Shown: piece after piece, positions 1-64,000 of the stretch
Layout: each line of letters starts with the position of its first letter
Position numbering within the stretch: the stretch's first letter is position 1
IMG/VR virus record: IMGVR_UViG_3300028558_000791
Location: 186,001 to 250,000 of that record
Reading direction: 5' to 3' (one strand)
Length of the DNA: 64,000 bases
The notes under the pieces: model-generated
What the model saw: only the letters and a program-made list of their open reading frames with translations
The model's database searches: none
Told to the model about the DNA's origin: nothing
Program-made: the position numbers and the translations under genes

Positions 1-954
1 CTAAACAGTTTCAACATCAAAGCTACCTGTCTCAGTATGCATCAGGTTGACAACTATGTCTATTATGACTTGAAGTTACACCCTCGCGCTAAGGTACGAG
101 AGATTCAGAAGTATGGTGATGAAATCTCCCTTGCACTGAAGAAGAGCAAGCCAAGTGTCAAGGTTCTCCACGAGCAAGGTGTCGTTCGTGTGGAGTTTGC
201 TTCTCCTCGTGAGAAGCCCCTCAAGCTGTTTGATTTGTTCACCAACGACGATGTTCCCAAAGGCGGCCTAGTTTGTTTACTTGGTCAGACGGTTGATGGT
301 AGTAAAGTGTGGACTGATCTGTTAGATAACCCTCACTGTCTGATTGCTGGAACTACTGGTTCTGGTAAGAGTACGCTGTTGCACAACATTATCGCTAACG
401 TATTCAACTATAACGATGCAGATTTGTATTTGGTTGATCCGAAGCGTATTGAGTTTGGTCAGTATCAAGGCGTGCGGAAAACTCAAGTGTATCATAACTA
501 TGATGACGTGGTAGAGTTGCTTGCTAACATGATTGATATCATGGAAGATAGGTACGAGAAGCTTCGAGCCGGCTGGAATCCCAAAGACTTGAAACCAATC
601 CTCATCATTATTGATGAGTTTGCGGATCTGGTCATGCAGGACAAGGGTGATATGTTTTTCGATAGACTCTGTCGCCTGGCACAGAAGTGCCGTGCAGCCA
701 GAATGAGTATCATTCTCTCTACACAGAGACCTTCGGTAAATGTTGTCAATGGCGCCATCAAGGCCAACTTCCCAGCCCGTATTGCTTGCAAAGTTGCAAG
801 TCATGTAGACTCTAAGGTAATCTTGGATGCAACTGGAGCGGAAAATTTGCTTGGGAAAGGTGATGCTCTTATGCGCGATAACTCTCGCAATATGGAACGT
901 TTCCAGGTGGCATATACGGACGCAACTGAAGTGTGTGAAGTTTTCGGAGCCTAA
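1..954 (+). CDS. FtsK/SpoIIIE-family ATPase, 5' truncated (frame is open from base 1)
   Basis: Walker A GTTGSGKS, LVDPKRIEF, Walker B IIIDEFADL, STQRPS, ANFPARIA and GAENLLGKGD are typical of the FtsK motor domain. No gamma domain follows. Confidence 0.9.
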   Translation, partial: LNSFNIKATCLSMHQVDNYVYYDLKLHPRAKVREIQKYGDEISLALKKSKPSVKVLHEQGVVRVEFASPREKPLKLFDLFTNDDVPKGGLVCLLGQTVDGSKVWTDLLDNPHCLIAGTTGSGKSTLLHNIIANVFNYNDADLYLVDPKRIEFGQYQGVRKTQVYHNYDDVVELLANMIDIMEDRYEKLRAGWNPKDLKPILIIIDEFADLVMQDKGDMFFDRLCRLAQKCRAARMSIILSTQRPSVNVVNGAIKANFPARIACKVASHVDSKVILDATGAENLLGKGDALMRDNSRNMERFQVAYTDATEVCEVFGA

Positions 955-2303
955 TGTTAGCTGTAAGTCCGATAAATCTAATGGACGTTGATTCCTTAGT
1001 AGAAGATTTTCTAAGGGAACGCGAACAAGGAATTGCCACATTACATCGTATCCATTTTAAGAATGGCAATCAGCTATCTCTGCGTGCTCTGATTGAAGAA
1101 TTAAAAGAAGAGCTGAAAACAGGTTGTGTGACTTTTATCAACAATGGTTCGCCTATTGATGAGATTAATGACTACCTGTTTTATATTGTCAACGCTTCAT
1201 GCAAGAAGCTAGCTACACCTGACCTACGACACAAGGCAGAGTATATTTGTCCAGGCTGCGTTTTTCTGGGCAAAGAGTATTCTGTGTTGTATTTCAATAA
1301 GATTCTGTTTTGCGATGAGTGCGAATCAGAACTGAAAGAGTCGACCGATCCTAAGAGGGTATATTTCTTTCGCACATTCTACCGCCACAACAAGAATGGA
1401 TATCGTTGCCCGGATTGTGAGAGATTTATCCCGCATCCAATAGATAATTCAGGAACGGTCTCTTGTCCGTTTTTCGATTGTTTCTTTTCTGGTTCCACAA
1501 ATGATTTGAGTAAGATGCATCATCCTACTTCCAAATCTAATCCAGAGAAGCTTATTCTCGATGCATCTCATGATGGATTTTCGTTGAAGGATAACATTCA
1601 GTCACATGACGTGGATGTCCATACTCAGATGGAAATTGCTGAAGACCTACAAGCCAAGATAAAGACAATCAAGGAGATCATCGAGACTCAGAGCAACAAT
1701 GCGGCTTACAGCAGCTCTAATGCAACCGTTAGGCACAAACAATGCGTTTATCAGGCTTTTGCTAATCTTCTAGAAAGAAATCCCGAGGAAATGTCGGCTT
1801 ACGTGCTTAACAGCACCGATAGTCATATGGGATTTCAGCATAAGATATTCCAGGAGTACGTTTCGTTGTTGGAGGCTTCCTTGCCATTTTTCGTGCTTAA
1901 AAATAGGAAGCCAATTAAGATAGATAACATACTGGACGAGCATCTCGGTATATTCGATGGTATATCCGTTTTCGAAGGCATCGTCAACACTAAGCTGGCG
2001 GTCAAGAACGAAACTAAAGAGTTTTACATTGGTGGTAGGAAAGCAGCCTATACTAAGCCGTACTACATTGGTAAGCTTCTGAATATCATTCAGCAAGATA
2101 CTAAGACTCCACTTATGCAGAATGTTAGGGAGTATAGTTTCTCTAAGATTCACATGTTTGATGTTAGACCAGGTACTCTGGTCACTGTGACACATCTTCG
2201 AGTGCCGCCTCATTATCAAATGGGTGGAATGGCCTATGTTAATAGGGTCCGTAAGAAGATTGTGGAAAGGGCGAGGCTACTGATTAATGAGCAGCAGAAA
2301 TGA
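954..2303 (+). CDS. Hypothetical protein, 449 aa, with several CxxC zinc-ribbon motifs
   Basis: Long ORF coupled to the upstream stop (TAATG); CPGC, CDEC, CPDC, CPFFDC. Confidence 0.8.
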   Translation: MLAVSPINLMDVDSLVEDFLREREQGIATLHRIHFKNGNQLSLRALIEELKEELKTGCVTFINNGSPIDEINDYLFYIVNASCKKLATPDLRHKAEYICPGCVFLGKEYSVLYFNKILFCDECESELKESTDPKRVYFFRTFYRHNKNGYRCPDCERFIPHPIDNSGTVSCPFFDCFFSGSTNDLSKMHHPTSKSNPEKLILDASHDGFSLKDNIQSHDVDVHTQMEIAEDLQAKIKTIKEIIETQSNNAAYSSSNATVRHKQCVYQAFANLLERNPEEMSAYVLNSTDSHMGFQHKIFQEYVSLLEASLPFFVLKNRKPIKIDNILDEHLGIFDGISVFEGIVNTKLAVKNETKEFYIGGRKAAYTKPYYIGKLLNIIQQDTKTPLMQNVREYSFSKIHMFDVRPGTLVTVTHLRVPPHYQMGGMAYVNRVRKKIVERARLLINEQQK

Positions 2304-2778
2304 TTCACTTAATCGTGCAATGGCTTTAATTATGAATCCTAAACAAGAAGTTGTTAGAATCAATATTTCATCAACGTTTTTACAGCGAGCCCGTTGTTCA
2401 GAGTGTGGGAAAGGCCCAACTTTCTACTATGCGAGCATGCAACCTTTCAAATGGAAAGAAATCAAGCATTTCTTAATCTATTCCAAGTTCTCTAAAAGAT
2501 GGGTCAAGAGAATGGTAACCAATTGGTACCAGGATTTCTCTCCTCGCTACTTCCGTAAGTTAGGCGATTTTTCTTTCGCTTTAGAAGGAAAATCATACAA
2601 TCCAGTTTTGCATAATGCACATGGTGCTAATGTAAAGGATCGCGATAACGTAATAGAGTACGTGGGTTGTGATTGCGGGTCAACCGTTTGGGCTTTCAAT
2701 GATAAGTCAACGAAAAAGCGACCCGAGGTTATCAATCGAAAGGGCCGATATAAATACCCTCAGAAGTTTGTGTTTTGA
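2287..2778 (+). CDS. Hypothetical protein with CxxC/CxC motifs
   Basis: 163 aa ORF overlapping the upstream gene end; CSEC, CDCG. Confidence 0.65.
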   Translation: MSSRNDSLNRAMALIMNPKQEVVRINISSTFLQRARCSECGKGPTFYYASMQPFKWKEIKHFLIYSKFSKRWVKRMVTNWYQDFSPRYFRKLGDFSFALEGKSYNPVLHNAHGANVKDRDNVIEYVGCDCGSTVWAFNDKSTKKRPEVINRKGRYKYPQKFVF

Positions 2779-3175
2779 GCTGAGGAAGGCGTTTACGAAC
2801 CTGCTCCTCAAGGGATAGGAAGTCGTCAGCTAGCTCTTCAAACAGTTTCCATTCACGATTGATTAATTTATAGCATGAGTAATAAGATAGCCTAGCTACT
2901 GTATCGTAATATTCTTTACTGGCATGATGAAGATGATTAGGCGCCAAAGTATTGGCGAAAAAAATCCAATCTCCTAAATTCTGGTAGGTCAAAAAATCTT
3001 GTTTATTGCGGGCTTGCGCGAACAGCAGAGTGACACTATCTTGTGATAGATCGAACTCGGCGCTCTTATATTTCCCGTAAATGCTCACGATGTAAGCTTT
3101 CGTATCTCGTTGGCAATGAAGATCGTTTAATAGTTCATCGAAAAAACTAGTAATGTTCTTGTGAAAGACATCCAT
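2732..3175 (-). CDS. Conserved hypothetical helical protein of a bacterial-type family; start refined to ATG 3175
   Basis: YQNLGDWIFF...EYYDTVARLSY...LFEELADDF resembles, from memory, an uncharacterised bacterial family with an LGD..LF...YY......Y....F.ELA..F pattern. Confidence 0.65.
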   Translation of the reverse strand: MDVFHKNITSFFDELLNDLHCQRDTKAYIVSIYGKYKSAEFDLSQDSVTLLFAQARNKQDFLTYQNLGDWIFFANTLAPNHLHHASKEYYDTVARLSYYSCYKLINREWKLFEELADDFLSLEEQVRKRLPQLKTQTSEGIYIGPFD

Positions 3176-3210
3176 AGGGTGATGCAAGAATATTGAAAGA
3201 CTTGGTAAAA

Positions 3211-5001
3211 ATGAAGACATTAGTTATTGTAGAATCTCCAGCTAAAGCTCAAAAGATTCAAGAGTATCTTGGCAAGGATTATGTGGTACTAGCTAGCAAG
3301 GGTCATATTACTGACCTGGCAAAGGGTGGCCGCTTTGGTCTAGGTGTAGATGTCGAAAACAACTTCCGTCCTCACTACATTCTGCAAGAAGATAAGGTTG
3401 ATACGCTTGATTTATTGCTCAAAGCTTCCAAGCAGTGTGACAACATCTTAGTGGCAAGCGACCCTGATCGTGAAGGCGAAGCTATCGCCTGGCATCTCCA
3501 GGAGCGTTTAAAAGATACTGGTTTACCTATCAAGCGAGTTGTTTTTAACGAAATCAAGAAGGATAAGATCAAGAAGGCAGTCGCCTCTCCTAGAGACGTA
3601 GATATCAACTTGTTCCATTCTCAAGAGGCCCGACGTATTCTGGATAGGTTGGTAGGATTTATGGCCTCCCCATTCCTAATGAATACTATGGGTCCCAAAC
3701 TGTCGGCTGGCCGAGTTCAGTCTGTAGTTACTCGTATGGTCATTGACCGTGAACGAGAAATTGAGGTTTTCGTTCCAGAAGAGTTCTGGACTATTCAGGT
3801 TATGCTGTCCAACGGAAAAACAGAGTTCGCTACCAAGTTTGTTGGCCGTCCAACCAATGACAAAGATGCTCAGGCCGCAAAGGCGCTGCTCAATGTAAAC
3901 CCATACATTGTTTCAGAGGTCTCGGCGGAAGAAGAGGCTAAGTACCCTCAGCCGCCTCTGGTAACTTCTACGCTTCAGCGAATCATGTCTAAAGATCACG
4001 GCTTCAGTGCTGACCGTACCATGAAAGCTGCGCAGTCTCTTTACGAGAATGGTTACTGTACTTACATCAGAACTGACTCTGTTCGAGTTGGCGATGAAGC
4101 CTTGGAAGATGTCCGTAACTTCATTAAGGATAAGAAGTATGCTTTGCCAAAGAAGGCTTATGCTTACAAGAATAAGGATGCATCACAGGACGCCCACGAG
4201 TGCATCCGTCCATCCGATTTGACGCTAGAGCCAAACAACAATTATGCTATGGTTGACCCAGACGAGAAGCTTGTCTATGAAGTCATTTGGAAGCAGTTCA
4301 TTGCTAGCCAGATGATGCCAGCCATCTACAACACATTGAAGGTGACTGCTCATGTCAAAGGCAACAAAGCTGCTGAAGTTCGCGCAGCGGGTAAGGCTCT
4401 TAAAGACAGTGGCTTCTTGGACATTCTTGAAGTTTCTGATAATAGCAAAATTGAAATCCCGCTCCTCGCTGTCGGAGATAGTCTTAGCCTATCAAGTAAA
4501 ATCCCTGTCAGACTGGAGAAAAAATCGACTCAACCACCTGCTAGATATTCTGAAGATAAGCTAATCAAAGAATTAGTTGCCAAGAATATTGGGCGTCCTG
4601 CAACCTATGCAGACCTTCTCAGTAAGATTACGAATCGTAACTATGTAGAGAAGAAGGGTAGCGTATTCCACGCCACTGATTTGGGCAAGAAGATTACTGA
4701 CGAACTACAGAAGTTCTTCACGTTTATGGACTACAACTACACCGCCAAAATGGAACAACAGCTCGATGAAGTGGAAAGTGGTAAAGTTGATCATATCGAT
4801 ATGCTGAAAAAGTTTTATCCAGATTTCAAAAAGGAATTAGATCGGGCATATCTAGGACATGGTGCGACCATGTGTCCGAAGTGCGGAAGCCCGATGTCAG
4901 TTCGCAAAACTAAGACGGGACAGTTTTTAGGATGCTCAGGATATCCAAAGTGTAGACATACTGTGAATATTGCTTCCCCAGCATCTGCAAATGTTGCTTA
5001 A
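3211..5001 (+). CDS. topA: DNA topoisomerase I (type IA)
   Basis: LVIVESPAKA, ASDPDREGEAIAWH, SAGRVQS, catalytic TYIRTDS, GRPATY, C-terminal C4 zinc ribbon; ATG at 3211 preferred. Confidence 0.97.
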   Translation: MKTLVIVESPAKAQKIQEYLGKDYVVLASKGHITDLAKGGRFGLGVDVENNFRPHYILQEDKVDTLDLLLKASKQCDNILVASDPDREGEAIAWHLQERLKDTGLPIKRVVFNEIKKDKIKKAVASPRDVDINLFHSQEARRILDRLVGFMASPFLMNTMGPKLSAGRVQSVVTRMVIDREREIEVFVPEEFWTIQVMLSNGKTEFATKFVGRPTNDKDAQAAKALLNVNPYIVSEVSAEEEAKYPQPPLVTSTLQRIMSKDHGFSADRTMKAAQSLYENGYCTYIRTDSVRVGDEALEDVRNFIKDKKYALPKKAYAYKNKDASQDAHECIRPSDLTLEPNNNYAMVDPDEKLVYEVIWKQFIASQMMPAIYNTLKVTAHVKGNKAAEVRAAGKALKDSGFLDILEVSDNSKIEIPLLAVGDSLSLSSKIPVRLEKKSTQPPARYSEDKLIKELVAKNIGRPATYADLLSKITNRNYVEKKGSVFHATDLGKKITDELQKFFTFMDYNYTAKMEQQLDEVESGKVDHIDMLKKFYPDFKKELDRAYLGHGATMCPKCGSPMSVRKTKTGQFLGCSGYPKCRHTVNIASPASANVA

Positions 5002-5024
5002 TGAAAGAACGAGTACATTGATAC

Positions 5025-6338
5025 ATGACCACAGATAAAGTAGAGTATTTGACTCCAGAAATTCTGGAGCAACAGGAGCACCTTTCGCCAGAAAGATTAG
5101 CGAAACTCGCTCCAACCTATAGGGTTTCTCCTTCGGATAACTGGGAACGACCGCAGGCCAACTTCATCGATTTGATGAATTGGACCCAGCAGATGTTTAG
5201 TCCGGCTCTAAAAGATCAGCAACATTTAGAGAAGTTTGTACATAACCGCATCATCATTGACGGTCAGTTTCTTCAGTTTGCTGAAGAGTCTGGCGTTACT
5301 GTTGAGTGTTTGTACAAGGACTCTAGCATCTCCTGGACGACCGATCATGATTTCGAGAAGTTTTTTGTCCAAGGTGTATTTTACATTAAGGCCAAAGGAT
5401 TGGAATTTTTGCATGCCGCCTTGTTCCATAAAGGGAATCAGCAGGAAGACGAAATCAGTTTCTTCATAGTTGTTTCTCAGAAGAACTATGAGGCTTACGT
5501 TAAACTGCGTAATCAATTTGATGATTGGGTTCAGGAACGTGACCGTAGCAATCTGAACATCCGCGTTATTGAGGGAGATGATATCCCTTACACTAAGGAT
5601 CATTCTTGGGAAGATTTGTTCTTACCCGAGTCCATCAAAAACGAAGTGCGTGGTTTGGTTGAGAACTTCTTGGCCTCTAAGGACTTCTATTTGGAAAATA
5701 AGATTCCTTGGAAGCGTGGTATCTTGCTGTATGGTAAGCCAGGTAACGGAAAGACCTCCATTATTCGTACTATCATTGCGCAATACAATTTCAAACCCGT
5801 AACCATTGTAGCAGGAGCTAATGATGAGGCGGTGCGTGAAGCATTTTCTTATGCGGAGGAACAAAGTCCTTCGTTGCTTTACTTTGAAGACTTAGACTCG
5901 TTACTTGAGAAGAGTGTAGATATCTCTTCGTTCCTTAACTTGATGGACGGCATCTCAGCGAAAAACGGTTTGCTGGTTATTGCAACTGCAAACGAAGTTA
6001 AAAAACTGAAGACTAACATTACTGATAGACCTTCACGATTTGATAGAAAATTCGAGATTCCTCTCCCAAACGCAGAAATGGCTTATATATATCTAAAGAG
6101 ATGGTTTGGAACTCTTCTTACTGCCAAGCAGTGTAGAGACCTAGCCAAGTATGCAGCCAAGTACGAGTTTTCTTATGCTTACTTAAAAGAATTGTATATC
6201 TCTGCTATGTTCGAAGCCCTAGCGCATAATCGCAAAAAGCCAACTAACAATGATGTACAGAGTGCCCTTAACCGCCTAGTCAAGGACAAAAATCTATTGA
6301 ATGGCGGAGCCGTGAATATCGATAAATACTTTCAGTAA
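5025..6338 (+). CDS. AAA+ ATPase, classical clade (FtsH/BCS1/Cdc48-like single module)
   Basis: RGILLYGKPGNGKT, Walker B LLYFEDLD, FLNLMDG, second region of homology DRPSRFDRKFEIPLP. Confidence 0.92.
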   Translation: MTTDKVEYLTPEILEQQEHLSPERLAKLAPTYRVSPSDNWERPQANFIDLMNWTQQMFSPALKDQQHLEKFVHNRIIIDGQFLQFAEESGVTVECLYKDSSISWTTDHDFEKFFVQGVFYIKAKGLEFLHAALFHKGNQQEDEISFFIVVSQKNYEAYVKLRNQFDDWVQERDRSNLNIRVIEGDDIPYTKDHSWEDLFLPESIKNEVRGLVENFLASKDFYLENKIPWKRGILLYGKPGNGKTSIIRTIIAQYNFKPVTIVAGANDEAVREAFSYAEEQSPSLLYFEDLDSLLEKSVDISSFLNLMDGISAKNGLLVIATANEVKKLKTNITDRPSRFDRKFEIPLPNAEMAYIYLKRWFGTLLTAKQCRDLAKYAAKYEFSYAYLKELYISAMFEALAHNRKKPTNNDVQSALNRLVKDKNLLNGGAVNIDKYFQ

Positions 6339-6358
6339 AGGTTAAAAGTGTTTTCTAG

Positions 6359-6730
6359 ATGAAAGATCAGAATAGACGAAGTAAGAGGAACTACAAAAAG
6401 GCACCGAAGGGAGGTGAAACGCAGCCAGTCGTCGTCAACGACAAATTCGCACATATTGAAGCAGTGCAAGCCCAACCCCTCGAAGTTAAAGTGTATGGGA
6501 ACAATTTCGATAAAGCTCTTAGAGCTTTTCGAGCCTTAGTGCAGAAAGAAAGGGTTCTTTCGTCATATAAGGAAAAGCAGTCGTACGAGAAACCGTCCGA
6601 TAAACGTAGGAGAAAGCGCAACGAATCCGTAAGGAAACAACTTGAACTCTGTAGCAAAGGTGACTGTAGACATACAGAACACGCCAAGAATCGCAAAGAG
6701 CGCAAGTTTAAGCGTAACTCCTCAGAATAA
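6359..6730 (+). CDS. rpsU: Ribosomal protein bS21 with N- and C-terminal extensions
   Basis: EVKVYGNNFDKALRAFRALVQKERVLSSYKEKQSYEKPSDKRRRKRNES matches the bS21 pattern (V.V....F.KAL+.F+......G+L.......+Y.KPS.+R++K). Confidence 0.88.
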   Translation: MKDQNRRSKRNYKKAPKGGETQPVVVNDKFAHIEAVQAQPLEVKVYGNNFDKALRAFRALVQKERVLSSYKEKQSYEKPSDKRRRKRNESVRKQLELCSKGDCRHTEHAKNRKERKFKRNSSE

Positions 6731-6742
6731 TCTGGGAACAAC

Positions 6743-7459
6743 ATGTCTGATACCGATGGAAAAGTAAAACTTATCAAGAATCCTGAAAGAAGTAAACCTG
6801 CGTCATACAAACCGTATGTACCGCAATATCAGGTTCATGGTAAAGAACCCCAAGAGTATCAAGGTGGTGCAGTGGTGCCTGGTGCTACAATTGCCAGGCC
6901 CACTCAACTACCCTCTGATAATCCAAGGGCGAGAAGAGTGCCAGTGCGTCAGCCATATGCTGAACCTACCTCTTCTCCCATCGGTAGAGGACCCGTTCCA
7001 AATGTAGGTAATAATATGGAACATACGTGGTCTAGTGTAGATGGTGAGATTGTAGATGATTTGACTGGTGGGGAACTTGATCCTAACCAAGAGATGGTTG
7101 ATAATAATGACTATGTTAGTGAATCAGCTTTTGGATTCAGAAATGGACCAACTGCCGCTGACATTCGTCCTGAATATCAAGCTTTTCCGCCAAAGGCTAT
7201 TGAACAAGAAGTTCAAGCCAAGCATATTCCAGTTGATCCAGAAGACTTATTACCAGTATTAGCGGATTTAGAGGCTGATGCTTATCTTCTAATTGTAGCA
7301 GGAACTCCAGTTTGTTCTGGTCCCAAAGAAGAGATTGAAGACCAGGCTATGGCATTAGTATCTGGCGAACATGAGATGTGTGACGGAAATCCTGTCTCAG
7401 TCGATGATATAATTATTCTTAAGAGAGTCAAGGTAAAGATTGGTCTTTTCTTAGAATAA
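6743..7459 (+). CDS. Hypothetical Pro-rich protein
   Basis: 238 aa ORF in operon orientation. Confidence 0.75.
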   Translation: MSDTDGKVKLIKNPERSKPASYKPYVPQYQVHGKEPQEYQGGAVVPGATIARPTQLPSDNPRARRVPVRQPYAEPTSSPIGRGPVPNVGNNMEHTWSSVDGEIVDDLTGGELDPNQEMVDNNDYVSESAFGFRNGPTAADIRPEYQAFPPKAIEQEVQAKHIPVDPEDLLPVLADLEADAYLLIVAGTPVCSGPKEEIEDQAMALVSGEHEMCDGNPVSVDDIIILKRVKVKIGLFLE

Positions 7460-7466
7460 AGGTACC

Positions 7467-8354
7467 ATGGGACAAGAGCCAAGAAAAGCTACAGATGTAT
7501 TGTTAGATTTAGAATCTAAAGTAACAGAATTACTAGGAATAATTCGTGCTCAGGATTTGAATATTAAGGTATTATCCAATAAATTAAATGATGTAATTGG
7601 ACGATTGGATAAGCAACCAGCCGGCCCACCAAAGATTGTAGTGGAGACAGTACAAGCGCCCCCAAGGGCAAATATTGTTCCATCGACATTCGACCAAATT
7701 CCGGCTGGTGATCCGACAAGGAACATTCCAGTAACGGCTGAATCTAAGCTTCCACAAGCTGGAGCACCACAAGGTTTCCGACGTTCTTCTAGACCGGAAA
7801 CTTATGCTGGTGACAATGCATACCTCCCTCGTCCTGAGCAAGAGATGAAGATGCCTGTCCAGCTTCCTAAGATGCCTCCAGCACGTCAAGACCCTAATGG
7901 GCCCCCTCCAGGTCGCGGGCCTTCTGATGCAGATGCTATGGTGCCACAAGAGGCAATGGAGAATCCAAGAAATAATAAGAGGGGCGTAATGGCTCCTCCT
8001 AATCCACGAGGAGCGCCAGTTGCACAACAACCACAAGCGCCGCCAATGGATGAAGAACATCAACAGCAAGCTGCACATGGACAAATTCCAGTTATGCAGC
8101 GATGTGTGGATAAGAATGGCAAATCCCTTTTCTTAGCGCCCGTTGAAATCGTTGACCTGTCAACCGGACAATCAGTTTTCAAAACAAGAACAAATGGAAC
8201 TGGTAAATGGATGGCGTCCCTTGGTATAGGAGGTTATCGAGTAACGATCACTAAGCAAGCTTCTATGAACAAGGAGAAGCTTGAAGCGGTACAAGACATT
8301 CAAGTGGACGGCACCCAATCGCCACTCGAATTACCGATGATGATCATCAAGTAA
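7467..8354 (+). CDS. Hypothetical protein: N-terminal coiled coil, Pro/Gln-rich linker, C-terminal carboxypeptidase-regulatory/prealbumin-like beta domain
   Basis: C-terminus VDKNGKSLFLAPVEIVD...TRTNGTGKW...GGYRVTITK fits a CnaB/CarboxypepD_reg-like sandwich. Confidence 0.6.
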   Translation: MGQEPRKATDVLLDLESKVTELLGIIRAQDLNIKVLSNKLNDVIGRLDKQPAGPPKIVVETVQAPPRANIVPSTFDQIPAGDPTRNIPVTAESKLPQAGAPQGFRRSSRPETYAGDNAYLPRPEQEMKMPVQLPKMPPARQDPNGPPPGRGPSDADAMVPQEAMENPRNNKRGVMAPPNPRGAPVAQQPQAPPMDEEHQQQAAHGQIPVMQRCVDKNGKSLFLAPVEIVDLSTGQSVFKTRTNGTGKWMASLGIGGYRVTITKQASMNKEKLEAVQDIQVDGTQSPLELPMMIIK

Positions 8355-8367
8355 TTGCGAGGCCCTA

Positions 8368-9066
8368 ATGGGTAAAAAGTATTCTGTAATTGTGGCTGAT
8401 CCGCCATGGCCGTTCAAGGATTCTCTTAAAATGTCCAATGTCAAGCGTGGCGCCCTGGCCAACTACGACACCATGACAATGCAACAAATTCGCGAGATGC
8501 CCGTAGCGGAGGCTTGCAATCCTGACGGAGCAGTCTTATGTTTATGGGTGCCGGGCTCTTTGCTACAAGACGGCCTCAACACCATGAAAGCTTGGGGCTT
8601 CGATCATAAGCAGACCTATGTATGGGTCAAAATCAAGAAGCATAGATTCAAGAGGTTTTCTGCTTGGATCAAAAAGAGTATATTGAAACATAAGCAAATA
8701 TCTTATGATAAGTTTGCTTATGATAGAGCCATCAAAGCAATTCTAGATTCATTGCCAAATGTTGATTTAGCAGATGAACTAGCTTTCTTTATGGGCCGCC
8801 TTTTTAGACAGACTCACGAAATTTGTTTGGTTGGAACTCGCGGTAAGATACTAAAGCAATTAGAAAACAAATCACAACGTTCTGTTAGTTTTGCTGAGAA
8901 CCTAAAACACTCAGCTAAACCAGAAGACCTACAAGACTCTTTGGAAGCTATGTTTCCAAAAGCTCGGAAACTAGAATTGTTCGCCAGGAGACTCCGCTCG
9001 GGTTGGACTTGTCTAGGTAACGAGATTGATGGTAAGGACATCTATGATGCTCTTGCCGAACTGTAA
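8368..9066 (+). CDS. MT-A70 family N6-adenine methyltransferase
   Basis: VIVADPPW, LCLWVP, WGFDHKQTYVWVK, THEICLVG, HSAKP, KLELFARR...GWTCLGNE. Confidence 0.92.
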   Translation: MGKKYSVIVADPPWPFKDSLKMSNVKRGALANYDTMTMQQIREMPVAEACNPDGAVLCLWVPGSLLQDGLNTMKAWGFDHKQTYVWVKIKKHRFKRFSAWIKKSILKHKQISYDKFAYDRAIKAILDSLPNVDLADELAFFMGRLFRQTHEICLVGTRGKILKQLENKSQRSVSFAENLKHSAKPEDLQDSLEAMFPKARKLELFARRLRSGWTCLGNEIDGKDIYDALAEL

Positions 9067-9083
9067 CGGAGAATAGAAACATC

Positions 9084-9593
9084 ATGTCGAAGAAAACGCT
9101 TTTGTTAAATGCCAGTTATGAGGTGCTTTCTTTCATCCCAGAAAGAAAAGTATTCAAGTTGCTTTTCAAGGATAAGGTTGAAGTTGTCTCATCTTGGGAC
9201 GAGTTCATCACCTGGGGTTCCGGAAAGGTTGCACACCCTTCTATCTTGAGATTGAAGAATCACGTAAAGAGAAATTACTTCAACTCAAACTTTAGTCGTA
9301 AGGCTTTGGTAAAAAGAGATAGAAGCACTTGTCAGTATTGTGGTAGGAAGCTTACCGCTTCTCAGGTTACTGTTGACCACGTTTTACCAAGAGCACAAGG
9401 AGGTATTACCTCTTTCGTGAACTGTGTGGTCTCGTGTCAGGTTTGTAATAACCAAAAGGCTGATAAGACGCCGGAACAAGCAAACATGAAGCTTTTGAAG
9501 AAGCCAACTCATCCGTCTTTTTCTGCGACATACTATGTGGCGGATCCCCAGGAATACTGGCATAAAGATTGGGATGACTTCTTACAGGGCTAA
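9084..9593 (+). CDS. HNH endonuclease
   Basis: TLLLNASYE N-terminus, RDRSTCQYCG, TVDHVLPRAQGG, NCVVSCQVCNNQK. Confidence 0.92.
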   Translation: MSKKTLLLNASYEVLSFIPERKVFKLLFKDKVEVVSSWDEFITWGSGKVAHPSILRLKNHVKRNYFNSNFSRKALVKRDRSTCQYCGRKLTASQVTVDHVLPRAQGGITSFVNCVVSCQVCNNQKADKTPEQANMKLLKKPTHPSFSATYYVADPQEYWHKDWDDFLQG

Positions 9594-9609
9594 AACCTGA
9601 TTTGTCTGG

Positions 9610-9640
9610 AGGGGATAATAGAAACATTATCCCCTTTTTC
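9610..9640 (+). terminator. Rho-independent terminator
   Basis: Perfect 10-bp stem aggggataat/attatcccct, 6-nt loop, then a T tract. Confidence 0.85.
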
Positions 9641-9675
9641 AGGGCAATAATATGGAATACCTATATACTTTCCCA

Positions 9676-9683
9676 TGATATAT
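9676..9683 (+). promoter_or_regulatory. TGATATAT promoter-like box
   Basis: Recurrent 8-mer at gene boundaries; here just after a terminator and 10 nt before ATG 9694. Confidence 0.6.
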
Positions 9684-9693
9684 AGGAAGCACC

Positions 9694-9954
9694 ATGACCC
9701 AGGTAACATCTTGTAACTGCATTGTTTGTGCGCAAGAGTTCGATTCAGAAGAACTCCAGAGCGTAGCGTTGTCTAAAATCAATGTAACTCGTTTCAAGAT
9801 TTGTCAGTCATGCCTTGATCATTGTGATCCAGCCGAAGACTATCGTGAAGTCCGTGAAATCATTAGTTCTTATCTTTGGTTTGCTGAGGCTAAGGGTCTA
9901 TTCAAGGAAGCTTCTGACATTTTGGATGATGTCAATTCCAAGAAGAAATCATAA
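9694..9954 (+). CDS. Small zinc-finger hypothetical protein
   Basis: CIVC and CQSC pairs; SD AGGAAG. Confidence 0.7.
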   Translation: MTQVTSCNCIVCAQEFDSEELQSVALSKINVTRFKICQSCLDHCDPAEDYREVREIISSYLWFAEAKGLFKEASDILDDVNSKKKS

Positions 9955-10101
9955 TTCTATTACGACGACTCGTGGAGTTTCTTCTTCATCGTTTGATTTC
10001 TTGCGCTCAATAGGAGGCGCCTCAAGCTCGATGTAAAGAGGTTGTAACTCTTCTTTTTTCTTTTTCTCGATTTTGTGGATAAAAGGAAAGAAATCGTTCA
10101 T
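9949..10101 (-). CDS. Small hypothetical protein, 50 aa; start refined to ATG 10101
   Basis: GGAGG SD upstream on the minus strand; MNDFFPFIHKIEKKKKEELQPLYIEL...RVVVIEL. Confidence 0.6.
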   Translation of the reverse strand: MNDFFPFIHKIEKKKKEELQPLYIELEAPPIERKKSNDEEETPRVVVIEL

Positions 10102-10139
10102 AGTCGCCTCCAATAGGGATATGCTGGAATAATGGTAAG

Positions 10140-10337
10140 ATGATGTGTTCAAATTGTTCCAAGCTAGCCTTCTTATACACTAAGAAGCAATGTATGCGCT
10201 GTCAAGGCACGGTTGTTGTCAACGTGGCCGTAATCTGTGAACTTTGTTCAACTAACGATAAGATTTGCTCCGTATGTTTGAAAAAACTTACGCCATTGCA
10301 ACCTAAGAGTGGTGGTTGCAACTGTGGTAAAAAGTGA
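10140..10337 (+). CDS. Cys-rich small protein (10 Cys in 65 aa)
   Basis: Four CxxC pairs plus C-terminal CNC. Confidence 0.7.
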   Translation: MMCSNCSKLAFLYTKKQCMRCQGTVVVNVAVICELCSTNDKICSVCLKKLTPLQPKSGGCNCGKK

Positions 10338-10367
10338 TTAGGATCCCTCGGGGTATATAGGTAAGAC

Positions 10368-10895
10368 ATGATAATCACAAATAATGAGGCCGCGCTACGT
10401 GTGTTCTGTGAACCCGTAACGATGGAAGAAGTAGGTTCTTTAATTGATACTCTCGAAAAAGAGCTAGACTATGCTAACCGTTTGGGTAAAAACGGAATTG
10501 GATTAGCAGCACCCCAAATAGGTATTGCTAAAGATATTGCTATTATACGTTTACCCAAGATTAGTTTAAATCTAATTAATGCAAGATTAACTCAAGGATT
10601 TGATCCTGCCACGTTTACAGATGAAGGTTGTTTATCTTTCCCTGGTCGTACAGAAAATACTACAAGATTCCAGGAAGTGTATATTACCAACAATCTAGTT
10701 GAGCCTCATAGTTTTGTAGCTAGCGGTTTTATCTCAGTAGTATGCCAACACGAGTTGGATCATTTGAGCTCTACTCTGTTTATGGATCGTAGCCTTCCTA
10801 AGCCGGTGCCGGTTATTAGGAAAGCCAAAGTTGGCCCTAATGAAACATGTATTTGTGGTTCGGGTAAGAAATACAAGAAGTGTTGTGGTCGCTGA
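10368..10895 (+). CDS. def: Peptide deformylase with C-terminal SEC-C zinc motif
   Basis: GIGLAAPQIG, EGCLSFP, QHELDHL; tail VGPNETCICGSGKKYKKCC is a SEC-C motif. Confidence 0.95.
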   Translation: MIITNNEAALRVFCEPVTMEEVGSLIDTLEKELDYANRLGKNGIGLAAPQIGIAKDIAIIRLPKISLNLINARLTQGFDPATFTDEGCLSFPGRTENTTRFQEVYITNNLVEPHSFVASGFISVVCQHELDHLSSTLFMDRSLPKPVPVIRKAKVGPNETCICGSGKKYKKCCGR

Positions 10896-10937
10896 ATCTC
10901 TAGCGATAACTGTTATAGAAAGATATGGGAGATTCTA

Positions 10938-11195
10938 ATGACTGACAAAAAAGATGCTAAGAACGAGCTAACTAATGATGTATTGATGGCAGATATTATG
11001 CTGCGCGTAACTGCCATTGAAAAGCTTCTAATTGAGAAGGGTGTATTTACCCAAACAGAACTAACTGCAGCTACTGAGGAAATAGCCAAAAGAGTGGCTA
11101 AGGTAGTTTTAGAGAAAGTTCAAGGCTCAAAGAATATAGAAGAGTTTGTGGCTGATTTAGAAGCTTCTTCTAAGAAAAAGGATTTTGATAACTAA
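10938..11195 (+). CDS. Small helical hypothetical protein
   Basis: 85 aa, SD GGAG. Confidence 0.7.
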   Translation: MTDKKDAKNELTNDVLMADIMLRVTAIEKLLIEKGVFTQTELTAATEEIAKRVAKVVLEKVQGSKNIEEFVADLEASSKKKDFDN

Positions 11196-11503
11196 TGCAG
11201 TTCATTACTCAAGAAGAGGAACTTCAAATTGACCTGCCATTGCAGGCTTTGTATTTTTACGCTTCCTGGATGCCCTATCATAATAAATTCATTACTATGA
11301 TAGGTAAGATTGAGGAGAAGTATAAGGATATTTCTTTTTTTGCAGTAGATGTAGACGCTTTTCCAAGTCAGTGTAAAAGGTTTTCTGTAAATTCAGTACC
11401 TGAAGTTATAATCCTAAAGGATGGGAAAGAAATAAAACGAATCAGCGGGCTGGTCTTAACCAGCGCTTTTAGAAGCGCTTTTGCTGATATATGTAGTTCT
11501 TGA
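11195..11503 (+). CDS. Thioredoxin-fold protein lacking CxxC
   Basis: LYFYASWMPYH at the WCxxC position, FAVDVD, SVPEVIILKDGKEIKRISG. Confidence 0.8.
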   Translation: MQFITQEEELQIDLPLQALYFYASWMPYHNKFITMIGKIEEKYKDISFFAVDVDAFPSQCKRFSVNSVPEVIILKDGKEIKRISGLVLTSAFRSAFADICSS

Positions 11504-11523
11504 AACTATTAAACGGAGTTTAT

Positions 11524-11856
11524 ATGCCAAAAAAAGTTGATACGACTGAAACACATGTTGAAGGTACTGAAACAGAAGCAACGCCAGCTACTAAGCCGGC
11601 TAAGACTGAAGCTCAGAAAATTTGGGAAGAGATTCAGGATCTCCCGATTCTAATGTTTGGTTTGCCAGATCAAACTGTTAACTTGCATTGTTCGCCAATT
11701 ACCGTAGAGCCATCCAGTTTATATTTGACTGTTCGCTCCAGCGCTACCCTACCATCTTTAGAGTCAGCAATCGGTTCTCGTTTTACTGTCGAATTGGCTG
11801 ATAAGTTTGTAATTGTCAAGCGTGCTCCAAAACCGCTCTTCCCTAAGAAGAAATAA
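11524..11856 (+). CDS. Hypothetical protein; start refined to ATG 11524
   Basis: SD GGAG before ATG 11524; TGATATAT at 11485-11492. Confidence 0.7.
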   Translation: MPKKVDTTETHVEGTETEATPATKPAKTEAQKIWEEIQDLPILMFGLPDQTVNLHCSPITVEPSSLYLTVRSSATLPSLESAIGSRFTVELADKFVIVKRAPKPLFPKKK

Positions 11857-11866
11857 TTGAGGTTGT

Positions 11867-12388
11867 ATGACGAATAGAAACGCACCACCTCCAGGCACAC
11901 CATTACAAAGTCCAGATGAATACACTCCTAAGGGAGCTGTTAAATCACAAGGCCAATCTATGTTTGATAACAAGCGTAGGAAGCCAACTCAGCAAGAGTT
12001 TCAACAGCAAGTTCATCAGGCTCAAGAGGTACAGTCAGGATACAAAAAGCGTGCGGCTGAATTATTCGTACAGTTTCAGCGAGCGATAATGGATAAGACT
12101 CTTCCTCAGAATCGTAACGTATTCAATGTAGAGTCAGAAAAAGAATTGCTGCAGAATATGATTCAGCTAGCAGTTGAAATTAACAATGACCCAAATGAAA
12201 GAGAGAGTGAAGGCTGTCTCACTTGGATTGTTCTTCTTCTCAAAACTTGTTTCGCTCAGAGAGATAAGTTGAATGAGCTAGAGTTTTCTATGGCTTCCCT
12301 TCAGAAAAAATTTGAGCCGGTCGCCCTTTCCGAGTTCATAAACAAAGAAATTAATAAGGCGCTTGACAAGAAAAAAGGTAGTGAATAA
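11867..12388 (+). CDS. Hypothetical helical protein
   Basis: 173 aa, SD GAGG. Confidence 0.75.
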   Translation: MTNRNAPPPGTPLQSPDEYTPKGAVKSQGQSMFDNKRRKPTQQEFQQQVHQAQEVQSGYKKRAAELFVQFQRAIMDKTLPQNRNVFNVESEKELLQNMIQLAVEINNDPNERESEGCLTWIVLLLKTCFAQRDKLNELEFSMASLQKKFEPVALSEFINKEINKALDKKKGSE

Positions 12389-12395
12389 CTTGCCT

Positions 12396-12575
12396 ATGAC
12401 CGCCAAAGAGTTACTTTTATCTTTAATTTCCGAAGAAAAAGAACGCTTCGGGCAGTATTCACAATTATGTGCTCTATACCAAGTGACCCCAGACCCAATA
12501 GCGATGGCAAGACACCAGGGGAAACTGGAAGTCCTTCAGCAGCTTTTGCGGGAAAAGATTATTACCAAGAGTTGA
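12396..12575 (+). CDS. Possible small helical protein overlapping the CHC2 gene
   Basis: ATG 7 nt after the upstream stop; amphipathic sequence MTAKELLLSLISEEKERF...GKLEVLQQLLREKII. Confidence 0.4.
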   Translation: MTAKELLLSLISEEKERFGQYSQLCALYQVTPDPIAMARHQGKLEVLQQLLREKIITKS

Positions 12576-13084
12576 TTGGCAAGGCTAACTCAGTCCCAAT
12601 CATGAAGCTGTTCAAGCATTACGGAATGCGATTGGACGCTTACAACAAGAAGTGTTCGTGCCCATTCAAATCGCACAAAGGCGGACGAGAACGTAGTCCG
12701 TCTTTTTATTTTTATCCAGACACCAACAGTTTCAACTGTTATGGTTGTAGTACTGGTGGACGTTGCTGCGATTTAGTAATGCATTTAGAAAGATGTACGA
12801 AGGTACAGGCAGCCTACAAGATACTTCAATTGTTTGGTTCTGATGTAGATGAGGATAACATCTATGACCCAGAAGATATGGCGGAACGCCTCCAAATAAT
12901 GATGGACTTTTCTAACGCCGTTCGCGAGTTTTATCAGAGTTATCCGACCGAGGAAGCAGGGGTATATGTTGAGGCAGTGTGCAAAAAATTTGACACGCTG
13001 AACCGCAAGAAAAAGCTGGATAACAAAGCTCTACAGCGAGTTGTAGAGCAATTCAAGCTATACATAACCCTATATAAACCATGA
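12467..13084 (+). CDS. CHC2 zinc-finger protein (primase zinc-binding domain) with helical C-terminus
   Basis: CSCPFKSHKGGRERSPSFYFYPDTNSFNCYGC...LVMHLE. Confidence 0.85.
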   Translation: MCSIPSDPRPNSDGKTPGETGSPSAAFAGKDYYQELIGKANSVPIMKLFKHYGMRLDAYNKKCSCPFKSHKGGRERSPSFYFYPDTNSFNCYGCSTGGRCCDLVMHLERCTKVQAAYKILQLFGSDVDEDNIYDPEDMAERLQIMMDFSNAVREFYQSYPTEEAGVYVEAVCKKFDTLNRKKKLDNKALQRVVEQFKLYITLYKP

Positions 13085-14277
13085 CTAACGCCATAATTCT
13101 TGGCGATGTGCACTTGGGTAAAGGAACGAACATCGGAAAAGGTGGTATCGGTTCTACACTGAATAGTCGCATCGTTGATCAGCTTAATCTGTTGGAATGG
13201 ACATTGGATCGTGCTGTAGAGCACCACGCAGAACATATCGTCCTTACTGGAGATATCTTCGAAGATCCAAAGCCACATCCAGCCCTAATTACATTGTTTA
13301 TTTCTTGGCTCAAAAAATGCCAAGCATATGAAGTTAATGTCCACATTATCGTGGGTAATCATGATATTCTTCGTAGCGGTCTTGTATCTACCTCGTCACT
13401 AGATATTATTAGTGAGGTAGATTTAGACGGTATTCATGTTTACAAGGACATCAATACAATCATCATTGGTACTACCGCTTTCACTATGGTACCATTTCGT
13501 GATAGAAAATCATTTACTGTAAATTCGAATGCGGATGCAATCTCGCTGGTTCGCGATAGTCTTGTCTACGAACTGGCTAGTATCCCCGACACTTATCACA
13601 AAGTTGTAATCGGACACTTAGCAATCGAAGGCTCAATCCCTGTTGGTGATGAGATTGACGATCTGGCTAATGAGTTGTTCTGCCCTCTCGATATGTTCGA
13701 GGGATACGACTATGTGTGGATGGGACACGTCCATAAACCGCAAGTTATGAAGAAGGCTAATCCGTACATCGCCCACATTGGTAGTATGGATATTTCTAAT
13801 TTCGGTGAAAGCGACCACGCTAAACACATCGTCATTTTCAACTGTGATGAGAGCAATGGTTGGTCAAGAGAGTTTTTGCCAACTAGGCCATTGCAGAAAA
13901 TCACCGTTAGTGTACCCAAAGATACTGAAGATCCAACCGCATACGTTTTAGACGAGATCAAAAAACTGGGTGTGCAAGATAAAGCGATTGTGCGCGTTGA
14001 AGTTGCGTTGACTTCCCCCGATCTCAAATCGGTCAACAAATCTACAATTGAGAAGTATCTGACGAGCCATGGAGCTTTTAACGTCAATGCAATCTCAGAG
14101 TCCAAGAAAGTCAATCTGATTAAGAAGGACAATAACAACACTATTGACTCCAAGATGGACGTGGTTGCTGCGATCAAAACATATGCGCAAACGTATATAG
14201 ATGACGCTACCAGAGCAAGCTTTATCGAGCTGGCCTTGGAAATCCATACTATCCATAAAACCGAGGGTAAAGAATGA
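13081..14277 (+). CDS. sbcD: SbcD/Mre11 metallophosphoesterase nuclease
   Basis: LGDVHLG, TGDIFE, VGNHD, IGHL, MGHVH, HIGS; coupled to the Rad50-like gene. Confidence 0.93.
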   Translation: MTNAIILGDVHLGKGTNIGKGGIGSTLNSRIVDQLNLLEWTLDRAVEHHAEHIVLTGDIFEDPKPHPALITLFISWLKKCQAYEVNVHIIVGNHDILRSGLVSTSSLDIISEVDLDGIHVYKDINTIIIGTTAFTMVPFRDRKSFTVNSNADAISLVRDSLVYELASIPDTYHKVVIGHLAIEGSIPVGDEIDDLANELFCPLDMFEGYDYVWMGHVHKPQVMKKANPYIAHIGSMDISNFGESDHAKHIVIFNCDESNGWSREFLPTRPLQKITVSVPKDTEDPTAYVLDEIKKLGVQDKAIVRVEVALTSPDLKSVNKSTIEKYLTSHGAFNVNAISESKKVNLIKKDNNNTIDSKMDVVAAIKTYAQTYIDDATRASFIELALEIHTIHKTEGKE

Positions 14278-16499
14278 AGCCATCTAGATTGTACATCGAA
14301 AACTTCATGTGCTATGATGATGCTTATATTGATTTCTCTGAATTCAGTTCAGCACTTATCGTTGGTAAAACAGAAAACAACAATGACATATCCAATGGTG
14401 TCGGTAAGACTACTATCTTCCGAGCTATTGAATATGGATTATTCAACCATTCAGATGTCAATTTAGAAAACATTGTTCGAGACGATGCAGACAGATGCAG
14501 TGTAACATTCGATTTTGCCGTTGGTGATGAAGAATACAGAGTCACGCGCACACGCACGCGTAAGGGTACAAGTGATTTAACATTATACAAGCGTACAGCG
14601 TTAGAAGGTGATGCAACCGAAGCTCTCCACAGTGTTAGTGGGGATCGCTATAAACCAATCGAAGATAAGGACGAGAAGTATTGGAAAGACATTTCTGGTC
14701 GTCGTTCTGCTGACACAGAAAAAGAACTTGGCAAATTGGTCAAGGTGAACCTAAAGTCCTTTAGGATTTTCGTGCATTTTATGCAACACGATTTCGGTGG
14801 TCTAACAACTGCCACGCCCGAGACTCGTAAAAAGATTCTTAAAGATGCCCTCAATCTAGTTATCTATTCTAAGTTGGAAAAGATTGCTAAAGACAAATCC
14901 TCGGCTTTATCTAAAGAGTCTGATAGGTTCCGTACGCTTATTGAGAATATTGGTGACCCTGATCGTGCTCTAGCTGAGATTTCTCAGAAACTTGCAGCGG
15001 CGGACCAAGAGATTGCTACCCGAGCCCTCAAAGTAGGTGAGTTTGAATCTTTGATTGCACTGGCTAATGAGACAGTCAATCAACTCATCAATGACCATGC
15101 AAATTTAGAAAGCAAGTATTCTGCCCTGGCTGCTAGAGAGCAAACTCTCAACACAGAAAAGACTAGAATAGAAACCTCTATCAAAGAGTATACTACTAAG
15201 AAGTCTAATATTGTCAAGCTGGCTAAAGAAGCTATTGTTGAGCTAAAAGAACTTGAGGAAACTCAGGTTAAGTTAGTTGGCCTAGATTTCCATCAAATAG
15301 ATATTCTATCTGAGCAGATTGTCTCTAACAAAGAGAAAAATGCTCAATTGAGCCTAACCATTCAAAATGACATGGCAAGGTCAGAAAAACTCAAGAAGCC
15401 AATCCCGCATGATGGCGAGTGCGAAGAATGCCGCCAGCCCATCACAGCCGAACACAGGAAAATTTGCCAGCAGAAGCTGAATGACGAGCTGCGTGAGAAG
15501 CAGGAGAATATCCAGAATTGCAAGAAGGACATCGCTGCCATCAACGCGCAGAACACCGTCCATCAACAAACCATTAATCATCTGACCCTGTCTAAGCAAC
15601 ATCTTGAAAGCATCAATAACAAGATTTCTTCTAAAAAGAAAGAAATGATTGATAGGCGTACTATACACGATGAGTACAAAGCGTTGTTGGATAAGTTTGG
15701 CCAAGAGCTAGAAGAAAAGATCAAAGAACTAGACGCTGTTGAGGTTGAGCTAAAGAACTCCCCAATTAAGGAGGCTAAAGTTCTAGAGAAGCGAATTCAA
15801 GAAGAGAAGCAGAAAGTAAAGCTTATTGAGCAACAGAATCTTCTTAATAACAAAGAGCTGACGCATTTCAATAGCAATAAAGCAGTTTTACAACATGACA
15901 TCAATCAACGTGCTGATGAAAAGCGCAAGAAGATTGAGTATACCAAACTTCTAAAGGAGCTTGAAGATAAGTTGGGCATGTATCCTGCCGTTGTTCAAGC
16001 ATTCTCTAGTACTGGGATTCCTAATCTGATTATCCAAAACGTATTGGATGATTTGCAGATAGAAGCTAATGCGTTGTTAACTCAGTTGAAGCCAGGTCTA
16101 CAACTTGCATTTTCAGTAGAGAAGACTGTGGAAAAGACTGGCGACCAAGCTGATACATTGGATATTCAGTATTCCATTAATGGCAAGAAGCGTTATTATG
16201 AAAACATCTCTGGCGCTATGCAGCTAGCAGTCAATTTCAGTTTGAAATTGGGCCTATCTTTCCTACTTCAAAAGCTAAGTGGTGTAGATGTCAAGTTCCT
16301 ATTGTTGGATGAAATTGACCAATCTTTGGATAAGGCTAGTGTAGATTTCTTTGCAGATATTGTGAAGTTTTTCCAGAAGGATTATTCTATTTTGGTGATT
16401 ACTCATAATGATCGTTTGAAGGATAAGTTTTCTCATGCCGTCTTGGTGGAGCAAGATATAAATATGGTATCACGAGCGCGTGTAGTATCATCATGGTAA
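14274..16499 (+). CDS. sbcC: SbcC/Rad50 SMC-like ATPase
   Basis: IENFMCY, Walker A SNGVGKTT, Q-loop FMQ, coiled coil with CEEC zinc hook, signature ISGAM, LLLDEIDQSLD, ITHN. Confidence 0.95.
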   Translation: MKPSRLYIENFMCYDDAYIDFSEFSSALIVGKTENNNDISNGVGKTTIFRAIEYGLFNHSDVNLENIVRDDADRCSVTFDFAVGDEEYRVTRTRTRKGTSDLTLYKRTALEGDATEALHSVSGDRYKPIEDKDEKYWKDISGRRSADTEKELGKLVKVNLKSFRIFVHFMQHDFGGLTTATPETRKKILKDALNLVIYSKLEKIAKDKSSALSKESDRFRTLIENIGDPDRALAEISQKLAAADQEIATRALKVGEFESLIALANETVNQLINDHANLESKYSALAAREQTLNTEKTRIETSIKEYTTKKSNIVKLAKEAIVELKELEETQVKLVGLDFHQIDILSEQIVSNKEKNAQLSLTIQNDMARSEKLKKPIPHDGECEECRQPITAEHRKICQQKLNDELREKQENIQNCKKDIAAINAQNTVHQQTINHLTLSKQHLESINNKISSKKKEMIDRRTIHDEYKALLDKFGQELEEKIKELDAVEVELKNSPIKEAKVLEKRIQEEKQKVKLIEQQNLLNNKELTHFNSNKAVLQHDINQRADEKRKKIEYTKLLKELEDKLGMYPAVVQAFSSTGIPNLIIQNVLDDLQIEANALLTQLKPGLQLAFSVEKTVEKTGDQADTLDIQYSINGKKRYYENISGAMQLAVNFSLKLGLSFLLQKLSGVDVKFLLLDEIDQSLDKASVDFFADIVKFFQKDYSILVITHNDRLKDKFSHAVLVEQDINMVSRARVVSSW

Positions 16500-16508
16500 G
16501 GGAGTTAG

Positions 16509-17147
16509 ATGTACAAAATTGCAATTTGCGGAAGAGCTAATACCGGCAAAAATACGTTAGCTAACCTTTTGTATGAAGAAGTTCATGAACGAGATAGCGC
16601 AGCGATGCTGGCTAAGTCTGGTGGTTTCACCGGGTTACAAGCATACTCTGGTAAGTTCATGGCCTTTGCTGATCCTATCAAAGAGATAGTGATGACTATG
16701 TTTCCACGAGCCAATAGAGAGTGCTTGTACGGGCCATCTCGTTTGCGTGCTGAACCTATTCCCGGCGCTTTTAAGAATGATAAGCCGCTAACCTATCGCC
16801 AGGCCCTGATTGATATTGGAACTGAAGTTGGGCGTTCCTATAGTGATAGGGTATGGTTGGAGAATTTTGACCACCGTTACGAGCAGATTCTTGTTAAGAA
16901 GAATCCGCCTAACATTGTTGTAGTGACCGACGTAAGATTCCGAAACGAATTCGATCATCTCAAAGAAAAAGGATTTTTTCAGATTCGTTTGTATCGTGAC
17001 ACTGGTGCTCCAGAGATTCAACACATCAGTGAAACAGGTCAGAGTTCAATCAAGGACGAAGAATTTGATTACGTTCTATTCAATAATAAGTCTTTAGAAG
17101 ATTTGAAAGAAGAGGTTAAGTGCCAGATCATTCCAAGGTTGATATGA
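16509..17147 (+). CDS. Deoxynucleoside monophosphate kinase (T4 gp1-like)
   Basis: IAICGRANTGKNT, AFADPIKE, YRQALIDIGTEVGR, VVTDVRFRNE, HISET. Confidence 0.9.
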   Translation: MYKIAICGRANTGKNTLANLLYEEVHERDSAAMLAKSGGFTGLQAYSGKFMAFADPIKEIVMTMFPRANRECLYGPSRLRAEPIPGAFKNDKPLTYRQALIDIGTEVGRSYSDRVWLENFDHRYEQILVKKNPPNIVVVTDVRFRNEFDHLKEKGFFQIRLYRDTGAPEIQHISETGQSSIKDEEFDYVLFNNKSLEDLKEEVKCQIIPRLI

Positions 17148-17497
17148 TGCAATGGGCTATTAATAAGTTTGTATCTGTACAAATGAGCGTAGAAGCCCTC
17201 AAACAAAACTTTGTACCTAAGTACCTGGCGACAGGAGAACGGAAATTCTATCGCTTTCTACTACTTTACGCCCTAAATAAACTAATCTATATTGAAAAGG
17301 GTTCTTTCAAAGGAACATCACCCGAATTAGAATTCCTAGATTATCATGAGCAGTTCATAATTCTGTATAGAAGAGAAGGTGAGGACGTTTATTTAGAGCT
17401 AGCCCGCTGTTTTAGACGAGCTGCCCATAAAGTTTATCGAGTCATGCTAAAGAAGAAAATGACCGAAAGAAACGCAAAGTTCCTCAATTTGGTATAA
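17144..17497 (+). CDS. Hypothetical protein; start refined to ATG 17144
   Basis: ATGA overlap with the kinase stop codon. Confidence 0.7.
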   Translation: MMQWAINKFVSVQMSVEALKQNFVPKYLATGERKFYRFLLLYALNKLIYIEKGSFKGTSPELEFLDYHEQFIILYRREGEDVYLELARCFRRAAHKVYRVMLKKKMTERNAKFLNLV

Positions 17498-17498
17498 A

Positions 17499-18527
17499 AT
17501 GGCAGTTATTAGCGTTACGATTACACAATCAGCAGAGCAAGTAGTTTCAGGAATCCCTAAAACAGTTTCTATCACTACCAACATTCCTGCTACCATTTTC
17601 TATACGCTAGACGGCATTGACCCAACCCTGTTCTCTAATATGTACACGGGTCCGATTTTCCTACCATTCAGTTCTCTATTAGTTACCTTGAAGGTATTAG
17701 CTACTAACGGAACAGATTCCTCTCCAATTGTTATTGAACAATACATGACTAACATAGTGGATGGCAACGCCCGCCTACCTCATGCAGGAACTACTGCTGA
17801 AGCTGGAAGTGTAATCCCAGACGCTTACCCTTTTGGAACGCCTCCGTACCAACCACAGCAAGGCTATACTAACCCCGCCGATGCTGGACCTTACACAGTT
17901 TACAACACTGCCTTACCCGCTACGCCAACCGGCTATGATGGTAAGGGTAACCCAACCGGATTCACTAACCAACCATACGACTCTACTAACTATCAGATTA
18001 CTTATACTGATAGGGATGCTACGGGTAACCAAGGCGGGTTTATTGGCAACATGCCAGGCAAGACTACACTTCCTTACCCAAGTGATGTGCAGCCAGACAA
18101 GGGCCAACTATCAGGACAGGGCCCAGAGCAGACTCAGCAATTTACAGCATTGTTCGATCCAAGGGCGATGGTTATCTTCCAAGACTTTAGTAAAGAGGAC
18201 CCAAACGATCCTCCACAGATTAACAGACAGTTCTTCACGCTTGAGAATCCCGAGAGAGCTAGAGATGGTACATTCTATTTCAATACCGGTTTGGACGCCT
18301 CTGCCCCAATCAGCGGTTCTTTCGTAAGGGCTCACTACAACCCACGTACCAACACTATCACACACTATTACAGAGACTCCTGGTCTAACAAATGGATTAT
18401 TTCTACGGCCCCATATCAACCAAGCGGAACGTTTGACGGAAACATGGCAGCGAGTGCTATGGGAACCAAGAGCGGCGCTGGTGTTGTTTTCGAGTGGCTG
18501 CCATTTGCAAGACGCGTTCTCTTCTAA
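17499..18527 (+). CDS. Hypothetical protein with N-terminal Fn3-associated/chitobiase-C-like beta domain
   Basis: VSITT..PATIFYTLDGIDPT...YTGPI...TLKVLA; Thr/Gly/Pro-rich remainder resembles a structural protein. Confidence 0.65.
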   Translation: MAVISVTITQSAEQVVSGIPKTVSITTNIPATIFYTLDGIDPTLFSNMYTGPIFLPFSSLLVTLKVLATNGTDSSPIVIEQYMTNIVDGNARLPHAGTTAEAGSVIPDAYPFGTPPYQPQQGYTNPADAGPYTVYNTALPATPTGYDGKGNPTGFTNQPYDSTNYQITYTDRDATGNQGGFIGNMPGKTTLPYPSDVQPDKGQLSGQGPEQTQQFTALFDPRAMVIFQDFSKEDPNDPPQINRQFFTLENPERARDGTFYFNTGLDASAPISGSFVRAHYNPRTNTITHYYRDSWSNKWIISTAPYQPSGTFDGNMAASAMGTKSGAGVVFEWLPFARRVLF

Positions 18528-18569
18528 ATCGATATATAAGTATTACACATTAAACGGAAGATTTACTAA

Positions 18570-19355
18570 ATGATAGATGAATTGCGCCTCTCGGTTAGCA
18601 AAACCAAAACTTTTTTGGATTGCAAGGCCAAGTTTAAGTTTTGCTATATCGAAAAGCTGCCTCGTAAAGAATGGGAATTCCATACTTTCGGGAAGTTCTG
18701 CCACTCTGTTTTAGAATACTTTCATCAACAGTATATTGATGGAAGTACGCTTCCATATAGTACGGTTATGACGGACGGTTTCAAGCAAGCTTGGGCTGAG
18801 TATAAAGACAGAATGACTCCTGAGATGAAGAAGGAGTGCTGGGATATTATCAATCAATATCTCAAGCTGGTCACCAAAGATAAACAAAACGGCCTGCCTG
18901 CCAACGTAATTGCGGCAGAAAAAAGATTCGACTTTCCGATCACGGATAATATTGTTTTAAACGGAGCAATTGACAGAATCCAACTGGATGCCGATAATGT
19001 TCTCCACGTAGCCGACTACAAAACGACCAAACATAAAAAATATCTGAAGAACGATTGGTTCCAACTCTTGACATATGCTTACGTCTTGTATCATGACGAT
19101 CCTACTATCACGAAGGTAAGAGGATCTTACGTTTTACTGAGACACAATTTTGAGTATATTACAACAGAGTTTTCTTTGGCTGATATCTTGTCGGTCAAGG
19201 ATAAGTTTGAAGAGTACGCAGCTAAGATGAGAGCGGAGAAAGAATTTCCGCCAACACCGACTAATCTTTGTAACTACTGCGACTACTTACAAGAATGCCC
19301 GGCCGGTAAGAGCAAGGCTTATGATCAACAAGTTTACGGTGAAGTTAACTGGTAA
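18570..19355 (+). CDS. PD-(D/E)XK nuclease, Cas4/AddB/RecB-like
   Basis: LSVSKTKTFLDCKAKF, GKFCH, GAIDRI, ADYKT, QLLTY, C-terminal CNYCDYLQEC (split four-Cys Fe-S arrangement). Confidence 0.9.
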   Translation: MIDELRLSVSKTKTFLDCKAKFKFCYIEKLPRKEWEFHTFGKFCHSVLEYFHQQYIDGSTLPYSTVMTDGFKQAWAEYKDRMTPEMKKECWDIINQYLKLVTKDKQNGLPANVIAAEKRFDFPITDNIVLNGAIDRIQLDADNVLHVADYKTTKHKKYLKNDWFQLLTYAYVLYHDDPTITKVRGSYVLLRHNFEYITTEFSLADILSVKDKFEEYAAKMRAEKEFPPTPTNLCNYCDYLQECPAGKSKAYDQQVYGEVNW

Positions 19356-19364
19356 GAGGAAACA

Positions 19365-20612
19365 ATGCAAATTGATGTAACTGAATTAGAACCATGCAGA
19401 TTGGCCATTCATTATGAAGCTAACTTCCTAGAGATTTCTGACAAGAGAGCAGAAGTTGAAGTAGCTTTCAAGAAGGCACCCGTTCCAGGCTTTAGGCCAG
19501 GAAAGGCTACGTCAGAAGTTATTAGAGTGCACTATCGTCAGCAGATTGACGACTCTCTAAAGCGAGCATTGGCTGAAGATGCTTTTCACAATACGCTTTT
19601 CGAAAAGAAACTAAGACCACACGGCGCCCCTCGTTTCAATAACTTACTGCTTGATGGTGGTAAGTTTACTTGTGAGTTTGAGCTTTTGACCAAGCCAAGT
19701 TTTGAGCTTCCAGATTGGAAGAATTTGGAAGTTCCCAAGCCACATGGTGAGGCAGATTCTAATGAACTAGCTCAGAAGATGATGCAGGACTTGCGCGTCC
19801 GTCTTGGTGATGTAACCCCATACACTGACACTGACTTTGTCCAAACTGGTGATAATGTCATTATCGATTACGAAGGTACTATCGATGGTGAGAAGGTTGA
19901 TAGCCTAGTTGCTCAGGGAGAAATGGTTACCATTGGTAGTAGCCCTCTAGCAGCTTTCGATAGCAATCTTTTGGGAATGTCTATGGGCGAGACTCGTGAG
20001 TTTGACTTCGTTGCACCGGAGAATGGTTTACCATCTCTATCTGGTAAGACTATCCACTTCACAGTTACTTTGAACATGGGCTCTAAGACTACGCCTGCCG
20101 CGTTGGATGATGAGATGGCTAAGAAGATGGGCAAAGCAAACTTTGCTGAGTTGGAGGAAATGGTGGCACAAGCCGCATTTGCCCGCTCTGCTAATATGAA
20201 CAAGATGGCCATTCATGAGGCTATCGCCAAGAAGTTGGTTGTTGAAACACAGGTTGCAGTTCCACGCTGGATGTCTCTATCCGAGGCTCAGTATCTAACT
20301 CAGCAGTCTCAGTTAGATTGGAATGTGTTGCCAGATTCTGACAAAGAGAAGATGATTGAAATGGCTGAGCAGAACGTAAAGCTATCTTTGGTCTTAGATA
20401 AGATTAGAGAGGCTGAACCAGAAGCTCAACTAACTGATCAGGAAGTCTTTGAGATTATTAAACAGAACCTAGCTCAAACTAAGGTTACTCAAAGTTTAGA
20501 TGAAGTTATTCAGCAAATGAATAAGACGGGTTATCTACAGATTCTGTTCTCTCGTATTAGAGATGAGAATACTATGGATTACGTAGTGAAGACAGTAAAG
20601 TTGATTGATTAA
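19365..20612 (+). CDS. tig: Trigger factor (ribosome-associated chaperone/PPIase)
   Basis: Ribosome-binding signature VPGFRPGKA, FKBP-like GDNVIIDYEGTIDGE...LLGMSMGETREF, SurA-like C-terminus. Confidence 0.92.
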   Translation: MQIDVTELEPCRLAIHYEANFLEISDKRAEVEVAFKKAPVPGFRPGKATSEVIRVHYRQQIDDSLKRALAEDAFHNTLFEKKLRPHGAPRFNNLLLDGGKFTCEFELLTKPSFELPDWKNLEVPKPHGEADSNELAQKMMQDLRVRLGDVTPYTDTDFVQTGDNVIIDYEGTIDGEKVDSLVAQGEMVTIGSSPLAAFDSNLLGMSMGETREFDFVAPENGLPSLSGKTIHFTVTLNMGSKTTPAALDDEMAKKMGKANFAELEEMVAQAAFARSANMNKMAIHEAIAKKLVVETQVAVPRWMSLSEAQYLTQQSQLDWNVLPDSDKEKMIEMAEQNVKLSLVLDKIREAEPEAQLTDQEVFEIIKQNLAQTKVTQSLDEVIQQMNKTGYLQILFSRIRDENTMDYVVKTVKLID

Positions 20613-20624
20613 GGAGAAAGTATA

Positions 20625-20951
20625 ATGGGAAAGAAAGCTGCTATTAATGTTCCGCTAACTAGTTTGCCTAAGAAGTGGGATGATCTCATTAAGAAGATGC
20701 CAGAGTTCAAAGACACGGCTGATGCGGCCGATGTGGATGGACTGAAGAAGATTATTGTTGAGTGTGAAGGTAACCTTTACACAGTCAACAAAGAACAAGA
20801 AGCCGATGCTAAGCTAGCGGGAGCACGTGAGATGGTTAAAGAACTATCTGCGCCTTACCGTGATGCCAGCAAGCATCAACAGGCTAAGATTCAGTACGCA
20901 CTACTTTGCTTAGAGAGCAAGGGCGTCGATCTAGATAACAAAGGCGACTAA
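20625..20951 (+). CDS. Hypothetical coiled-coil protein
   Basis: 108 aa, SD AAGGAG. Confidence 0.75.
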   Translation: MGKKAAINVPLTSLPKKWDDLIKKMPEFKDTADAADVDGLKKIIVECEGNLYTVNKEQEADAKLAGAREMVKELSAPYRDASKHQQAKIQYALLCLESKGVDLDNKGD

Positions 20952-21229
20952 TGAAAGTCGAGAGATTTCTCATACAAGCATGCTGTAACAAGACCCAGAT
21001 TGTCTTTAAACTAGACAAGCCTCTGGATCAAAGCATACTTGAAATTCTGAAAAGTAACGGGTTCACAGAAGCTCCACACTTTACTAAAGCCGGAATGCTA
21101 TATGCCGATAGTTCGGAATTAATAGTAACGGGTCCGTTTGGTGGGGATAAGCTTAATGCCAAGTGCAAAAAGCAAGACTGTAGCCAAACCCTCAATGATC
21201 TTGAGGCGTTACTTATCAGAATGGGGTGA
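20951..21229 (+). CDS. Hypothetical protein
   Basis: 92 aa, TAATG coupling. Confidence 0.7.
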   Translation: MKVERFLIQACCNKTQIVFKLDKPLDQSILEILKSNGFTEAPHFTKAGMLYADSSELIVTGPFGGDKLNAKCKKQDCSQTLNDLEALLIRMG

Positions 21230-21897
21230 CAATGGCAAATGGGTCAGGATCTATCGCTGAAATCAGAAAGAAAGTTACCAAAACCCATGAATTTATCTCT
21301 ACTTCATATCATGAAGCTGGACATACAATTTTTGCTCTTTTACACCTAATGAGAGTTAGTTCTGTATCGGTATTCGAAGATAAAAAATTGAAAAGGGTTC
21401 ATGGTAACACTTACTATGAATATCCTAGTGATTTGGACGAAGTCCAGGACCAAGACCTTCTAAATACTTTAGTTAAGGCCGAAGTTGGGATTAGTTACGC
21501 TGGTTTGATTGCTGAAAAGTCTTTGTTTAGAAGCATTTCTGGTTCTAAACAAACCCCAACGTTTATTAGCGATGGGTCAGCATCTGACAACAAGTCAGCC
21601 CGTGAGGTGATTAAAAAGTACAACCTAGCACCTCCTGGGCCTAAAAGAACTGCTTATAAAGCAAAGATTATGAGAGAAGTTCAACAGGAACTTCATGATA
21701 ATTGGGATGCTGTAATGGTCGTGTCTCACGCCCTATTCCGTCATCGTCGTTTGTCATTTGAAGATTTACAAGAATTGCTTACCAAAAAGACCCATAATAA
21801 AAAGTTTTGGAAAGACCAATTCAAAAAGATTAGCCATTTTTACGACAATAGCAAGGCCCTTGACGAAAAAGATCTAAAGATTATTTTATCAAGGTAA
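21226..21897 (+). CDS. Stand-alone peptidase M41 (FtsH protease-domain)-like protein
   Basis: SYHEAGHT (HExxH), YAGLIAE, GSASDNKSA corresponding to FtsH GASND. Confidence 0.75.
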   Translation: MTMANGSGSIAEIRKKVTKTHEFISTSYHEAGHTIFALLHLMRVSSVSVFEDKKLKRVHGNTYYEYPSDLDEVQDQDLLNTLVKAEVGISYAGLIAEKSLFRSISGSKQTPTFISDGSASDNKSAREVIKKYNLAPPGPKRTAYKAKIMREVQQELHDNWDAVMVVSHALFRHRRLSFEDLQELLTKKTHNKKFWKDQFKKISHFYDNSKALDEKDLKIILSR

Positions 21898-22018
21898 CGT
21901 AAGTTTCACACCGTATTCCCTGGCACAGTACACGCAGTCTATTCTTAGACTGAAAAATCCCCTAGAGTGGGTAAGATGTACAGACGTGTTACAATGCACA
22001 ACCACATCAGGAGGTCGT

Positions 22019-25000
22019 ATGACCGACTTTGTTTCATTGCATAATCAGACTGAGTTTTCTATTCTCGATTCAATCATCTCGCCCAAGGGGCTCTTCAAAC
22101 GAGCCAAAGAGTTAGGGCAGACAGCCGTTGCGATTACAGACCATGGCACACTAGCTGGAGCTTGGGATGCATGGAAAGCATCCAAAGAAACCGGAGTCAA
22201 ACTCATTATTGGTTGTGAGTGTTATTTTCAAGATGACGCTGCCAATGTCAATGAGAAGTTTCGTCATATCATTTTGCTAGCCAAGAACGCTGTTGGCTAT
22301 CGCAATCTTCTAACGTTGAACAAGAAGGGTTTCGACCAAAGTTCTTTCGTAGGTAAGCGCGTATACTCGGTTCTAGATTGGAATCTATTGGCCGAACATG
22401 CTGAGGGTCTCATTTGTTTGACGGCTTGTGGTAACGGTATTATCAGCCAGCCCATTATGAAGGGCAAGCTAGATGATGCTGAGAGAACGCTATTGCGCCT
22501 CAAGGATTTGTTTGGCGAGAATTTGGGTATCGAGATTCAGCCCAACAATATGAAGCGTGGTTCAAACATCTTTAACGATGAAATCGATCAAGACTTTTTG
22601 AACAGACAATTAGTGAAGCTCGGCAAGAAGCACGACATTCGTGTGGTCGCCGCTTGTAATGCGCACTATCTAACTAAGGAAGAGTCTAGTACTCATGATG
22701 CCTTTTTGGCAATTGGGTCTCACCAACCAATTCATTCTGGGTTCCGTCTTCGTTACCCCGTGCCAGAGTTTTATCTCAAGACTGGTGATGAAGTAAAGGA
22801 TTTCTTCACTAGAGTTTTCAAGGATGACGCTCAGACGTTTATCGACAACAGCATATACTTCTCCAATCTGTGCGAAGTGCCAGAATGGATTGACCCTAAG
22901 TATTCTAATCCATCAGGTAAGGAACTGCCACAGTTTCCGGTCAAAGATGAACTGGACTATGCTCAATTCCGTACTTGGGTTGCAACTCAGCCAGAAGATG
23001 TTCAGAAGTTAGAAGAAGATAAACTCTTCTTACGCTACCGTTGTGTTATGACGTTTGACTCTCGTGTCAAAAATTTGACACCAGAAAAACACAAAGAGTA
23101 TATGGCTCGTATTGATGAGGAGCTAGACGTTTTGGAGTTCCACGGCTTCTCTAGCTACATGCTCATCGTAGCCGATTTTATAGACTGGGCCAGAAAGCAT
23201 GAAATTGCTGTTGGTGAGGGTCGTGGTTCGGTCGGCGGCTCATTGATTGCATACCTGCTAGGAATCCATCAGGCCGATCCAATTAAGTACAATTTGATCT
23301 TTGCTCGTTTCCATAACAAGGAAAAGTCAAGCTTCCCCGATATTGATACGGACTTTGCGCCCTCTGGCCGTCCATTGGTTCAAGAATATCTACGAAACAA
23401 ATATGGAGCGGACCATGTAGCCCACGTTAGCAACGTCAACACTATTACGCCCAAGGTGTATGTGAAGGATATTGCCCGCGTTTGTGAGCTTGGTGGTTCC
23501 AAAGAAGATGCCGTTAGAATTGGCAATGAAGTGGCTAACTGCATTCCAGCAGAAATCCATTCTATTGACGATGCGTTGGCTAAAGTTCCGCTGTTTGCGG
23601 AATACGCCAAGAAATATCCAGAGTTCGAAAAGTACAAAGCTATCTGTGGAAAGTACCGTGCCTGGTCCACTCACGCTGGTGGTATTATCATCTCCGCTCG
23701 TCCCCTCACTGGACTTGTGCCGTTGAGAAAGGATAAAGATGGAGCATTGGCGATTGAGTATGATAAGGACAAGGCCGAAGAAAATGGTCTAGTCAAGATG
23801 GATACTTTGGGCCTTTCGACTCTGGATACTATTGGTCAAACCATGAAGCTGATCAAGGAGTCCGGTAAAATCGTTCCTGAAGTCATCAGCTATGATGAGT
23901 ACGACCAAGAAGCATACGATATCATTTCTAATGGTGATACGTTCTGTGTATTCCAGCTTGGAACATCTGGTGGTACGATTGATTTGTGTAAACAAATCAA
24001 GCCTAAATCTGTCAATGATATTAGCTACATTAACTCGTTAGCGCGTCCTTCTGCCCGTGATATGAGAAAGGACTTTATCCTTACTAAGGATGGAAAGAAA
24101 CCATTCTCTCTATTGCATCCAACATTAGGTCGAGCATTCAATAATACTTTCGGATTCGGTTTGTATGAAGAAAGTCTTATGTATTTAGCTCAAGACGTAG
24201 CAGGATGGAGCTTGCATGGAGCTGACCGTTTGCGTAAACTGACTAAGGAAAAGGGAAAGAATCCTAAGAAAGCGCAGGAATGGAGAAACGAATTTATCAA
24301 GGGCGCTGTTGAGAACAATGTAAACGAAGCTATTGCGAAACGTATCTGGGATGAAGTTGTTGACAAGTTCCAAGGTTACGGTTTCAATATGTCCCACTCC
24401 ATCTTGTATTCTATGACGAGTTACAAGACGGCATATCTCAAAGCTCATTTTCCAATTGAGTTCTTGATGGCTAACTTGATGGCTGAAGTCAAGTCCAATG
24501 CGCCAGACTCTAAGGGTAATATTGAGAAGATTAAGAAGGAGATTCGTAAACGTCGAGTCAAGATTGTTCCCCCAGATATCAACAAGTCTCAATTGGTTTA
24601 TACGATTGAAGATGGAAACAGATTGATTACTGGTTTGGATGCAATCAAGTTCGTAGGTGCAGATGCAATCAAGGAAATTATTGAGAAGCGACCGTTCACT
24701 GACTTCTTTGACTTTATGACCAGAGTAAGTTCCAAGGCAGTACGAGCGAATAGTATTCAAGCGCTTGCCGCGTGTGGTGCATTGGATTCGTTCAAGATTC
24801 CTCGTAAGCTGATGTTTTTGTATTGTTCTGACTATCGTAAGAAGTTACAGGTCTGGCTCAAGAAGCATGATCCAACGGTAGACCAGTTTGTTTACCCATG
24901 GCCTGCTGAACCAGATTGGTCGATGCCTGAAGTGTATGCTTTAGAGCAATATTATTTGGGAGAATCGTTTACTTGTAAACCTGCATTGGCTTATGGTAGA

Positions 25001-25534
25001 TTCTTTGATGGAGAGTTTGTGACTGTTCAGGACATTAAGCGATCCAAAGATAAGACCAATGTATCTTCTGTCAAAGGCATCATCCGAGACTTTTTTGAAT
25101 TTCGTGTCAAGAAGGAAGGTAAGTATTATGGTCAGCCAATGGTTAAGGCCGTAATGGAAGATAAGAATGGTGACCAATGTACATTGACGATCTTCCCAGA
25201 TCGTTGGAAGGTTGTGCAAGAAAGGATTGGAGAACTCAACAAGAAGGCTGAATTCGATGTAGGTATCGCATTGTTCTTTTCAGGGAATACCAATTCTTAT
25301 GAAGACGATATGGGTGTCATATTGGATCAATTGTATCATATTGCCCTGCCACCTCCCCTGCCAACCGACTTGAAAGCCAAGAAAATCAACCTCAAAGAGG
25401 CTAAGGCTAAAATGTTTGGAATTAAGGAAGAAGCCGAAAAACCTAAGAGTCCTCAGGAGATACTCGATGAAATCGAGGATACTTTGTATGATGAAGGTCT
25501 TATCGATTTGGATGACGAAAACGAGGATGACTGA
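22019..25534 (+). CDS. dnaE: DNA polymerase III alpha subunit
   Basis: PHP domain (SLHNQTEFSILD, AITDHG), GRGSVGGSL, catalytic FPDIDTDF, STHAGG, KMDTLGL, FNMSHS, OB fold; SD GGAGG before ATG 22019; no intein seen. Confidence 0.97.
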   Translation: MTDFVSLHNQTEFSILDSIISPKGLFKRAKELGQTAVAITDHGTLAGAWDAWKASKETGVKLIIGCECYFQDDAANVNEKFRHIILLAKNAVGYRNLLTLNKKGFDQSSFVGKRVYSVLDWNLLAEHAEGLICLTACGNGIISQPIMKGKLDDAERTLLRLKDLFGENLGIEIQPNNMKRGSNIFNDEIDQDFLNRQLVKLGKKHDIRVVAACNAHYLTKEESSTHDAFLAIGSHQPIHSGFRLRYPVPEFYLKTGDEVKDFFTRVFKDDAQTFIDNSIYFSNLCEVPEWIDPKYSNPSGKELPQFPVKDELDYAQFRTWVATQPEDVQKLEEDKLFLRYRCVMTFDSRVKNLTPEKHKEYMARIDEELDVLEFHGFSSYMLIVADFIDWARKHEIAVGEGRGSVGGSLIAYLLGIHQADPIKYNLIFARFHNKEKSSFPDIDTDFAPSGRPLVQEYLRNKYGADHVAHVSNVNTITPKVYVKDIARVCELGGSKEDAVRIGNEVANCIPAEIHSIDDALAKVPLFAEYAKKYPEFEKYKAICGKYRAWSTHAGGIIISARPLTGLVPLRKDKDGALAIEYDKDKAEENGLVKMDTLGLSTLDTIGQTMKLIKESGKIVPEVISYDEYDQEAYDIISNGDTFCVFQLGTSGGTIDLCKQIKPKSVNDISYINSLARPSARDMRKDFILTKDGKKPFSLLHPTLGRAFNNTFGFGLYEESLMYLAQDVAGWSLHGADRLRKLTKEKGKNPKKAQEWRNEFIKGAVENNVNEAIAKRIWDEVVDKFQGYGFNMSHSILYSMTSYKTAYLKAHFPIEFLMANLMAEVKSNAPDSKGNIEKIKKEIRKRRVKIVPPDINKSQLVYTIEDGNRLITGLDAIKFVGADAIKEIIEKRPFTDFFDFMTRVSSKAVRANSIQALAACGALDSFKIPRKLMFLYCSDYRKKLQVWLKKHDPTVDQFVYPWPAEPDWSMPEVYALEQYYLGESFTCKPALAYGRFFDGEFVTVQDIKRSKDKTNVSSVKGIIRDFFEFRVKKEGKYYGQPMVKAVMEDKNGDQCTLTIFPDRWKVVQERIGELNKKAEFDVGIALFFSGNTNSYEDDMGVILDQLYHIALPPPLPTDLKAKKINLKEAKAKMFGIKEEAEKPKSPQEILDEIEDTLYDEGLIDLDDENEDD

Positions 25535-25542
25535 TATATAAG

Positions 25543-25614
25543 ATACAGACGATATTGGATAATAACAAAATCGACGCATCAACCGAAAAATGATACGAAT
25601 GATATCGTCTGTAT
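25543..25614. repeat. Perfect 13-bp inverted repeat with 46-nt spacer
   Basis: atacagacgatat (25543-25555) / atatcgtctgtat (25602-25614). Confidence 0.9.
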
Positions 25615-25636
25615 ATGCATAATAAGGAAAGTAGTC

Positions 25637-26530
25637 ATGACCAAAATCAAACTCAAGGAATGGGCTGACCGTCACAACCTATCATATTTAACTGCAAATA
25701 GACATTTTCATGCAGGTATGATTCCAGGTGCGGTGCAGCTAGACTCAGGTACCATCCTTGTGGAGGATGAATCTCTGGAGCAGTCCATGGCCGCAAATCC
25801 ATCTCACGGTGATGCAATGTCTCTCTTCCTTAAAAAGACAGTTGAGTTTAGCAAGAACAATTCTACAGTAGAAGATTTTGCTGCTTTCATCATCTCTAAT
25901 TTCCAAATCAGGTTGAATACAACTCCTGATAGTCCTAAATACTCTCGTCGTAAACCAGAAGCGGATGAAGTGCAAAAACACTTTCAGCAATTCTTACCAG
26001 ATAAAGAATCCATTGAGCATCTAAAAGCCGTTAAGTCTTTGCTCAAGGAAGGTAAGCAAGCTGGTGATGTTGTGCCTGCCGAGGCAGCGCTCCCCGAGGC
26101 AGCGCTCCCCGTGGCAGCCACTTCACCCGTTGCTGGTTTAGATGAGAATCTCATGCAAGATTTTTTGGCGTCTCCTAGCGCCACAGACGTACGTATGTAC
26201 GGGAATGTTACTGAAGGTCTGGTATCACGAAGTGTTGATTTTGACACAACTCCACAACAGATCAACTATACCGGCTCTACAAGCCAGACCTTCAGTAACG
26301 CTTCTTTCAGCGAAGGCGTTAGTAGTAACTACATGGTAAGTGGTGTAAACGCAGCAAATCCAGTCTCACTCGGTTTTGTTGGAGCTAGCGTAATACTTAA
26401 TGCTGTCCCAGCCTCCGCTCCATTTCAACCAACACAAAAAGAATTATTGTCAGCCACACAGGTTATAGAGACAACCGAGACTGACGACCTCCCACGCAAG
26501 CGTGGCAGAAAACCATCTAAGAAGAGATAA
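25637..26530 (+). CDS. DNA-binding protein: IS607/MerR-like N-terminal HTH, no resolvase domain, basic AT-hook-like tail
   Basis: IKLKEWADRHNLSYLTANRHFHAGMIPGAVQLDSGTILV resembles the IS607 TnpA N-terminus; ends PRKRGRKPSKKR. Confidence 0.65.
   Translation: MTKIKLKEWADRHNLSYLTANRHFHAGMIPGAVQLDSGTILVEDESLEQSMAANPSHGDAMSLFLKKTVEFSKNNSTVEDFAAFIISNFQIRLNTTPDSPKYSRRKPEADEVQKHFQQFLPDKESIEHLKAVKSLLKEGKQAGDVVPAEAALPEAALPVAATSPVAGLDENLMQDFLASPSATDVRMYGNVTEGLVSRSVDFDTTPQQINYTGSTSQTFSNASFSEGVSSNYMVSGVNAANPVSLGFVGASVILNAVPASAPFQPTQKELLSATQVIETTETDDLPRKRGRKPSKKR
26081..26110 (+). repeat. In-frame 15-bp tandem duplication (EAALP x2)
   Basis: gaggcagcgctcccc twice, followed by a partial third copy. Confidence 0.9.
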
Positions 26531-26532
26531 TC

Positions 26533-27690
26533 ATGCAGCTACACAATCGTTTATCCAATTTGTTTCAAAAAGAAACTGACAGACTACTCAAGGGTTTCCT
26601 CAACGATAATCCCGATGTACTTAAGAAGTATGTTGAAGGTGGTGTTGTTGCCGTAGGCGCCGTTCTCAGACCAATCAATTCCTTTATGAGACACCTATTA
26701 GTGGTTCAAGGATTGGACCCGGAGGCCGTTCCTGGCGAGAAGCAAAGGCTTCTTGTCCTACAGTCTCTAACCAATTTCTTCGATTCAAAGCATGAAAAAG
26801 ACTTTGATGATGATTACGATCTATCTTGGGTTAATCAAAAGTTTGAAAAGACCAGAGGCGCTCTCAAAGACCTAAAGATGACTAAAGATAAGTTTATGGA
26901 ACTTACTGACCTATCTAGACTTCCAAATGTAAGAACATCTACCGTTCCTACTGTGGAAAGATTAGAAGATCTAACTGGTGAGCCAATTGATCATCTTGCT
27001 CAAAGAGTAAATCCAGTTGCTCCTGAACCAGAGAAGCGTGAGGCTCGTCTTACCTTTTCTGAACGAGCTGAAAAGTTGAAGAGAATTGCTCAAGATATTA
27101 GATCAGAATCTAAAGATTTCAATCCAGGTGATGCTATTCAGCAATTGAGAAGCTTTATGAATGACCTCGGCAAGCAGCTTGAAGATGTCAAGCCAGAGGT
27201 TGAAGAAAAGTCAGCTCCTCTAAAGCCAGGCAAGAAGAAGCTAAACAAAGGTAAGAGAGTCGGTTCAGGACTTAGAGTTCAGCGTGTTTCTAATACAGAA
27301 CCGGTGAAGGAAGTGCCAAGCACCCTAACTGTTGAGTCTGATCGTAAAGTACGCCCACCAGCAATACGTGAACCAGGCCGTAATCTAAGAGACTTGGCTT
27401 CTCAAAAGAAGGCAGAAATCAAGGCTGCTAAAGAAGCTACCCCTGAATTTAAGGCAGAGGCTGCTCGCAAATTAGCTAGAGCTACCGAGCTAACTCATCT
27501 TATGGCTCAAAAGGGTTTAGTTGAAGCTAGCGATACTGCTTTTAACACCCAGGTTGATTCTATGAAGAATTGGTCTGATAACAATTTTGATGCATTGGAA
27601 AGAGTAGTAACTAAGTACGGCCCTACTAAGGATGCCGTTGCAGAGAACAAATTCAAGGGTTCTTTCAGAAGAGCCAAGAATAAGGTATAA
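26533..27690 (+). CDS. Hypothetical protein carrying a copy of the scaffold C-terminal domain
   Basis: 385 aa; 27469-27624 aligns ungapped (20/52 identical) with 59998-60153 of the protease-scaffold ORF. Confidence 0.8.
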   Translation: MQLHNRLSNLFQKETDRLLKGFLNDNPDVLKKYVEGGVVAVGAVLRPINSFMRHLLVVQGLDPEAVPGEKQRLLVLQSLTNFFDSKHEKDFDDDYDLSWVNQKFEKTRGALKDLKMTKDKFMELTDLSRLPNVRTSTVPTVERLEDLTGEPIDHLAQRVNPVAPEPEKREARLTFSERAEKLKRIAQDIRSESKDFNPGDAIQQLRSFMNDLGKQLEDVKPEVEEKSAPLKPGKKKLNKGKRVGSGLRVQRVSNTEPVKEVPSTLTVESDRKVRPPAIREPGRNLRDLASQKKAEIKAAKEATPEFKAEAARKLARATELTHLMAQKGLVEASDTAFNTQVDSMKNWSDNNFDALERVVTKYGPTKDAVAENKFKGSFRRAKNKV

Positions 27691-28137
27691 ATGCCAATCA
27701 GACGCGTTCAACAACAATCAGATAGGGGAAGTATTAGTGACCTAGCCAATGGGGATGACGAGAAGTTTCCTCCAACGCCTCTCGAACTTCATTTGAAGGG
27801 ATTGTATGAACACGCTATGGTTACTAGAGATGAAGCTTTGCTCAACTCGTTAGGATTAATTCCTCTAAATGGCGATGCAAAGAACCCCGTTTCAATTTAT
27901 AGACATCGTGAGTATGTCAATGGCCTCAGCGCTGCTCTTGCGGAACAAATCAGGGAGACAGCTAAAGAAATTGAAGGATGCTTCACTGTAGACCAATCGA
28001 CCTTTTCATTTGAGTTGAAGATGTCTCAACACAAGCAAGCTCAAGCTTTATCCGTAATTTCTGAGCCAGAAACTTTAGTAAAGACAGCAAGTGATGATGG
28101 CGTTCCGCCAAGAAGAAGTTTTAGAAGGGTGATCTAA
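27691..28137 (+). CDS. Hypothetical protein
   Basis: 148 aa, abuts the upstream stop. Confidence 0.7.
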   Translation: MPIRRVQQQSDRGSISDLANGDDEKFPPTPLELHLKGLYEHAMVTRDEALLNSLGLIPLNGDAKNPVSIYRHREYVNGLSAALAEQIRETAKEIEGCFTVDQSTFSFELKMSQHKQAQALSVISEPETLVKTASDDGVPPRRSFRRVI

Positions 28138-28983
28138 ATGAAGTGTGTATCTTGCGAAACAGAAATCAATCCAAAATGGAAACACGCAATAGATATTAAC
28201 GTGTGCCCATTCTGTGGTAAGCATATCATGGAAGAGCACCTTAAGAATTGTGTTACTACTTTGGCTGCCGCTATGGAAGCCATGCTCAAATACCCTGAGC
28301 AGCTAGATGATTGGTTACTTTCAAACCATAATTACATCAAAACAGATTCACCAAATCTTAGAGAGTTCCTTCCTAAAGAAGCTCTTAAAGAGATGCGTAA
28401 AGTTCTTGATGATGAAGAGTTCCAAGAAAAGAAGAAGTCGGTTGTCAGGATCAAAACTCGTGATGAGGACGGTAACGTAACTGAGCAAGATGTTGTTGTT
28501 GAAAAGATGACAACTGACGATAGAACTCAGACGTTCCATGATCGTGCCAACAATATGCTAAAGCAAGAGAAAGCCGTGGACGGTGACCCTAAAAGTGTCG
28601 CCGACAAAACTAAAGATCTTAGGGCAGTTGCAGAAAAAGTCAAGAGAGAAGTCGCAGCAGCCATGTCCAACAAAGAAGGTGGTATGGCATCTATGACGAG
28701 CAAGGAAATGATGGCAGAAGCTGATCCAGAAGCAGTTGCCGAATTCCAGTCCGTAATCGGTAGCGGTGATATAGTTGCTTCGGGATTGCCGGCCCAAGCC
28801 ACAGCCGATGGGGATGATGATGAAATCCCACCAGCCGTTCTTGCTATGGCCAACATGAAGAAAGGCGGCGGCCCTGCCGGTGCCAATGAAAAAGATATGA
28901 GAGCGCTTGTCAACATGCAAGCGAAAGCTCAAGGCGCATCCAAGAGATTGGGCTCGGGTAAAGGTAGTTTCTCAAGAGGGTAA
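28138..28983 (+). CDS. Hypothetical protein with N-terminal zinc ribbon
   Basis: CVSC...CPFC. Confidence 0.75.
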   Translation: MKCVSCETEINPKWKHAIDINVCPFCGKHIMEEHLKNCVTTLAAAMEAMLKYPEQLDDWLLSNHNYIKTDSPNLREFLPKEALKEMRKVLDDEEFQEKKKSVVRIKTRDEDGNVTEQDVVVEKMTTDDRTQTFHDRANNMLKQEKAVDGDPKSVADKTKDLRAVAEKVKREVAAAMSNKEGGMASMTSKEMMAEADPEAVAEFQSVIGSGDIVASGLPAQATADGDDDEIPPAVLAMANMKKGGGPAGANEKDMRALVNMQAKAQGASKRLGSGKGSFSRG

Positions 28984-28986
28984 GTC

Positions 28987-29289
28987 ATGATCAGAGTCGT
29001 TGACAATAAGAAAGTGGAAATGACCGATGATGAGTACGAGATGTACAACAAAATCGTTAAGTCATACACTGACATAACGGGCAAGGGCGAAGACCTATTT
29101 ATTGACCTTTTTGAGTCCAATGATGATGGTATTATTATCTTCCTAAAGCCACCTTCTAAAAGAAGGACTAGTTTAGAAGTATTCTTATTTCTAATGGCAG
29201 TAATGCAGCACCAACACCTGCGATTAATGCATCAACAGATCGATGAAGCGGTAGCTGACATAAAGAAAAACAATATGGCCGCCAAGTAA
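28987..29289 (+). CDS. Hypothetical protein
   Basis: 100 aa, in operon. Confidence 0.7.
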   Translation: MIRVVDNKKVEMTDDEYEMYNKIVKSYTDITGKGEDLFIDLFESNDDGIIIFLKPPSKRRTSLEVFLFLMAVMQHQHLRLMHQQIDEAVADIKKNNMAAK

Positions 29290-29342
29290 TCATTTGTCGA
29301 GAAAAAGTTCGTTCAATTCAATATTACAGGAGAAAGACAAAC

Positions 29343-29849
29343 ATGAGCCAAACAGTAAGACTCGGCGATGTTTTAGGTTCTAATTTAGAGGAAAATTTCA
29401 AAGATTTCGACCTCACCGAGATACAGGAAGTATTAGAACAGCTACGAGACATTGATGCAATTGATTTGGCTCACGCTGAGATGTTGCAACAACAATCACT
29501 AAGGGGAGCAGACATTATAGTCGGTTACCTTTCAAAGATTGTAAAGACAGTAGGTTATCTAGAATCGCAAGTAAACAGTACGAAGAATAAAGTGTCCTTA
29601 GAATATGTAGCGCCTGATGGGGCTCGAACGACAGTGGACATGAAGAAATGGGCGGGAGAATCATCGCCTGAAGTTGAAAAAGTACAAATAAAATTAGCAG
29701 AAGCCAAGGGCGCGAAGATCGTCCTTGAACGAAAATACGAGATTTTAGTGAAGTCCCACCACCATTTTAAAGACATTGCGGCGGGCCTCCGAAAGACGAT
29801 CCTCGGTTATAGTTCAGGAACCAGCAACGCGGGCGAAGGCTACGAATGA
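29343..29849 (+). CDS. Helical hypothetical protein directly upstream of recA; possible UvsY-like mediator
   Basis: 168 aa, long amphipathic helices, SD AGGAG; function inferred from context only. Confidence 0.55.
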   Translation: MSQTVRLGDVLGSNLEENFKDFDLTEIQEVLEQLRDIDAIDLAHAEMLQQQSLRGADIIVGYLSKIVKTVGYLESQVNSTKNKVSLEYVAPDGARTTVDMKKWAGESSPEVEKVQIKLAEAKGAKIVLERKYEILVKSHHHFKDIAAGLRKTILGYSSGTSNAGEGYE

Positions 29850-29860
29850 TGGGAGATAAA

Positions 29861-31069
29861 ATGTCAGATGATAAGAAAAAGAAGTCAGATAGGCTAACCG
29901 CGTTTTTCCGAAGTTTTGCCGATGCAGACGAACAATTAGACTTTAGACTCGCCCACGAAACCATGGGAGAGAAGCTCCCCGTGACTTCCTCTGGTTCATT
30001 AGTTCTCGATGACGCTTTGTCATCTGGAGGACTTCCTAAGGGCAGATTAATTCAGTTCTATGGTGCTCCTGGTAGCGGTAAGACCTTGATGGCCATGCTA
30101 GCAATGAAAGAAGCTCAGCAAGCTGAGCCGGGCACTCAACAAATGTTCATTGACGCTGAAGGGACATTTGATGCTAAGTGGGCTGAAATTTTGGGATTGG
30201 ATGTTTCTCGTATCATTGTCGTTGATGGTGAGACTGCCGTTATTGGCCGTAGCTGTTTCGAAATGATCCTTGGCGTTCCTAAGGAAGACAAGAAGACTCA
30301 CTTGCTCGTCGGTAAGACCAAGCAAGGTTTGCTCGATATGATTATGGCAGGCGAGTTTAATATCAACATGGTTGTATTGGATTCACTTGGCGCTATTATT
30401 CCACCAGGCGAAGATGTTTCGGCTGTTGGAAAGATGAACATGGCTTTGTTAGCTAGATTCTTAACCACTACTTTCCGTAAGCTTTCTCTAGATGCAAATA
30501 GGGCTAATGTGCCATTCATTTTCATCAACCACAAGAAGGCTAATATGGATCCTTATGGTGTGGACCATTCATTCTCCGGCGGAAATACTTACGCTCACTT
30601 CTTGAGTGCCAACGTTTACTTTGAAGCAGTGGCACGTGCAGACGCACAAATCTTGGATGAAAAAGAGCAAAAGGTCGGTCATACAATGCGTGCCACCATT
30701 GAAAAGTCGAAGTTCGGCCCTTACCCACGTAAGTGCGAATTCAAAGTGAACTTCGGCATCGGTATCATTGATAAGCACGAAGAGGTCGCACAGCTAGCCT
30801 TGGACTACAACGTAGTCGTCAAGACCTCCACAGTGTCCCATGAATATGGCGACAAGAAGTGGGTTGGATTTCCAAAGTTCTGTGAAGCCGTCAAAGATGA
30901 TCCAGCCTTAGCGGCTGAGTTGACTCAGAAGATTGGTGAAGCTCGTGATTACAAGAGAGATGCCGCCAGAAGAGAACAAGAAGCAAAGAAAGAAGCTGCT
31001 TTGGCTCCAGCAGTAGCAGATGATGCTAGTGTTGAAATAGATACGAAGAAGAGTAAGAAAGGTAAGTAA
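29861..31069 (+). CDS. recA: RecA recombinase
   Basis: SGSLVLDDALSSGGLPKGR, GAPGSGKT, FIDAEG, VVLDSLGA, FINH, SGGN, KSKFGPYP; SD GGAG before ATG 29861. Confidence 0.95.
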   Translation: MSDDKKKKSDRLTAFFRSFADADEQLDFRLAHETMGEKLPVTSSGSLVLDDALSSGGLPKGRLIQFYGAPGSGKTLMAMLAMKEAQQAEPGTQQMFIDAEGTFDAKWAEILGLDVSRIIVVDGETAVIGRSCFEMILGVPKEDKKTHLLVGKTKQGLLDMIMAGEFNINMVVLDSLGAIIPPGEDVSAVGKMNMALLARFLTTTFRKLSLDANRANVPFIFINHKKANMDPYGVDHSFSGGNTYAHFLSANVYFEAVARADAQILDEKEQKVGHTMRATIEKSKFGPYPRKCEFKVNFGIGIIDKHEEVAQLALDYNVVVKTSTVSHEYGDKKWVGFPKFCEAVKDDPALAAELTQKIGEARDYKRDAARREQEAKKEAALAPAVADDASVEIDTKKSKKGK

Positions 31070-31072
31070 ACC

Positions 31073-31423
31073 ATGCCAATTGATTTAGGCCCAAACAGTC
31101 TAACGATGGCCATTGCGCCATCTCTTAAGAAACCTCCATTCATGATTGTATTGGATGGCGGTCTTCAAGGGAAGACTCGTATTTTCGAGAGATTTATTTC
31201 TTTGGATAAGCCTCTATCAGAAAATGGTTTTATCACAGTTAAAGGAATTTTCTGTGATAAGGACGAAGACGAAATAATCAAAGGTTTTGCGGACATCTTG
31301 ACGAATACCTCGAAAGAACTTATATTGGAGATGATGTTTCCGCTACACAGAGTTTACAGCATTAGAAGTTTAGTCTTCAATGCAGTAAAGACTATAAACA
31401 ATCCAAATAAGGAAAGTAAGTAA
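31073..31423 (+). CDS. Hypothetical protein
   Basis: 116 aa, in operon. Confidence 0.7.
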   Translation: MPIDLGPNSLTMAIAPSLKKPPFMIVLDGGLQGKTRIFERFISLDKPLSENGFITVKGIFCDKDEDEIIKGFADILTNTSKELILEMMFPLHRVYSIRSLVFNAVKTINNPNKESK

Positions 31424-31704
31424 TGCGAGAAGACATAGAGGTGAATGAGTTAGTATTCACCAAGATCAACACGATAGTAAGTAACCAATCTGGTAGCAAG
31501 TGGATCGGAACGATGACCAATTTGATGACTGCTTTGAACAGAGTTTCTAGCAAGCGTCAAAGAGAGATTCTACCCGGCTCTCCAGGTGCTCTCAGAGTGG
31601 TGATAAACAGAGTAGCCAACAGGCTACGTAACAGGGGTATCGGAGTAAGATTCAGCCGAACCACTGACCACGCACGAACTCGTAACGTACGATTTACACA
31701 CTGA
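31423..31704 (+). CDS. Small basic protein, probable winged-helix DNA-binding domain
   Basis: WIGTMTNLMTAL...LPGSPGALRVVINRVANRLRNRGIGVRF resembles winged-helix domains at the C-terminus of phage/plasmid primase-helicases. Confidence 0.55.
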   Translation: MREDIEVNELVFTKINTIVSNQSGSKWIGTMTNLMTALNRVSSKRQREILPGSPGALRVVINRVANRLRNRGIGVRFSRTTDHARTRNVRFTH

Positions 31705-31790
31705 TGTGATAGATAATACGATCGATGGTTTTGTTAAGTAGATAAAAGTACTAGAAACAGTACATAGAGAAATAACAGTAGGAGATCAAT

Positions 31791-32525
31791 ATGACGAATA
31801 CATTTGGTGAAGTAGACTGGAACTCAGACGTTTTCCCAGGCGACAACAAGAAACAAACAAACAGCAAAGACCTCTTTCTTCGTTTAGATGAGGGTCCAAA
31901 CGAGATCAGACTCCTGACCCAGCCACACCAGTACTTGGTTCACAAGTATAAGAAAGACGGTGACACAGGCTTTGGACAGAAGGTTCAGTGCTCCGCAATT
32001 CACGGAAGCTGCCCACTCTGTGCCACTGGCGATAAGGCCAAGCCACGTTGGTTGCTCGGCGTAATTAGCCGTAAGACTAACACTTACAAGATTCTTGATA
32101 TCTCTTTCGCTGTGTTCTCGCAGATCAGAAAGTACAACAAGAATGCGCGATTTGGTGATCCTACCAAGTACGACATCAACGTTGAAGTTGATAAGAACGG
32201 CGGAGCTACTGGATACTACAGTGTACAAGCCCTACCAAAAGAGCCACTATCGGCTGCTGACCAAGTAATTAAGGACAGCATTGATTTTGATGACCTGAAG
32301 CGCAGAGTCACTCCACCAACTCCTGACAAAGTTCAGGGTCGTTTGGACAAGATTAATGGTGTAACGACCACCGGTGCAACTACTTCCGCACCAGCTACGG
32401 CACCTGCCGCCGCTGCTGCTAAGAAGACTGTAACCAAGGCTGCCGCTCCAGCCGTCAGCATGACTGATGATGAAGACTTGGATAAGTCATTTCCGGACTA
32501 CGAAGGTGACCCAGCTCAATCCTAA
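31791..32525 (+). CDS. Single-stranded DNA-binding protein (T4 gp32-like)
   Basis: FLRLDEGPNEIRLL, zinc site CSAIHGSCPLC, PRWLLGVI, DPTKYDINV, Ala/Thr linker, acidic tail; SD AGGAG; followed by a terminator. Confidence 0.8.
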   Translation: MTNTFGEVDWNSDVFPGDNKKQTNSKDLFLRLDEGPNEIRLLTQPHQYLVHKYKKDGDTGFGQKVQCSAIHGSCPLCATGDKAKPRWLLGVISRKTNTYKILDISFAVFSQIRKYNKNARFGDPTKYDINVEVDKNGGATGYYSVQALPKEPLSAADQVIKDSIDFDDLKRRVTPPTPDKVQGRLDKINGVTTTGATTSAPATAPAAAAAKKTVTKAAAPAVSMTDDEDLDKSFPDYEGDPAQS

Positions 32526-32550
32526 ATCTATCACTCCCTAGATAGTACTG

Positions 32551-32588
32551 AAAAGCCTGCAACTTAACTGTTGTGGGCTTTTCTTTTT
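32551..32588 (+). terminator. Rho-independent terminator
   Basis: 13-bp stem aaaagcctgcaac/gttgtgggctttt (2 G-U pairs), loop ttaact, T tract. Confidence 0.85.
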
Positions 32589-32592
32589 CAAT

Positions 32593-32600
32593 TGATATAT
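32593..32600 (+). promoter_or_regulatory. TGATATAT promoter-like box, probably giving a leaderless transcript
   Basis: 7 nt before ATG 32608, no SD, directly after a terminator. Confidence 0.65.
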
Positions 32601-32607
32601 TACAAGT

Positions 32608-33168
32608 ATGGCAAAAACTATACTTGGCTTCGACGCCTCTTCGACTACTATTGGATATTGTGTATTAAGTTGGGATGAAACTACTAATGACATTTCCTTT
32701 GTCAAAGCAGGATATATCAAACCTAAGAAGACTGGAACTATTATTGAAAGAATAGTAGATACTAGAAATCAGGTTCAGAAAGTAATTGTAGATGCCCAAC
32801 CAGACTATATTGGAATTGAGGAAATTATTCAGTTCATGAAAGGTAAAAGCACGGCTAAGACTATTATCATGCTAACTACATTCAACAGAATGGTATGTTT
32901 GACCTCTTACGATTATCTGGGTAAATCTCCAACACTCTATAGTGTAATGACTATTCGTCATGGATTGAAGTTCGGCAAAGAATTACCAAAAAAAGAAGAA
33001 ATGCCGGCCCTTGTCGCCCAACATTTAGGAATTACATTTCCTTACGAGTATAATAAAAAGGGCAACATCAAGGTCGAAAGTTTTGACAAAGCTGACGGCA
33101 TCGCCGTTGCCCTTTATCATGCCCGAGTATTATCGGGTAAGGTGAAGCCCAAGGGTAAGAAGAAATGA
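32608..33168 (+). CDS. ruvC: RuvC-like Holliday junction resolvase
   Basis: TILGFDASSTTIGY, IGIEE, DKADGIAVA (D, E, D, D catalytic pattern). Confidence 0.85.
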   Translation: MAKTILGFDASSTTIGYCVLSWDETTNDISFVKAGYIKPKKTGTIIERIVDTRNQVQKVIVDAQPDYIGIEEIIQFMKGKSTAKTIIMLTTFNRMVCLTSYDYLGKSPTLYSVMTIRHGLKFGKELPKKEEMPALVAQHLGITFPYEYNKKGNIKVESFDKADGIAVALYHARVLSGKVKPKGKKK

Positions 33169-34094
33169 ATCTTAAGGAAGCCTACACAACTCTAGAATTG
33201 GCCCAGGGCTCGTCCCCGGAGGAAGCCAAGAAGAAGTACCGAGAACTTACTAAAAAGTATCACCCCGATATAAATAAGGACCCCGATGCCGAGGGTAAGT
33301 TCAAGAAAATCAATGAAGCCTACCAAATCATACAAACTGGTAAGGGGACTGATCTACAAGATAGGCATCCACAACAAGGCGGTTTTCATAGACAGCAGCA
33401 GGTAATTCAATTAGAGAACGTTGAAGTTCATCTAACCATCTCATTCAAAGAATCTGTTCTTGGATGTAAGAAAGAAATCAAATACGCTCGTCAAAGCAAA
33501 TGCCAAGACTGTAATGGAGCTGGAGACATCAAGCTCAACAACGGTTGTAAGAAGTGTGGCGGTAAAGGTCAAATTGTTAATCGACAAGGTAACATGGTTA
33601 TGGTTACAACATGTAATGAATGTTATGGGCGGGCCAATGTAGCTGAATGTTCAGCTTGTCATGGCCATGGGACCGTACAGGCAGACGTGTCTGTGCACGT
33701 GTCTGTGCCTGCGGGAATTATGAATAACAATACTCTTCGTCTACAAGGCATGGGTAATTACGCAGGTTCATTCCTGGGAGTGGCTGACCAACATACTGAC
33801 GCTTTCTGTCATGTTACTGTAACACAAGAGCCGGGCCTTAATATAGAGGGACCGCATGTCATTAGTCATCTAACGCTTCCTTTGTTAGACGCTTTGCGTG
33901 GTTGTAAGCGTAAGGTAAAGACGATTCATGGAGACAAAGAGATTCAAGTCAAACCGCAGTCTAGAAACCGTGATGAGGTAATTATACCCCATTGTGGTGT
34001 CAGCGGTACTGGAGACCAAAAAGTAGTTCTAGACGTTGAATATCCTAAGAACACTGACAAATTGATTGGCGTTCTGTTAGATGAGGTAATATAA
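33165..34094 (+). CDS. dnaJ: DnaJ chaperone (J domain, four CxxCxGxG-type repeats, C-terminal domain)
   Basis: KKYHPDIN, FKKINEAY, CQDCNGAG, CKKCGGKG, CNECYGRA, CSACHGHG, LRLQGMG. Confidence 0.95.
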   Translation: MNLKEAYTTLELAQGSSPEEAKKKYRELTKKYHPDINKDPDAEGKFKKINEAYQIIQTGKGTDLQDRHPQQGGFHRQQQVIQLENVEVHLTISFKESVLGCKKEIKYARQSKCQDCNGAGDIKLNNGCKKCGGKGQIVNRQGNMVMVTTCNECYGRANVAECSACHGHGTVQADVSVHVSVPAGIMNNNTLRLQGMGNYAGSFLGVADQHTDAFCHVTVTQEPGLNIEGPHVISHLTLPLLDALRGCKRKVKTIHGDKEIQVKPQSRNRDEVIIPHCGVSGTGDQKVVLDVEYPKNTDKLIGVLLDEVI

Positions 34095-34459
34095 TGCCAC
34101 TCGCACTAAACTGTACGAATACACACGTAGATAAATTTGGTAAGAAGAGACACTGTGGTCAAGTAGAACCATATATGGATCCCAAGACTGAGCAAGTGTT
34201 TTGTCCACTATGTGATAATGAGATGCCTAATGTAACTCACTTTACTAAAGTGACGTTAAAGAATCTTAGACAATTCCGCACAAAGCCACAGATTCCGTTT
34301 GGGGTCAAGTGTCAAAAGTGTGGAAAAGAGGCTCAGCCGGCGATAGTCAACGATGATATAGTATGTCCGTCGTGTGCTAATCCGCACAGCCACCTGAGCG
34401 AGCCGTTCAAAATGATGTTGAAGGATAAGCTCCGAACCGTTAATAAAGACGTCACTTAA
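34094..34459 (+). CDS. Multi zinc-ribbon hypothetical protein
   Basis: CPLC, CQKC, CPSC; coupled to the primase core gene. Confidence 0.7.
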   Translation: MPLALNCTNTHVDKFGKKRHCGQVEPYMDPKTEQVFCPLCDNEMPNVTHFTKVTLKNLRQFRTKPQIPFGVKCQKCGKEAQPAIVNDDIVCPSCANPHSHLSEPFKMMLKDKLRTVNKDVT

Positions 34460-35224
34460 ATGCTAGAAAAAATAGTTGAGTCGTGCCGCTTTCTGTTGGA
34501 AAACTATCCGGATGCGCGGCCCAGTAAGTCGTATCTCGACTCTCGCCTTAAAGGGGCAAGCCAGGAAGATTTCCGGTTTGGCTACTTCCCAGGGGTAGAA
34601 AACATTTCTGTACTCGCCGATTTGGTGGGTGAAGAATTTTTACAGAAGGAGAAGCTGCTCTTCGTAAAAGATATAGAGGATTCCCTTTTCCCTCGTAAAG
34701 TGCAGTCCTGTTACTTTGAGGACCACCCTCTGGTTATGCCATTCCGCGATCCCTACGGAAGAGTGGCTGGGCTGATTGGGCGCACCATCCTCTCTGATAA
34801 AGAGCAGAAAGAAAAGAATATCTCTAAATACAAGAATACTAAATTCGAAAAGGGAAGTCTTCTATTTGGTCTTTATGAGAATAAGCAACATATATTAGAC
34901 CGAAAGTTCGTTTATATCGTAGAAGGACAAATCGATGTTATAAAGGCATCTGAGATAGGTTTAAGAAATATTGTTGCTTTAGGTAATTCTTCTATCACAT
35001 CCTATCAATTTTCTGTCATTAGCAGATACTCCAGTAACCTGTTTTTGTTATTGGATAATGATGAAGCTGGCCAAAAAGGGAGGAAACAGATCATTAGTAA
35101 GTTTGGCCACTTGGCCAACATTCGTAATTTTTACATACCAGACGACTACAAAGACATCGATGAATACATCACTAAGGGGGGAGTTAGTGATCAGGAAGAA
35201 TTGTCTTTTGGCGTCAAGGATTGA
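34460..35224 (+). CDS. dnaG: DnaG-type primase catalytic core (TOPRIM) without zinc-binding domain
   Basis: YLDSR, FRFGYFP, VMPFRDPYGRVAGLIGR, KYKNT, LFGL, IVEGQIDV, LDNDEAG, KDIDEY. Confidence 0.92.
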   Translation: MLEKIVESCRFLLENYPDARPSKSYLDSRLKGASQEDFRFGYFPGVENISVLADLVGEEFLQKEKLLFVKDIEDSLFPRKVQSCYFEDHPLVMPFRDPYGRVAGLIGRTILSDKEQKEKNISKYKNTKFEKGSLLFGLYENKQHILDRKFVYIVEGQIDVIKASEIGLRNIVALGNSSITSYQFSVISRYSSNLFLLLDNDEAGQKGRKQIISKFGHLANIRNFYIPDDYKDIDEYITKGGVSDQEELSFGVKD

Positions 35225-35239
35225 AATTTATTAAGAAAT

Positions 35240-35304
35240 TTCCATCTTTCCCTTATTGATATATTGTGATTGTGTCTTTCAGTATCTAGGGGTAAAAGAT
35301 GGAA
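35240..35304 (+). promoter_or_regulatory. Hairpin burying the SD and ATG of the sigma-like gene, with TGATATAT in its loop
   Basis: ttccatcttt (35240-49) pairs perfectly with aaagatggaa (35295-304, contains the ATG); ccctta pairs with tagggg after a 2-nt bulge; box at 35257-35264. Confidence 0.8.
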
Positions 35305-35739
35305 CGCAGAAAAAACAGATCAGATAAGTATCAGTGGGTATTACTCGAAACAGTTTGTTCAAACGATATGATGGAGGCATTTTGCAATGAGGATAGTATC
35401 TCTGCAAGGCTCAATCCGTTTGACTACAACGAGGACCTAATCGAGCTAGAAGAGCAGCTCAAGAAAGAATTTTGGAGAGTCGTAGATACCCTATTGACCC
35501 CAAGACAAAGAGAAGTCATTCGACTTTATGCAGACGGCTATACTCAAATGGAGATTGCCAAGATGCTAAATGTCAACCAAAGTTCAATAACGAAAAGTTT
35601 GAACGGAAATGTAGACTATAAGAACGGAAAGAAAATCTACGGTGGCGCTCGTAAAAAGATCAGAAAGATTATCGAAAATGATGAGAAGATCAAGGATATT
35701 CTGAAAAAGATGAGTGACGCAAGAGACGAAAAATGGTGA
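35299..35739 (+). CDS. Sigma-70 region 4-like HTH protein
   Basis: LLTPRQREVIRLYADGYTQMEIAKMLNVNQSSITKSL...ARKKIRK; no recognisable region 2. Confidence 0.8.
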   Translation: MERRKNRSDKYQWVLLETVCSNDMMEAFCNEDSISARLNPFDYNEDLIELEEQLKKEFWRVVDTLLTPRQREVIRLYADGYTQMEIAKMLNVNQSSITKSLNGNVDYKNGKKIYGGARKKIRKIIENDEKIKDILKKMSDARDEKW

Positions 35740-35769
35740 AAATTCGACATCAGTGATATATGCTGATGT

Positions 35770-36450
35770 ATGAGAGTTTATTATCTTTACAAGATCACTA
35801 ATACGTTTAACGGTAAGATTTACATAGGACAAAGTGTGAACCCACGTTCACGTTGGTACGGACATAAAAAAGAAGCGGAACGTGAAGTTCCACGAATGGT
35901 AATAGCCAGAGCTATCAAAAAATATGGTAGCTCTGGTTTTCTATTTGAGTTAATAGCTTGCTGCTCTAATCAAGAAGATACCAATGAAATAGAGACGGAA
36001 CTCGTACGACAATATGATAGTAGAAATTCTGAAAAAGGATATAATATTGCACTCGGTGGTATGAACGCCCCCAAAACCGAAGAGTGGAAACGTAAGGTTT
36101 CAGAAAAACTAATGGGTCATGAAGTGACACAGCAAACTCGTGACAAAGTTTCTAAAGGTAATACCGGCAAAGTGCGCTCTGAAGAGTTCAAAAAAGACGT
36201 AGGAGATTTTTGGCGAGGTAAAGAGCGTTCGGAAGAGCATCGAGATAATTTATCAGAGGCTCTTAAGGGCAATCAGAATTGGTTGGGCAAGAAACATTCA
36301 GACGAATCTAAGCAAAAAATGTCACAAGCAAATAAGGGCCGAAGACCTGCCGAGATAACAATTCAAAAGTCTCTTGAGAAAACCAAAGGTAAGACCTGGA
36401 AAGTTATAGATGGCAAGAGAGTATGGGTGGATAATGGACAAAGAGACTGA
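35770..36450 (+). CDS. GIY-YIG homing endonuclease with NUMOD3 repeats (free-standing)
   Basis: YLYKITNTFNGKIYIGQS, RWYGH, YNIALGG; repeated H/R-S-EE..+K+S motifs (HSDESKQKMS). Confidence 0.92.
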   Translation: MRVYYLYKITNTFNGKIYIGQSVNPRSRWYGHKKEAEREVPRMVIARAIKKYGSSGFLFELIACCSNQEDTNEIETELVRQYDSRNSEKGYNIALGGMNAPKTEEWKRKVSEKLMGHEVTQQTRDKVSKGNTGKVRSEEFKKDVGDFWRGKERSEEHRDNLSEALKGNQNWLGKKHSDESKQKMSQANKGRRPAEITIQKSLEKTKGKTWKVIDGKRVWVDNGQRD

Positions 36451-36640
36451 TGAACAGTATGCGGAAAGAATTGGTTCGCTTCGTAAAATCTATAAAGTAA
36501 TGGATTTTCTTGAAATCCCATACGACTTTGAGTATGATGGTGATGAGGGTATGAATGTAAGAGATTTATACGATATCCTTATGGATGATGAAAAACTACG
36601 AGTTTTAGTCTCTAAACTTAGGAATAAAGCCTTTTGGTAA
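36434..36640 (+). CDS. Small hypothetical protein
   Basis: 68 aa from ATG 36434, overlapping the upstream stop. Confidence 0.6.
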   Translation: MDKETDEQYAERIGSLRKIYKVMDFLEIPYDFEYDGDEGMNVRDLYDILMDDEKLRVLVSKLRNKAFW

Positions 36641-36756
36641 CAAAAGCGTGGTAATAATCTGAAATCTACCTAGTAGGTTTACCACCAATAAAGTGCAGAA
36701 TTAGTATCAATATTACTCTATTTAATGTAGGTATGTTCTGTTTAACGGGAGACACG

Positions 36757-37218
36757 ATGCCAAAATTTTCGATAGATTACTCAGGCTTGACCAAACTAAC
36801 AAAGAAAGCATATCGTCTTGCTGATGTAAAAGATCAGTTGGAAACTGTGGCTTTTGATGTGGTTAGGTTCAAGGATAGCGACAAGGGTGCAGACCTTTGG
36901 CAGATCCAAAGCGCAGATGATGGTGATTACATCGTTGCTCTATATGATAACGAGGAAGTCGAAAAGACCGCTTCTTCCAACCCTTGGGGTGTGTTCGTGA
37001 CCAAGAATGGTTGCGACTTGCAAATATCTTACAAGGGTGACCCCCTTGTAAGATTAGCCTCAGCTAAGCTTGGTATTCCAAGTTCAGAGCTGCACAAGGC
37101 TGAGCAGTACCTACCAGAAAAACTAGCCGCTAACAAAAAGCTCGTCAAGGCTTTGTTGAGCGAGCTAAGCGAAGCAGCTAGACAAGAGGTATCAAGACGA
37201 TACCCAGAACTGGTTTAA
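36757..37218 (+). CDS. Hypothetical protein, first gene of the head module
   Basis: SD GGAG before ATG 36757; EKTAS motif. Confidence 0.75.
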   Translation: MPKFSIDYSGLTKLTKKAYRLADVKDQLETVAFDVVRFKDSDKGADLWQIQSADDGDYIVALYDNEEVEKTASSNPWGVFVTKNGCDLQISYKGDPLVRLASAKLGIPSSELHKAEQYLPEKLAANKKLVKALLSELSEAARQEVSRRYPELV

Positions 37219-37233
37219 CGGAATAGGTATTCA

Positions 37234-38832
37234 ATGAGCTTTGATAAAATACATCAACTAGTCGGTTCCTTAGCAAAAGCAGTGGACGAAAATCAAAGGA
37301 TTCCAACTCCAATTTTAGCTGCTAAGCTAGCACGTTATGTTGAAGTCTATCCTCAAGATAAAACTCTTGGATCTATGTCCAGAATTATCGACAAGATGGT
37401 CGACAACAATACAAACTTCATTCGTAAAGCCGAGCTAAAGTCGCTTTACGGAAAACTGTATCAACATGGCACTAAGGTTGCTGAGTTGCTATCAGAGGAG
37501 CTTGGCGAGACTGCCGAGCCAGAAATTACTACTTATCAGCGCGATGAAGCTGTTCAAGCCAATCCATATCACGTAGGTGATCAGGTTTTAGCTAGTGCTT
37601 TAGAGAGCGTATTCGATAAGCACCTACCACTCAAGATGTACTCACAACCAGTAGCCGAAAAAGCTATGAGATCAGTGGGTACAACTTTGGATGCTTGGAA
37701 TCTCAGACCATCTCACTTGACCGTAAGTGATGGTAACGATAAGTTCATCGTAATCAAAGCTGACTACGAAACTCCAAAGGGTGTTACTAGCTTTTACGTT
37801 CCAGTAGAAGTTACTAAGAATAATGTAGTCGAACCAGACGTATTCATGGGAAATACTGGTCCAGAAGACCTCAACCACACTACTATCAAGGCATATCTAA
37901 AGCAACAGGCCGGCACCAAGACTAAGATTGGCGCTGCTGATATCCTAACTGCTTTGACTCATGCCGCTAGTGATAAGCGTGAAGTATCTGCCGCTGAACT
38001 AGCTGTTACCCGTTTGAACGCAGAACGTCAAGGTAAGTCAGAGTTTTTCCAGGGACAAGTAGTTGGACTTAAGGTAGATGCCGCTGCTAAGGCAGATGTT
38101 GCTCTTCCAAAGTCTGATGAGTTTGTTTCTTTCGAAGATAAATTCACTACTCCACAAGGCTTGGCCTCTTGGAGATTTGGTGCAGATAAAGTTGGTACTG
38201 CTAAGGCTCACATCTCTCGTGAACTACAATCCATGGGATTTGCTACCCACCAAATAGTTGTTACTGGTAATGACGAAAACACTATTTTCTGTGGAGTCTC
38301 CTTAGACACTGGAAAAGTTGCTTTCACGGTTCCAGTCAAAGTTGCCAATGATAAACTTCAGAAACCATCTATCATGTTGTGTAATGGCTCTATCTCTAGT
38401 TTTGATAGAAAAGGTATCAACGGTTTAGTTTCTGGAAATAAGACAGATGTTAAGGTTGCCGCAGTTGCTTCTAATATGTCTTCTCTCAAGCCAAGCGAGA
38501 TTGTCAGCAATCTACGTCAAGCTCTTGCTGAAGATAATTATGCCAAGGCAGAAGATGCTCTCAACGTACTAGCAAACGCTGGTGATGAAAAGGCTTATGC
38601 CCTTGCATTCCAGCTATACATGACCGGACTAGCTGGTGTCAAAACGGCTGAGACAAAGTGCTCTAAGATGATTAAGAGTGCTAACAGCGAATACCCAATC
38701 TGTTCACACACCGGATTGCCAACCAATAAGGTTTACCAAGACAAGAGTGGATATTGCCGTCCTCTATATCGTAAGGGTATGGATGAGACTTACGAAGGTG
38801 CATCCTTTATCAACGCTAAAATATTCGGGTGA
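37234..38832 (+). CDS. Hypothetical protein, 532 aa, probably structural
   Basis: Long ORF in the head module; C-terminal Cys cluster KCSK, ICSH, YCRP. Confidence 0.8.
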   Translation: MSFDKIHQLVGSLAKAVDENQRIPTPILAAKLARYVEVYPQDKTLGSMSRIIDKMVDNNTNFIRKAELKSLYGKLYQHGTKVAELLSEELGETAEPEITTYQRDEAVQANPYHVGDQVLASALESVFDKHLPLKMYSQPVAEKAMRSVGTTLDAWNLRPSHLTVSDGNDKFIVIKADYETPKGVTSFYVPVEVTKNNVVEPDVFMGNTGPEDLNHTTIKAYLKQQAGTKTKIGAADILTALTHAASDKREVSAAELAVTRLNAERQGKSEFFQGQVVGLKVDAAAKADVALPKSDEFVSFEDKFTTPQGLASWRFGADKVGTAKAHISRELQSMGFATHQIVVTGNDENTIFCGVSLDTGKVAFTVPVKVANDKLQKPSIMLCNGSISSFDRKGINGLVSGNKTDVKVAAVASNMSSLKPSEIVSNLRQALAEDNYAKAEDALNVLANAGDEKAYALAFQLYMTGLAGVKTAETKCSKMIKSANSEYPICSHTGLPTNKVYQDKSGYCRPLYRKGMDETYEGASFINAKIFG

Positions 38833-38835
38833 ACC

Positions 38836-39663
38836 ATGAGAATAGCTAGGTTGGCAGACCTCTTAGCACACAAGTACGAGATGGTGTCTGAGGCCGCCCC
38901 CTCTGCTCAAGTGGTTAACGAAGTCAAAAGAGAACTCATCAATGCTTATAAGCTGTATGTCAATGGACAATCAGCTAAAGAGCCTATTCTACAAATGCTA
39001 GCTGATGCTGGCGAAACGTTCTCTAAAACATTAGTATCTATGTTCGAGGGCTTAATCGCTAGTATCGATAGTCATAGTAATTCCCAATTGTTCTTTAAGT
39101 TGAACAATATGTTGGGAATGATTAATGATATGAAGAATGACAAAGACTTCCCCGTTAGGTCATTCATTCATGATTCCGTCAGAGTCACCAAAGATTCTGA
39201 GAGAAATTATCGCGAACGTCTCAAGTCTAAGTTTGAGATGATCGTCTCTAGACTCTCCTCAATTTTAGAGAGAGAGGCTAAAAAATTACAAACCACATTG
39301 CCTCTAGGAACCCCTACTGGACTAGAAGGCGGCCGAGTTGAGCCACAAAGAAAAGAACTAAGCAAGGAAAAATTGCTTATGTTCATGAGGACTCCTGCGG
39401 CCCAATATTATGGGCTAGACAATATTGATATAATGACTAAAGCCCTTTCCTATAATGATGTGAAAGAAAAGATTACTACTCTTGTCAATGCTATTGATAG
39501 GGGTCATTTGCCGGCTGATGGGCCTGAAGTTATGGCTGAAACCCGTATGATTAAGAGCCGGTTGGATAGTAAACAGACTAATCTTCCGGCATTAGAGCAA
39601 ACACCTGAGAAACCGGCTCCTCCTGTTTCTCTCTTCGAGCAAGAGGAAGAAGATCCCAAATAA
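38836..39663 (+). CDS. Hypothetical helical protein
   Basis: 275 aa; starts MRIARLADLL. Confidence 0.75.
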   Translation: MRIARLADLLAHKYEMVSEAAPSAQVVNEVKRELINAYKLYVNGQSAKEPILQMLADAGETFSKTLVSMFEGLIASIDSHSNSQLFFKLNNMLGMINDMKNDKDFPVRSFIHDSVRVTKDSERNYRERLKSKFEMIVSRLSSILEREAKKLQTTLPLGTPTGLEGGRVEPQRKELSKEKLLMFMRTPAAQYYGLDNIDIMTKALSYNDVKEKITTLVNAIDRGHLPADGPEVMAETRMIKSRLDSKQTNLPALEQTPEKPAPPVSLFEQEEEDPK

Positions 39664-39674
39664 GAGGCTAAACT

Positions 39675-40388
39675 ATGAGAATCGCTGAACTATTAAATGC
39701 TATGGCTTCTTGGCTATCAAGCCCTAACAATGAAGCTATGTTGCTTGCTGAGTCCGATGAGAAGTGCATGCAAGTAGTGGCAGAGTCTTGTGTTCTAGCC
39801 GCTGAGCTACTCAAGAAAGCCGCTGTTGAAGTGGATACCCTTGAAGCTCCAACTGAGTCTGTTATCACTTCAGACTCCATCGAAGAGACTGCTGCTTTGG
39901 CAAACGCTTTCGATCAGTCTGGTGATCCTCAACTTAAGAGAATCGCATCCGTTCTAGACGAACTTCTTCTAACTATTGCTGCTCCACCAAACGCATACGC
40001 TGAGCGTAAGGATTTGGTTGATGCACGAGCTGATGCTCTGAAGAAGAAGTATGAGCAACCACGTGAAGACCTACACAAGTATAACCAAATTGGAAAGTCT
40101 GAGAAGGCTATTGAACAGAGTGGTTTTACTAAAGAATACAAGATTCTAGAGGCCCCACTAAGCTCACGTTACTGTCCAGATCATCCCGGCGCACAAATTG
40201 CCCGTGTTGGTGAACACATGTGGCAGTGCGATTTAGATAAGAAGACTTACAATTTTGAAACTGGATTTGAACTTGCTAATGGTTCAAAGGTGCCAGGTGG
40301 AGATGTCTCACAACAGACCAATGGTTTGGATACACCATTCCACGCCATCTTTGATACTCGTGAGGGCAGGCTCGGCTACAACAAGTGA
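39675..40388 (+). CDS. Hypothetical protein with CPDH...C motif
   Basis: 237 aa; starts MRIAELL; LANAFDQSG helical motif; RYCPDHPG...WQC. Confidence 0.75.
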   Translation: MRIAELLNAMASWLSSPNNEAMLLAESDEKCMQVVAESCVLAAELLKKAAVEVDTLEAPTESVITSDSIEETAALANAFDQSGDPQLKRIASVLDELLLTIAAPPNAYAERKDLVDARADALKKKYEQPREDLHKYNQIGKSEKAIEQSGFTKEYKILEAPLSSRYCPDHPGAQIARVGEHMWQCDLDKKTYNFETGFELANGSKVPGGDVSQQTNGLDTPFHAIFDTREGRLGYNK

Positions 40389-40402
40389 TTGATTGGTATA
40401 CA

Positions 40403-40552
40403 ATGGATCGGCATTTAGAAGAGTTTCAAGAGGCTATAGTAGAGGTTTTGTCACAGTTAGACTCGGGAATGGCTGAGCTTTTCTTAGACCGTTTCACGGA
40501 GATAATGAATGAACAAAAATGCACTCAAGAAAATTCTGGAACACCCAGATAA
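40403..40552 (+). CDS. Unlisted 49-aa ORF duplicating a C-terminal helix of the next protein
   Basis: HLEEFQEAIVEVLSQLDSGMAELFLDRFTEIM vs HISVFHDVIRDVLSQLDLESSMLFMELFQEKM (14/32 identical); no clear SD. Confidence 0.5.
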   Translation: MDRHLEEFQEAIVEVLSQLDSGMAELFLDRFTEIMNEQKCTQENSGTPR

Positions 40553-41267
40553 AGATGAAATCATTGCTAAGTTAGTATTAGACTATCCTGCCAAAGATAT
40601 TCATGATTGGCTTGCTGGCAAATATACCAATGTCAGCGAAGCTAAATTCGTAGTGGCTGAAAAGTCAATTAAAGTATTCAAAGAGAACTATCTTGATGTC
40701 TATAGCATGATCCGTGAGGACATGATTAAAACCAAGCAGGCCGTAGCTACCAGTACGGAAGATCAGCTAGAGTTAGCTGTCAAGAGTAATCCAACTTACA
40801 AGAGTAAAATGTTGGAATTGGCTGGTAAAGAAATAGATGTCCGTTCTATGGTGGCACAATTGTGTTTAGCTATTGAAACGCGTTTAGGTCAGGTTTTTGA
40901 TGAAATTCAAGAAGACCCGCGTAATATCAATACTAAGATAGATCGTGTTCTAATCGAATATGGTGAGCTACTAGGCGGCTTATTGGAAAAGTATTACAAA
41001 TTTACTGAGAATCCGGCCGATTTGGTTGTCCAGCATAACGTGACTTTGCAGGTCGTGGATCAGCATATTTCGGTATTTCATGATGTAATCCGAGATGTTC
41101 TGTCTCAGTTAGATTTGGAAAGCTCCATGCTATTTATGGAATTATTTCAAGAGAAGATGGCTAGACTAAAGCCACCAGCTCTAGAGCAACCACTCAACAC
41201 TGACATGAAGCTTGCTGAGGCTAAACTACTCAACGAAACCATTAACAAAAAGTTGAATAACTCATAA
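40509..41267 (+). CDS. Hypothetical helical protein; possible terminase small subunit-like
   Basis: N-terminal HPDKDEIIAKL..Y...DI..W HTH-like segment, central helices, VQHNVT strand; the TerS idea is weak. Confidence 0.55.
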   Translation: MNKNALKKILEHPDKDEIIAKLVLDYPAKDIHDWLAGKYTNVSEAKFVVAEKSIKVFKENYLDVYSMIREDMIKTKQAVATSTEDQLELAVKSNPTYKSKMLELAGKEIDVRSMVAQLCLAIETRLGQVFDEIQEDPRNINTKIDRVLIEYGELLGGLLEKYYKFTENPADLVVQHNVTLQVVDQHISVFHDVIRDVLSQLDLESSMLFMELFQEKMARLKPPALEQPLNTDMKLAEAKLLNETINKKLNNS

Positions 41268-43189
41268 TGCCAGAGAACAAGCCTTCCAACAAACCTATTA
41301 TCGACATGCCTTCCAAGAAGCAGTTGGAGAAGGCTACTAAACCATATTCTGATGAGGAGTTAAAACTAACTCCTGAACAAGAAGAAAAGATGAAGAAGCT
41401 CATGGAGTTTTTTGATCATCATGGTGTGGATTATGGTAAGTTTATTCCTAAATTCTATTCTTACATTACTGAGAAGAAGGCTTATCCAAATTACGATCAG
41501 TATCAGCATATTGCTGGACAGCATGATATGAAGAGATGGATGCTTGCCCTAAAAGACATCCACTACAAACAGAAGGCCGGGTTCCAATATCGAGAGGCTA
41601 TCAAGACTGCGACTCAGGGTTGGGCTAAAATGGAAATCTACGATTTCTTGAACTGGGTAAAGTTTCACGAAGAAGGGGCTCACATGAAATACAAGTTTGC
41701 ACAAGTCTGGTATGAAAATGGACAGCCAGGCTATTTCTTGCACATTAAGCCAGACGCCCAGAAAGAACCTGAACCTCACTCCGATGCTAATGCTATCAAT
41801 GATGCTCGTGAAGAGTCTGAGCGTAAAGAAGAGAAAAGACAAACCATCGAGAAGCAACGTTCCAAAATTATTGGACGTTTAGATTCCGCTGAGAAGTTAC
41901 TTCGTTCCCAAGAAGGTCAAGAGTTTGCTGGTGGCGAACTAGAAAATTTGATGGAGGCTATCTATAGTCTCAAGAAGAAAGTTCAGCTTGTTAACAAGTT
42001 GAGTGTTTCTACACGCCTATACGAAGATATGATTGTTCGTGAAGGTAACGTACTAAAACGTAATGGATTCGTTAAAGCTGCCGAGGTACTATACTCGTTA
42101 GCTCAAACCCCAGGTCAAGCAGGTCAAGACGCTAAGGGTACGACTGGCCCTGGTGCAGTTCCTCCAGTCGCTCCGCCCGCCGACCCATCAGGGGCCGGCA
42201 ATCCTGGTGCTCCAGGTGGATTGCCAACACAACCACCAGGAACGCCAAGCGTTCAAACCCCAGTCGGCGGAGATCAAAATGATCCACCACAACCAAAGGG
42301 CATCAAAGATTTCATCGACAATATGAACGATGGAAATAAGACCGATGGTGATGTAACTGGTGCAGAAGATGATGAACTAGAAGTGATTGACTCAGAAGAT
42401 CAGTTGATGGTTACTGAAGCACAAATTGTACCACCACCTACTCCAGGCATTCCACCAGCAGCTTTGGAAGACGTTCCTACTACAGATGCCCCAAAGCCAG
42501 AGAGAAACCCTCCAGCATTCATTCCAGATGCAGAGGAGAAAGAACCTGGTAAACCAGGCGATCCCGGTTCTCCAGCAACCGAAGAACCACTAGAAGTTAC
42601 AGAAGATGACATTAAGCCAGGTGGTGATAAACCTGAGCCTGCTGCATCTAATTTTGACTCTAAGGTCGATGAAGTATTCAAGAGCCTCACCATCGGTGAT
42701 GTTGTAGCTAAGCTAGAAGATATCTCTAAGTCTTACAAGACTAGAGAAATGCCAAGACAATTAGGCATCGTTGATATGATGTTAGATAGCCTTGGATTGG
42801 CCTCCCTATTCCCTTCACTCTCTGAAGCTCAGAACAAAGCACTAGAGGCTAACAACTATATCTCTACTCGTGTAGACGATATTCTTGCTAAGCTACGTGG
42901 TGCAATGGCAAGTGCCGAAAAGTCTCCAGTTGCACCAGCTCCTGAGAGAGAAGATATGGCTGGCATCAGAGGCAAGCTACAAGGTGACCAAGATAAAGAG
43001 AAGCAGCGCAAGCAACAGCGTAAAGAGCAAGAAGCTGCCGAACTCGATGGTACAGGTAAAGAAGAGGGTAAGGAAACTCCAGCAGTAGAGTTGGGTGAAT
43101 TAGGTGCTCCTACCGCTCCAGCAACTCCAGGACCAGCCGCTCCTCCAACTCCACCTCCACCAGTAGTTCCAAGACCACCAGCCGTTTAA
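41267..43189 (+). CDS. Hypothetical Pro-rich protein, 640 aa, probably head-associated
   Basis: Folded blocks separated by Pro/Gly/acidic linkers; KFAQ, SLAQ, TEAQ, DDELEVID. Confidence 0.8.
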   Translation: MPENKPSNKPIIDMPSKKQLEKATKPYSDEELKLTPEQEEKMKKLMEFFDHHGVDYGKFIPKFYSYITEKKAYPNYDQYQHIAGQHDMKRWMLALKDIHYKQKAGFQYREAIKTATQGWAKMEIYDFLNWVKFHEEGAHMKYKFAQVWYENGQPGYFLHIKPDAQKEPEPHSDANAINDAREESERKEEKRQTIEKQRSKIIGRLDSAEKLLRSQEGQEFAGGELENLMEAIYSLKKKVQLVNKLSVSTRLYEDMIVREGNVLKRNGFVKAAEVLYSLAQTPGQAGQDAKGTTGPGAVPPVAPPADPSGAGNPGAPGGLPTQPPGTPSVQTPVGGDQNDPPQPKGIKDFIDNMNDGNKTDGDVTGAEDDELEVIDSEDQLMVTEAQIVPPPTPGIPPAALEDVPTTDAPKPERNPPAFIPDAEEKEPGKPGDPGSPATEEPLEVTEDDIKPGGDKPEPAASNFDSKVDEVFKSLTIGDVVAKLEDISKSYKTREMPRQLGIVDMMLDSLGLASLFPSLSEAQNKALEANNYISTRVDDILAKLRGAMASAEKSPVAPAPEREDMAGIRGKLQGDQDKEKQRKQQRKEQEAAELDGTGKEEGKETPAVELGELGAPTAPATPGPAAPPTPPPPVVPRPPAV

Positions 43190-43197
43190 GGAGATAA

Positions 43198-43971
43198 ATG
43201 AAACTCCGCGAACTGCTTCAAGAAATGAAGAGAGTACAAGAAAAGATAGGCTCATCACCAGCCTATATTTGCGGAGGTACGCCCAGAGATAAGTACATGG
43301 GACAATTACAGAACATTGCTGACATAGATGTTACAACCGGTGATAAGACGGTTGATTACCTATCTCAAGAATTTTTCATTGAGTTTCGTAAGAAATACAA
43401 CGTTACTCGTAAGACAATGGAAGATGGCCACAGCACTATCTTTATCGGCAGTCTAAAAGTAGACTTCTCATCCAACTTTATGGTTCCTAACGTGGATCAA
43501 GAGTTAGCTAAGATAGGAATTAAAAATCCTTCTAACATACAGAGAGAAATGTTTAGTCGTGACTTTACGTGTAACTCTTTATTACTGACAACGGACCTTA
43601 AGCAGATTCTCGATCCAACTAAAAGAGGATTCAAAGATATCAAGGAAAAGAAAATCAGGACTTGTTTAGCTCCAGAGATTACTCTAACTTCTAATAGGAA
43701 TAGAGTTGTAAGGGCTATTTATCTAGCTTGCAAATTAGATTTCGACATAGATGATTCAATTATTGCGTATGTAAAGAAGTATCCACAAACTGTTAAGATT
43801 TCAACTGAAAAAGCCATGAATGATAAGTTGAATGAAGCTTTCTCTAGGAATCCAGAGAAGGCGGCGGAGTTAATTTCCAAGATGAATTTGTGGACTCAGA
43901 TTCCAATTACGGAAAAAGTTTATCCGTACTACATGAAACATATCAAAGGAAAAGCTAATGTCAGTAAATAA
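43198..43971 (+). CDS. CCA-adding enzyme/poly(A) polymerase family nucleotidyltransferase (class II), short form
   Basis: AYICGGTPRD, DIDVTT, RDFTCNS, DPTKRG..DI, RVVRAI..ACKLDF. Confidence 0.88.
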   Translation: MKLRELLQEMKRVQEKIGSSPAYICGGTPRDKYMGQLQNIADIDVTTGDKTVDYLSQEFFIEFRKKYNVTRKTMEDGHSTIFIGSLKVDFSSNFMVPNVDQELAKIGIKNPSNIQREMFSRDFTCNSLLLTTDLKQILDPTKRGFKDIKEKKIRTCLAPEITLTSNRNRVVRAIYLACKLDFDIDDSIIAYVKKYPQTVKISTEKAMNDKLNEAFSRNPEKAAELISKMNLWTQIPITEKVYPYYMKHIKGKANVSK

Positions 43972-45025
43972 GAAGGGATATTTTCAAGGTGGTGGCGGAG
44001 TCAACGAACCAACGCCCGGCGAAAAGAAATACAAGTCGGATCCGGCTTTGGTTGTTCAGCCGCGCTTTGAAGAACCATTTTATCGCAACTACGATTTGTA
44101 TACAATTCCTGGTATGGAGCACATCGGCCCAGGCACCGGGTACCATGGCCTACAAAATTACGATAGCGTCCAGGAATTTCTAGAAGCAAGACGCAAGAGG
44201 ATGAAGGACCGCTACGTAGCGGATGATTCCTGGCAATTAGATTCTGGCAAACGAACTAAAGAAAATCCGGGCATCAAAGCTCGTGCCGCTATTTTTGAAA
44301 GAATTATCAAGACTGCTGGACCTAATTACGATTTAGGTAAAGGGCTCTACCAAGAGATGAGTGATGGTAAGGTTGATAGTGTAGAGGAATTTAGAGAAGA
44401 AGGCAACCATGGTCCCGGCGCTCTAATGATGGCAGATGATAATGCTGACTATATGTTACCACCTAAAGAACATGGTACCAGTATCTATAATTGGAAGAAC
44501 AGTCCTTATCAAGGAACTCCTGGTGCCAAAAACAAGAAAAAGAAGAAGGATGTCAATCATATTGATTTCCCAATTGATGATGAGATTAACCATGATGGCG
44601 AGATTTATCCAAGTGAAGAATCTTACCACAAGCCAGGATTAGTCGGACCTAGTGGTATAGATAACGTTGCCACCTTCCCAGGTGAAACGGGAGCAACTGA
44701 CTTCTCATCCTACATGAATTCAACTGATATTGCTGGTGAACACTCTTATCTACCAGAGCACGACTTAATGGATAGGGGTGACGATGCCCTCAATTTTGGT
44801 CAGGATTTGGAAGATGAACAGGGCCCAGCCAGAGGGCTTCAAGATGATGACCTTCAAAAACTTTTTAATAAGTACCTAACTCCCGATGAGACCGGTTTAT
44901 TTGGACTACCAGACGGTGTAGACCCAGAGGGCCACGATGCTGACCAGACTCAACAGGTAGAAGAGCCTTTCACCGGAACTTCCGACATAGGTACTCAAAT
45001 GTATGAGGATAAGTGGAATATCTAA
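43958..45025 (+). CDS. Acidic low-complexity hypothetical protein beginning with the scaffold-repeat motif
   Basis: N-terminal KKGYFQGGGGVNEPTPGEKKY matches the repeats in 56566..60294. Confidence 0.8.
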   Translation: MSVNKKGYFQGGGGVNEPTPGEKKYKSDPALVVQPRFEEPFYRNYDLYTIPGMEHIGPGTGYHGLQNYDSVQEFLEARRKRMKDRYVADDSWQLDSGKRTKENPGIKARAAIFERIIKTAGPNYDLGKGLYQEMSDGKVDSVEEFREEGNHGPGALMMADDNADYMLPPKEHGTSIYNWKNSPYQGTPGAKNKKKKKDVNHIDFPIDDEINHDGEIYPSEESYHKPGLVGPSGIDNVATFPGETGATDFSSYMNSTDIAGEHSYLPEHDLMDRGDDALNFGQDLEDEQGPARGLQDDDLQKLFNKYLTPDETGLFGLPDGVDPEGHDADQTQQVEEPFTGTSDIGTQMYEDKWNI

Positions 45026-45093
45026 AACCAACGATTATCATTGCATACAACCGCATATTATCATATAAAGAAAGCACTCCCAGAGGTACCTAA

Positions 45094-46176
45094 ATGACTT
45101 TACGATCAACAGCACAACAGCTATACGTCATAGACCCGTCGTCACCGGCGTCCCAGCTACCAGCACACGATGAGCACTCGGTTTCGCACATGCCTGAACA
45201 CATGCAGCATGATTTTTCCGAAGAGCTTATGGCTGGTGCCCCAATCGAAGTTTCCGAACCTGGTGAGATTGAAATCGTAGTTGAAGAACTTCCTGGCGCT
45301 CCTCCTGGCACTAAACACCCAGAACCAGAACTCGAAGTACATGATGAATCTTTGCAAGTCGAAGACGGCGAAGATAAGAAGGAAGATCCAAAAGAGACTA
45401 AGAACGCCAAATGGGATTGGTCTAAGCACGGTCCTCATGGCTTCGTAGCTTGGGTTAAGGAAAGACTTGATGGTGTTCCTAAGCACTCTGGCTATGACTC
45501 TGCCGGCCTTGAACGTGCCATGGCTTACATGGAAAAACTAGATAGCGAAATTTCTAAGGCCATGAGAATGGATCTAGATTCTGAATTGGATGCCAATCAA
45601 GTTGAAAAGATTCGCTCTCAACTAGATGATGGTTTATCTCGTTTGCGTGATCGTCTTGACAAGGTCAAAGATTCTAAGAAGTCTTCTAAGAAGCGTAAGA
45701 AGACTGCTGCTGAAATGCAACCACAAATTCAAGAAGTACTGAACAGATGGTCTGATGAAGATATCCAATCTTATGTTGTTGATGCTTCCATTCCAGGCGA
45801 AGAGTGGGATATCCAAAAGGCTATTCACCAAATTGCTAATGGTGGTGAAGAGCCAGGTTTTGAAGGCGCTTGGATTAAGACCGCACAAAAAATCTATGGT
45901 GTTGGTAATGGTGTAATGATTACTGTTCCACTTTTGATTTCTAGAATTGCAAGAGTTTGTGTTAATGGTACTGTTTCTGCAGGACATGATATCGAAGATT
46001 TGTACAATAGACAAGTTAAGAAGTGGGCTTTGAGCGAACGTGAACAAGCTGAAGTTCAACAACTATTGTTTGATATGGGATACCCACTACGTCAAGACCG
46101 CGGCTTTATGCCAGAGGATGACTTAGAAGTATTTGACACTGACAATATGGATTGGGCAGCCAACTACAGAGCATAA
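45094..46176 (+). CDS. Hypothetical protein, probably head-associated
   Basis: 360 aa; SD GAGG; STAQ, KTAA, KTAQ, DDLEVFD. Confidence 0.8.
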   Translation: MTLRSTAQQLYVIDPSSPASQLPAHDEHSVSHMPEHMQHDFSEELMAGAPIEVSEPGEIEIVVEELPGAPPGTKHPEPELEVHDESLQVEDGEDKKEDPKETKNAKWDWSKHGPHGFVAWVKERLDGVPKHSGYDSAGLERAMAYMEKLDSEISKAMRMDLDSELDANQVEKIRSQLDDGLSRLRDRLDKVKDSKKSSKKRKKTAAEMQPQIQEVLNRWSDEDIQSYVVDASIPGEEWDIQKAIHQIANGGEEPGFEGAWIKTAQKIYGVGNGVMITVPLLISRIARVCVNGTVSAGHDIEDLYNRQVKKWALSEREQAEVQQLLFDMGYPLRQDRGFMPEDDLEVFDTDNMDWAANYRA

Positions 46177-46177
46177 T

Positions 46178-46822
46178 ATGAGCAGACATCCAAGACATCA
46201 ATCTGTTGTCAGTAGACAATCTGACGCACCCGATAGTGACGACCACTGGTTAAGAGCGTTTGAGAACTCTCTTCAAAAGACCAGCGTACAGCCACGTGGT
46301 AATAGTTTATTCGAGCAGATTAACACCATCATGAATGGTAAATCAAAGTATCCATCGGTACAAGCTGCCGTTGATGATATGATGCAGCGTAGTGGTTTGA
46401 CTGACTATCTACAGACTAAAACTTCTTCTGCCGATGAAGATGAGCCTGTTAGTAAGCCAAAGAGATCAAAGAAGACTGCGCAAGCACAGGACCCTAAGAC
46501 TCCACAAGTAATTATCGAGAAGCCAAGCATTGCGCGTACTCTTGATAATATCATTGAGAACTCTAAAGGTAATTTATCCGTTCCAACTGTCATTAGTCGT
46601 TTACGCGCATTGCATGGTAGCGATGTTTCTGACAATGGTGCTTGGGAAGATGAGAGGCTCATTCGTTTAGTTAGCAATCTCAACCTAACTGCCAAGAAAA
46701 ACAACCCAGATAGCTACGATAGGTTTGATAACCTTGGCACTGGTGACCATTCTAGTAGTGAACGTGACATTGATCCATCAAATACTGATGCGTTCAACGC
46801 TTTAATGCCTGCTAAAATTTAA
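46178..46822 (+). CDS. Hypothetical protein; start refined to ATG 46178
   Basis: ATG 1 nt after the upstream stop; KTAQ. Confidence 0.75.
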   Translation: MSRHPRHQSVVSRQSDAPDSDDHWLRAFENSLQKTSVQPRGNSLFEQINTIMNGKSKYPSVQAAVDDMMQRSGLTDYLQTKTSSADEDEPVSKPKRSKKTAQAQDPKTPQVIIEKPSIARTLDNIIENSKGNLSVPTVISRLRALHGSDVSDNGAWEDERLIRLVSNLNLTAKKNNPDSYDRFDNLGTGDHSSSERDIDPSNTDAFNALMPAKI

Positions 46823-46836
46823 GTGCTTTGCACTTA
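46820..46836. terminator. Short palindrome joining two convergent stop codons; possible bidirectional terminator
   Basis: taagtgc-ttt-gcactta: 7-bp stem whose arms contain both stop codons. Confidence 0.35.
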
Positions 46837-47385
46837 CCCAGCCTGTTTTTCAGGTTCTGGCGGGTATTTTTCAGTCCATAGCTTGCTATACTTACAGTTA
46901 TAGCACAACACCTCTTTGTCTTTGCTAAGAGTTAGCGTTTCTACTCTATCACTTTTGCATTCTTTGCAGCATCCACCATAGCATTCAACAATTTTTCTTC
47001 TGTATGCCTCAGCATATTTGCTTTTGAACGGCTTATTCTTATTACAGTTGTAGCAAATCACTTTGTGACCACTCTTCTGAACAATATTGTCATACAGATA
47101 GTTAATGTCACCATTGATTGTTAACTTAGTATATTCATCTTCACCACAGTTACAGCAAGCATTACCATAAGCAAGAATGACGGCGCTTCGTTTCATACGA
47201 TAGCGCCCGTTTTGTTTTTTAGAGTAATCCACATCAGACTGATGAGACTTCTTGTCAGCCTTTTTGCGACATGGCTTGCAGATATAATAGCCTTTATTTT
47301 GGTCGTAAGTATGCCAATTTTTGAGGGTTAATGAAATGCCACATTTGAGGCATGCCTTTTTTCTTCGTTTTTTCGTGGAAGGCAT
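46834..47385 (-). CDS. Cys-rich protein with two degenerate HNH-like repeats
   Basis: AYGNACCNCGE..KLTI...VICYNCN and CYGGCCKEC...TLTL...VLCYNCK; N-terminal CLKC, CKPC. Confidence 0.65.
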   Translation of the reverse strand: MPSTKKRRKKACLKCGISLTLKNWHTYDQNKGYYICKPCRKKADKKSHQSDVDYSKKQNGRYRMKRSAVILAYGNACCNCGEDEYTKLTINGDINYLYDNIVQKSGHKVICYNCNKNKPFKSKYAEAYRRKIVECYGGCCKECKSDRVETLTLSKDKEVLCYNCKYSKLWTEKYPPEPEKQAG

Positions 47386-47411
47386 CTTACTGAATATACG
47401 ATCATTTTAGT

Positions 47412-49295
47412 ATGCCAAGTCTACATATTGAAAATAAAGAAATGTTCGAGAAGATGAAGAAGCAACTTGCAATGCTTGACCCTGTAACTTTTTGCGAGTC
47501 CAATTTAACATTGGAAGGAGAGCCATTCAAACTAAGTGGTAATGGATATAAGCCGTTCTCAGATATCTATAGATACATCGGAATCAAAGCATTAGAGCCA
47601 GATGCAAAACCAGTTATCTTAGTTAAGGGACGTCAGGTAGGAGCCACTACGATGGCCAGCGCCCTAGAAATGTACTTCATGGGTTCTGGATTATTTGGTG
47701 ATGGATTCCGTCCACCAATCCGTATCATTCATGCATTCCCTCAATTGGAATTAGCTGCCGCTTATTCAAAGACCAAGCTTCAGCAAATGATTAGTCAGGC
47801 TAAGATTCCCGAAGGAACTCCAGAAAACAAGGCTTCCCGCCCAAAGTCTTTCATGCAGCAATTGCTTGATCAGTCATCTCCAACTAATGACTCTTTGCAC
47901 TTCAAACAGTTTATTGGCGGAAACCATTTGTGGGTTGAGTCAACTGGTATTGATGCCGACAGAATCATGGGTCGTACCGCTGACATTCTATTCTTTGACG
48001 AAGTCCAGAAGACTACCAGCCAAGCCATCGGAAACGCGCTCAAGATTCTAACCAACGCTAAGTATGGTAGACCAACTAAGGGCGTACAAGTTTTCTTTGG
48101 AACGCCTCGTCGTAAGGGATCTGATTACCACAAGATGTGGCAGTCATCTTCTCAACAGTATTACTATTTAGGATGTGAGAGCTGTAAAGAACATTTCCCA
48201 CTATATACTCCAGGATCTGATGATTGGGAGAAAGTTTGGATTCACGGTAAAGTTGTTAAGTGCTCTAAGTGCGGACATGAACAAGATAAGCTACAAGCAC
48301 AGGAACGTGGTAAATGGGTAGCCTTTAAGAATCCAAATGACCCAGACTGTGATATGATTGGCTTTCATATTAATCAGCTTTACATGCCTAAATTCACACG
48401 AGAAGATATCGATAAGGAAAAGCCGGGCCGTCATCCAATCAATACGGAACGTGTTTTTCAAAACGAAGTTCTTGGAGAGTTTTACCAGGGCGATGCAAGT
48501 CCATTGTCTCCAGATGAAGTTCGCACCATGTGCGCTGACTTCGAGAGAAAGTTTAGCCCACGTATTCTTCCATCAAAAGGTATTAACCAATATTTTACTG
48601 TACTTGGAATCGATTATGGCGCTCGTTCCGACTTGGAGCAATTGGCCGATCCAGAAAGAGTTAAGCCGGCAGGACAGTCATACAGCACGGCTGTTGTTCT
48701 ACAAACTAAGGGCGCTCAATTGTTATCAATCGAGTTTGCTACCAAGTTCAAGCGTAATGACGTTGAAAGTAAAAAAGGAATCATTGATCAACTGATGAGA
48801 CAATATAGTATTCAGTTGGCGGTCGGAGACATTGGTTACTCCAATGACTTCTCTTCTATGTTGCATAACACGTATGGAGATAGGTATTTAGTTTCTCGTG
48901 CCCATAATAAGATTAATGACCATGTCAAATTCAATCATGAAGCATTTCCAAAAGAAATCATTTTTGAAAGAGACTTCTACATTACTGAACTTTATGATCA
49001 GATGAAGAAGGGGATGATTAGATTTCCATTTGGAGATTATGAAAAGATAGCCTGGTTGATTGAACACAGTTGCAGTATGGAACTAAAGCCATCTATTTCT
49101 AAATATGGAGATCATACAGTTCATTATGTGAAAGGTGGAACTCCAAACGACGGGTTTATGGCATTGTTGAATGCCTATTTAGCCTTTAAGTTCTTGGTAA
49201 GTAGAGGATTTACAAATAATAATCCGGCTAATCATACAGCCAAAAACCTAACCAAACCCATGGTAATGTCTGGTTATGTGCCCAGGAAGTTCTAA
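47412..49295 (+). CDS. terL: Terminase large subunit
   Basis: VILVKGRQVGATT, LFFDEVQ, FGTP, zinc module CESC...CSKC, GFHINQL, NEVLGE, nuclease LGIDYG, DIGY, DGFMA. Confidence 0.92.
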   Translation: MPSLHIENKEMFEKMKKQLAMLDPVTFCESNLTLEGEPFKLSGNGYKPFSDIYRYIGIKALEPDAKPVILVKGRQVGATTMASALEMYFMGSGLFGDGFRPPIRIIHAFPQLELAAAYSKTKLQQMISQAKIPEGTPENKASRPKSFMQQLLDQSSPTNDSLHFKQFIGGNHLWVESTGIDADRIMGRTADILFFDEVQKTTSQAIGNALKILTNAKYGRPTKGVQVFFGTPRRKGSDYHKMWQSSSQQYYYLGCESCKEHFPLYTPGSDDWEKVWIHGKVVKCSKCGHEQDKLQAQERGKWVAFKNPNDPDCDMIGFHINQLYMPKFTREDIDKEKPGRHPINTERVFQNEVLGEFYQGDASPLSPDEVRTMCADFERKFSPRILPSKGINQYFTVLGIDYGARSDLEQLADPERVKPAGQSYSTAVVLQTKGAQLLSIEFATKFKRNDVESKKGIIDQLMRQYSIQLAVGDIGYSNDFSSMLHNTYGDRYLVSRAHNKINDHVKFNHEAFPKEIIFERDFYITELYDQMKKGMIRFPFGDYEKIAWLIEHSCSMELKPSISKYGDHTVHYVKGGTPNDGFMALLNAYLAFKFLVSRGFTNNNPANHTAKNLTKPMVMSGYVPRKF

Positions 49296-49319
49296 AGTAG
49301 TCTAAATACCGAGGTTTAC

Positions 49320-49327
49320 TGATATAT
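49320..49327 (+). promoter_or_regulatory. TGATATAT promoter-like box upstream of the portal gene
   Basis: Intergenic; lies between tctaaat (49301-07) and atttaga (49331-37). Confidence 0.55.
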
Positions 49328-49375
49328 CACATTTAGAGTATTAGGTAGAGGGTATAGTGGAACAACAGAGGTTAC

Positions 49376-51253
49376 ATGGCTGGTATTAAAAAATCAGGTT
49401 TAGGGGAGGCTCCTTCCTTTTCAGCGAGATTCTTGGAAGGTAGATCCACTACCCCACAGGTCAGCGCCATTATGGCTCATGGCGTTTCAGGAGAGAGAAG
49501 AGTTATTCTTTCTGATGAAGTAGACCAAGGCTATTTTCGCGATGGCTCAGGCCCTAATTACAATAAGATGGCGTTAGCTAACGCCCCTACAAATGCTTCT
49601 AACGTAGTTTCATCTACTGGCGTAAAGAAATATGGACAGGCAGTTAGCAGTTCTGGTGGTATGTTTCGCGGTATTCATGGCGATACTGTCAAGCAAACCC
49701 CTGAAGTTTATTCGCCATTGTGGCTGAACAGCAACTTAAATCTTCCCCGCGACCGTGCAACTATTAATGCATGGTGTCGTAGCTTTTTCGCATTGAATCC
49801 ATTCGTGCACAATGCAATCAGTTTGCATAGCACTTATCCAATTAGCAAGCTTTCTATCAAATGTCCTAACAAGGATATTGAAAAGTTCTTCGATGATATG
49901 ATTGAAGAAATTGACCTAATGAATATCTGTATTCAAATCGCCCAAGAGTATTGGCTCTTAGGAGAAGCGTTTGTTTATGCAGAACTGGATGAAGGTAAAG
50001 GTAAGTGGAGTCGCCTACACATTCAAAATCCAGACTTCATGATTGTCAAACGTACGGTCGTAGCCAGCGAACCAATCATCATGCTTCGTCCTGATGAGAA
50101 TCTCAAGAAGATCATTTTCTCTAATCGTCCAACCGATATTGAACAGCGTAAGCAGCTTAACCAGCACATTATCGATTCTGTCAGACGCGGAGAAAACATT
50201 CCACTAGACAACTTCCACGTATCACATTTGGCCCGTAGAATTAGTCCTTACGAAATTAGAGGTACTGGACTTCCAGTCTGTATTTTCCGTCAGTTGATGC
50301 TTTTCGACAAGCTTCGTGAATCCAAGTACGCCCAGTCCGATAATATGATTAACCCATTGACTTTGGTCAAGATTGGTTCGGCCGATTACAAGCCAACCTT
50401 CGCTGACCTTGAAGCATGGAGAGGCGTATTCGAAGAAGCCCAGTACGACAAGGACTTTAAGATTTTCACTCATGAAGGTGTTGCCGTTGAAAGAGTTGGT
50501 TGGGGACAGGGTATCTATGATATCTCTGGAGACATCACTCAACTTATTAAGGAAATCTTCGTTGGTATGTTCGTTCCACCAGTAATGATGGATGGTGGTG
50601 ATACAACTACTTATGCTAACGGATCTGTAGCTCTTGACGTTCTTCGTCAGAGATACATGCAGTTTCGCAATATGATGTCCCAATGGTTGAAGACCAAGAT
50701 TTTCGCCCCAATCTCTAAGATTCAAGGGTTCTACGACTACTCTGGTGGTGAAAAGCAACTCATTGTTCCAGAAATTGATTGGAACCATATGTCTTTGTTT
50801 GATGCAGACACTTACATCAATAGCTTGGTAACTCTATCTCAGGGACAGGCTGACCAGAAGAGAGTCTCCGTTCATACTTTGTATCGTTCATTGGGTCTTG
50901 AGTATGAAGACGAAGTACGCAAGATGCGTAAAGAAAATGTTCAGAATGCAATCTCCAAGAAGGAAATGGCAGCTCTAGAATCTATGGACCTCAATGCACT
51001 ACGTGCCCTGGATGACCAGGATGAAATTCCAGAGCCAAAACAACCGGGTGCAGGTCAAGAGCAACCACTACCAGGCGAAACTCCAGGTGGAGCCCCTCCA
51101 GGCGGTGGAATGCCGGATCTTGGTGGCCTACCAGGCGGACCTCCTCCACCACCTCCACCAGCAGGTGGCCCTCCACCCCCTCCGAGTGGCGCTTCAGCGG
51201 GTCTTCCTCCACCAGGTGGCGGAGCCCCTCCAGGTCCACCTCCAGCCGGATAA
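49376..51253 (+). CDS. Portal protein with Pro/Gly-rich C-terminal tail
   Basis: Directly after TerL; NPFVHNAISLH, EYWLLGEAFVY, LHIQNPD, SPYEIRGTG, IFVGMFVP, LRQRY; about 75-aa PG tail. Confidence 0.85.
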   Translation: MAGIKKSGLGEAPSFSARFLEGRSTTPQVSAIMAHGVSGERRVILSDEVDQGYFRDGSGPNYNKMALANAPTNASNVVSSTGVKKYGQAVSSSGGMFRGIHGDTVKQTPEVYSPLWLNSNLNLPRDRATINAWCRSFFALNPFVHNAISLHSTYPISKLSIKCPNKDIEKFFDDMIEEIDLMNICIQIAQEYWLLGEAFVYAELDEGKGKWSRLHIQNPDFMIVKRTVVASEPIIMLRPDENLKKIIFSNRPTDIEQRKQLNQHIIDSVRRGENIPLDNFHVSHLARRISPYEIRGTGLPVCIFRQLMLFDKLRESKYAQSDNMINPLTLVKIGSADYKPTFADLEAWRGVFEEAQYDKDFKIFTHEGVAVERVGWGQGIYDISGDITQLIKEIFVGMFVPPVMMDGGDTTTYANGSVALDVLRQRYMQFRNMMSQWLKTKIFAPISKIQGFYDYSGGEKQLIVPEIDWNHMSLFDADTYINSLVTLSQGQADQKRVSVHTLYRSLGLEYEDEVRKMRKENVQNAISKKEMAALESMDLNALRALDDQDEIPEPKQPGAGQEQPLPGETPGGAPPGGGMPDLGGLPGGPPPPPPPAGGPPPPPSGASAGLPPPGGGAPPGPPPAG

Positions 51254-51272
51254 TGTTTTAAATCCGCCGAAT

Positions 51273-51330
51273 AACCCCTACTTGTGAATAATCACGCATT
51301 GTTTTAGCTATTGCGCACAAGTAGAGGGTT
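51273..51330 (+). promoter_or_regulatory. 14-bp hairpin (one bulge) covering the SD of gene 51334
   Basis: aacccctacttgtg (51273-86) / cacaagtag-a-gggtt (51316-30); 29-nt loop. Confidence 0.75.
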
Positions 51331-51333
51331 TCC

Positions 51334-52569
51334 ATGGATAAATTAGCTCAAAGTAAAAGACAAACAGGTCGTGGTTTTTTCAACGAATTGCGTGAAAAGA
51401 TCAATGCTCCTGGTGCTTTCGTAGAAGGTATATTCAAACCCGAATTAAATAGGGTTATGGAATCCTTAAAAGCACTAGATGACCGTGTTCGTTCAGAATT
51501 AACCGGCAAACAAATTGGCAGTGCCACAGAGCCAGCCATCAAAGAGTCTGCTAAGAAGCTCTTGAGTGACTCTAGAGGTCTTTTCAATCGTCGTGAATAT
51601 ATGTCCGGCGTTTCTGATTTGGCCATGTTTCATAAAAAGCTTCAGGCTATTGTTAATGACATTGATAAGTTCTTTGTTGATGTGAATAAAATTCATCACA
51701 AGTTCTTATTTGATGGAGTTAAGGAAGATAAAATCAACAGACTTCGTGAACACATGGAGCCTAAAGCTGCGTCTTTAATCGCCGATCAACTTCTCAAGGA
51801 AGCTGGCCTTGTTGACTCTCTATTGAATTTCTTTACAACTCGTGGTCGTGGACTTGCTGCTTGGGAAAAGAAGTATCCTAAGGAAATTAAGGCACTTCGT
51901 GATGGTGGCTTCAAGCTGCTAGATCAAGCTGATTCAGTACTAGCTTCCACTATCTCTGTTATGAAAGATATGGCAACTGCTAGAGCTACTCGTAGACCAG
52001 ATGATTATATGGATTATGCCAATAAGATTAAGCAGGACTTCAACAAGTTTGATGCTGCATTTAAATCTTATTATCAAAATGCTGTAATGCCTTGGATGAG
52101 AATCAAGGATCAGATGGAAGCAGAATTAGCAAAGCAGCAAGCTGCGCAACAATCAAGCAATCCAAATGTAGGAAAAACTGAATTAGGTACAGACCCTACA
52201 GTACCGCCAACACCAGGTGGTCCACCTAGTGGTCCTTCAGGTGGATCTCCTATTCCTCCAATGGGTGGTGGTTTTATTAACCCACATCCAGGTGCACCAC
52301 CAGTTCCAGTTGCGGCACCTCCAGTTGAGGAAGCCGCTCCAGATACTCTTCCAGGCGGCTACCAGCCAGAGGCTAAGGTTCGTATTGCCCCAGAGCCACC
52401 CAAGGTCAGAGTTGCTCATGAACAATTCTATAAATCACTTGAGGCCATGGCCGGAGAAGATCCTCGCGTTCTGTGTGGTTACATTGCTAAATATGCTAAA
52501 TCTATTCAAGGAGATGACCCAGAGACTGCTATTTCGCTATTTTCAATCGTCAAGAAACTAAAGGAGTAA
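51334..52569 (+). CDS. Hypothetical helical protein with Pro-rich segment, probably head-associated
   Basis: 411 aa; starts MDKLAQ. Confidence 0.8.
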   Translation: MDKLAQSKRQTGRGFFNELREKINAPGAFVEGIFKPELNRVMESLKALDDRVRSELTGKQIGSATEPAIKESAKKLLSDSRGLFNRREYMSGVSDLAMFHKKLQAIVNDIDKFFVDVNKIHHKFLFDGVKEDKINRLREHMEPKAASLIADQLLKEAGLVDSLLNFFTTRGRGLAAWEKKYPKEIKALRDGGFKLLDQADSVLASTISVMKDMATARATRRPDDYMDYANKIKQDFNKFDAAFKSYYQNAVMPWMRIKDQMEAELAKQQAAQQSSNPNVGKTELGTDPTVPPTPGGPPSGPSGGSPIPPMGGGFINPHPGAPPVPVAAPPVEEAAPDTLPGGYQPEAKVRIAPEPPKVRVAHEQFYKSLEAMAGEDPRVLCGYIAKYAKSIQGDDPETAISLFSIVKKLKE

Positions 52570-52570
52570 T

Positions 52571-53719
52571 ATGCCAGTCAGGGGTAAAGCCAACCTTGGA
52601 CCAAATTTCTATCCGAAATTGGTCCAGATATCCGAAGAATTGGGGATGAAACCAGAAGACCTTCTGGCTGTCATGACCTCAGAGTCTGGCTTGAATCCAT
52701 CAGCATATGAAGAAACATACAAAGGATCTGGTTTAATTGGATTTATGCCAGATACTTTGAGGGGCCTTGGCTATAAAGGCACTTGGCAAGACTTTACCAA
52801 ACTAACTGGCGAAGAGCAACTTGATTGGGTCAAGAAATTCATTCAAGGTAAAAATGGATTGATGGGTAATCGTAAGTTTACATCTGCCGGATTGTACTAT
52901 ACTGGTAACTTATGGCCTATTGCTCTAAAACTTCCTGGTGTAATTAAAGGCGATCCTAGTACTCGTATTCTAGAATCAGATCCAGAAACGGATGCAAGCG
53001 GTAAGTATAGTAAGAAGTATTTTGATCTTGGATACAAGATTAGCAAAAGTTTTGAAAGCAAAGCATATAAAGCAAATCCTCTTTTTGATCGTGATAAAAA
53101 AGGATACATCACTTATGGTGATATGATTAAGCAGACTGAGATTAACAGAAAGAATCCTGTTTATCAAAAGGCAATTGCGGAAATGGCTAAGAGCACCGGC
53201 TATCAACCTGGAAAATCAATCAACCCATCTATGCTCGCACAAAAAAATAATACACAGTCACCTTCATCGCTACAAGGAATGGATGGCATCATGGATAAAT
53301 ATATACAGGAGTTGCAGGTGGCTGCCACGTCTTATGACTTAAAGAAGTTATACAAGCGTGCCTTACCAACTCATGACGTCCTGATTCAAATTTCTGCACC
53401 AGACTATTCTAGCGCAATAGAATTCTCTCGCGTATTGACTGCGGCTTTAGACGAAGATTTACTATCATCATCTTATCCATATACAGATGGTCATCAAGTG
53501 GAAATTGAATGTTCCATCTCAGGACCAGAGAAAGAATGTTTCGCCGCAGTTCAACAGATGACCAATGCTGTAGCTGAGGCTTTCAAAGATGCAACTGCAA
53601 AAATTGGTGGTATTGCTATTAAAACCCAGCAATTTACCAATAAGAAGTCATCTTATCAACCAATCAGCCCTAGAACTGCTGATACTAACTACAGGAAGTT
53701 CCTGCTCAAATTCATCTAA
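52571..53719 (+). CDS. Lytic transglycosylase/lysozyme-like protein with additional C-terminal domain
   Basis: EELGMKPEDLLAVMTSESGLNPSA...GSGLIGFMPDT matches SLT motifs I and II. Confidence 0.8.
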   Translation: MPVRGKANLGPNFYPKLVQISEELGMKPEDLLAVMTSESGLNPSAYEETYKGSGLIGFMPDTLRGLGYKGTWQDFTKLTGEEQLDWVKKFIQGKNGLMGNRKFTSAGLYYTGNLWPIALKLPGVIKGDPSTRILESDPETDASGKYSKKYFDLGYKISKSFESKAYKANPLFDRDKKGYITYGDMIKQTEINRKNPVYQKAIAEMAKSTGYQPGKSINPSMLAQKNNTQSPSSLQGMDGIMDKYIQELQVAATSYDLKKLYKRALPTHDVLIQISAPDYSSAIEFSRVLTAALDEDLLSSSYPYTDGHQVEIECSISGPEKECFAAVQQMTNAVAEAFKDATAKIGGIAIKTQQFTNKKSSYQPISPRTADTNYRKFLLKFI

Positions 53720-53730
53720 GGAATAGCAAA

Positions 53731-54135
53731 ATGGTATCGGAAAAACAACTTTTGGACACAATTCAGCAGCTTCAAGGTTCAGGCAAAACATTTGCTGAGT
53801 TCCTGGCAGAGATTTTTAAAGATAAATTCATCGAAGTTTATGTTGGAGATTCTTATGAAGATGTAAGTACAGAACAAATCTCAACAACATATCCTGCTGT
53901 ATTTTGTGGTAAAGTTGTTGCTGCATATCGTGAATGTTTAATTCTTAGTTGCGCTTATGTTAATGGTAAGCACTTAACAATGGGCAATATGATGTTCGTT
54001 AATGAAAGAGCTATTAGAGCTTTGAATGAAGTGGATGGTAAAGGTACACTAGAAGATATGATGCTTCGTAGTAAAGAGACTTTGGATATTAAAGCGACCT
54101 TTGGGTCTGTAGAAAAGCCTGATACAAAGAAATGA
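53731..54135 (+). CDS. Hypothetical protein
   Basis: 134 aa, SD AAGGA. Confidence 0.75.
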   Translation: MVSEKQLLDTIQQLQGSGKTFAEFLAEIFKDKFIEVYVGDSYEDVSTEQISTTYPAVFCGKVVAAYRECLILSCAYVNGKHLTMGNMMFVNERAIRALNEVDGKGTLEDMMLRSKETLDIKATFGSVEKPDTKK

Positions 54136-54884
54136 TCAACACCGACACGCTGCTACAACTTGCTAGTACTTATGAAGATAAGTGTTTACAGGATTTGGTA
54201 AAGGTCGCGAAAATTCGCGAATTACCAGACGGTAGCTATCGTGTGCTCTCTGAAAAGGGAAAAGAACTAGGTTCCTATAAATCTAGGAAAGGCGCAGAAA
54301 AACGTCTTCGTCAAATAGAGTTCTTCAAACACTTGGACAAATCAAAGGCTGATGATCAAGGCAATCCAATGAAGCCAATTGACTTATCTAAAGCGGATGA
54401 GTTTAGTTATTCTGCTTTGATGAGGGCGTTACGTCAACAAGCCACTCCTGAACAAGTAATTACATTTCTTAAGATTTTCAAACTACAATTCGATAGAGCG
54501 GTTAAGGGTAAAATCAATAAGCCAGAACGAGTCGCTTTACAGAATGCGGTTATCAAATTCCATAAGATTCACCCAATCAAATTAGATAAGAAGATGGTTA
54601 AGTTTGCTGCTGTTGCAGAACTTGGAAATGCTGATCAAGTTGGAACATATTTATCCGGTATTGTTAGGTTCATTCTTAATAGATTGCCACAGGATAAAAG
54701 ACCAAGGGCTACTGAGATTCTCAAGCAGAAATTTAACGTTATGAGTGAGAATGAGATTTCTGGTAAGAACATGCCAAACGCCGCTGTTTACGGTCAAGCC
54801 ATTACATTCGTTAAACACGTACTGTTCAATCAGGACGCCAGCTATGTAAGGGAAGTTCTTAACAGCCTATCGAGGAATCTATGA
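54132..54884 (+). CDS. Hypothetical protein with basic IRELPDGSYRV...LGSYKSRKGAEKRLRQIEFFK module
   Basis: 250 aa, ATGA coupling. Confidence 0.75.
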   Translation: MINTDTLLQLASTYEDKCLQDLVKVAKIRELPDGSYRVLSEKGKELGSYKSRKGAEKRLRQIEFFKHLDKSKADDQGNPMKPIDLSKADEFSYSALMRALRQQATPEQVITFLKIFKLQFDRAVKGKINKPERVALQNAVIKFHKIHPIKLDKKMVKFAAVAELGNADQVGTYLSGIVRFILNRLPQDKRPRATEILKQKFNVMSENEISGKNMPNAAVYGQAITFVKHVLFNQDASYVREVLNSLSRNL

Positions 54885-55651
54885 TTAGAAGATTCCGAGC
54901 TGTAATTCCAGGGGTTCTGTATCGTGGCTCCGGCCCCACTCCACAAGACGTTCTCGAATTACAAGATAAATTAGGGATCAAAAAGATTGTCTCTTTAGAC
55001 CAAGAGATTGGTGAGAAAATTGATCGCGCTTGTCAAATGTTAGGTATCAATCATATCAAATTGTATATTGATCATACTAGAAAGAGTTTGTATGATTTTT
55101 TATCTCAGGATATGAAAAAACTCTTTCTAGAGGGTGGGCCAACATTTGTTCATTGCCATGAGGGTAAGGATAGAACTGGATTGGCCTGCGCTATAGTAGA
55201 ATGTAAATTCCTTGGTAAAGATCCCGAGAAAGCTATTCAAGAGGCAAAGGCTTTAGGGTTTGGTGTTGGCATAGCTCCTCAAACTACTCAGCAGTTTGAG
55301 CGTATCATTCGTCACTGCAAGCCCGATAAGGATACTAATAGTGCTGATATAGTCTCTAATGAACGAGAGTATATTGGTGATAATCGTGATAGTTTCTTGG
55401 ATGAGGGACATCAAGGATCGTTCTCTCCATACCTATCTCAGACTAAGCAAGACCCAGTGGATTCATTATACCCATCTACACTAGACCAATACCCAACTCG
55501 TCAAAATTATGATAGTCCACCATTATTCCGGCATGATCCTAGTGAGAGTGTCACATTACCTAATGTAGGGGAATATGACAACGATGCTGGTCAACGAGGT
55601 TTTGGGCCAGTGGAACGCATGGATGGTTTCTTCTCAGAGGTAGGTCATTGA
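54881..55651 (+). CDS. Cys-dependent tyrosine/dual-specificity phosphatase with acidic tail
   Basis: LYRGSGP, IKKIVSL, P-loop FVHCHEGKDRTG (CX5R). Confidence 0.9.
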   Translation: MIRRFRAVIPGVLYRGSGPTPQDVLELQDKLGIKKIVSLDQEIGEKIDRACQMLGINHIKLYIDHTRKSLYDFLSQDMKKLFLEGGPTFVHCHEGKDRTGLACAIVECKFLGKDPEKAIQEAKALGFGVGIAPQTTQQFERIIRHCKPDKDTNSADIVSNEREYIGDNRDSFLDEGHQGSFSPYLSQTKQDPVDSLYPSTLDQYPTRQNYDSPPLFRHDPSESVTLPNVGEYDNDAGQRGFGPVERMDGFFSEVGH

Positions 55652-56302
55652 ATGATTAAAAAGTCTTATTCCGTACAAATGAGCTATGATGTGTCTGACA
55701 GCGAAAAGCAGCAGGCAGAGAAAGCGCTATTGTATTTTAAGGCTGCTGAAAGATTCTTAATGCAATCTTCTGATCATTTGAATATTATGAAGACTCCATT
55801 TAAGGATAATCCAGATATGACGCCTGAAGATGTTATGAAGGCTCGTGCCGTCATTAGACGTTTCAGAGATAAAGCTATTGATAATTTTGACCAATTCAAA
55901 AAAGTAGCTTTTGATTGCGTTAATCTTATGCAGACTTTTGAAAGCGACACTCAAACTCTCAAACTAATGAAATCATTCATTGCTGCTATTGATGATTTGG
56001 AAGTTAGTGTTAATCAATTCTCAGAATTATTTAATGATTTGCACTCAAAAGACTTCGTCAAAAACGTAGTAACTTTCATTGAGAGTATCCAAAAGCAATG
56101 CGATGAGATTGATGAAATTATTGACGAAAGAATCAAGTCCCATATTCAAACCAATATATTGGCTAGTAGTTGGGTTGACTCAGTTAGCAATGATTTACAA
56201 ATGAAAATAGAGAAAAAGACACCATTAATCGTCGATCTCTATAATCAAAGACAAGAGCAGCTAAATGATGCTGTAGAGGAAAGGATGCCATCAGGGAAAT
56301 GA
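55652..56302 (+). CDS. Hypothetical coiled-coil protein
   Basis: 216 aa; DDLEV motif. Confidence 0.75.
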   Translation: MIKKSYSVQMSYDVSDSEKQQAEKALLYFKAAERFLMQSSDHLNIMKTPFKDNPDMTPEDVMKARAVIRRFRDKAIDNFDQFKKVAFDCVNLMQTFESDTQTLKLMKSFIAAIDDLEVSVNQFSELFNDLHSKDFVKNVVTFIESIQKQCDEIDEIIDERIKSHIQTNILASSWVDSVSNDLQMKIEKKTPLIVDLYNQRQEQLNDAVEERMPSGK

Positions 56303-56404
56303 AAATGGTAATATCGCTGTATATTAGATGAAGTTTTCGGTCGTAGATCGGAAAATTGTAGCAATATTACATTATACCTGTGTGGTCTCCCAATTGGAGA
56401 GTTT

Positions 56405-56560
56405 ATGTTCATTAAACACGGTGATGGAAAAATACTAGACGTTGTTGACGGAGAAGAGCTAACTGACGCTCAGAAGAAAGCTGTCAAAGATCGTTCTAAA
56501 GACCTCGTCAAACAATCTGACGATTCAACTGATTCTTCCAAGAAGAAGTCAGGGAGCTAA
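56405..56560 (+). CDS. Unlisted 51-aa protein
   Basis: SD GGAGA; MFIKHGDGKILDVVDGEELTDAQKKAVKDRSKDLVKQSDDSTDSSKKKSGS; ends 5 nt before the protease gene. Confidence 0.7.
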   Translation: MFIKHGDGKILDVVDGEELTDAQKKAVKDRSKDLVKQSDDSTDSSKKKSGS

Positions 56561-56565
56561 AACGA

Positions 56566-59500
56566 ATGCCCATTATTAAACTAGGCGAAGCCCACGAAAT
56601 TAAACTGGAGAACATGGAGTCATGTCTTCCTGAAGTGAGTGCTGAGGTCTTAGATAACTTTAGGAAGTTTGCAACCAATCTAAAGAAGATTGCTCCTAAA
56701 GCTGAAGACTTCCTCTATTTCTCTGCTGTTATGATGCATGCTGCTGAAGCATCTGCGCTTAACGAAGATGGTACACCAAAGCTAACCCTCAAAGGCGAAC
56801 CAGTCCAAGTAGGATGGGATACTAGTGGTGGTACATGGAAATGGGCATCTAATGACCCTAACATTAAGCCATATAAGAATTCTAATGGAGACATATTTCC
56901 AGAAGCAGAATTAACCAAAGCTTACAAGAAGTGGAAGCACAAGCCTCTATGCGTGGATCATAAATCGAGTTCGGTTGACCATGTTAGAGGTTTTATCGTT
57001 GATACTTATTACGACCGCTCACTCAAGAGAGTGATTGCATTGTGCGCCTTAGATAAGGCCGGATTCCCTCAATTAGCTAGACAAATTTCAACAGGCGTTT
57101 CTAACTGTGTATCCATGGGTACAGCAGTAGGAAGAGCCATCTGTTATGACTGCGGTAGAGTCGCTCGTGCTGAGCAAGACTTCTGCGCTCATATGAAGAA
57201 CAAGACTTGCTACGGTGAAATCAACGTAGACCTCAATCCAATTGAGTTATCTATCGTTGTAAATGGTGCAGACCCTAGAGCCAACATCAAACACATCATC
57301 GCCGCAGCAAACACAATGAACACTTACCTAGAGAATCGCGCTAAGGAACTAGAAAAAATAGCCGACCTCAAGTTTAGTGCTCAATTCAGTGTGTCAGATC
57401 TTAATGGTGACGAAGGTGGAGGAAGTGCTCAATTTAATGTTGATGCTACTGACATTAACCAGTTCAAGAGCGAATTAGACGAAGCATTCCGCAAAGTCCA
57501 AGAGTTCAAGAATGTAAAAATTTCTGAAAAAGATACTAATTCTACAGCATCTAATCAGACGTCGGGTTCGATCGCCATGGATGAAGGTGCACCCACGGAT
57601 TCTGGATTGGCTCTCCAAACTCCGCAAGCCATTAGGCTTGCATCCGCTGATGTAGAGGCGGAATCATTGGCTGAGCTTCAGCAAGTAACTGCATCAATTG
57701 AAGCTACGTTAGGTCAAATGAAGAAGAGCTTGGATAAGTTAGCAAAAACTTCTACTACTAAAAAACAAGAGGAAAACATGTCTGGATCAAAAGAAATCAA
57801 TAAGCAAGCTTATTTCCAGGGTGGCGGTGGCGTTAATGAACCAACTCCAGGCCAAGTTAAATATCCAAAGGACGGTCTTAACGAGCAACTTCGTGAACAC
57901 GAAGATAAGCACATGACCGGTCAACCACCTTTCCCTGAGGTTGGTCCAGTGGATGGAATGCATCCTTCTCCAGCTTCGGCTGATCCTTCTGACGAGCTTG
58001 CTCGTAAGAAGATGCTCGCTAGAGCAGAAGCAGAAGAGCGTGCCCTCAAGCGTAACGCCATTGTCAATATGGCCAAGGACGCATTGAAGAGCAAGGAAGC
58101 TTACTACCTCGGTGGTGGCGGTGTAAACGAGCCAACTCCAGGTAAAGTAAAGTATCCAAAAGACAAGCTCAACGAAGAGCTACGTGACTACGAAGATAAG
58201 CACATGGTTGGACAGCCTCCATTCCCAGGTGTTGGTCCAGTCGACGGCATGCACCCTTCTCCATCATCTGCTGATCCAAAGGATGAATTGAAGCGTAAGC
58301 AAATGCTCGCTCGTGCACAACTACGTGCCAGATTTGTCAAGGCCGCTAACAGTAACGGCACTCAGAACAGAGCCAGAAGCGCTTGGGAAGTATTCCTTGG
58401 TGACAAGCTATTGTTGACCGCATCTGTTGACGAACTCTCCGGTGGAAACACTGACGTTCTATATGACTCAATTGCTACTAAGGACTTCGGAGCCAAGTTG
58501 ATCGAAAAGGTCAAAGTTCAAGGCGCTGATGCAGTAAGCAAGCTAATTAAGAAAGCCCAAGGCGCTCCAGGCGCACCACCAGCCGGCCCTCCAGCAGGTG
58601 ATCCATCCAGTGCTCCACCTCCAGGCGGTGACATGGGTGCAGGCGCTCCAGATGCTGGTCCTCCAGCAGAAGACGCAGGCAAGTCTGGTGACCCAAAGCA
58701 AAGCGCAGTAGAACTCGCTGAGAAGGTAAGAGACCTAAGCTCTGACCTAGTAGAAGCAGTTCGTGCCCTAACCGGTGAACAAGCCGAAATGGGTGGCGCA
58801 GGCCCAGCACCAGATGCAGGTGGAGTTGGTGGCCCAGCCGGTGGTCCAATGGCCGCTGATGACCAGGATGCAAAGAAGAAGAAAGACTCTATGGAGTCCT
58901 CTGCTAACTTTAGCACCTCAACTCTCAACACCTTGAGAAAAGAATTGAATGGCGCACTTACTCATGCAATGAAGGAAGCTATTGCAGAGCTAACCGAACA
59001 CCAGCAAGAATTAGACATGATTGCCGGTATGTACGACAAGGGTGCTGTAACTCAATCTAACCAAGACTTTGTTGGAACTATCGTAGAAGACGCATTGAGC
59101 GAAGCTAAGACTGCTGTTGCAGACGGCTTTAAGCTAATGACCGCCTTCGTCAAGTATGCTCGTGGTACCAAGGCAATTGTCAAGCGTGCTGAGATTGAAT
59201 CAGAACTTGAATCACTAGCCGATGGAGACACTATGAGCGACAAGAAGGACAGTCACTCCGCAGACGGCGGTGACTTGATGGGACTAATTAATGACACCAA
59301 TGCAGACTTGGACGCAGTTCAAGAGATGATGGGTGACGACCAGGATCACGATCTTGGCGGTGAACTTGATGGCGATGGCCTAGCTGGACTCTTTGAAGAG
59401 GGTGGCGAAGGTGAAGAACATGGTCACGAGGAACCACTATTCGAAGGTTTGGCTGACGACAACGATCTCACTTTTGAACAAGGTGAGAAAGTACCACCAG

Positions 59501-60294
59501 AGTTGGCCGGAAAGAAGTTAACTATGGCATCATTTGATGATAGAGCAGGCCGTGCAGCTCTCAGGGCCAAGTTGGCTGCTGACGCTCTCGGAAAAGAAGA
59601 CGACGGAGAAGTTCAGGATATGTCCAAGCAAAAGTGGAGCGATATGCTAGATGCTGCTGACAAGCACTCTGACGGTCAAACCGAATTGGACGTCAAGCCA
59701 TCCGACAGCCTCGGATTGGTTGAGACCCTACCAGAAGTAAACAAGGCCATGATGGACGTTGCTAAAGCTCCACCAAAGGTTCGTAAGGAAGCAGAAGTAA
59801 TTCAGAGATTAGTTTCTGAAGGCAAGCTTGATCCAAATGATGTTGATGCACTCGCATCTTACGGATTGGATAAAGAAGCCGTTGCTTACTGGAAGAAGTA
59901 CTTCGGTGAAGTTGATGGTGGCAGTGAATTCGCCAGTGAGATGGTGAAGGAACATGTCAAGGCAGCTATGGAAGAAGAACTAAACACCTTCAGAGTCAAG
60001 CTAGCCCGTGCTTACGAACTAACTTACGATATGGTTGACCGTGGCCTATGCCGTCACGACAGAGTCACCATCTCTGATCAAGTTGACCAGATTATGAGAT
60101 TTAACGATGATGCATTCGAATCCTTGAAGAAGGTCGTTGCCCGTCATGAACCAGGTAATCTACGCAAGTCTGCTGGCGCAATGCCACAGGTTGGTCTCAG
60201 AGTTGACGGAGAATTCTCTCCAGCTCAAGCAGTCGAGGATGACTCTTATACCCAATTGTCAAGCCTCTTTGGTAACAAAAAGGGTGTGTTCTAA
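56566..60294 (+). CDS. Prohead protease-scaffold polyprotein, 1242 aa
   Basis: N-terminal NSNGDIFPEAEL..AY..W..KPLCVDH...VRGFIVD...VSMG...CYDCG...CAH...PIELSIVVNGADPRA resembles herpes-fold phage maturation proteases with a zinc insert; long repeat, acidic and helical C-terminal part; lies after portal. Confidence 0.75.
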   Translation: MPIIKLGEAHEIKLENMESCLPEVSAEVLDNFRKFATNLKKIAPKAEDFLYFSAVMMHAAEASALNEDGTPKLTLKGEPVQVGWDTSGGTWKWASNDPNIKPYKNSNGDIFPEAELTKAYKKWKHKPLCVDHKSSSVDHVRGFIVDTYYDRSLKRVIALCALDKAGFPQLARQISTGVSNCVSMGTAVGRAICYDCGRVARAEQDFCAHMKNKTCYGEINVDLNPIELSIVVNGADPRANIKHIIAAANTMNTYLENRAKELEKIADLKFSAQFSVSDLNGDEGGGSAQFNVDATDINQFKSELDEAFRKVQEFKNVKISEKDTNSTASNQTSGSIAMDEGAPTDSGLALQTPQAIRLASADVEAESLAELQQVTASIEATLGQMKKSLDKLAKTSTTKKQEENMSGSKEINKQAYFQGGGGVNEPTPGQVKYPKDGLNEQLREHEDKHMTGQPPFPEVGPVDGMHPSPASADPSDELARKKMLARAEAEERALKRNAIVNMAKDALKSKEAYYLGGGGVNEPTPGKVKYPKDKLNEELRDYEDKHMVGQPPFPGVGPVDGMHPSPSSADPKDELKRKQMLARAQLRARFVKAANSNGTQNRARSAWEVFLGDKLLLTASVDELSGGNTDVLYDSIATKDFGAKLIEKVKVQGADAVSKLIKKAQGAPGAPPAGPPAGDPSSAPPPGGDMGAGAPDAGPPAEDAGKSGDPKQSAVELAEKVRDLSSDLVEAVRALTGEQAEMGGAGPAPDAGGVGGPAGGPMAADDQDAKKKKDSMESSANFSTSTLNTLRKELNGALTHAMKEAIAELTEHQQELDMIAGMYDKGAVTQSNQDFVGTIVEDALSEAKTAVADGFKLMTAFVKYARGTKAIVKRAEIESELESLADGDTMSDKKDSHSADGGDLMGLINDTNADLDAVQEMMGDDQDHDLGGELDGDGLAGLFEEGGEGEEHGHEEPLFEGLADDNDLTFEQGEKVPPELAGKKLTMASFDDRAGRAALRAKLAADALGKEDDGEVQDMSKQKWSDMLDAADKHSDGQTELDVKPSDSLGLVETLPEVNKAMMDVAKAPPKVRKEAEVIQRLVSEGKLDPNDVDALASYGLDKEAVAYWKKYFGEVDGGSEFASEMVKEHVKAAMEEELNTFRVKLARAYELTYDMVDRGLCRHDRVTISDQVDQIMRFNDDAFESLKKVVARHEPGNLRKSAGAMPQVGLRVDGEFSPAQAVEDDSYTQLSSLFGNKKGVF
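57802..58317 (+). repeat. Two 225-nt (75-aa) direct repeats in the scaffold region
   Basis: 57802-58026 KQAYFQGGGGVNEPTPG...KKMLARA and 58093-58317 KEAYYLGGGGVNEPTPG...KQMLARA; many synonymous differences. Confidence 0.95.
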
Positions 60295-60318
60295 AGCTAA
60301 CCTAGAACGAGGATACAA

Positions 60319-61029
60319 ATGAAAAACCAGAGCGTATCAGATTTTGTAGCCGCAACTATGAATGCGGTGCTAAACAGCAAAGAACACAAGTCGTTGTTCG
60401 ATGTTCAATACAAGTATGCACAAGACATGAGTGATGCAAAAGACTCTTGTGGCAAGTGCGGATCTAAACACGGCGATGCAGATAGCTGCATGGCTGATGA
60501 TGACGACAATGACGCCCGTAAGGCTAAGAAGGATTCTGACTCAGACTCCTCTAGTGCTTGGGATGATGACAATGATGCTCGTAAGAAGAAGGATTCCGAT
60601 TCTGATTCCAGCGATGCAGATGATGATGAGAACGATGCCCGTAAGAAGAAGGACTCTGATTCTGACTCCAGCTCTGCTGATGACGATCTAGAAGTTTCTG
60701 CTGCATTCGACGTAGCTATCGACAGCTTGCTAACTGCATCTGCCGCTCTTGACTCCGTTGGTCTCGGTCGTGGTTCCTCACTTACCTTGAAGATTGCTTC
60801 TTTGGTTGTTGAAGCCAAGAAGAAGGACAAGGATTCCAAGAAGGACAAGAAGAAGAGTGACTCTCAATCTGCCAAGGACAAGAAGTCCAATCCATTCGCT
60901 AAGAAGAAGGATGACAAGAAGAAGAGTGACGACAAGAAGAAGAGCGATTCTCATTCTGCAAAGGATAAGAAGAGTGATTCTAAGTCTTCTAAAGACTCTA
61001 AGAAGCCAGCTTCTAAATCTTCCAAGTAA
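60319..61029 (+). CDS. Asp/Ser/Lys-rich low-complexity protein with helical A..LD..G module
   Basis: Three D-rich NDARKKKDSDSDSS-type repeats, K/D/S-rich tail, SD GAGGA. Confidence 0.8.
   Translation: MKNQSVSDFVAATMNAVLNSKEHKSLFDVQYKYAQDMSDAKDSCGKCGSKHGDADSCMADDDDNDARKAKKDSDSDSSSAWDDDNDARKKKDSDSDSSDADDDENDARKKKDSDSDSSSADDDLEVSAAFDVAIDSLLTASAALDSVGLGRGSSLTLKIASLVVEAKKKDKDSKKDKKKSDSQSAKDKKSNPFAKKKDDKKKSDDKKKSDSHSAKDKKSDSKSSKDSKKPASKSSK
60493..60687 (+). repeat. Three imperfect tandem repeats encoding (A)DDDxNDARKKKDSDSDSS
   Basis: About 60-66-nt units with synonymous variation. Confidence 0.85.
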
Positions 61030-61037
61030 GGATAACA

Positions 61038-61253
61038 ATGTACAAACAAAGCAGTTTTGAGGACGAACTCTATCGTTCGATGGAGAAGACTATAGTCAAA
61101 AATCAAACCGAAGATAAGCACGGTTTCAATAAGCTAGCTCAAGCTGCTGACCTTTTGAATGCGGCGGCCGATATTTTCGACCGTGCTGGTATGCAAGAGG
61201 AGTCGAAAGACGTTACTAATATTCTAGAAGAACTAGCTAAGGATCTCAAATGA
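61038..61253 (+). CDS. Small protein paralogous to the N-terminus of the next gene
   Basis: SFEDELYRSME...AADLLNAAADIFDRAG vs LFEDELVASME...AAECLHAALEIFEEQG; SD AAGGA. Confidence 0.8.
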   Translation: MYKQSSFEDELYRSMEKTIVKNQTEDKHGFNKLAQAADLLNAAADIFDRAGMQEESKDVTNILEELAKDLK

Positions 61254-62170
61254 GTAAAAGTCTATTTGAAGATGAATTAGTTGCTAGCATGGAGAGCCAG
61301 TTGCGCAAGCAGGGGTCGGCCGAGAAGCCAGCCCTTACTAAAGCTGCTGAGTGCCTCCATGCTGCTCTAGAAATTTTCGAAGAGCAGGGCCTGACCGCAA
61401 GAGCGGATCAGGTACTGCAACTTCTACAGAAGATTGCGCAAACCAACGAAGCACGTGACGTTCAGCAAATGCCATCAGTTCACAAACTAATGGAAGCTGG
61501 ATTGACTCAGCGTGATATGCATGAATTTGCTAAAGGCAGTCCAATTGCCAAGGCTAAATTCAATATGGTTCTGCGTGGTTTGGGATATTCTGATCATCAG
61601 ATTGGCAAGTTCATTGGTCCAACTAATGTTATGTCCGAAGATGATGCCAAGCAAGTTCTTGACCCAAATCGTTCATTCAGCAAGATTTATGACTGGATGA
61701 AGAACCCAGGCAAGCCAGTTGATCCAAGGAACCCACAGCCAGGTGAAGAGTTTTCTATCAAGAGCCTTCCAGTTACTGGTCCTGGCGATACTTTGCAGTT
61801 TGAGAGTCTCAAGCCAAAGCCAACTCAAGTTCCAAAAGACGAAGCTCTTGAGTTCAAGAGCATTGCTCAAAAAAAAAGATCAAATCTGACTGATCGTCAC
61901 ACCCATGGTCTAACTCCTGAAAAAGAAGTTGAGAACCTAAAGCATCACGGCACTCCTTTCAATATGGCTGATGATGTTCCTCTTCCATTTGATAGACACA
62001 ACGTCAAAGAGAAAGACGTCGATCCTGATTTTGCTGAGTTACTTAACTCACCAACGTTTGATCTTGATGCCTCTGACGATGAGTTAATGGGGATTGAAAT
62101 TAAAGATGATACTCTAGAAGTCTTTGATAACGATGGCCATATTGAGGATTTTGAAGACGAAAGAGATTAA
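61250..62170 (+). CDS. Hypothetical head-associated protein
   Basis: 306 aa; KIAQ, SIAQ, acidic tail DDTLEVFD. Confidence 0.8.
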   Translation: MSKSLFEDELVASMESQLRKQGSAEKPALTKAAECLHAALEIFEEQGLTARADQVLQLLQKIAQTNEARDVQQMPSVHKLMEAGLTQRDMHEFAKGSPIAKAKFNMVLRGLGYSDHQIGKFIGPTNVMSEDDAKQVLDPNRSFSKIYDWMKNPGKPVDPRNPQPGEEFSIKSLPVTGPGDTLQFESLKPKPTQVPKDEALEFKSIAQKKRSNLTDRHTHGLTPEKEVENLKHHGTPFNMADDVPLPFDRHNVKEKDVDPDFAELLNSPTFDLDASDDELMGIEIKDDTLEVFDNDGHIEDFEDERD

Positions 62171-62221
62171 TTCAAACGTTATATAGGGTACTAGAGCTGT
62201 ATAGGTGAAATAAGGACACTA

Positions 62222-62911
62222 ATGCTAAGACTAGTACAAGTGGGTAACACGTTACCCGTCAGTTTCATTTGCGACCCATCCGCAGAATTTCAACCTGGAC
62301 AGGTTGCTGAATTAACCGTTATTGGTAACCAGGTAATGGCTACCGTCAGTAATGGTACCGCACCTATTGGTATTATTGATGATATCAAAACCAAAGCTTT
62401 CTCCAACGTTTCTTGGAATGAAACTGTTATTGTTCCCGCTGTAGGCGTACTAGGACCAAATAATACATTAGTTACTCCAGTTGATATTAAAGCCGAACTA
62501 AGGAAGCCAAATATTATTCCATCCAGCTTCAATTCTACAGTTAATGTAGTTTTGAATCCTGTGAATGGAATTATTACTTTTGTAGCTGGCACTCCATTAA
62601 ATATTGATTTGTCTGGTACTGGACAACCAAATGCTATTAAAGCAATTGTCAATTATACTTATCAAGTAGCTAATATTCCAGGAGATGACAGCACTGCTGG
62701 TTCTGGTAGAATGACTGTATGGTTTGAGAGAATGTTTTTCCAAACCGACCAGTACGAAACCAATCAACAGTACCCTGTCCGTGCTAACTTATACGTTTCT
62801 GAAGCGGGCTTCTTGACTACTCGTAGGCCAAGTCCGATTCATCCTGCTGTTGGTATGGTTACTGCGCCTCCTACTCCGATGAACCCAATGATCGAAATCT
62901 TGTGGTTCTAA
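62222..62911 (+). CDS. Probable head decoration/cement-like beta protein
   Basis: FQPGQVAEL...APIGIIDD...DDSTAGSGRMTVW...TDQY...LYVS..GFLTT...VGMVTAPP; typical position upstream of a major capsid gene. Confidence 0.55.
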   Translation: MLRLVQVGNTLPVSFICDPSAEFQPGQVAELTVIGNQVMATVSNGTAPIGIIDDIKTKAFSNVSWNETVIVPAVGVLGPNNTLVTPVDIKAELRKPNIIPSSFNSTVNVVLNPVNGIITFVAGTPLNIDLSGTGQPNAIKAIVNYTYQVANIPGDDSTAGSGRMTVWFERMFFQTDQYETNQQYPVRANLYVSEAGFLTTRRPSPIHPAVGMVTAPPTPMNPMIEILWF

Positions 62912-63000
62912 ACCCCTTAGAATAGCTGCATATTCTTTTATTTAGTAGAAGCTTTCTATAATATCGCATATTGTAGACAATCTACTCAATTGAGGCCATA

Positions 63001-64000
63001 ATGACTTTTAAACACATGAAATTCGAGGATTCTCCGACTATGCGTGCCTTAGAGAAGGTCGCTAAGGAAAAGGGCCTAGTCAAACCAGAGACTCTGGAAA
63101 AGAAAGCCTCAGTTACAAAGAAGGCAGACTACTCACCAACGCACGATCTCATGGAGAACATTCTAAAGCTATGTGCCGGTTTGAGAACTCAAGGTCTTGC
63201 TAAAGAAGCTTCTGAAATTGAAACTAACTTCCTAAACTATAAACAAGCGCAAACTCTTTATGAAACTTCTAAGGAGAAGGGCGAAGACTTAGTTGACTCT
63301 GCTCATCCTAAGGGAAGCCACAAGCTAGAGGGTGTCGAAGGTGACGAAGCTACGTTCGAGACTATCGTTGACCAACACTTAAAGAATCTAGAAATGATTA
63401 GCAAGAAGCCAACTGGTAAGTTATCTAATGCTTCTATTTTATCTTCTGTCAAGAAGGCTTTAGGTCAGGTAACTGCTCCTCAAGAATCAGAATCAGATTT
63501 ATACAATACCATGAACCAAAGATTGAATAAGCTTCTTGCCGATCTTGGTGCAGTAATTTCCGTATTGAAATTAGATGGTGGGCCAGATTATGATACTGAA
63601 GGTGCCGATGCTGGTGCCGATGCTCTAAGAGCTGCTGTAGCCGCCAGACCATTTACCAGAGATAAGTATCGTGCCGCTATGGCCGCTCTAAATCAGATTC
63701 AAAATACATCAAAGAGTGGTGCTTATAAAACAAGCGAATGGTTTGGTAGTCCAGATGCAAATGATCCTGGCCTCGCGGCTTGGAACAAGCGTGCAGGCGG
63801 TATGATGGGTAAACTAGTTAATAACTTGCGTTCCATCGAGCCATTAATTTCCAAGATTGAAAACATCAGAGTTCTTAAAGAGCAAGGAACTTATCAAAGC
63901 CCGGAAGATGCGGCTAAGAAAAATACAATCACTCTTCCAGAACAAACTCTAGTTTCTGATCCATTAGTTGTAAAGCTACAAAATTTAGTTAACCAACTCA
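63001..64000 (+). CDS. Hypothetical head-module protein, 3' truncated (not in the ORF track)
   Basis: SD GAGG, ATG 63001, frame read open to the window end: MTFKHMKFEDSPTMRALEKVAKEKGLVK...KQAQTLYE...AHPKGSHKL. Confidence 0.8.
   Translation, partial: MTFKHMKFEDSPTMRALEKVAKEKGLVKPETLEKKASVTKKADYSPTHDLMENILKLCAGLRTQGLAKEASEIETNFLNYKQAQTLYETSKEKGEDLVDSAHPKGSHKLEGVEGDEATFETIVDQHLKNLEMISKKPTGKLSNASILSSVKKALGQVTAPQESESDLYNTMNQRLNKLLADLGAVISVLKLDGGPDYDTEGADAGADALRAAVAARPFTRDKYRAAMAALNQIQNTSKSGAYKTSEWFGSPDANDPGLAAWNKRAGGMMGKLVNNLRSIEPLISKIENIRVLKEQGTYQSPEDAAKKNTITLPEQTLVSDPLVVKLQNLVNQL

What the first reader, a model, noticed from the sequence alone, without database searches (positions are those of the whole stretch)
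43970..58317. YFQGGGGVNEPTPG module used three times in two different proteins
K-x-(A/G)-Y-(F/Y)-(Q/L)-GGGGVNEPTPG-x-x-KY occurs at the N-terminus of the 43958 protein (43970-44041) and at the start of both 75-aa scaffold repeats (57802, 58093). The DNA differs at many synonymous sites, so selection acts on the peptide. In the scaffold it directly follows a K-x-A motif, so cleavage would expose Y-F-Q-G4 as a new N-terminus. It is a likely assembly or docking signal that recruits the 43958 protein into the prohead.
Basis: partly seen in the sequence, partly recalled or inferred. Interest (0 to 1): 0.7.

Follow-up and report, generated by a model that had tools for sequence, protein, structure and literature searches.

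The report
Shared docking motif in megaphage scaffold
A 21-residue disordered peptide occurs three times in a 481-kb uncultivated megaphage: at the start of an apparently internally translated scaffold protein, once more inside it, and at the start of one other disordered protein. It is kept almost unchanged in hundreds of related phages and is most likely a docking tag for head assembly, but its binding partner is unknown.

Summary
K-x-[AGS]-Y-[FYW]-[QL]-GGGG-V-N-E-P-T-P-G-x-x-K-Y occurs three times in the window and nowhere else in the 480,838-bp genome. One copy is at residues 5-25 of a 355-aa protein (43958-45025). Two are at residues 413-433 and 510-530 of a 1242-aa prohead protease-scaffold fusion (56566-60294). 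Between any two copies, 9-10 of the 21 codons differ synonymously. Every full-length homologue inspected keeps the motif or a close variant. All 106 exact copies in IMG/VR lie in these same two gene families.

New here: a conserved Shine-Dalgarno sequence and ATG (57767-57780, Met405) lie eight codons upstream of scaffold copy 1. Distant relatives carry a separate scaffold gene that begins at that point. The scaffold is therefore probably also made as a nested 838-aa protein, like lambda C/Nu3 or herpesvirus UL26/UL26.5. Its N-terminus then resembles that of the 43958 protein.

Both proteins are predicted to be disordered at the motif. I read it as a short linear docking motif that places both proteins in the prohead core. 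The one co-fold job, with capsid protein and protease, gave no verdict. Function remains inferred.

The parts
43958..45025 (+). Gene for the 355-aa motif-bearing protein (P0003). The N-terminal 120 residues and the last ~60 residues are conserved. The middle is acidic and variable.
   Evidence: ORF. 340 homologues, none with a Pfam, PHROG or NCBIfam family. AlphaFold2 mean pLDDT 51.6, mostly disordered. Conservation profile.
43970..44032 (+). Motif copy A: K5-Y25, KKGYFQGGGGVNEPTPGEKKY.
   Evidence: Column identity is 0.90 here against 0.57-0.76 elsewhere in the family. K5, Y8, P18, P20, K24 and Y25 are invariant in 60 sequences.
43198..43971 (+). 257-aa nucleotidyltransferase of the CCA-adding / poly(A) polymerase head-domain type. 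Its 3' end overlaps the P0003 start by 14 nt. It is fused in frame to P0003 in some relatives.
   Evidence: PF01743 5.9e-13. phrog_2244. NCBIfam CCA and PcnB models hit, but far below their cut-offs. Fusions: P0085, P0090, P0091, P0104, P0107, P0112, P0123 and the stop-free ORF in L027.
56566..60294 (+). 1242-aa prohead protease-scaffold fusion gene (P0004).
   Evidence: ORF. phrog_18299 head maturation protease 1.8e-12 at residues 105-213. tblastn to Bacillus phage G gp19 and to actinophage genes, some annotated as prohead or capsid maturation protease. 693 homologues.
56566..57375 (+). Protease domain (about residues 1-270), with invariant H132 and S183 and an inserted C193-x2-C196 ... C207-x-H209 cluster.
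   Evidence: Alignment of 56 orthologues.
57767..57780 (+). Internal Shine-Dalgarno sequence AAGAGGA (57767-57773), a 4-nt spacer, and ATG (57778-57780, Met405). This is the proposed start of a nested scaffold-only protein.
   Evidence: All 29 distinct orthologous DNA sequences carry A[AG]AGGA 4-7 nt before an in-frame ATG; 28 of 29 carry GAGGA. This holds although the encoded residues differ (QEEN, KEDT, KEET, QEEQY). The first Glu codon is GAG in all 28 sequences that have Glu there, whereas the gene uses GAG for only 28 of 101 Glu codons. Met405 is at least 90% conserved in 56 proteins down to 27% identity (M26). Of the three in-frame ATGs flagged with an SD-like sequence, it is the only one that is conserved and carries GAGGA.
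57778..60294 (+). Proposed nested scaffold ORF (838 aa, Met405-Phe1242), beginning MSGSKEINKQAYFQGGGG.
   Evidence: Relatives L098 and L099 have a separate scaffold gene starting MASVKEMNKKAYFNGTEEP / MSTKNAYFQGTEEP, with its own SD and with the upstream ORF's stop immediately before it.
57802..57864 (+). Motif copy B1: K413-Y433, KQAYFQGGGGVNEPTPGQVKY.
   Evidence: pLDDT <50 in the AlphaFold2 model, i.e. disordered.
58093..58155 (+). Motif copy B2: K510-Y530, KEAYYLGGGGVNEPTPGKVKY.
   Evidence: pLDDT <50. It is degenerate in some lineages (YFQNGLEKGNVNTPTPGQVKY).
57799..58341 (+). Two tandem 97-aa scaffold repeats (residues 412-495 and 509-592). Each consists of the motif, a short helix, the loop GQPPFPxVGPVDGMHPSP and a basic helix.
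   Evidence: BLASTP gives 75% identity over 84 aa, E 6e-49. hhalign on the parts after the motif gives E 1.3e-41. Secondary structure.

Best explanation
The motif is a disordered, bipartite short linear docking peptide. It has an aromatic anchor, [AGS]-Y-[FYW]-[QL]-G, then a glycine-rich spacer of variable length, then E-P-T-P-G-x-x-K-Y. It belongs to the internal core of the prohead.

The large gene is expressed in two forms. [quoted passage not shown] A more abundant nested scaffold starts at the conserved internal SD+ATG (Met405, 57778) and carries the motif at residues 9-29 and again at 106-126.

The 355-aa protein from 43958 carries the same peptide at residues 5-25. Its first ~90 residues are probably a diverged third copy of the scaffold repeat. 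By presenting the same peptide, it binds the same receptor as the scaffold and is built into the scaffold core as a minor, largely disordered and acidic internal protein. That receptor could be the inner face of the capsid shell, the portal, or a folded scaffold domain.

Shown: the motif, its copy number, its conservation, its restriction to two gene families, the internal SD+ATG, the split genes in relatives, and the predicted disorder. Inferred: translation from Met405, binding, the identity of the receptor, and presence of the 43958 protein in proheads.
For: There are three copies only in 481 kb, with chance expectation 0. The copies differ at 9-10 synonymous codons, so they are old and kept by purifying selection on the peptide, not by recent gene conversion. 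Each copy has its own conserved flank across genomes (..KKY-KSDPA..PGQxKY-PKD..PGKxKY-PKD).

The motif is the best conserved stretch of both families. It persists in P0003 homologues at 36-40% identity and in scaffold representatives down to about 34%. All 106 exact copies in 96 IMG/VR loci lie in these two families.

Both AlphaFold2 models leave the motif unstructured (pLDDT <50) beside confident helices and a confident alpha/beta domain. That is typical of a linear motif which folds on a partner. In one genome the short variant YFQGTEEPTPG (P0003 homologue) coexists with the long variants YFQGAGGVNEPTPG and YWQGGGGVNEPTPN (scaffold). The two anchors therefore matter and the Gly spacer does not.

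Gene context is a head module: terminase, portal, protease-scaffold and an HK97-fold capsid protein on the same strand, with conserved synteny in relatives.

Weak collinear similarity continues for about 80 residues after the motif: BLASTP 1e-12 with the motif included, hhalign E 0.02-0.08 without it, and the family member P0384 against repeat 2 at E 0.009.
Against: There is no direct evidence of binding. The one co-fold job (capsid protein + protease domain + P0003 residues 1-50) scored 0.00 and gave no verdict. The monomer model of the scaffold did not dock the motif onto any scaffold domain.

No proteomic or structural data exist for any member; all are metagenomic. Only one non-scaffold protein carries the motif, unlike the T4 capsid-targeting sequence, which several internal proteins share. 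It may therefore be a feature of scaffold paralogues rather than a general cargo tag.

Homology beyond the motif is only marginally significant. The fusion to a nucleotidyltransferase in some relatives could point to a role outside the capsid.
Confidence: 0.5

Rival explanations
1. The motif is mainly the recognition and cleavage site of the prohead protease. It would be a processing junction at which the protease frees the scaffold from the fusion, trims the 43958 protein, and in fused relatives releases the nucleotidyltransferase. Candidate scissile bonds are [AGS]|Y or Q|G, just before the flexible Gly run. This rival is compatible with docking and could be a second step.
For: The motif sits at domain or gene boundaries in four settings: linker|scaffold, Met|P0003, nucleotidyltransferase|P0003, and Met|stand-alone scaffold. 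It is disordered and Gly-rich, so it is accessible. A protease domain with invariant His132 and Ser183 is encoded in cis. T4 capsid-targeting sequences are both docking signals and cleaved leaders (PMC3012670 and PMC9026906 were found but not read; the statement rests on my own knowledge).
Against: Twenty-one conserved residues are far more than known prohead proteases need; from my own knowledge, T4 uses L/I-x-E and phiKZ uses S/A/G-x-E. The conserved half downstream of the Gly run (EPTPGxxKY) is not explained. Cleavage in P0003 would remove only 7-10 residues. The internal start already yields a scaffold separate from the protease. No similar site is visible in the capsid protein N-terminus. 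The co-fold with the protease domain gave no verdict.
Confidence: 0.2
2. The motif is a scaffold-specific portal-recruiting element, like the YYPGE motif of the herpes simplex scaffold that contacts portal tryptophans. The 43958 protein would then be a portal-vertex accessory present in about 12 copies or fewer, not a bulk core component.
For: The motif is rich in Tyr, Pro and Gly, like HSV-1 scaffold residues 143-151 (YYPGE), which are implicated in portal binding (10.1101/2020.09.30.320457). The 43958 gene lies two genes upstream of terminase and portal, in conserved synteny. Scaffold C-termini, not N-termini, usually bind the capsid protein (own knowledge), which leaves the N-terminal motif free for another partner.
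Against: This was not tested: the portal did not fit into the single co-fold job. Two motifs on each of hundreds of scaffold chains is a large excess over 12 portal subunits. The resemblance to YYPGE is in composition only.
Confidence: 0.15
3. The motif has no role inside the capsid. It would bind a host or phage factor, such as a chaperone, an unfoldase adaptor or an RNA-related partner of the adjacent nucleotidyltransferase. The two families would share it only because the 43958 protein arose by duplication of a scaffold repeat.
For: The 43958 protein is fused to a CCA-adding / poly(A)-polymerase-like enzyme in about eight relatives and overlaps its gene here. It has no recognisable structural-protein family. 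Similarity after the motif is weak but collinear, which suggests common descent.
Against: Conservation peaks exactly on the motif in both families, across hundreds of phages. This argues for one shared and still active function rather than a relic. The scaffold copies lie in a protein whose only known job is inside the prohead. Gene order places the 43958 gene within the head module.
Confidence: 0.1

Closest known systems
Capsid targeting sequence (CTS) of phage T4 internal proteins IPI-III
   Same: It is a short peptide near the N-terminus that is thought to direct a non-scaffold protein into the scaffold core of the prohead. The proteins carried are small and poorly structured. A prohead protease is present in the same core.
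   Different: The T4 CTS is about 10 residues, is shared by several internal proteins, is not present as such in the main scaffold gp22, and is removed by gp21 at L/I-x-E (own knowledge; reviews listed). Here the peptide is 21 residues and unrelated in sequence. It is present twice in the scaffold itself and in only one other protein. It also works at internal positions, and cleavage is unproven.
Nested protease-scaffold genes: herpesvirus UL26/UL26.5 and phage lambda C/Nu3
   Same: The protease is fused N-terminally to the scaffold, and a shorter in-frame scaffold-only product is made from the same ORF. This lets a little protease co-assemble with much scaffold (PMC11565193; lambda from own knowledge). 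Here a conserved internal SD+ATG sits at Met405, and the gene is split at the same point in relatives.
   Different: In herpesviruses the short form comes from a separate transcript; here it would come from internal translation initiation. Expression of the short form is inferred, not shown. The protein is much larger (1242 aa) and has a tandem 97-aa repeat.
Portal-binding YYPGE motif of the HSV-1 scaffold
   Same: It is a short Tyr/Pro/Gly-rich linear motif in a scaffold protein that mediates contact with another prohead component (10.1101/2020.09.30.320457).
   Different: There is no sequence relationship. The partner here is unknown. The HSV motif is not shared with a second protein.
Encapsulin cargo-loading peptides
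   Same: A disordered Gly-rich peptide, separated from its cargo by a flexible linker, docks onto the luminal face of an HK97-fold shell (own knowledge). The capsid protein here has the HK97 fold (NF042927).
   Different: Encapsulin peptides are usually C-terminal and have a different consensus. Binding to the shell was not supported or refuted here (no verdict).

Membership tests
Prohead (capsid maturation) protease fused to scaffold | N-terminal domain homologous to phage head maturation proteases, with conserved catalytic His and Ser | tested here: met
   phrog_18299 1.8e-12 at residues 105-213. tblastn to phage G gp19 gives 34% over residues 34-247, and there are hits to actinophage genes annotated as prohead or capsid maturation protease. 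H132 and S183 are invariant in 56 orthologues. No Pfam or PDB sequence hit, so fold and catalytic class are not assigned.
Prohead (capsid maturation) protease fused to scaffold | C-terminal part is scaffold-like (long helices or coiled coils, disorder, low complexity) and lies in a head gene module | tested here: met
   The AlphaFold2 model of residues 380-1242 shows long helices, disordered Pro/Gly/Ala and acidic tracts, and one small alpha/beta domain. Terminase, portal and HK97-fold capsid protein lie on the same strand nearby. No structural match in the PDB.
Nested scaffold gene (lambda C/Nu3, herpesvirus UL26/UL26.5 type) | In-frame internal start site with its own translation or transcription signal, conserved among relatives | tested here: met
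   A[AG]AGGA plus ATG in 29 of 29 distinct orthologous DNAs, despite differing residues. Met405 is at least 90% conserved. Of the in-frame ATGs in the gene, only this one is both conserved and preceded by GAGGA.
Nested scaffold gene (lambda C/Nu3, herpesvirus UL26/UL26.5 type) | The short product is actually made, in excess over the fusion | not testable with these tools
   This needs ribosome profiling, a western blot or N-terminal sequencing. Indirect support: relatives L098 and L099 encode the scaffold as a separate gene starting at the equivalent point.
Capsid targeting sequence (T4 CTS-like) | The peptide is necessary and sufficient to load a protein into the prohead | not testable with these tools
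   No cultured member exists. The co-fold with capsid protein and protease domain gave no verdict.
Capsid targeting sequence (T4 CTS-like) | N-terminal leader removed by the prohead protease at its consensus site | not tested
   The cleavage specificity of this protease family is unknown. The motif also functions at internal positions (copy 2, and the nucleotidyltransferase fusions), so a leader-type mechanism is not required.
Capsid targeting sequence (T4 CTS-like) | Shared by several different internal or cargo proteins of one phage | tested here: not met
   Only two genes in the 481-kb genome carry it, and only two gene families do so in IMG/VR.
Sequence homology to the T4 CTS, the HSV YYPGE motif or encapsulin cargo-loading peptides | Recognisable sequence similarity | tested here: not met
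   No match for the module in GenBank phages at E up to 10, in PDB chains at E up to 10, or in Pfam, PHROGs or NCBIfam.

The most novel reading that the evidence does not exclude
The 21-residue peptide is a portable head-loading tag of a large clade of ~480-500-kb megaphages. Any protein placed behind it would be built into the scaffold core. In the lineages where the tag follows a CCA-adding / poly(A)-polymerase-like nucleotidyltransferase, that enzyme would be packaged and delivered into the host with the DNA, for example to repair tRNA 3' ends or to modify RNAs at the onset of infection. The tandem copies in the nested scaffold would make the core a multivalent motif-receptor network, and the 43958 protein would join it as a client.
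Probability: 0.2. Interest if true: 0.75.

Novelty: new variant of a known kind. Interest (0 to 1): 0.5.

Why it matters
Almost nothing is known about how heads of ~0.5-Mb phages are built, because only one such phage (phage G) is cultured and it lacks this motif. A near-invariant 21-residue peptide shared by the scaffold and one other protein gives a concrete, mutable handle on that process. It can be tested in a heterologous co-expression system (capsid protein, portal, scaffold, tagged reporter) without culturing the phage. If it is a loading tag, it could be used to package foreign proteins in very large capsids.

The conserved internal start adds a bacterial-virus example to the nested protease/scaffold strategy known from lambda and herpesviruses. 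It also corrects the gene model, since the ORF is listed as one 1242-aa protein.

Tried and rejected
1. Co-fold of capsid protein (A4) + protease domain (A5) + P0003 residues 1-50: score 0.00, no verdict. It counts neither for nor against binding. The portal could not be included, and only one job was allowed.
2. AlphaFold2 of scaffold residues 380-1242. I looked for intramolecular docking of the motif on a scaffold domain. The motif stayed disordered, so the self-binding idea gains no support.
3. Foldseek of that model against the PDB gave nothing with E<=0.001. A PDB sequence search with the module and with the protease profile gave nothing useful.
4. tblastn of P0003 and of the repeat module against GenBank phages found no match.
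5. Phage G gp20 and gp21, which lie downstream of its protease, were checked for a comparable motif. None was found (best E 0.6). The phage G multi-omics paper says nothing on scaffold processing.
6. ESM Atlas look-alikes for P0003 returned only unnamed viral clusters below the noise level.
7. I tested for co-variation of motif variants between the two proteins in the same genome. There is none: a short and a long variant coexist in L104.
8. I tested for similarity between P0003 residues 120-355 and scaffold residues 600-1242. There is none, so the shared part is limited to the N-terminal module.
9. A sigma-70 promoter scan upstream of Met405 found nothing. It is uninformative for a phage with unknown promoters.
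10. I considered an N-degron reading, in which cleavage exposes Tyr for ClpS. It is set aside because the scaffold is enclosed in the prohead and cleavage is unproven.

Full report
**Context.** The window is bases 186001-250000 of a single 480,838-bp contig with 43% G+C. Long same-strand ORFs read in table 11 throughout. The finding lies in a head-morphogenesis block:
- a large terminase (47412-49295; phrog_675 5e-61);
- a portal (49376-51253; phrog_16240 1e-49);
- an SLT-like lysozyme-domain protein;
- a 1242-aa ORF (56566-60294) whose residues 105-213 match head maturation proteases (phrog_18299 1.8e-12);
- about 10 kb further on, outside the window, an HK97-fold major capsid protein (genome 256223-257236; phrog_2522 2.9e-81; NF042927 5e-62).

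GenBank phages share only the protease domain, for example Bacillus phage G gp19 and large actinophages. This is therefore an uncultivated megaphage lineage. Metagenomes hold hundreds of relatives, many on contigs of 467-511 kb.

**The observation.**
- All three peptides are present as described.
- The degenerate DNA pattern for GGGGVNEPTPG hits three times in the window, against 0.00 expected.
- A regex scan and a motif HMM run over all six frames of the genome find only these three copies. Their E-values are 3e-19 to 5e-20, and the next hit has E>2.
- Pairs of copies share 6-7 identical codons and differ by 9-10 synonymous and 4-6 non-synonymous codons out of 21. The DNA has drifted while the peptide has not.
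- The two scaffold copies open two tandem repeats with a period of 97 aa. They align over 84 residues at 75% identity (E 6e-49) and are 71% identical in DNA.

**Conservation and distribution.**
- The 43958 protein (P0003) has 340 homologues. Among the 120 listed, every full-length one carries the motif or a near variant (NQPTPG, GTEEPTPG, GDGGPNEPTPG). The few without it are N-terminal truncations.
- In a 60-sequence alignment K5, Y8, P18, P20, K24 and Y25 are invariant. Motif columns average 0.90 identity, against 0.57-0.76 elsewhere.
- The scaffold region has 693 homologues. Both copies are retained in the orthologues inspected, with variants (YFQGAGG.., YFQGTEEPTPG). In some lineages copy 2 is degenerate (YFQNGLEKGNVNTPTPGQVKY).
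- Each copy keeps its own flank across genomes. The three are therefore old paralogues and have not been homogenised by conversion.
- In one contig (L104) the P0003 homologue has the short form YFQGTEEPTPG, while its scaffold has the long forms. The two ends of the motif are therefore the functional parts, and the Gly run is a spacer.
- A scan of IMG/VR for the exact peptide found 106 copies in 96 loci. All are in protease-scaffold ORFs (90) or P0003 homologues (16). No third family uses it.

**A nested scaffold gene.** Eight codons before copy 1 lies Met405. It is at least 90% conserved in 56 scaffold sequences down to 27% identity.
- In all 29 distinct orthologous DNAs available, the ATG is preceded at 4-7 nt by A[AG]AGGA, and in 28 of 29 by GAGGA. 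This holds even though the encoded residues vary (QEEN, KEDT, KEET, QEEQY/H).
- The first Glu codon there is GAG in all 28 sequences that have Glu, although GAG makes up only 28 of 101 Glu codons in the gene.
- AAGAGGA is a Shine-Dalgarno form seen in front of other genes of the window. Met405 is the only in-frame ATG of the gene that is both conserved and preceded by GAGGA.
- In more distant relatives the scaffold is a separate gene beginning MSTKNAYFQGTEEP.. or MASVKEMNKKAYFNGTEEP... It has its own SD, and the stop codon of the upstream ORF lies immediately before it.

I therefore infer that the ORF yields two products: the 1242-aa fusion and an 838-aa scaffold from 57778. This is the arrangement known from herpesvirus UL26/UL26.5 (PMC11565193) and lambda C/Nu3 (own knowledge). 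The nested scaffold starts MSGSKEINKQAYFQGGGG and the 43958 protein starts MSVNKKGYFQGGGG, so the two N-termini are alike.

**Structure.**
- AlphaFold2 with family alignments predicts the 43958 protein to be largely disordered: mean pLDDT 51.6, with a few helices at residues 61-149.
- In the scaffold model (residues 380-1242) both motifs have pLDDT <50. Each is followed by a short helix, a Pro-rich loop and a long basic helix.
- A confident alpha/beta domain follows at about residues 574-666 (pLDDT 86-89). After it come coiled coils, Pro/Gly/Ala and acidic tracts, and a helical C-terminal domain.
- The motif thus behaves as a short linear motif in a disordered context.

**Extent of the shared module.**
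- With the motif included, P0003 residues 3-90 align with each repeat (E 1e-12 and 3e-9).
- Without the motif, profile-profile comparison is only marginal (E 0.02-0.08) but in register: GPxxGxH followed by a basic helix.
- One family member, P0384 (E 4e-17 to P0003), aligns collinearly with repeat 2 after the motif at E 0.009.
- Nothing further along the two proteins is similar.
- Common descent of the first ~90 residues of P0003 and the scaffold repeat is therefore likely but not proven.

**Interpretation.** The data fit a docking peptide used by the scaffold (twice) and by one further internal protein to bind the same site in the assembling prohead. The data do not identify that site. My single co-fold job (capsid protein + protease domain + P0003 residues 1-50) returned no verdict, and the portal was not tested.
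The motif reaches an N-terminal position through the internal start.
- The motif is also conserved at clearly internal positions. These are copy 2, and about residue 257 in the roughly eight relatives where the upstream nucleotidyltransferase gene (43198-43971; PF01743) is fused in frame to the P0003 homologue.
- In the window those two genes overlap by 14 nt in different frames, and P0003 has its own SD.
- The motif's recurrent position at gene and domain junctions keeps the processing-site rival alive, possibly as a second step after docking.

**Comparison with known systems.**
- In mechanism the nearest analogue is the T4 capsid-targeting sequence. This motif fails one of its defining features, use by several cargo proteins, and shows no sequence similarity to it.
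- The gene architecture matches the nested protease/scaffold type.
- The Tyr/Pro/Gly composition recalls the HSV-1 scaffold YYPGE portal-binding motif, and the Gly-rich disordered peptide recalls encapsulin cargo-loading peptides. Both are resemblances, not membership.

**Verdict.** The feature is real and strongly selected. It is best described as a new variant of a known kind: a prohead docking or targeting peptide, in a nested protease-scaffold gene. The mechanism remains untested.

Noticed in passing
window 43198-43971 and 43958-45025; relatives P0085, P0090, P0091, P0104, P0107, P0112, P0123; L027: The CCA-adding / poly(A)-polymerase-like nucleotidyltransferase gene overlaps the motif-protein gene by 14 nt here. 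In about eight relatives it is fused to it in frame, with the junction exactly at the motif (..K-V-A-Y-F-Q-GGGG). This may mean that the enzyme travels with the motif protein.
   Followed up: partly
window 57142-57192 (P0004 residues 193-209): The protease domain carries an invariant C193-x2-C196 ... C207-x-H209 cluster, which looks like a small zinc-binding insertion. I am not aware of this in characterised prohead proteases.
   Followed up: no
relatives P0202, P0222, P0232; several ~1500-aa representatives: Some orthologues of the protease-scaffold protein are about 350 residues longer and carry intein and homing-endonuclease Pfam domains (PF14890, PF14528, PF05203). These are inteins inserted in a head maturation protease-scaffold gene.
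   Followed up: no
window 51080-51253 (portal C-terminus); 43100-43189 (C-terminus of the 640-aa protein); 58550-58800 (scaffold): The portal ends in a ~60-residue Pro/Gly tail (..GGPPPPPPPAGGPPPPPSG..PPGPPPAG). The 640-aa protein upstream of the nucleotidyltransferase also ends Pro-rich, and the scaffold has a Pro/Gly/Ala tract. These low-complexity Pro tracts in head proteins are unexplained.
   Followed up: no
window 54881-55651: A 256-aa dual-specificity / tyrosine phosphatase-like protein (PF13350, PF22784) lies inside the head gene block, two genes before the scaffold. It is syntenic in relatives. The motif has two invariant tyrosines, but no link was tested.
   Followed up: no
window 44966-45025 (P0003 C-terminus): The extreme C-terminus GTSDIGTQMYEDKWNI is nearly invariant in the family (Y349, D351, W353, N354, I355) and unique in the genome. 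It may be a second docking motif, which would make the protein a two-ended adaptor.
   Followed up: partly
genome 256223-257236 (L001:10223-11236), outside the window: The major capsid protein has 47 conserved N-terminal residues ahead of the region matched by the HK97-fold capsid model NF042927 (match at residues 48-327). This may be a propeptide or an extended N-arm, and it would be a natural place to look for the protease's cleavage site.
   Followed up: no
window 56566 (start of the fusion ORF): The annotated start of the 1242-aa ORF has only a weak, distant SD-like sequence (GGGAG, 9 nt upstream), whereas the internal start has a strong one. This fits low expression of the fusion and high expression of the nested scaffold.
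   Followed up: partly

What the first reader, a model, noticed from the sequence alone, without database searches (positions are those of the whole stretch)
51273..51330. Second strong SD-occluding hairpin, directly after the portal gene
Fourteen base pairs with a single bulged A cover the AGAGGG SD of gene 51334. The 29-nt loop (aataatcacgcattgttttagctattgcg) lacks TGATATAT, so a different promoter, an RNase site or a protein may open it. This would uncouple the downstream genes (transglycosylase, phosphatase) from terL-portal read-through.
Basis: partly seen in the sequence, partly recalled or inferred. Interest (0 to 1): 0.6.

Follow-up and report, generated by a model that had tools for sequence, protein, structure and literature searches.

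The report
RBS-hiding hairpin around a promoter-like motif

Summary
Window 51273-51330 forms a 14-bp stem with one bulged A (51325) and a 29-nt loop, covering the AGAGGG Shine-Dalgarno of gene 51334. It folds far better than shuffles (z about -4.7, 0/200). Its cost to open the ribosome-binding site ranks 4th of 597 gene starts in the 481-kb genome.

The new result concerns the loop. Straddling the junction of the 5' arm and the loop is ACTTGTG-AATAAT-N3-GCATTGTTTTA (51280-51306). The same block sits at the same place in 59 distinct related jumbo-phage contigs, even where the flanking proteins are only 30-40% identical. It has the block pattern of a sigma-70-type -10 element plus start site. 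The full motif is single-copy per genome. Its core, ATAAT-N3-GYAT, is about 8-fold enriched upstream of genes.

The stem arms covary. Strong SD occlusion occurs in 17 of 59 relatives, in at least 5 separate lineages.

A transcript starting in the loop would lack the 5' arm: the computed opening cost falls from 15.5 to 2.6 kcal/mol.

Best reading (about 0.5): a T4 gene e / I-TevI-type arrangement that ties translation of the six-gene cassette 51334-56302 to its own promoter. No RNA data exist, so the start site and the translational effect are inferred.

The parts
49376..51253 (+). Portal gene. Its mRNA would read into the hairpin.
   Evidence: PHROG portal families, E = 1e-49. 33% identity to Bacillus phage G portal gp14. 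No terminator-like site between it and the hairpin.
51262..51271 (+). Outer 5' pairing segments: AUCCG 51262-66 and GAA 51269-71. They extend the helix to the AUG in the window's own clade.
   Evidence: MFE structure. These outer pairs are seen in the folds of the window and its closest relatives; the segment is poorly conserved family-wide (upstream spacer identity 0.35).
51273..51286 (+). 5' arm of the hairpin. It contains the anti-SD CCCC(T) and the ACTTGTG block.
   Evidence: Pair counts on 59 relatives: 71.8% of cells paired against 33-52% for slid controls, and 12 of 15 pairs with double changes.
51280..51292 (+). Promoter-like upstream block plus -10-like element: ACTTGTG + AATAAT. ATAAT is 51288-51292.
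   Evidence: ATAAT is invariant or at least 90% conserved in 59 distinct relatives. Mean pairwise identity is 0.75 and 0.87, against 0.35 for the upstream spacer.
51293..51295 (+). Unconserved 3-nt spacer (discriminator-like).
   Evidence: Mean pairwise identity 0.33.
51296..51306 (+). Conserved GCATTGTTTTA block. The predicted transcription start is about A51298 (A and T invariant).
   Evidence: identity 0.74. No covariation supports an apical helix here. The start site is inferred, not mapped.
51287..51315 (+). 29-nt loop of the hairpin.
51316..51330 (+). 3' arm of the hairpin, including SD AGAGGG (51323-51328) and the bulged A51325.
51334..52569 (+). Regulated first gene: a 411-aa protein of unknown function. 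It is all-alpha with long helices, a Pro-rich disordered linker and a small C-terminal helical domain.
   Evidence: No Pfam or PHROG hit. AF2 model with pLDDT 75. No informative fold match. Its position after the portal gene is conserved in 71 loci.
52571..56302 (+). Five tightly packed downstream genes: SLT-domain protein, 134 aa, 250 aa, PTP phosphatase, 216 aa. With 51334 they form a six-gene cassette with abutting or overlapping stops and starts.
   Evidence: ORF coordinates. Pfam SLT and phosphatase hits. The next intergenic gap is 56303-56565.

Best explanation
This is a promoter-in-hairpin translational gate of the phage T4 gene e / I-TevI type.

RNA that reads through from the portal gene contains both arms. 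It folds into the 51273-51330 hairpin, extended to the AUG by outer pairs, which buries the Shine-Dalgarno of gene 51334.

A sigma-70-family -10-like promoter element, ACTTGTG-AATAAT-N3-GCAT (51280-51299), straddles the junction of the 5' arm and the loop. RNA polymerase, host core with host or phage sigma, would start at about A51298, inside the loop. Those transcripts lack the 5' arm and have an open ribosome-binding site.

Translation of gene 51334, and by translational coupling the packed cassette to 56302, is therefore tied to firing of this dedicated promoter and insulated from terL/portal transcripts.

Shown: the hairpin, its statistical strength, its conservation with compensatory changes, the conserved motif and its promoter-like block pattern, and the computed accessibility difference. 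Inferred: that the motif is a promoter, the start site, the existence of read-through RNA, and the effect on translation.
For: Hairpin strength: z = -4.66. RBS-opening cost ranks 4 of 597 in the genome.

Accessibility: opening -14..+3 costs 15.5-15.8 kcal/mol in read-through RNA and 2.6-2.8 in RNA starting at 51296-51300.

Motif conservation: in 71 syntenic loci and 59 distinct sequences, the spacer carries aCTTrTG-nATAAT-N3-GyATTrTTTTA at a fixed 45-49 nt from the ATG. The flanking proteins are down to 30-40% identical.

Block pattern: identities run 0.75 / 0.87 / 0.33 / 0.74, as for -10 region, discriminator and start site. The apical region is conserved as sequence and not as a helix.

Pairing state: ATAAT is paired in some relatives' folds and unpaired in others, yet it is invariant. 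This fits recognition as DNA.

Core motif: ATAAT-N3-GYAT is enriched in gene-upstream regions of this genome, 7 observed against 0.91 expected, p = 5e-5. The enrichment is spacing-specific: N2 gives 0 of 5 and N4 gives 2 of 12.

Polymerase: the phage encodes a sigma-70 region-2 protein. No Rpb2-type RNAP subunit was detected; the T7-type family search was uninformative because its control detected nothing. This fits sigma-type promoters on host polymerase.

Arms covary: each 5' arm pairs better with its own 3' arm than with the 3' arms of other relatives, -12.9 against -9.7 kcal/mol, z = -8, 0 of 10000 permutations. 71.8% of cells are paired against 33-52% when slid. For example, pair 26-66 is AU 30 / GC 13. 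L049 has a perfect 22-bp stem with a different sequence.

Distribution: strong occlusion (at least 9 kcal/mol difference) occurs in 17 of 59 relatives, in at least 5 places on the portal tree.

Read-through: no canonical terminator lies between the portal gene and the hairpin.

Precedent: T4 e, soc, 49, I-TevI, segB and Aeh1 mobE (PMC3014915, PMC2988022).
Against: No transcript data exist. All sequencing runs holding this DNA are DNA runs.

The motif is not a textbook promoter. TG sits at -14/-13, one base closer than in a canonical extended -10. There is no -35 (my reading of the sequence). The -12 position is variable.

The full 29-nt motif is single-copy in this genome (38.5 bits against 19.9 for the next best) and in three related genomes. 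This is unlike a general promoter class and suggests an extra, specific function.

Only 17 of 59 relatives occlude the SD strongly, and in 25 the difference is under 3 kcal/mol. Occlusion is therefore not the family-wide constraint.

RNAalifold found no consensus structure on the MAFFT alignment. The G-U versus A-C count does not show on which strand or in which molecule the pairing acts.

The upstream genes (terL, portal) are themselves structural genes, so the biological reason for blocking read-through translation is unclear.
Confidence: 0.5

Rival explanations
1. Operon insulator. The hairpin plus the following U-rich spacer acts mainly as an inefficient intrinsic terminator, or a 3'-end stabiliser, for the terL-portal transcript. 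The embedded promoter re-starts transcription. SD occlusion would then be secondary.
For: The stem is followed by UUU in the window and by 4-7 U in relatives with the longest stems, such as L013, L049 and L053. In L049 an inner mini-stem makes an almost continuous hairpin of about 30 bp.
Against: The loop is 29 nt and only 3 U follow in the window. The terminator scan did not call this site. This genome's clear terminators have short loops and long T runs, for example upstream of the TGATATAT at window 32593. The U-rich SD-AUG spacer is also present in relatives with weak stems. Several relatives lack any U tract, for example L037 and L042.
Confidence: 0.12
2. RNA operator. The conserved single-copy block is displayed on the hairpin and bound by a phage protein that represses or activates translation of gene 51334. 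One example would be autogenous control of a scaffold-like product, as for the P22 scaffolding protein whose gene also follows the portal gene.
For: The motif is single-copy per genome and more extended than a -10 element. The 411-aa product is all-alpha with a disordered Pro-rich linker and a small C-terminal helical domain, which is a scaffold-like architecture. Translational autoregulation of P22 scaffold is described in bioRxiv 10.1101/2022.12.13.520362.
Against: No covariation supports an apical helix presenting the motif. The motif's pairing state varies between relatives while its sequence is invariant. The 3-nt unconserved gap and the ATAAT core fit DNA recognition by sigma. The function of the 411-aa protein is unknown, and no fold or family match was found.
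Confidence: 0.15
3. RNA processing site. RNase III cuts the extended helix, or RNase E/Y cuts the AU-rich loop. This separates portal mRNA from downstream mRNA and frees the SD.
For: In the window clade the helix totals about 22 bp with internal loops, which resembles T7 intercistronic RNase III sites (from general knowledge). The loop is U-rich and predicted mostly single-stranded.
Against: The outer helix segments lie in a poorly conserved part of the spacer (identity 0.35-0.40). Many relatives have stems of 6-9 bp, too short for RNase III. A cut in the loop would leave the two arms annealed. Nothing explains the invariant ATAAT.
Confidence: 0.08
4. DNA-level site unrelated to translation. 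The inverted repeat and motif are a regulator operator, a qut-like polymerase-modification site, or a packaging or other recognition site. The RNA hairpin would be a by-product.
For: It is single-copy, strongly conserved, and lies near the packaging genes. The G-U versus A-C count cannot assign the pairing to RNA.
Against: Arms that differ in sequence but stay complementary (L049, L053, L064, L041) indicate base pairing, not protein half-sites. The strict distance and orientation relative to the ATG and SD (45-49 nt) fit expression control. The 3' arm is the SD itself.
Confidence: 0.07

Closest known systems
Phage T4 gene e (lysozyme) leader; likewise soc, 49, I-TevI/II/III, segB, and Aeh1 mobE
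   Same: A hairpin sequesters the SD/AUG in long transcripts from upstream promoters. A promoter lies in or next to the DNA encoding the 5' arm, so promoter-proximal transcripts lack that arm and are translated (PMC3014915, PMC2988022). The computed behaviour here is the same.
   Different: The T4 promoters are the many-copy gp55 late motif TATAAATA. Here the motif is a single-copy, longer, -10-like block. The upstream genes here are structural (terL, portal), not early genes. The start site is unmapped. The phage is an unrelated uncultivated jumbo phage with a portal like that of Bacillus phage G.
Aeromonas phage 25 seg43(25) hairpin
   Same: In about half of the relatives the conserved short stem ends immediately upstream of the SD without covering it. 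The same is described for seg43(25) (PMC2988022).
   Different: In the window itself the SD is fully inside the stem.
Sigma-70-type extended -10 / Gram-positive TRTGn-TATAAT promoters
   Same: The ATAAT core has invariant A(-11) and T(-7) equivalents. A TRTG block lies upstream, there is no -35, and a purine start candidate lies 5-6 nt downstream.
   Different: TRTG abuts the hexamer with no intervening base. The -12 position is variable. An 11-nt conserved block follows the start site.
Lambda PR'-qut late promoter / P22 scaffold autoregulation
   Same: A single-copy regulatory site at the head of a morphogenesis gene block. In P22, the regulated gene directly follows the portal gene.
   Different: There is no evidence here for an antiterminator or for RNA binding by the product. 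These are resemblances in logic only.
Phage T7 intercistronic RNase III sites
   Same: An intercistronic hairpin of about 22 bp with internal loops between late genes (general knowledge).
   Different: The lower helix lies in a poorly conserved part of the spacer. There is no cleavage evidence.

Membership tests
T4-type promoter-in-hairpin translational gate | Stable RNA helix that includes the SD and/or AUG of the regulated gene | tested here: met
   14-bp stem over AGAGGG plus outer pairs to the AUG; z = -4.66; rank 4 of 597. This is in silico only.
T4-type promoter-in-hairpin translational gate | Promoter placed so that its transcripts start downstream of the 5' arm | tested here: inconclusive
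   A conserved -10-like motif lies at 51287-51292, with invariant A51298 and T51299 downstream of it. The core is enriched upstream of genes. No 5' ends are available.
T4-type promoter-in-hairpin translational gate | Longer transcripts from upstream promoters run through the region | not testable with these tools
   Only indirect evidence: same strand, an 80-nt gap, and no terminator-like site after the portal gene.
T4-type promoter-in-hairpin translational gate | Translation is low from long RNA and high from promoter-proximal RNA | not testable with these tools
   Computed opening energies are 15.5 against 2.6 kcal/mol. No experiment has been done.
Intrinsic (Rho-independent) terminator | GC-rich stem, short loop (3-8 nt), run of at least 5 U directly after the stem | tested here: not met
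   Loop of 29 nt followed by UUUCC. Not called by the scan.
Canonical extended -10 sigma-70 promoter | TGn at -15 to -13 followed by TATAAT | tested here: not met
   TG is at -14/-13 relative to the ATAAT-defined hexamer. The hexamer is AATAAT in the window, and -12 is variable in the family. It may still work like a -10-only promoter with another sigma.
General promoter class of this phage (TGATATAT) | Contains TGATATAT, the 8-mer enriched 11-fold upstream of genes | tested here: not met
   Absent from 51254-51333. Enrichment of TGATATAT: 13 observed against 1.15 expected.
Any Rfam family | Covariance-model match | tested here: not met
   No hit at gathering thresholds in the window. Only chance-level hits at E up to 10 in 51150-51450.
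RNase III processing site | About 20 bp or more of mostly continuous dsRNA, conserved | tested here: inconclusive
   About 22 bp with two internal loops and a bulge in the window. The lower helix lies in a poorly conserved part of the spacer, and many relatives have stems under 10 bp.

The most novel reading that the evidence does not exclude
The single-copy conserved block of about 30 nt (51280-51310) is more than a promoter. It would be a dedicated switch of a new kind that marks the boundary between packaging genes and a head-internal/assembly cassette in a large family of uncultivated soil jumbo phages. Possible forms are a loading or antitermination site for a phage factor, or an RNA operator for autogenous control of a scaffold-like protein. 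In this reading the lineage-variable SD-occluding stem tunes how leaky the switch is.
Probability: 0.2. Interest if true: 0.65.

Novelty: new member of a known kind. Interest (0 to 1): 0.45.

Why it matters
If right, the classic T4 device of hiding a ribosome-binding site from read-through RNA and exposing it only on the gene's own transcripts has been adopted independently in an unrelated family of giant soil phages. It also appears to have been gained or lost several times within that family.

It gives an unusually clean, conserved, single-copy cis-element as an entry point to the unknown transcription programme of these uncultivated phages: 59 natural variants, including natural compensatory mutants.

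It also defines a six-gene cassette (unknown all-alpha protein, transglycosylase, phosphatase and others) as a separately controlled expression unit.

For annotation, it warns that operon membership inferred from gene packing can be wrong at the level of translation.

Tried and rejected
- **Phage database, DNA level.** Megablast of the locus against GenBank phages found no match. Only remote protein similarity of the portal was found, to Bacillus phage G and cluster C mycobacteriophages.
- **Bacillus phage G.** It has only a 26-nt portal-gp15 spacer, no motif, and gp15 is not detectably related. The element is therefore not that old.
- **Rfam.** Nothing at gathering or permissive thresholds.
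- **RNA evidence.** No RNA run holds the locus. Read laying on DNA contigs only confirmed the sequence.
- **RNAalifold.** No consensus structure on the MAFFT alignment. I used a named-structure pair count and an alignment-free test (own arm pairs against mismatched arm pairs) instead.
- **G-U versus A-C test** for the strand or molecule of pairing: not significant.
- **Apical/inner helix** (ATAAT with ATTR, GYA with UAC): invariant or unpaired, with no covariation. Rejected as the reason for motif conservation.
- **General promoter class.** The idea that the full motif is one was rejected, because it is single-copy here and in related genomes.
- **General habit at TGATATAT promoters.** Of the 10 sites folded, only one (G000 82351) shows a large computed effect. 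The portal-upstream site differs by only 1.7 kcal/mol.
- **Function of the 411-aa protein.** Pfam, PHROGs, ESM Atlas, an AF2 model, and Foldseek against PDB and BFVD gave nothing informative. 'Scaffold-like' rests on architecture and gene position only.
- **Phage-encoded RNA polymerases.** No Rpb2-type match. The T7-type family search was uninformative because its control detected nothing anywhere.

Full report
**Context.** The window is bases 186001-250000 of a 480,838-bp IMG/VR virus record. It came from a rhizosphere metagenome. It has no close relative among deposited phages. Its portal is 33% identical to gp14 of Bacillus phage G. Nearly all genes in the window are on the + strand. Around the finding lie:
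- terL, 47412-49295
- portal, 49376-51253
- a 411-aa protein of unknown function, 51334-52569
- an SLT-domain protein, 52571-53719
- three small genes and a PTP-type phosphatase, 54881-55651

The genes from 51334 to 56302 abut or overlap each other.

**Observation.**
- The 5' arm is 51273-51286 and the 3' arm is 51316-51330, giving 14 pairs with A51325 bulged.
- The loop is 29 nt, 51287-51315.
- The SD AGAGGG (51323-51328) lies inside the 3' arm, and the ATG is at 51334.
- Folding 51254-51345 gives -26.6 kcal/mol against -14.6 for dinucleotide shuffles, z = -4.66, 0 of 200 as good. The fold adds outer pairs that reach the AUG.
- I folded -75..+9 of 597 crudely called gene starts of the whole genome. 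The cost of freeing -16..+3 is 21.0 kcal/mol for this gene, rank 4. The median is 4.5 and the 99th percentile is 16.3. At least rank 1 looks like a mis-called start beside a terminator.
- A contig from a second sample carries the identical sequence.

The feature is real and far beyond chance.

**Relatives.** A portal-based scan of IMG/VR returned 312 related loci, of which 80 were kept. In 71 of them the portal gene is followed by a homologue of the 411-aa gene. The spacers are 45-97 nt, apart from one locus with a 498-nt insertion.

In 59 distinct sequences the consensus is aCTTrTG-nATAAT-N3-GyATTrTTTTA. ATAAT and the AT of GyAT are invariant or at least 90% conserved, and ATAAT lies 45-49 nt from the ATG. 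The neighbouring proteins fall to 30-40% identity in these same loci.

Mean pairwise identity by block:

| Block | Identity |
|---|---|
| Upstream spacer | 0.35 |
| ACTTRTG | 0.75 |
| nATAAT | 0.87 |
| 3-nt gap | 0.33 |
| GYATTRTTTTA | 0.74 |
| SD | 0.71 |

That pattern of two conserved blocks separated by a free 3-nt gap is what a -10 region, discriminator and start site would give. In the window the motif is ACTTGTG-AATAAT-CAC-GCATTGTTTTA (51280-51306). It overlaps the last seven bases of the 5' arm.

**Is the motif a promoter?**

For:
- The ATAAT core has the two positions that sigma-70-family factors read most strictly.
- A TRTG block lies just upstream.
- An invariant A lies 5 nt after the hexamer.
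- The core ATAAT-N3-GYAT is enriched in oriented gene-upstream regions of this genome: 7 observed against 0.91 expected, p = 5e-5. Spacings N2 and N4 are not enriched.
- The phage encodes a sigma-70 region-2 protein, and no Rpb2-type polymerase subunit was detected. The T7-type polymerase search was uninformative because its control detected nothing.
- The variable positions of the apical region do not covary. Its conservation is of sequence, not of an RNA helix.
- ATAAT is paired in some relatives' folds and unpaired in others without any change in sequence.

Against:
- TG is one base closer to the hexamer than in a canonical extended -10.
- There is no -35.
- The full motif is single-copy in this genome (38.5 bits against 19.9 for the runner-up, which lies in coding sequence). 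It is also single-copy in three related large genomes.
- The genome's common upstream 8-mer is a different one, TGATATAT (13 observed against 1.15 expected). A conserved copy of it sits before the portal gene across the family.

The element therefore looks like a promoter with additional, gene-specific information. The tools cannot show that it is one.

**Is the hairpin conserved?**
- RNAalifold found nothing on the MAFFT alignment.
- I projected the window's stem onto that alignment, which was not fitted to any structure. 71.8% of cells pair, against 33-52% when the 3' partners are slid and 67.7% in shuffles (0 of 500 as high). 12 of 15 pairs show double changes; for example, pair 26-66 is AU 30 / GC 13 / GU 5.
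- An alignment-free test folded each 5' arm against every 3' arm. A relative's own arm pair gives a mean of -12.9 kcal/mol, against -9.7 for arms taken from different relatives (z = -8, 0 of 10000 permutations). Relatedness inflates this somewhat.
- Independent examples with different arm sequences include L049 (a perfect 22-bp stem), L053, L064, L041, L045 and L026.
- The inner part of the stem (ACTTRTG with CAYAAGT) is paired in 70-95% of sequences. The outer, SD-covering part is paired in about 55-80%.
- A G-U versus A-C count could not show that the pairing acts in sense RNA. I infer this from gene orientation and from the 3' arm being the SD.

**Functional computation.**
- In the window, freeing -14..+3 costs 15.5-15.8 kcal/mol in RNA that starts in or before the portal stop. 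It costs 2.6-2.8 kcal/mol in RNA that starts at 51296-51300.
- Across the 59 relatives, the difference is at least 9 kcal/mol in 17, 3-9 in 17, and under 3 in 25. With shuffled 5' parts it never exceeds 5 (Wilcoxon p = 1e-4).
- On a portal tree, the strong state needs at least 5-7 changes. It occurs in the window's clade (10 of 12 members) and in four other places.

Strong SD occlusion is therefore a recurrent but labile addition to a universal promoter-like motif flanked by a short stem. In about half of the family the stem stops just before the SD.

**Mechanism.** The best-supported reading is the arrangement known from T4 genes e, soc and 49, the intron endonucleases, segB and Aeh1 mobE. 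Long upstream transcripts fold an RBS-sequestering hairpin. A promoter in the DNA encoding the 5' arm produces transcripts that cannot fold it and are translated (PMC3014915, PMC2988022). Here it would gate the six-gene cassette 51334-56302, whose packed stops and starts suggest translational coupling. I put this at about 0.5.

**Rivals.**
- A weak terminator or insulator with re-initiation. The loop is too long and the U tract too short in the window, and the scan did not call it.
- An RNA operator for a trans-acting protein. This is attractive because the motif is single-copy and the downstream product has a scaffold-like architecture, as in P22. It has no structural covariation behind it.
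- An RNase site.
- A DNA-level site.

**Gene 51334.** I could not identify it. It is all-alpha with three long helices, a disordered Pro-rich linker and a conserved C-terminal three-helix domain. It has no family or fold match.

**Verdict.** The kind of regulation is known, so this is a new member of a known kind. The open point is the single-copy, over-conserved nature of the motif. Everything about transcription and translation remains inference until 5' ends are mapped and stem mutants are tested.

Noticed in passing
G000:C1:419979-434000 and beyond (outside the window); a few scattered copies elsewhere: The decamer CTCCCATTCA (fuller form GGCTCCCATTCAC) occurs 60 times on the + strand and never on the - strand. 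Most copies are clustered from about 420 kb onward, many 25-40 nt upstream of the SD and ATG of short ORFs. It looks like a phage-specific promoter or leader class for a dense block of small genes.
   Followed up: partly
window 49296-49375 (terL-portal spacer): This spacer also carries a family-wide conserved element: cTGATATATcATATTTAGaGTATTAGTAGAGGGTATAGTGGAA...GAGG..ATG. The computed SD occlusion there is weak, 5.7 against 4.0 kcal/mol.
   Followed up: partly
window 9676, 11485, 25532, 32593, 35257, 35754, 49320; genome-wide: TGATATAT is the most enriched upstream 8-mer (13 observed against 1.15 expected; 20 copies on + and 4 on -). At window 9676 and 32593 it lies only 15-18 nt before the ATG with no SD, which suggests leaderless or near-leaderless mRNAs.
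   Followed up: partly
window 35239-35305; G000:C1:82330-82385: Two further hairpins have TGATATAT in the loop or 5' arm and pair with the SD or AUG. They rank 5 and 21 of 597 by MFE opening cost. With more downstream context, only the one at 82351 keeps a large effect, 13.7 kcal/mol.
   Followed up: partly
L039:about 5900-6400: One relative has a 498-nt insertion at the portal C-terminal region. It encodes a Cys-rich HNH-like ORF, followed again by a Pro-rich tail and then the conserved motif. It is probably a mobile endonuclease insertion.
   Followed up: no
window 46834-47385 (- strand): A lone minus-strand gene with weak HNH endonuclease similarity sits immediately upstream of terL.
   Followed up: no
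window 51100-51250: The portal protein ends in a long Pro/Gly-rich low-complexity tail that varies in length among relatives.
   Followed up: no
window 56566-60294: A 1242-aa protein has a head-maturation-protease-like segment at residues 105-213, so it may be a large fusion protein. A sigma-70-like site, AAGACA-18-TATAAT, lies at 56216-56245 in the 263-nt gap upstream.
   Followed up: no
G000:C1:343480-343587: The phage encodes a sigma-70 region-2 protein in a 214-aa open frame. No Rpb2-type RNA polymerase subunit was detected; the T7-type search was uninformative because its control detected nothing.
   Followed up: partly
window 51334-52569: The 411-aa protein after the portal gene is all-alpha. 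It has a Pro-rich disordered linker (about residues 282-356) and a conserved C-terminal three-helix domain (363-410). This is a scaffold-like architecture, but no family or fold match was found.
   Followed up: yes

What the first reader, a model, noticed from the sequence alone, without database searches (positions are those of the whole stretch)
57768..60294. Probable nested genes inside the protease-scaffold ORF
An in-frame ATG at 57778 has a good SD (GAGGAAAAC-ATG) and would start MSGSKEINKQAYFQGGGG, closely parallel to the true start of gene 43958 (MSVNKKGYFQGGGG). A second in-frame ATG at 59233 follows GGAGACACT, nearly identical to the GGAGACACG-ATG start of gene 36757. One 3.7-kb ORF may therefore yield protease-scaffold, a long scaffold and a short scaffold with a shared C-terminus. 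Nested scaffolds are established (lambda C/Nu3, herpesvirus), but two internal starts in a 1242-aa protein would be unusual.
Basis: partly seen in the sequence, partly recalled or inferred. Interest (0 to 1): 0.7.

Follow-up and report, generated by a model that had tools for sequence, protein, structure and literature searches.

The report
Nested scaffold genes inside protease gene
A 3.7-kb head-assembly gene of a 480-kb phage very probably makes three proteins from one reading frame (a protease-scaffold fusion and two shorter scaffolds), a known viral trick (lambda C/Nu3, herpesvirus) seen here with two conserved internal starts in a large family of huge phages.

Summary
ORF 56566-60294 (1242 aa) has in-frame ATGs at 57778 (Met405) and 59233 (Met890), each 5 nt after a Shine-Dalgarno core.

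In this one sequence that is not beyond chance: five internal ATGs score as well, about two expected. Comparison with about 70 distinct relatives (39-92% identity, mostly 200-450-kb phage contigs) singles out exactly these two sites.
- GAGGAA-N3-ATG is kept in 65 of 70 relatives. Four others keep a different Shine-Dalgarno core plus ATG, and the last was misread by the script but keeps the Met.
- The five codons before Met405 have the lowest synonymous variation in the gene.
- Gly887 (GGA) is the only one of 55 conserved glycine columns with an invariant codon.
- An unbiased scan finds just three conserved Shine-Dalgarno cores; two precede these ATGs.
- Met405 lies in unusually unstructured mRNA and at a step towards capsid-gene-like codon usage.
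- 107 of 110 full-length family representatives keep this Met.

The N-terminus resembles prohead proteases. The rest is predicted helical and disordered, like a scaffold, and the gene lies between portal and major capsid genes.

Verdict: the nested-gene reading is supported strongly for Met405 and well for Met890, within the clade above about 45-50% identity. It is a new variant of a known kind. No translation data exist.

The parts
56566..60294 (+). Full-length ORF, 1242 aa (133.6 kDa): prohead-protease domain + linker + scaffold-like part
   Evidence: The single long frame is kept in all 44 first-round loci. In the 1.84-billion-protein library the family counts 366 clusters, nearly all of them 1100-1580 aa.
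56552..56556 (+). Shine-Dalgarno core (GGGAG) of the full-length start, 9 nt before ATG 56566
   Evidence: duplex energy -7.4 kcal/mol. It lies inside the 3' end of a small upstream ORF.
56665..57345 (+). Prohead (head maturation) protease-like domain, aa 34-260, with invariant His132 and Ser183 and a CxxC...CxH...C zinc-ribbon insertion
   Evidence: phrog_18299 head maturation protease, E 1.8e-12. tblastn and BLASTP to Bacillus phage G gp19: 34% identity over 224 aa, E 4e-30. Homologues are annotated prohead or capsid maturation protease in Rhodococcus phage E3 and Gordonia phage Stormageddon. There is no Pfam hit.
57346..57777 (+). Linker between protease and first internal start (aa 261-404): variable, helical and disordered
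   Evidence: Alignment. AF2 predicts helices 241-266, 297-317 and 361-395, but with low confidence.
57514..57606 (+). Unexplained stretch of strong synonymous-site conservation (codons 317-347), 170-260 nt upstream of ATG405
   Evidence: 9-codon windows 317-322 have the lowest observed/expected values (0.14-0.23). Codon view. There is no conserved RNA fold and no repeated motif elsewhere in the genome. An internal promoter is a guess that was not tested.
57769..57774 (+). Shine-Dalgarno core 1 (GAGGAA), 3 nt before ATG405
   Evidence: GAG GAA is invariant at its synonymous sites. The 5-codon window 399-403 has the lowest synonymous observed/expected ratio of 1208 windows, 0.089. GAGGAA-N3-ATG is present in 65 of 70 distinct loci. 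It is replaced by AAGGA where the amino acids differ, as in L044, L048 and L094. GAGGA (L051) and GGAGGAG (L052) stand there in members of about 36-38% identity.
57778..60294 (+). Nested gene 1, predicted 'long scaffold', 838 aa (89.5 kDa), Met405-Phe1242
   Evidence: Met405 is invariant. A Met lies 4-22 residues before the first repeat motif in 107 of 110 full-length representatives, against 39 of 103 for later repeats. The mRNA +-25 nt around the ATG has mean MFE -1.6 against a gene mean of -9.1 kcal/mol, among the 3% least structured positions. Codon usage steps at about codon 400-440.
57778..58335 (+). Tandem repeat of an ~90-aa module (aa 405-490 and 500-590), each starting with the linear motif Y-F/Y-x-G-G-G-G-V-N-E-P-T-P-G-x-x-K-Y-P
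   Evidence: The same motif stands at the N-terminus of the product of gene 43958..45025. AF2 predicts the motif as disordered.
58276..58563 (+). Small folded beta/alpha domain (aa 571-666), the only confidently folded non-helical part
   Evidence: AF2 pLDDT 85-89 for residues 167-262 of the 838-aa model. No significant fold match.
59224..59228 (+). Shine-Dalgarno core 2 (GGAGA), 4 nt before ATG890
   Evidence: Gly887 GGA is the only invariant codon among 55 conserved Gly columns. Most relatives have GA(A/G)GGAGA at -8.5 to -8.8 kcal/mol. The spacer varies by indels from 3 to 12 nt. In L095 and L097 the same GGAGA is encoded by Thr-Glu-Thr, and in L108 by His-Gly-Asp.
59233..60294 (+). Nested gene 2, predicted 'short scaffold', 353 aa (38.6 kDa), Met890-Phe1242
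   Evidence: Met890 is kept in 94% of first-round relatives. GGAG lies 4-14 nt before an in-frame ATG in 55 of 61 distinct loci. It is absent in the most distant members (L044, L048, L084, L094, L109, L116). Met890 lies in a predicted disordered linker, aa 886-901.
59947..60156 (+). Conserved C-terminal helical module (aa 1128-1197) shared by all three products
   Evidence: It has a paralogous match in ORF 26533..27690 of the window. hhalign against phage G gp21 gives 72% probability, E 3.5e-5, for aa 1137-1191. AF2 pLDDT is 80-90.

Best explanation
ORF 56566-60294 is the prohead protease-scaffold gene of a huge (480-kb) tailed phage, and it holds two nested, in-frame, C-coterminal genes.

Ribosomes starting at ATG 56566 make a 134-kDa fusion: protease domain, linker, then scaffold. 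Ribosomes that load independently at the internal Shine-Dalgarno sequences start at ATG 57778 (Met405) and ATG 59233 (Met890). They make an 89.5-kDa 'long scaffold' and a 38.6-kDa 'short scaffold', both lacking the protease.

All three share the C-terminal helical part, which presumably docks them into the procapsid. This incorporates a few protease copies among many scaffold copies, at a ratio set by the relative strengths of the start sites. After assembly the protease would degrade the scaffold.

Shown here (in silico): the reading frame, the start-site signals, their conservation and synonymous constraint, the unstructured mRNA and the codon-usage step at Met405, the protease homology, the helical and disordered prediction, and the head-module context.

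Inferred: actual initiation at the internal sites, the relative amounts, binding of the C-terminus to the capsid protein, proteolytic removal, and whether the internal products come from the same mRNA or from internal transcripts.
For: 1. Start signals. Both internal ATGs have canonical cores, GAGGAA and GGAGA, 5 nt from the GAGG or GGAG core to the ATG. These are the motif types enriched 6-7 fold before gene starts in this genome.

2. Conservation of Met405. It is invariant in 34 of 34 first-round relatives. A Met is present before the first repeat motif in 107 of 110 full-length representatives of the 366-cluster family, against 39 of 103 for later repeats. Glu is favoured at -3/-4 and Ser/Thr at +1.

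3. Nucleotide-level constraint. Codons 399-403 have the lowest synonymous observed/expected ratio of 1208 five-codon windows (0.089). CAA GAG GAA is fixed at its synonymous sites. Gly887 GGA is the only invariant codon among 55 conserved Gly columns.

4. The signal is kept when the protein changes.
- AAGGA replaces GAGGAA where the residues are KEKE or KKDS (L044, L048).
- GAGGA or GGAGGAG stands in members of 36-38% identity.
- At site 2, GGAGA is encoded by Thr-Glu-Thr or His-Gly-Asp in some relatives.
- The spacer tolerates indels of 1-3 codons.
- In L030/L085 the ATG has moved two codons, behind a stronger GAGGGAGGA.

5. Counts. GAGGAA-N3-ATG occurs in 65 of 70 distinct loci. GGAG lies 4-14 nt before an in-frame ATG in 55 of 61.

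6. Unbiased scan. Only three places in 1242 codons keep a Shine-Dalgarno core in 90% or more of relatives, and two of them sit just before Met405 and Met890. Of 38 internal Met columns, only these two have a strong Shine-Dalgarno sequence in 100% of relatives.

7. mRNA structure. Around ATG405 the mRNA is among the 3% least structured positions of the gene in 27 relatives.

8. Codon usage. The MCP-like score steps from about -0.2 (codons 1-400) to +0.05 to +0.2 (codons 440-1242). This is the largest 5'/3' difference among the 48 genes of 500 codons or more. Alone, the 3' part would rank above the genome's 99th percentile.

9. Identity.
- The protease domain matches phrog_18299 (E 1.8e-12), and phage G gp19 with E 4e-30; His132, Ser183 and the Cys ribbon are invariant.
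- Residues 405-1242 are predicted as long helices joined by disordered linkers, and both internal Mets sit at linker boundaries.
- The gene lies after the large terminase and portal genes and before the major capsid gene.

10. Precedent. Nested protease-scaffold genes are established in lambda and HSV-1, and were shown by Ribo-seq in the archaeal virus HFTV1 (bioRxiv 10.64898/2026.09.13.751334).
Against: - There is no experimental evidence of initiation, of transcripts or of protein products. The metatranscriptome runs hold only contigs of relatives and give no ends.
- In the single sequence the SD-ATG pairs are not beyond chance.
- Met890 is missing in the most divergent members (L044, L048, L084, L094, L109, L116). 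The mRNA around it is only moderately open (top 25%), and codon usage shows no further step there.
- The relatives are phylogenetically related, so counts of sequences are not independent events.
- The codon-usage weights come from a single reference gene, the major capsid protein (337 codons).
- The scaffold function of the C-terminal part is inferred. The complex prediction with the capsid protein gave no verdict and the fold searches found nothing significant.
- The protease model was poor (pLDDT 44) and no Pfam protease family is matched.
Confidence: 0.8

Rival explanations
1. Only the first internal start (Met405) is a real nested gene. The SD-ATG at Met890 is a lineage-specific, weak or non-functional feature, so the gene yields two products, not three.
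For: - Met890 and its GGAG are absent in the most distant members, whereas Met405 is family-wide.
- The mRNA around ATG890 is only moderately unstructured.
- Codon usage shows no step at 890.
- The five codons before Met890 taken together have an ordinary synonymous ratio of 0.78. Only the Gly887 and Ser883 codons are fixed.
Against: - Gly887 GGA is the single invariant Gly codon of 55.
- GGAG plus an in-frame ATG is kept in 55 of 61 distinct loci, despite spacer indels and changed amino-acid context.
- In most relatives this Shine-Dalgarno sequence is stronger (-8.5 to -8.8 kcal/mol) than at the first start and than at about 94% of gene starts in this genome.
- It is one of only three conserved Shine-Dalgarno cores in the gene.
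Confidence: 0.15
2. The ORF is a single polyprotein (as in P2 gpO). Smaller proteins arise only by cleavage by the N-terminal protease. The internal Met codons and purine-rich stretches are relics of an old gene fusion, or by-products of conserved Glu/Gly residues.
For: - Protease-scaffold fusions without a demonstrated internal start exist: P2 gpO, as summarised in the HFTV1 preprint.
- The repeat module also occurs at the N-terminus of a separate gene (43958), which fits an origin by fusion.
- Phage G has its protease (gp19) and a weakly similar gp21 as separate genes.
Against: - A relic would not hold synonymous sites fixed over 39-92% identity while neighbouring codons turn over.
- It would not re-create a Shine-Dalgarno core from different amino acids.
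- It would not keep the mRNA open at ATG405.
- It would not produce a codon-usage step at that point.
- The equivalent Met of the second repeat is freely replaced by Leu.
Confidence: 0.05
3. The conserved Shine-Dalgarno-like sequences are translational pause or regulatory sites at domain borders (or targets of an RNA-binding factor), not start sites.
For: Both lie at predicted borders between folded or helical segments and disordered linkers. A third conserved core, at codons 140-141, has no start codon after it.
Against: - Both cores are followed at canonical spacing by a conserved in-frame ATG, with Ser/Thr as second residue.
- When the ATG moves, the core moves with it, as in L030/L085.
- From the literature, not tested here: whether internal Shine-Dalgarno sequences pause ribosomes at all is disputed.
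Confidence: 0.03

Closest known systems
Bacteriophage lambda C / Nu3 (protease and nested scaffold)
   Same: An in-frame internal start inside the head protease gene gives a C-coterminal scaffold. The gene lies between the portal and major capsid genes. The logic is the same: few protease copies co-assembled with many scaffold copies (textbook knowledge; cited as the model case in the HFTV1 preprint).
   Different: - Lambda has one internal start and a much smaller gene.
- The lambda C protease belongs to another protease family; no sequence similarity was found here.
- Here there are two nested starts, a 1242-aa frame, and a tandem-repeat module at the N-terminus of the long product.
Herpesvirus protease / assembly-protein genes (HSV-1 UL26 / UL26.5; from memory, the cytomegalovirus UL80 set of several nested in-frame genes)
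   Same: An N-terminal serine protease is fused to a scaffold, with nested C-coterminal products. More than two nested products occur in cytomegalovirus (from memory, not checked here).
   Different: The herpesvirus nested products come from separate internal promoters and mRNAs. Here the signals found are ribosome-binding sites, and an internal promoter is neither shown nor excluded. These are eukaryotic viruses, and no sequence similarity was tested.
Haloferax tailed virus 1 gp17 / gp17.5
   Same: The gene was annotated as a single protease-scaffold fusion and then shown, by Ribo-seq and mass spectrometry, to give a nested scaffold from an in-frame internal start. That is the kind of evidence still missing here.
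   Different: It is an archaeal virus with a 481-codon gene and one internal start. No relation by sequence was tested.
Bacillus phage G gp19 (protease), with gp20 and gp21 downstream
   Same: It is the closest named relative of the protease domain: 34% identity, with the His, Ser and Cys-ribbon residues conserved. The genome size is similar (498 kb). gp21 shares a 55-residue C-terminal module with this protein (hhalign 72% probability, E 3.5e-5).
   Different: In phage G the protease is a separate 300-aa gene and is not fused to the putative scaffold, so no nested start is needed.
Phage P2 gpO (protease-scaffold fusion)
   Same: An N-terminal protease and a C-terminal scaffold lie in one polypeptide.
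   Different: gpO is described as made full-length and then autoprocessed (as summarised). Here conserved internal start signals argue for separate initiation.
T4 gp21 protease with separate core proteins gp22 and the internal proteins
   Same: The prohead serine protease is probably of the same broad fold class: the language-model look-alikes include Peptidase_S77 and S78 clusters (a lead only). Several scaffold or core species occur in a large capsid.
   Different: In T4 these are separate genes. Pfam Peptidase_S77 is not matched here.

Membership tests
Nested protease-scaffold gene (lambda C/Nu3, HSV-1 UL26/UL26.5, HFTV1 gp17/gp17.5 type) | The full-length product carries a prohead (capsid maturation) protease domain at its N-terminus | tested here: met
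   phrog_18299, E 1.8e-12. 34% identity over 224 aa to phage G gp19, E 4e-30. Homologues are annotated prohead or capsid maturation protease. His132 and Ser183 are invariant. Activity was not tested.
Nested protease-scaffold gene (lambda C/Nu3, HSV-1 UL26/UL26.5, HFTV1 gp17/gp17.5 type) | An in-frame internal start site with its own initiation signal gives a C-coterminal product without the protease | tested here: met
   Met by sequence and comparative evidence only: conserved SD-ATG pairs, synonymous constraint, open mRNA and a codon-usage step. Initiation itself cannot be tested with these tools.
Nested protease-scaffold gene (lambda C/Nu3, HSV-1 UL26/UL26.5, HFTV1 gp17/gp17.5 type) | The shared C-terminal part is a scaffolding protein: helical, elongated, binds the capsid protein, and is removed on maturation | tested here: inconclusive
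   AF2 predicts long helices and disordered linkers, mean pLDDT 59. The complex prediction with the major capsid protein gave no verdict. No significant fold match. Removal on maturation is not testable.
Nested protease-scaffold gene (lambda C/Nu3, HSV-1 UL26/UL26.5, HFTV1 gp17/gp17.5 type) | Position in the head-morphogenesis module, between the portal and major capsid genes | tested here: met
   Large terminase at 47412-49295 and portal at 49376-51253. Major head protein (phrog_2522, E 2.9e-81) about 10 kb downstream, at G000:C1:256223-257236.
Nested protease-scaffold gene (lambda C/Nu3, HSV-1 UL26/UL26.5, HFTV1 gp17/gp17.5 type) | The nested product is made in excess over the full-length protease | tested here: inconclusive
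   The evidence is indirect. Codon usage of codons 405-1242 is MCP-like (above the genome's 99th percentile), while codons 1-404 are ordinary. No expression data exist.
Peptidase S77 (T4 gp21 prohead core protease, Pfam PF03420) | Match to the family profile above Pfam's threshold | tested here: not met
   No Pfam family at E <= 0.01 for the whole protein. No protease family at E <= 1 for 23 aligned N-terminal parts. There are only language-model look-alikes. No PDB sequence match.
P2 gpO-like fusion (single product, autoprocessed) | No separate initiation of the scaffold part | tested here: not met
   Conserved internal start signals under nucleotide-level selection argue for separate initiation. 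No experimental test exists.

The most novel reading that the evidence does not exclude
In this family of 200-500-kb phages the head is built with a three-tier set of products from one frame: protease-scaffold, long scaffold and short scaffold. The two scaffold isoforms have distinct roles, for example an inner core or size-setting layer and an outer shell-contacting layer.

The N-terminal linear motif exposed by initiation at Met405 (M-S-x(3-9)-Y-F-Q-G-G-G-G-V-N-E-P-T-P-G) would be a docking or targeting signal. It is shared with at least one other head-module protein (gene 43958), and its variant form changes together in both proteins between genomes.

This would be a new way of addressing proteins to the interior of a very large procapsid, and of setting three stoichiometries from one gene.
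Probability: 0.2. Interest if true: 0.7.

Novelty: new variant of a known kind. Interest (0 to 1): 0.5.

Why it matters
Huge phages must assemble capsids of thousands of subunits, and how they scaffold them is almost unknown.

- **Assembly design.** A whole family of huge phages (at least 366 sequence clusters) appears to use the lambda/herpesvirus solution, a scaffold nested inside the protease gene, but with two internal starts. This gives a concrete, testable model for how one gene could set the ratio of protease to two scaffold species.
- **Annotation.** In every relative looked at, the gene appears as a single long frame, or as fragments on short or error-prone contigs. Two abundant virion-assembly proteins per genome may therefore be missing from protein catalogues.
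- **Method.** The case shows that synonymous-site conservation in metagenomic relatives can pick true nested starts out of the many chance SD-ATG pairs in a long gene.

Tried and rejected
- **Nucleotide search of GenBank phages.** No match. The protein search found only the protease domain in named phages.
- **Pfam, on the whole protein and on 23 N-terminal parts.** No protease family.
- **PDB sequence searches.** Only coiled-coil noise.
- **AF2 model of aa 1-404.** Poor, pLDDT 44, so no fold search was made with it.
- **Foldseek of the 405-1242 model against PDB and BFVD.** Nothing at E <= 0.001. Weak rows for a cyanophage 'prohead scaffold and peptidase' and for phage G gp21 were used only as a lead, followed up.
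- **Complex prediction, major capsid protein with aa 1055-1242.** No verdict; neither for nor against binding.
- **Metatranscriptome runs.** They hold only contigs of relatives (88-95% alike), with no read ends, so they say nothing about transcripts or internal promoters.
- **Split or stand-alone scaffold genes in nature.**
  - Database proteins that begin at the Met405- or Met890-equivalent sit at contig edges with the frame still open upstream.
  - Those on two long ENA contigs lie among fragmented gene calls, which look like indel errors.
- **Sigma-70 promoter and terminator scan of 56000-61300.** At chance level.
- **Codons 317-347.** Searches for a conserved RNA fold, or for a motif repeated elsewhere in the genome, gave nothing.
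- **Protease cleavage site at QEEN/M or in VNE/PTPG.** Considered and not pursued: the residues are not conserved as a site in distant members, and the specificity of this protease is unknown.

Full report
**What is there**

The window is bases 186001-250000 of a 480,838-bp virus record. The finding lies in ORF 56566..60294 on the + strand, 1242 aa.

- ATG 57778 is codon 405 and follows GAGGAAAAC.
- ATG 59233 is codon 890 and follows GGAGACACT. Both are in frame.
Gene 43958 begins MSVNKKGYFQGGGG after an AAAGGAAAAG stretch. The likely start of gene 36757 follows GGGAGACACG.

**Is it more than chance in this sequence? No.**

I took 506 long ORFs of the genome and scored the 17 nt before each ATG against the anti-Shine-Dalgarno tail.

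- 24.5% of first ATGs and 5.6% of 2160 internal ATGs reach -6.0 kcal/mol.
- The ORF has 38 internal ATGs, and five of them reach that value (405, 690, 890, 905, 1019), where about two are expected.

**Relatives**

A scan of viral contigs gave 44 loci at 39-92% protein identity, and all keep one long frame. A second scan, made with an alignment, brought the set to about 70 distinct sequences, many on contigs of 200-450 kb. An exhaustive profile search of 1.84 billion representative proteins found 366 clusters. Nearly all are 1100-1580 aa long, with the Met405-equivalent at about position 340-470. This is the standard gene of a large family of huge phages, not a local oddity.

**First internal start (Met405)**

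- Conservation. Met405 is invariant in all relatives that cover it, including the two at 39% identity, where the residues before it differ (QEEN-M, KEKE-M, KKDS-M).
- Codons. CAA GAG GAA never varies at its synonymous sites, while the codons on both sides do.
- Synonymous constraint. I used a pairwise observed/expected measure normalised per amino acid and per sequence pair. Codons 399-403 are the lowest of 1208 five-codon windows, at 0.089.
- Wider set. GAGGAA-N3-ATG is present in frame in 65 of 70 loci, and four more have another core (AAGGA and the like) before the ATG. The last locus (L115) was misread by the script; it keeps a Met before its first repeat, and its Shine-Dalgarno sequence was not examined. 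Two members at 36-38% identity have GAGGA and GGAGGAG there.
- Protein level. 107 of 110 full-length representatives have a Met 4-22 residues before the first repeat motif, against 39 of 103 for later repeats. Glu is preferred at -3/-4 and Ser/Thr at +1.
- mRNA structure. The 53 nt around ATG405 fold with a mean of -1.6 kcal/mol in 27 relatives, against a gene mean of -9.1. That is among the 3% least structured positions.
- Codon usage. Scored by likeness to the major capsid gene, it is about -0.2 for codons 1-400 and +0.05 to +0.2 from codon 440 to the end. The genome's median gene scores -0.26 and its 99th percentile is +0.02. The 5'/3' difference is the largest of the 48 genes of 500 codons or more.

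All of this is what a separately and more heavily translated nested gene should look like.

**Second internal start (Met890)**

- Met890 is kept in 94% of first-round relatives, and every one of them has a strong Shine-Dalgarno sequence. The median is -8.8 kcal/mol, stronger than in the window itself.
- Gly887 (GGA) is the only one of 55 conserved glycine columns whose codon never changes.
- In the wider set, 55 of 61 sequences have GGAG 4-14 nt before an in-frame ATG within 45 codons of a conserved anchor.
- The spacer gains and loses one to three codons.
- In L030/L085 the ATG has moved two codons downstream, behind GAGGGAGGA.
- In L095/L097 the same GGAGA is spelled by Thr-Glu-Thr, and in L108 by His-Gly-Asp. 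The nucleotides are conserved, not the residues.
- The site is missing in the most distant members (L044, L048, L084, L094, L109, L116).
- The mRNA is only moderately open there, and codon usage shows no further step.

I therefore rate it lower than the first start, and as a feature of the clade above about 45-50% identity.

**An unbiased control**

I scanned every three-codon window of the alignment for a GGAG, GAGG or AGGA core present in at least 90% of relatives. This gives three places in the whole gene: codons 140-141 (Arg-Gly in the protease, with no start codon after it), 401-402 and 886-887. Of the 38 internal Met columns, only 405 and 890 have a strong Shine-Dalgarno sequence in all relatives.

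**What the protein is**

- Protease domain. Residues 34-260 match PHROG 18299 (head maturation protease, E 1.8e-12) and Bacillus phage G gp19 (34% identity, E 4e-30). They also match proteins annotated prohead or capsid maturation protease in Rhodococcus phage E3 and Gordonia phage Stormageddon.
- Conserved residues. His132, Ser183 and a CxxC...CxH...C ribbon are invariant.
- Negative results. No Pfam protease family is matched, and the AF2 model of this part was poor. The fold class is therefore not established. Language-model look-alikes include Peptidase_S77 and S78 clusters, which is a lead only.
- Residues 405-1242. They are predicted as long helices joined by disordered stretches, with one small beta/alpha domain (aa 571-666). 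Met890 falls in a disordered linker, aa 886-901.
- Tandem module. Residues 405-590 are a tandem duplication of a module that opens with the disordered motif YFQGGGGVNEPTPG..KYP.
- Context. The gene lies after the large terminase and portal genes, and the major head protein gene is about 10 kb downstream.
- Phage G. There the protease is a separate 300-aa gene. Two genes downstream, gp21 shares a 55-residue module with the C-terminus of this protein (hhalign 72% probability, E 3.5e-5).

**How it most likely works**

Three products of 133.6, 89.5 and 38.6 kDa share the C-terminal helical part. By analogy with lambda C/Nu3, HSV-1 UL26/UL26.5 and HFTV1 gp17/gp17.5, that shared part would take all three into the procapsid. 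A minority of protease-bearing chains would thus be built in among many scaffold chains and later digest them. Start-site strength would set the ratios.

These steps are inferred: binding to the capsid protein (the complex prediction gave no verdict), removal by proteolysis, the relative amounts, and whether internal transcripts contribute.

**Comparison and novelty**

The principle is known. New here:
- the family (huge phages, with a frame of 1100-1580 aa);
- two conserved nested starts rather than one;
- the fact that initiation at Met405 would expose, at an N-terminus, the same linear motif that opens the product of gene 43958.

In five related genomes that second protein keeps the motif at or near its start. 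The motif variant (GGGGVNEP or GTEEP) is the same in both proteins of a genome, which suggests a common partner. I did not test this further.

**Limits**

- All the evidence is computational.
- The sequences are related by descent, so the counts overstate the number of independent events. The strongest arguments are those that use other columns of the same alignment as their control.
- The codon-usage weights rest on one reference gene.

**An unexplained observation**

Codons 317-347 (57514-57606) are the second region of strong synonymous conservation. I found no conserved RNA fold there and no repeated motif. An internal promoter for the nested genes is possible but untested.

Noticed in passing
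window 57514-57606 (codons 317-347 of the ORF): This is the second-strongest synonymous-site conservation in the gene: AAA GAT ACT AAT ... GCA TCT AAT CAA TCG TCG GGT, and GAT TCT GGA TTG. It lies 170-260 nt upstream of ATG405. No conserved RNA fold, no Shine-Dalgarno sequence or start codon, and no similar motif elsewhere in the genome. It could be an internal promoter or another nucleic-acid signal.
   Followed up: partly
window 43958-45025, with orthologues L126, L127, L128, L130: The product of gene 43958 opens with the same linear motif as the Met405 product (MS..K.YFQGGGGVNEPTPG). In related genomes the motif variant (GGGGVNEP or GTEEP) matches the variant in that genome's protease-scaffold, which suggests a shared binding partner or processing enzyme. 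In L128 the motif follows an open upstream frame with no Met before it.
   Followed up: partly
window 27409-27627 (in ORF 26533..27690), and window 59947-60156: The C-terminal helical module of the protease-scaffold (aa 1128-1197) has a weak paralogue in the 385-aa ORF 26533..27690 (E 9e-6 within the genome). It also has a profile match in phage G gp21. It may be a shared capsid- or core-binding module.
   Followed up: partly
window 57142-57213 (aa 193-215): A CxxC...CxH...C zinc-ribbon-like insertion inside the protease domain is invariant in relatives and is also present in phage G gp19.
   Followed up: no
window 56405-56561: A small ORF of 51 codons, too short for the ORF list, fills most of the gap before the protease-scaffold gene. 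Its 3' end holds the Shine-Dalgarno sequence of the full-length start.
   Followed up: no
whole genome G000 (none in the window): A 14-nt motif, GCTCCCATTCACGG, occurs about 36 times in intergenic DNA and about 60 times genome-wide. It may be a regulatory or repeat element. Many tRNA-like T-loop words also occur in intergenic DNA.
   Followed up: no
L042 (IMGVR_UViG_3300032053_001017), linker region equivalent to aa 270-315: This relative carries a tandem duplication of about 50 aa in the variable linker between protease and first internal start, so that region tolerates length change.
   Followed up: no
representatives such as P0072, P0090, P0097, P0101 (about 1490-1580 aa): A subset of the family has an extra N-terminal part of about 350 aa before the protease domain. 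The Met405-equivalent then lies near residue 730-790.
   Followed up: no
ENA contigs of 506 kb and 486 kb (ERZ25039470, ERZ25039491; L050): In these long contigs the protease-scaffold frame is cut into many small gene calls. This looks like indel errors of long-read assembly rather than real gene splitting.
   Followed up: partly
window 60319-61029 and G000:C1:255346-256092: The gene just downstream of the protease-scaffold, and the gene just upstream of the major capsid gene, are among the genes with the most capsid-like codon usage in the genome. They are probably abundant head proteins (decoration or further scaffold); no family match was found.
   Followed up: no
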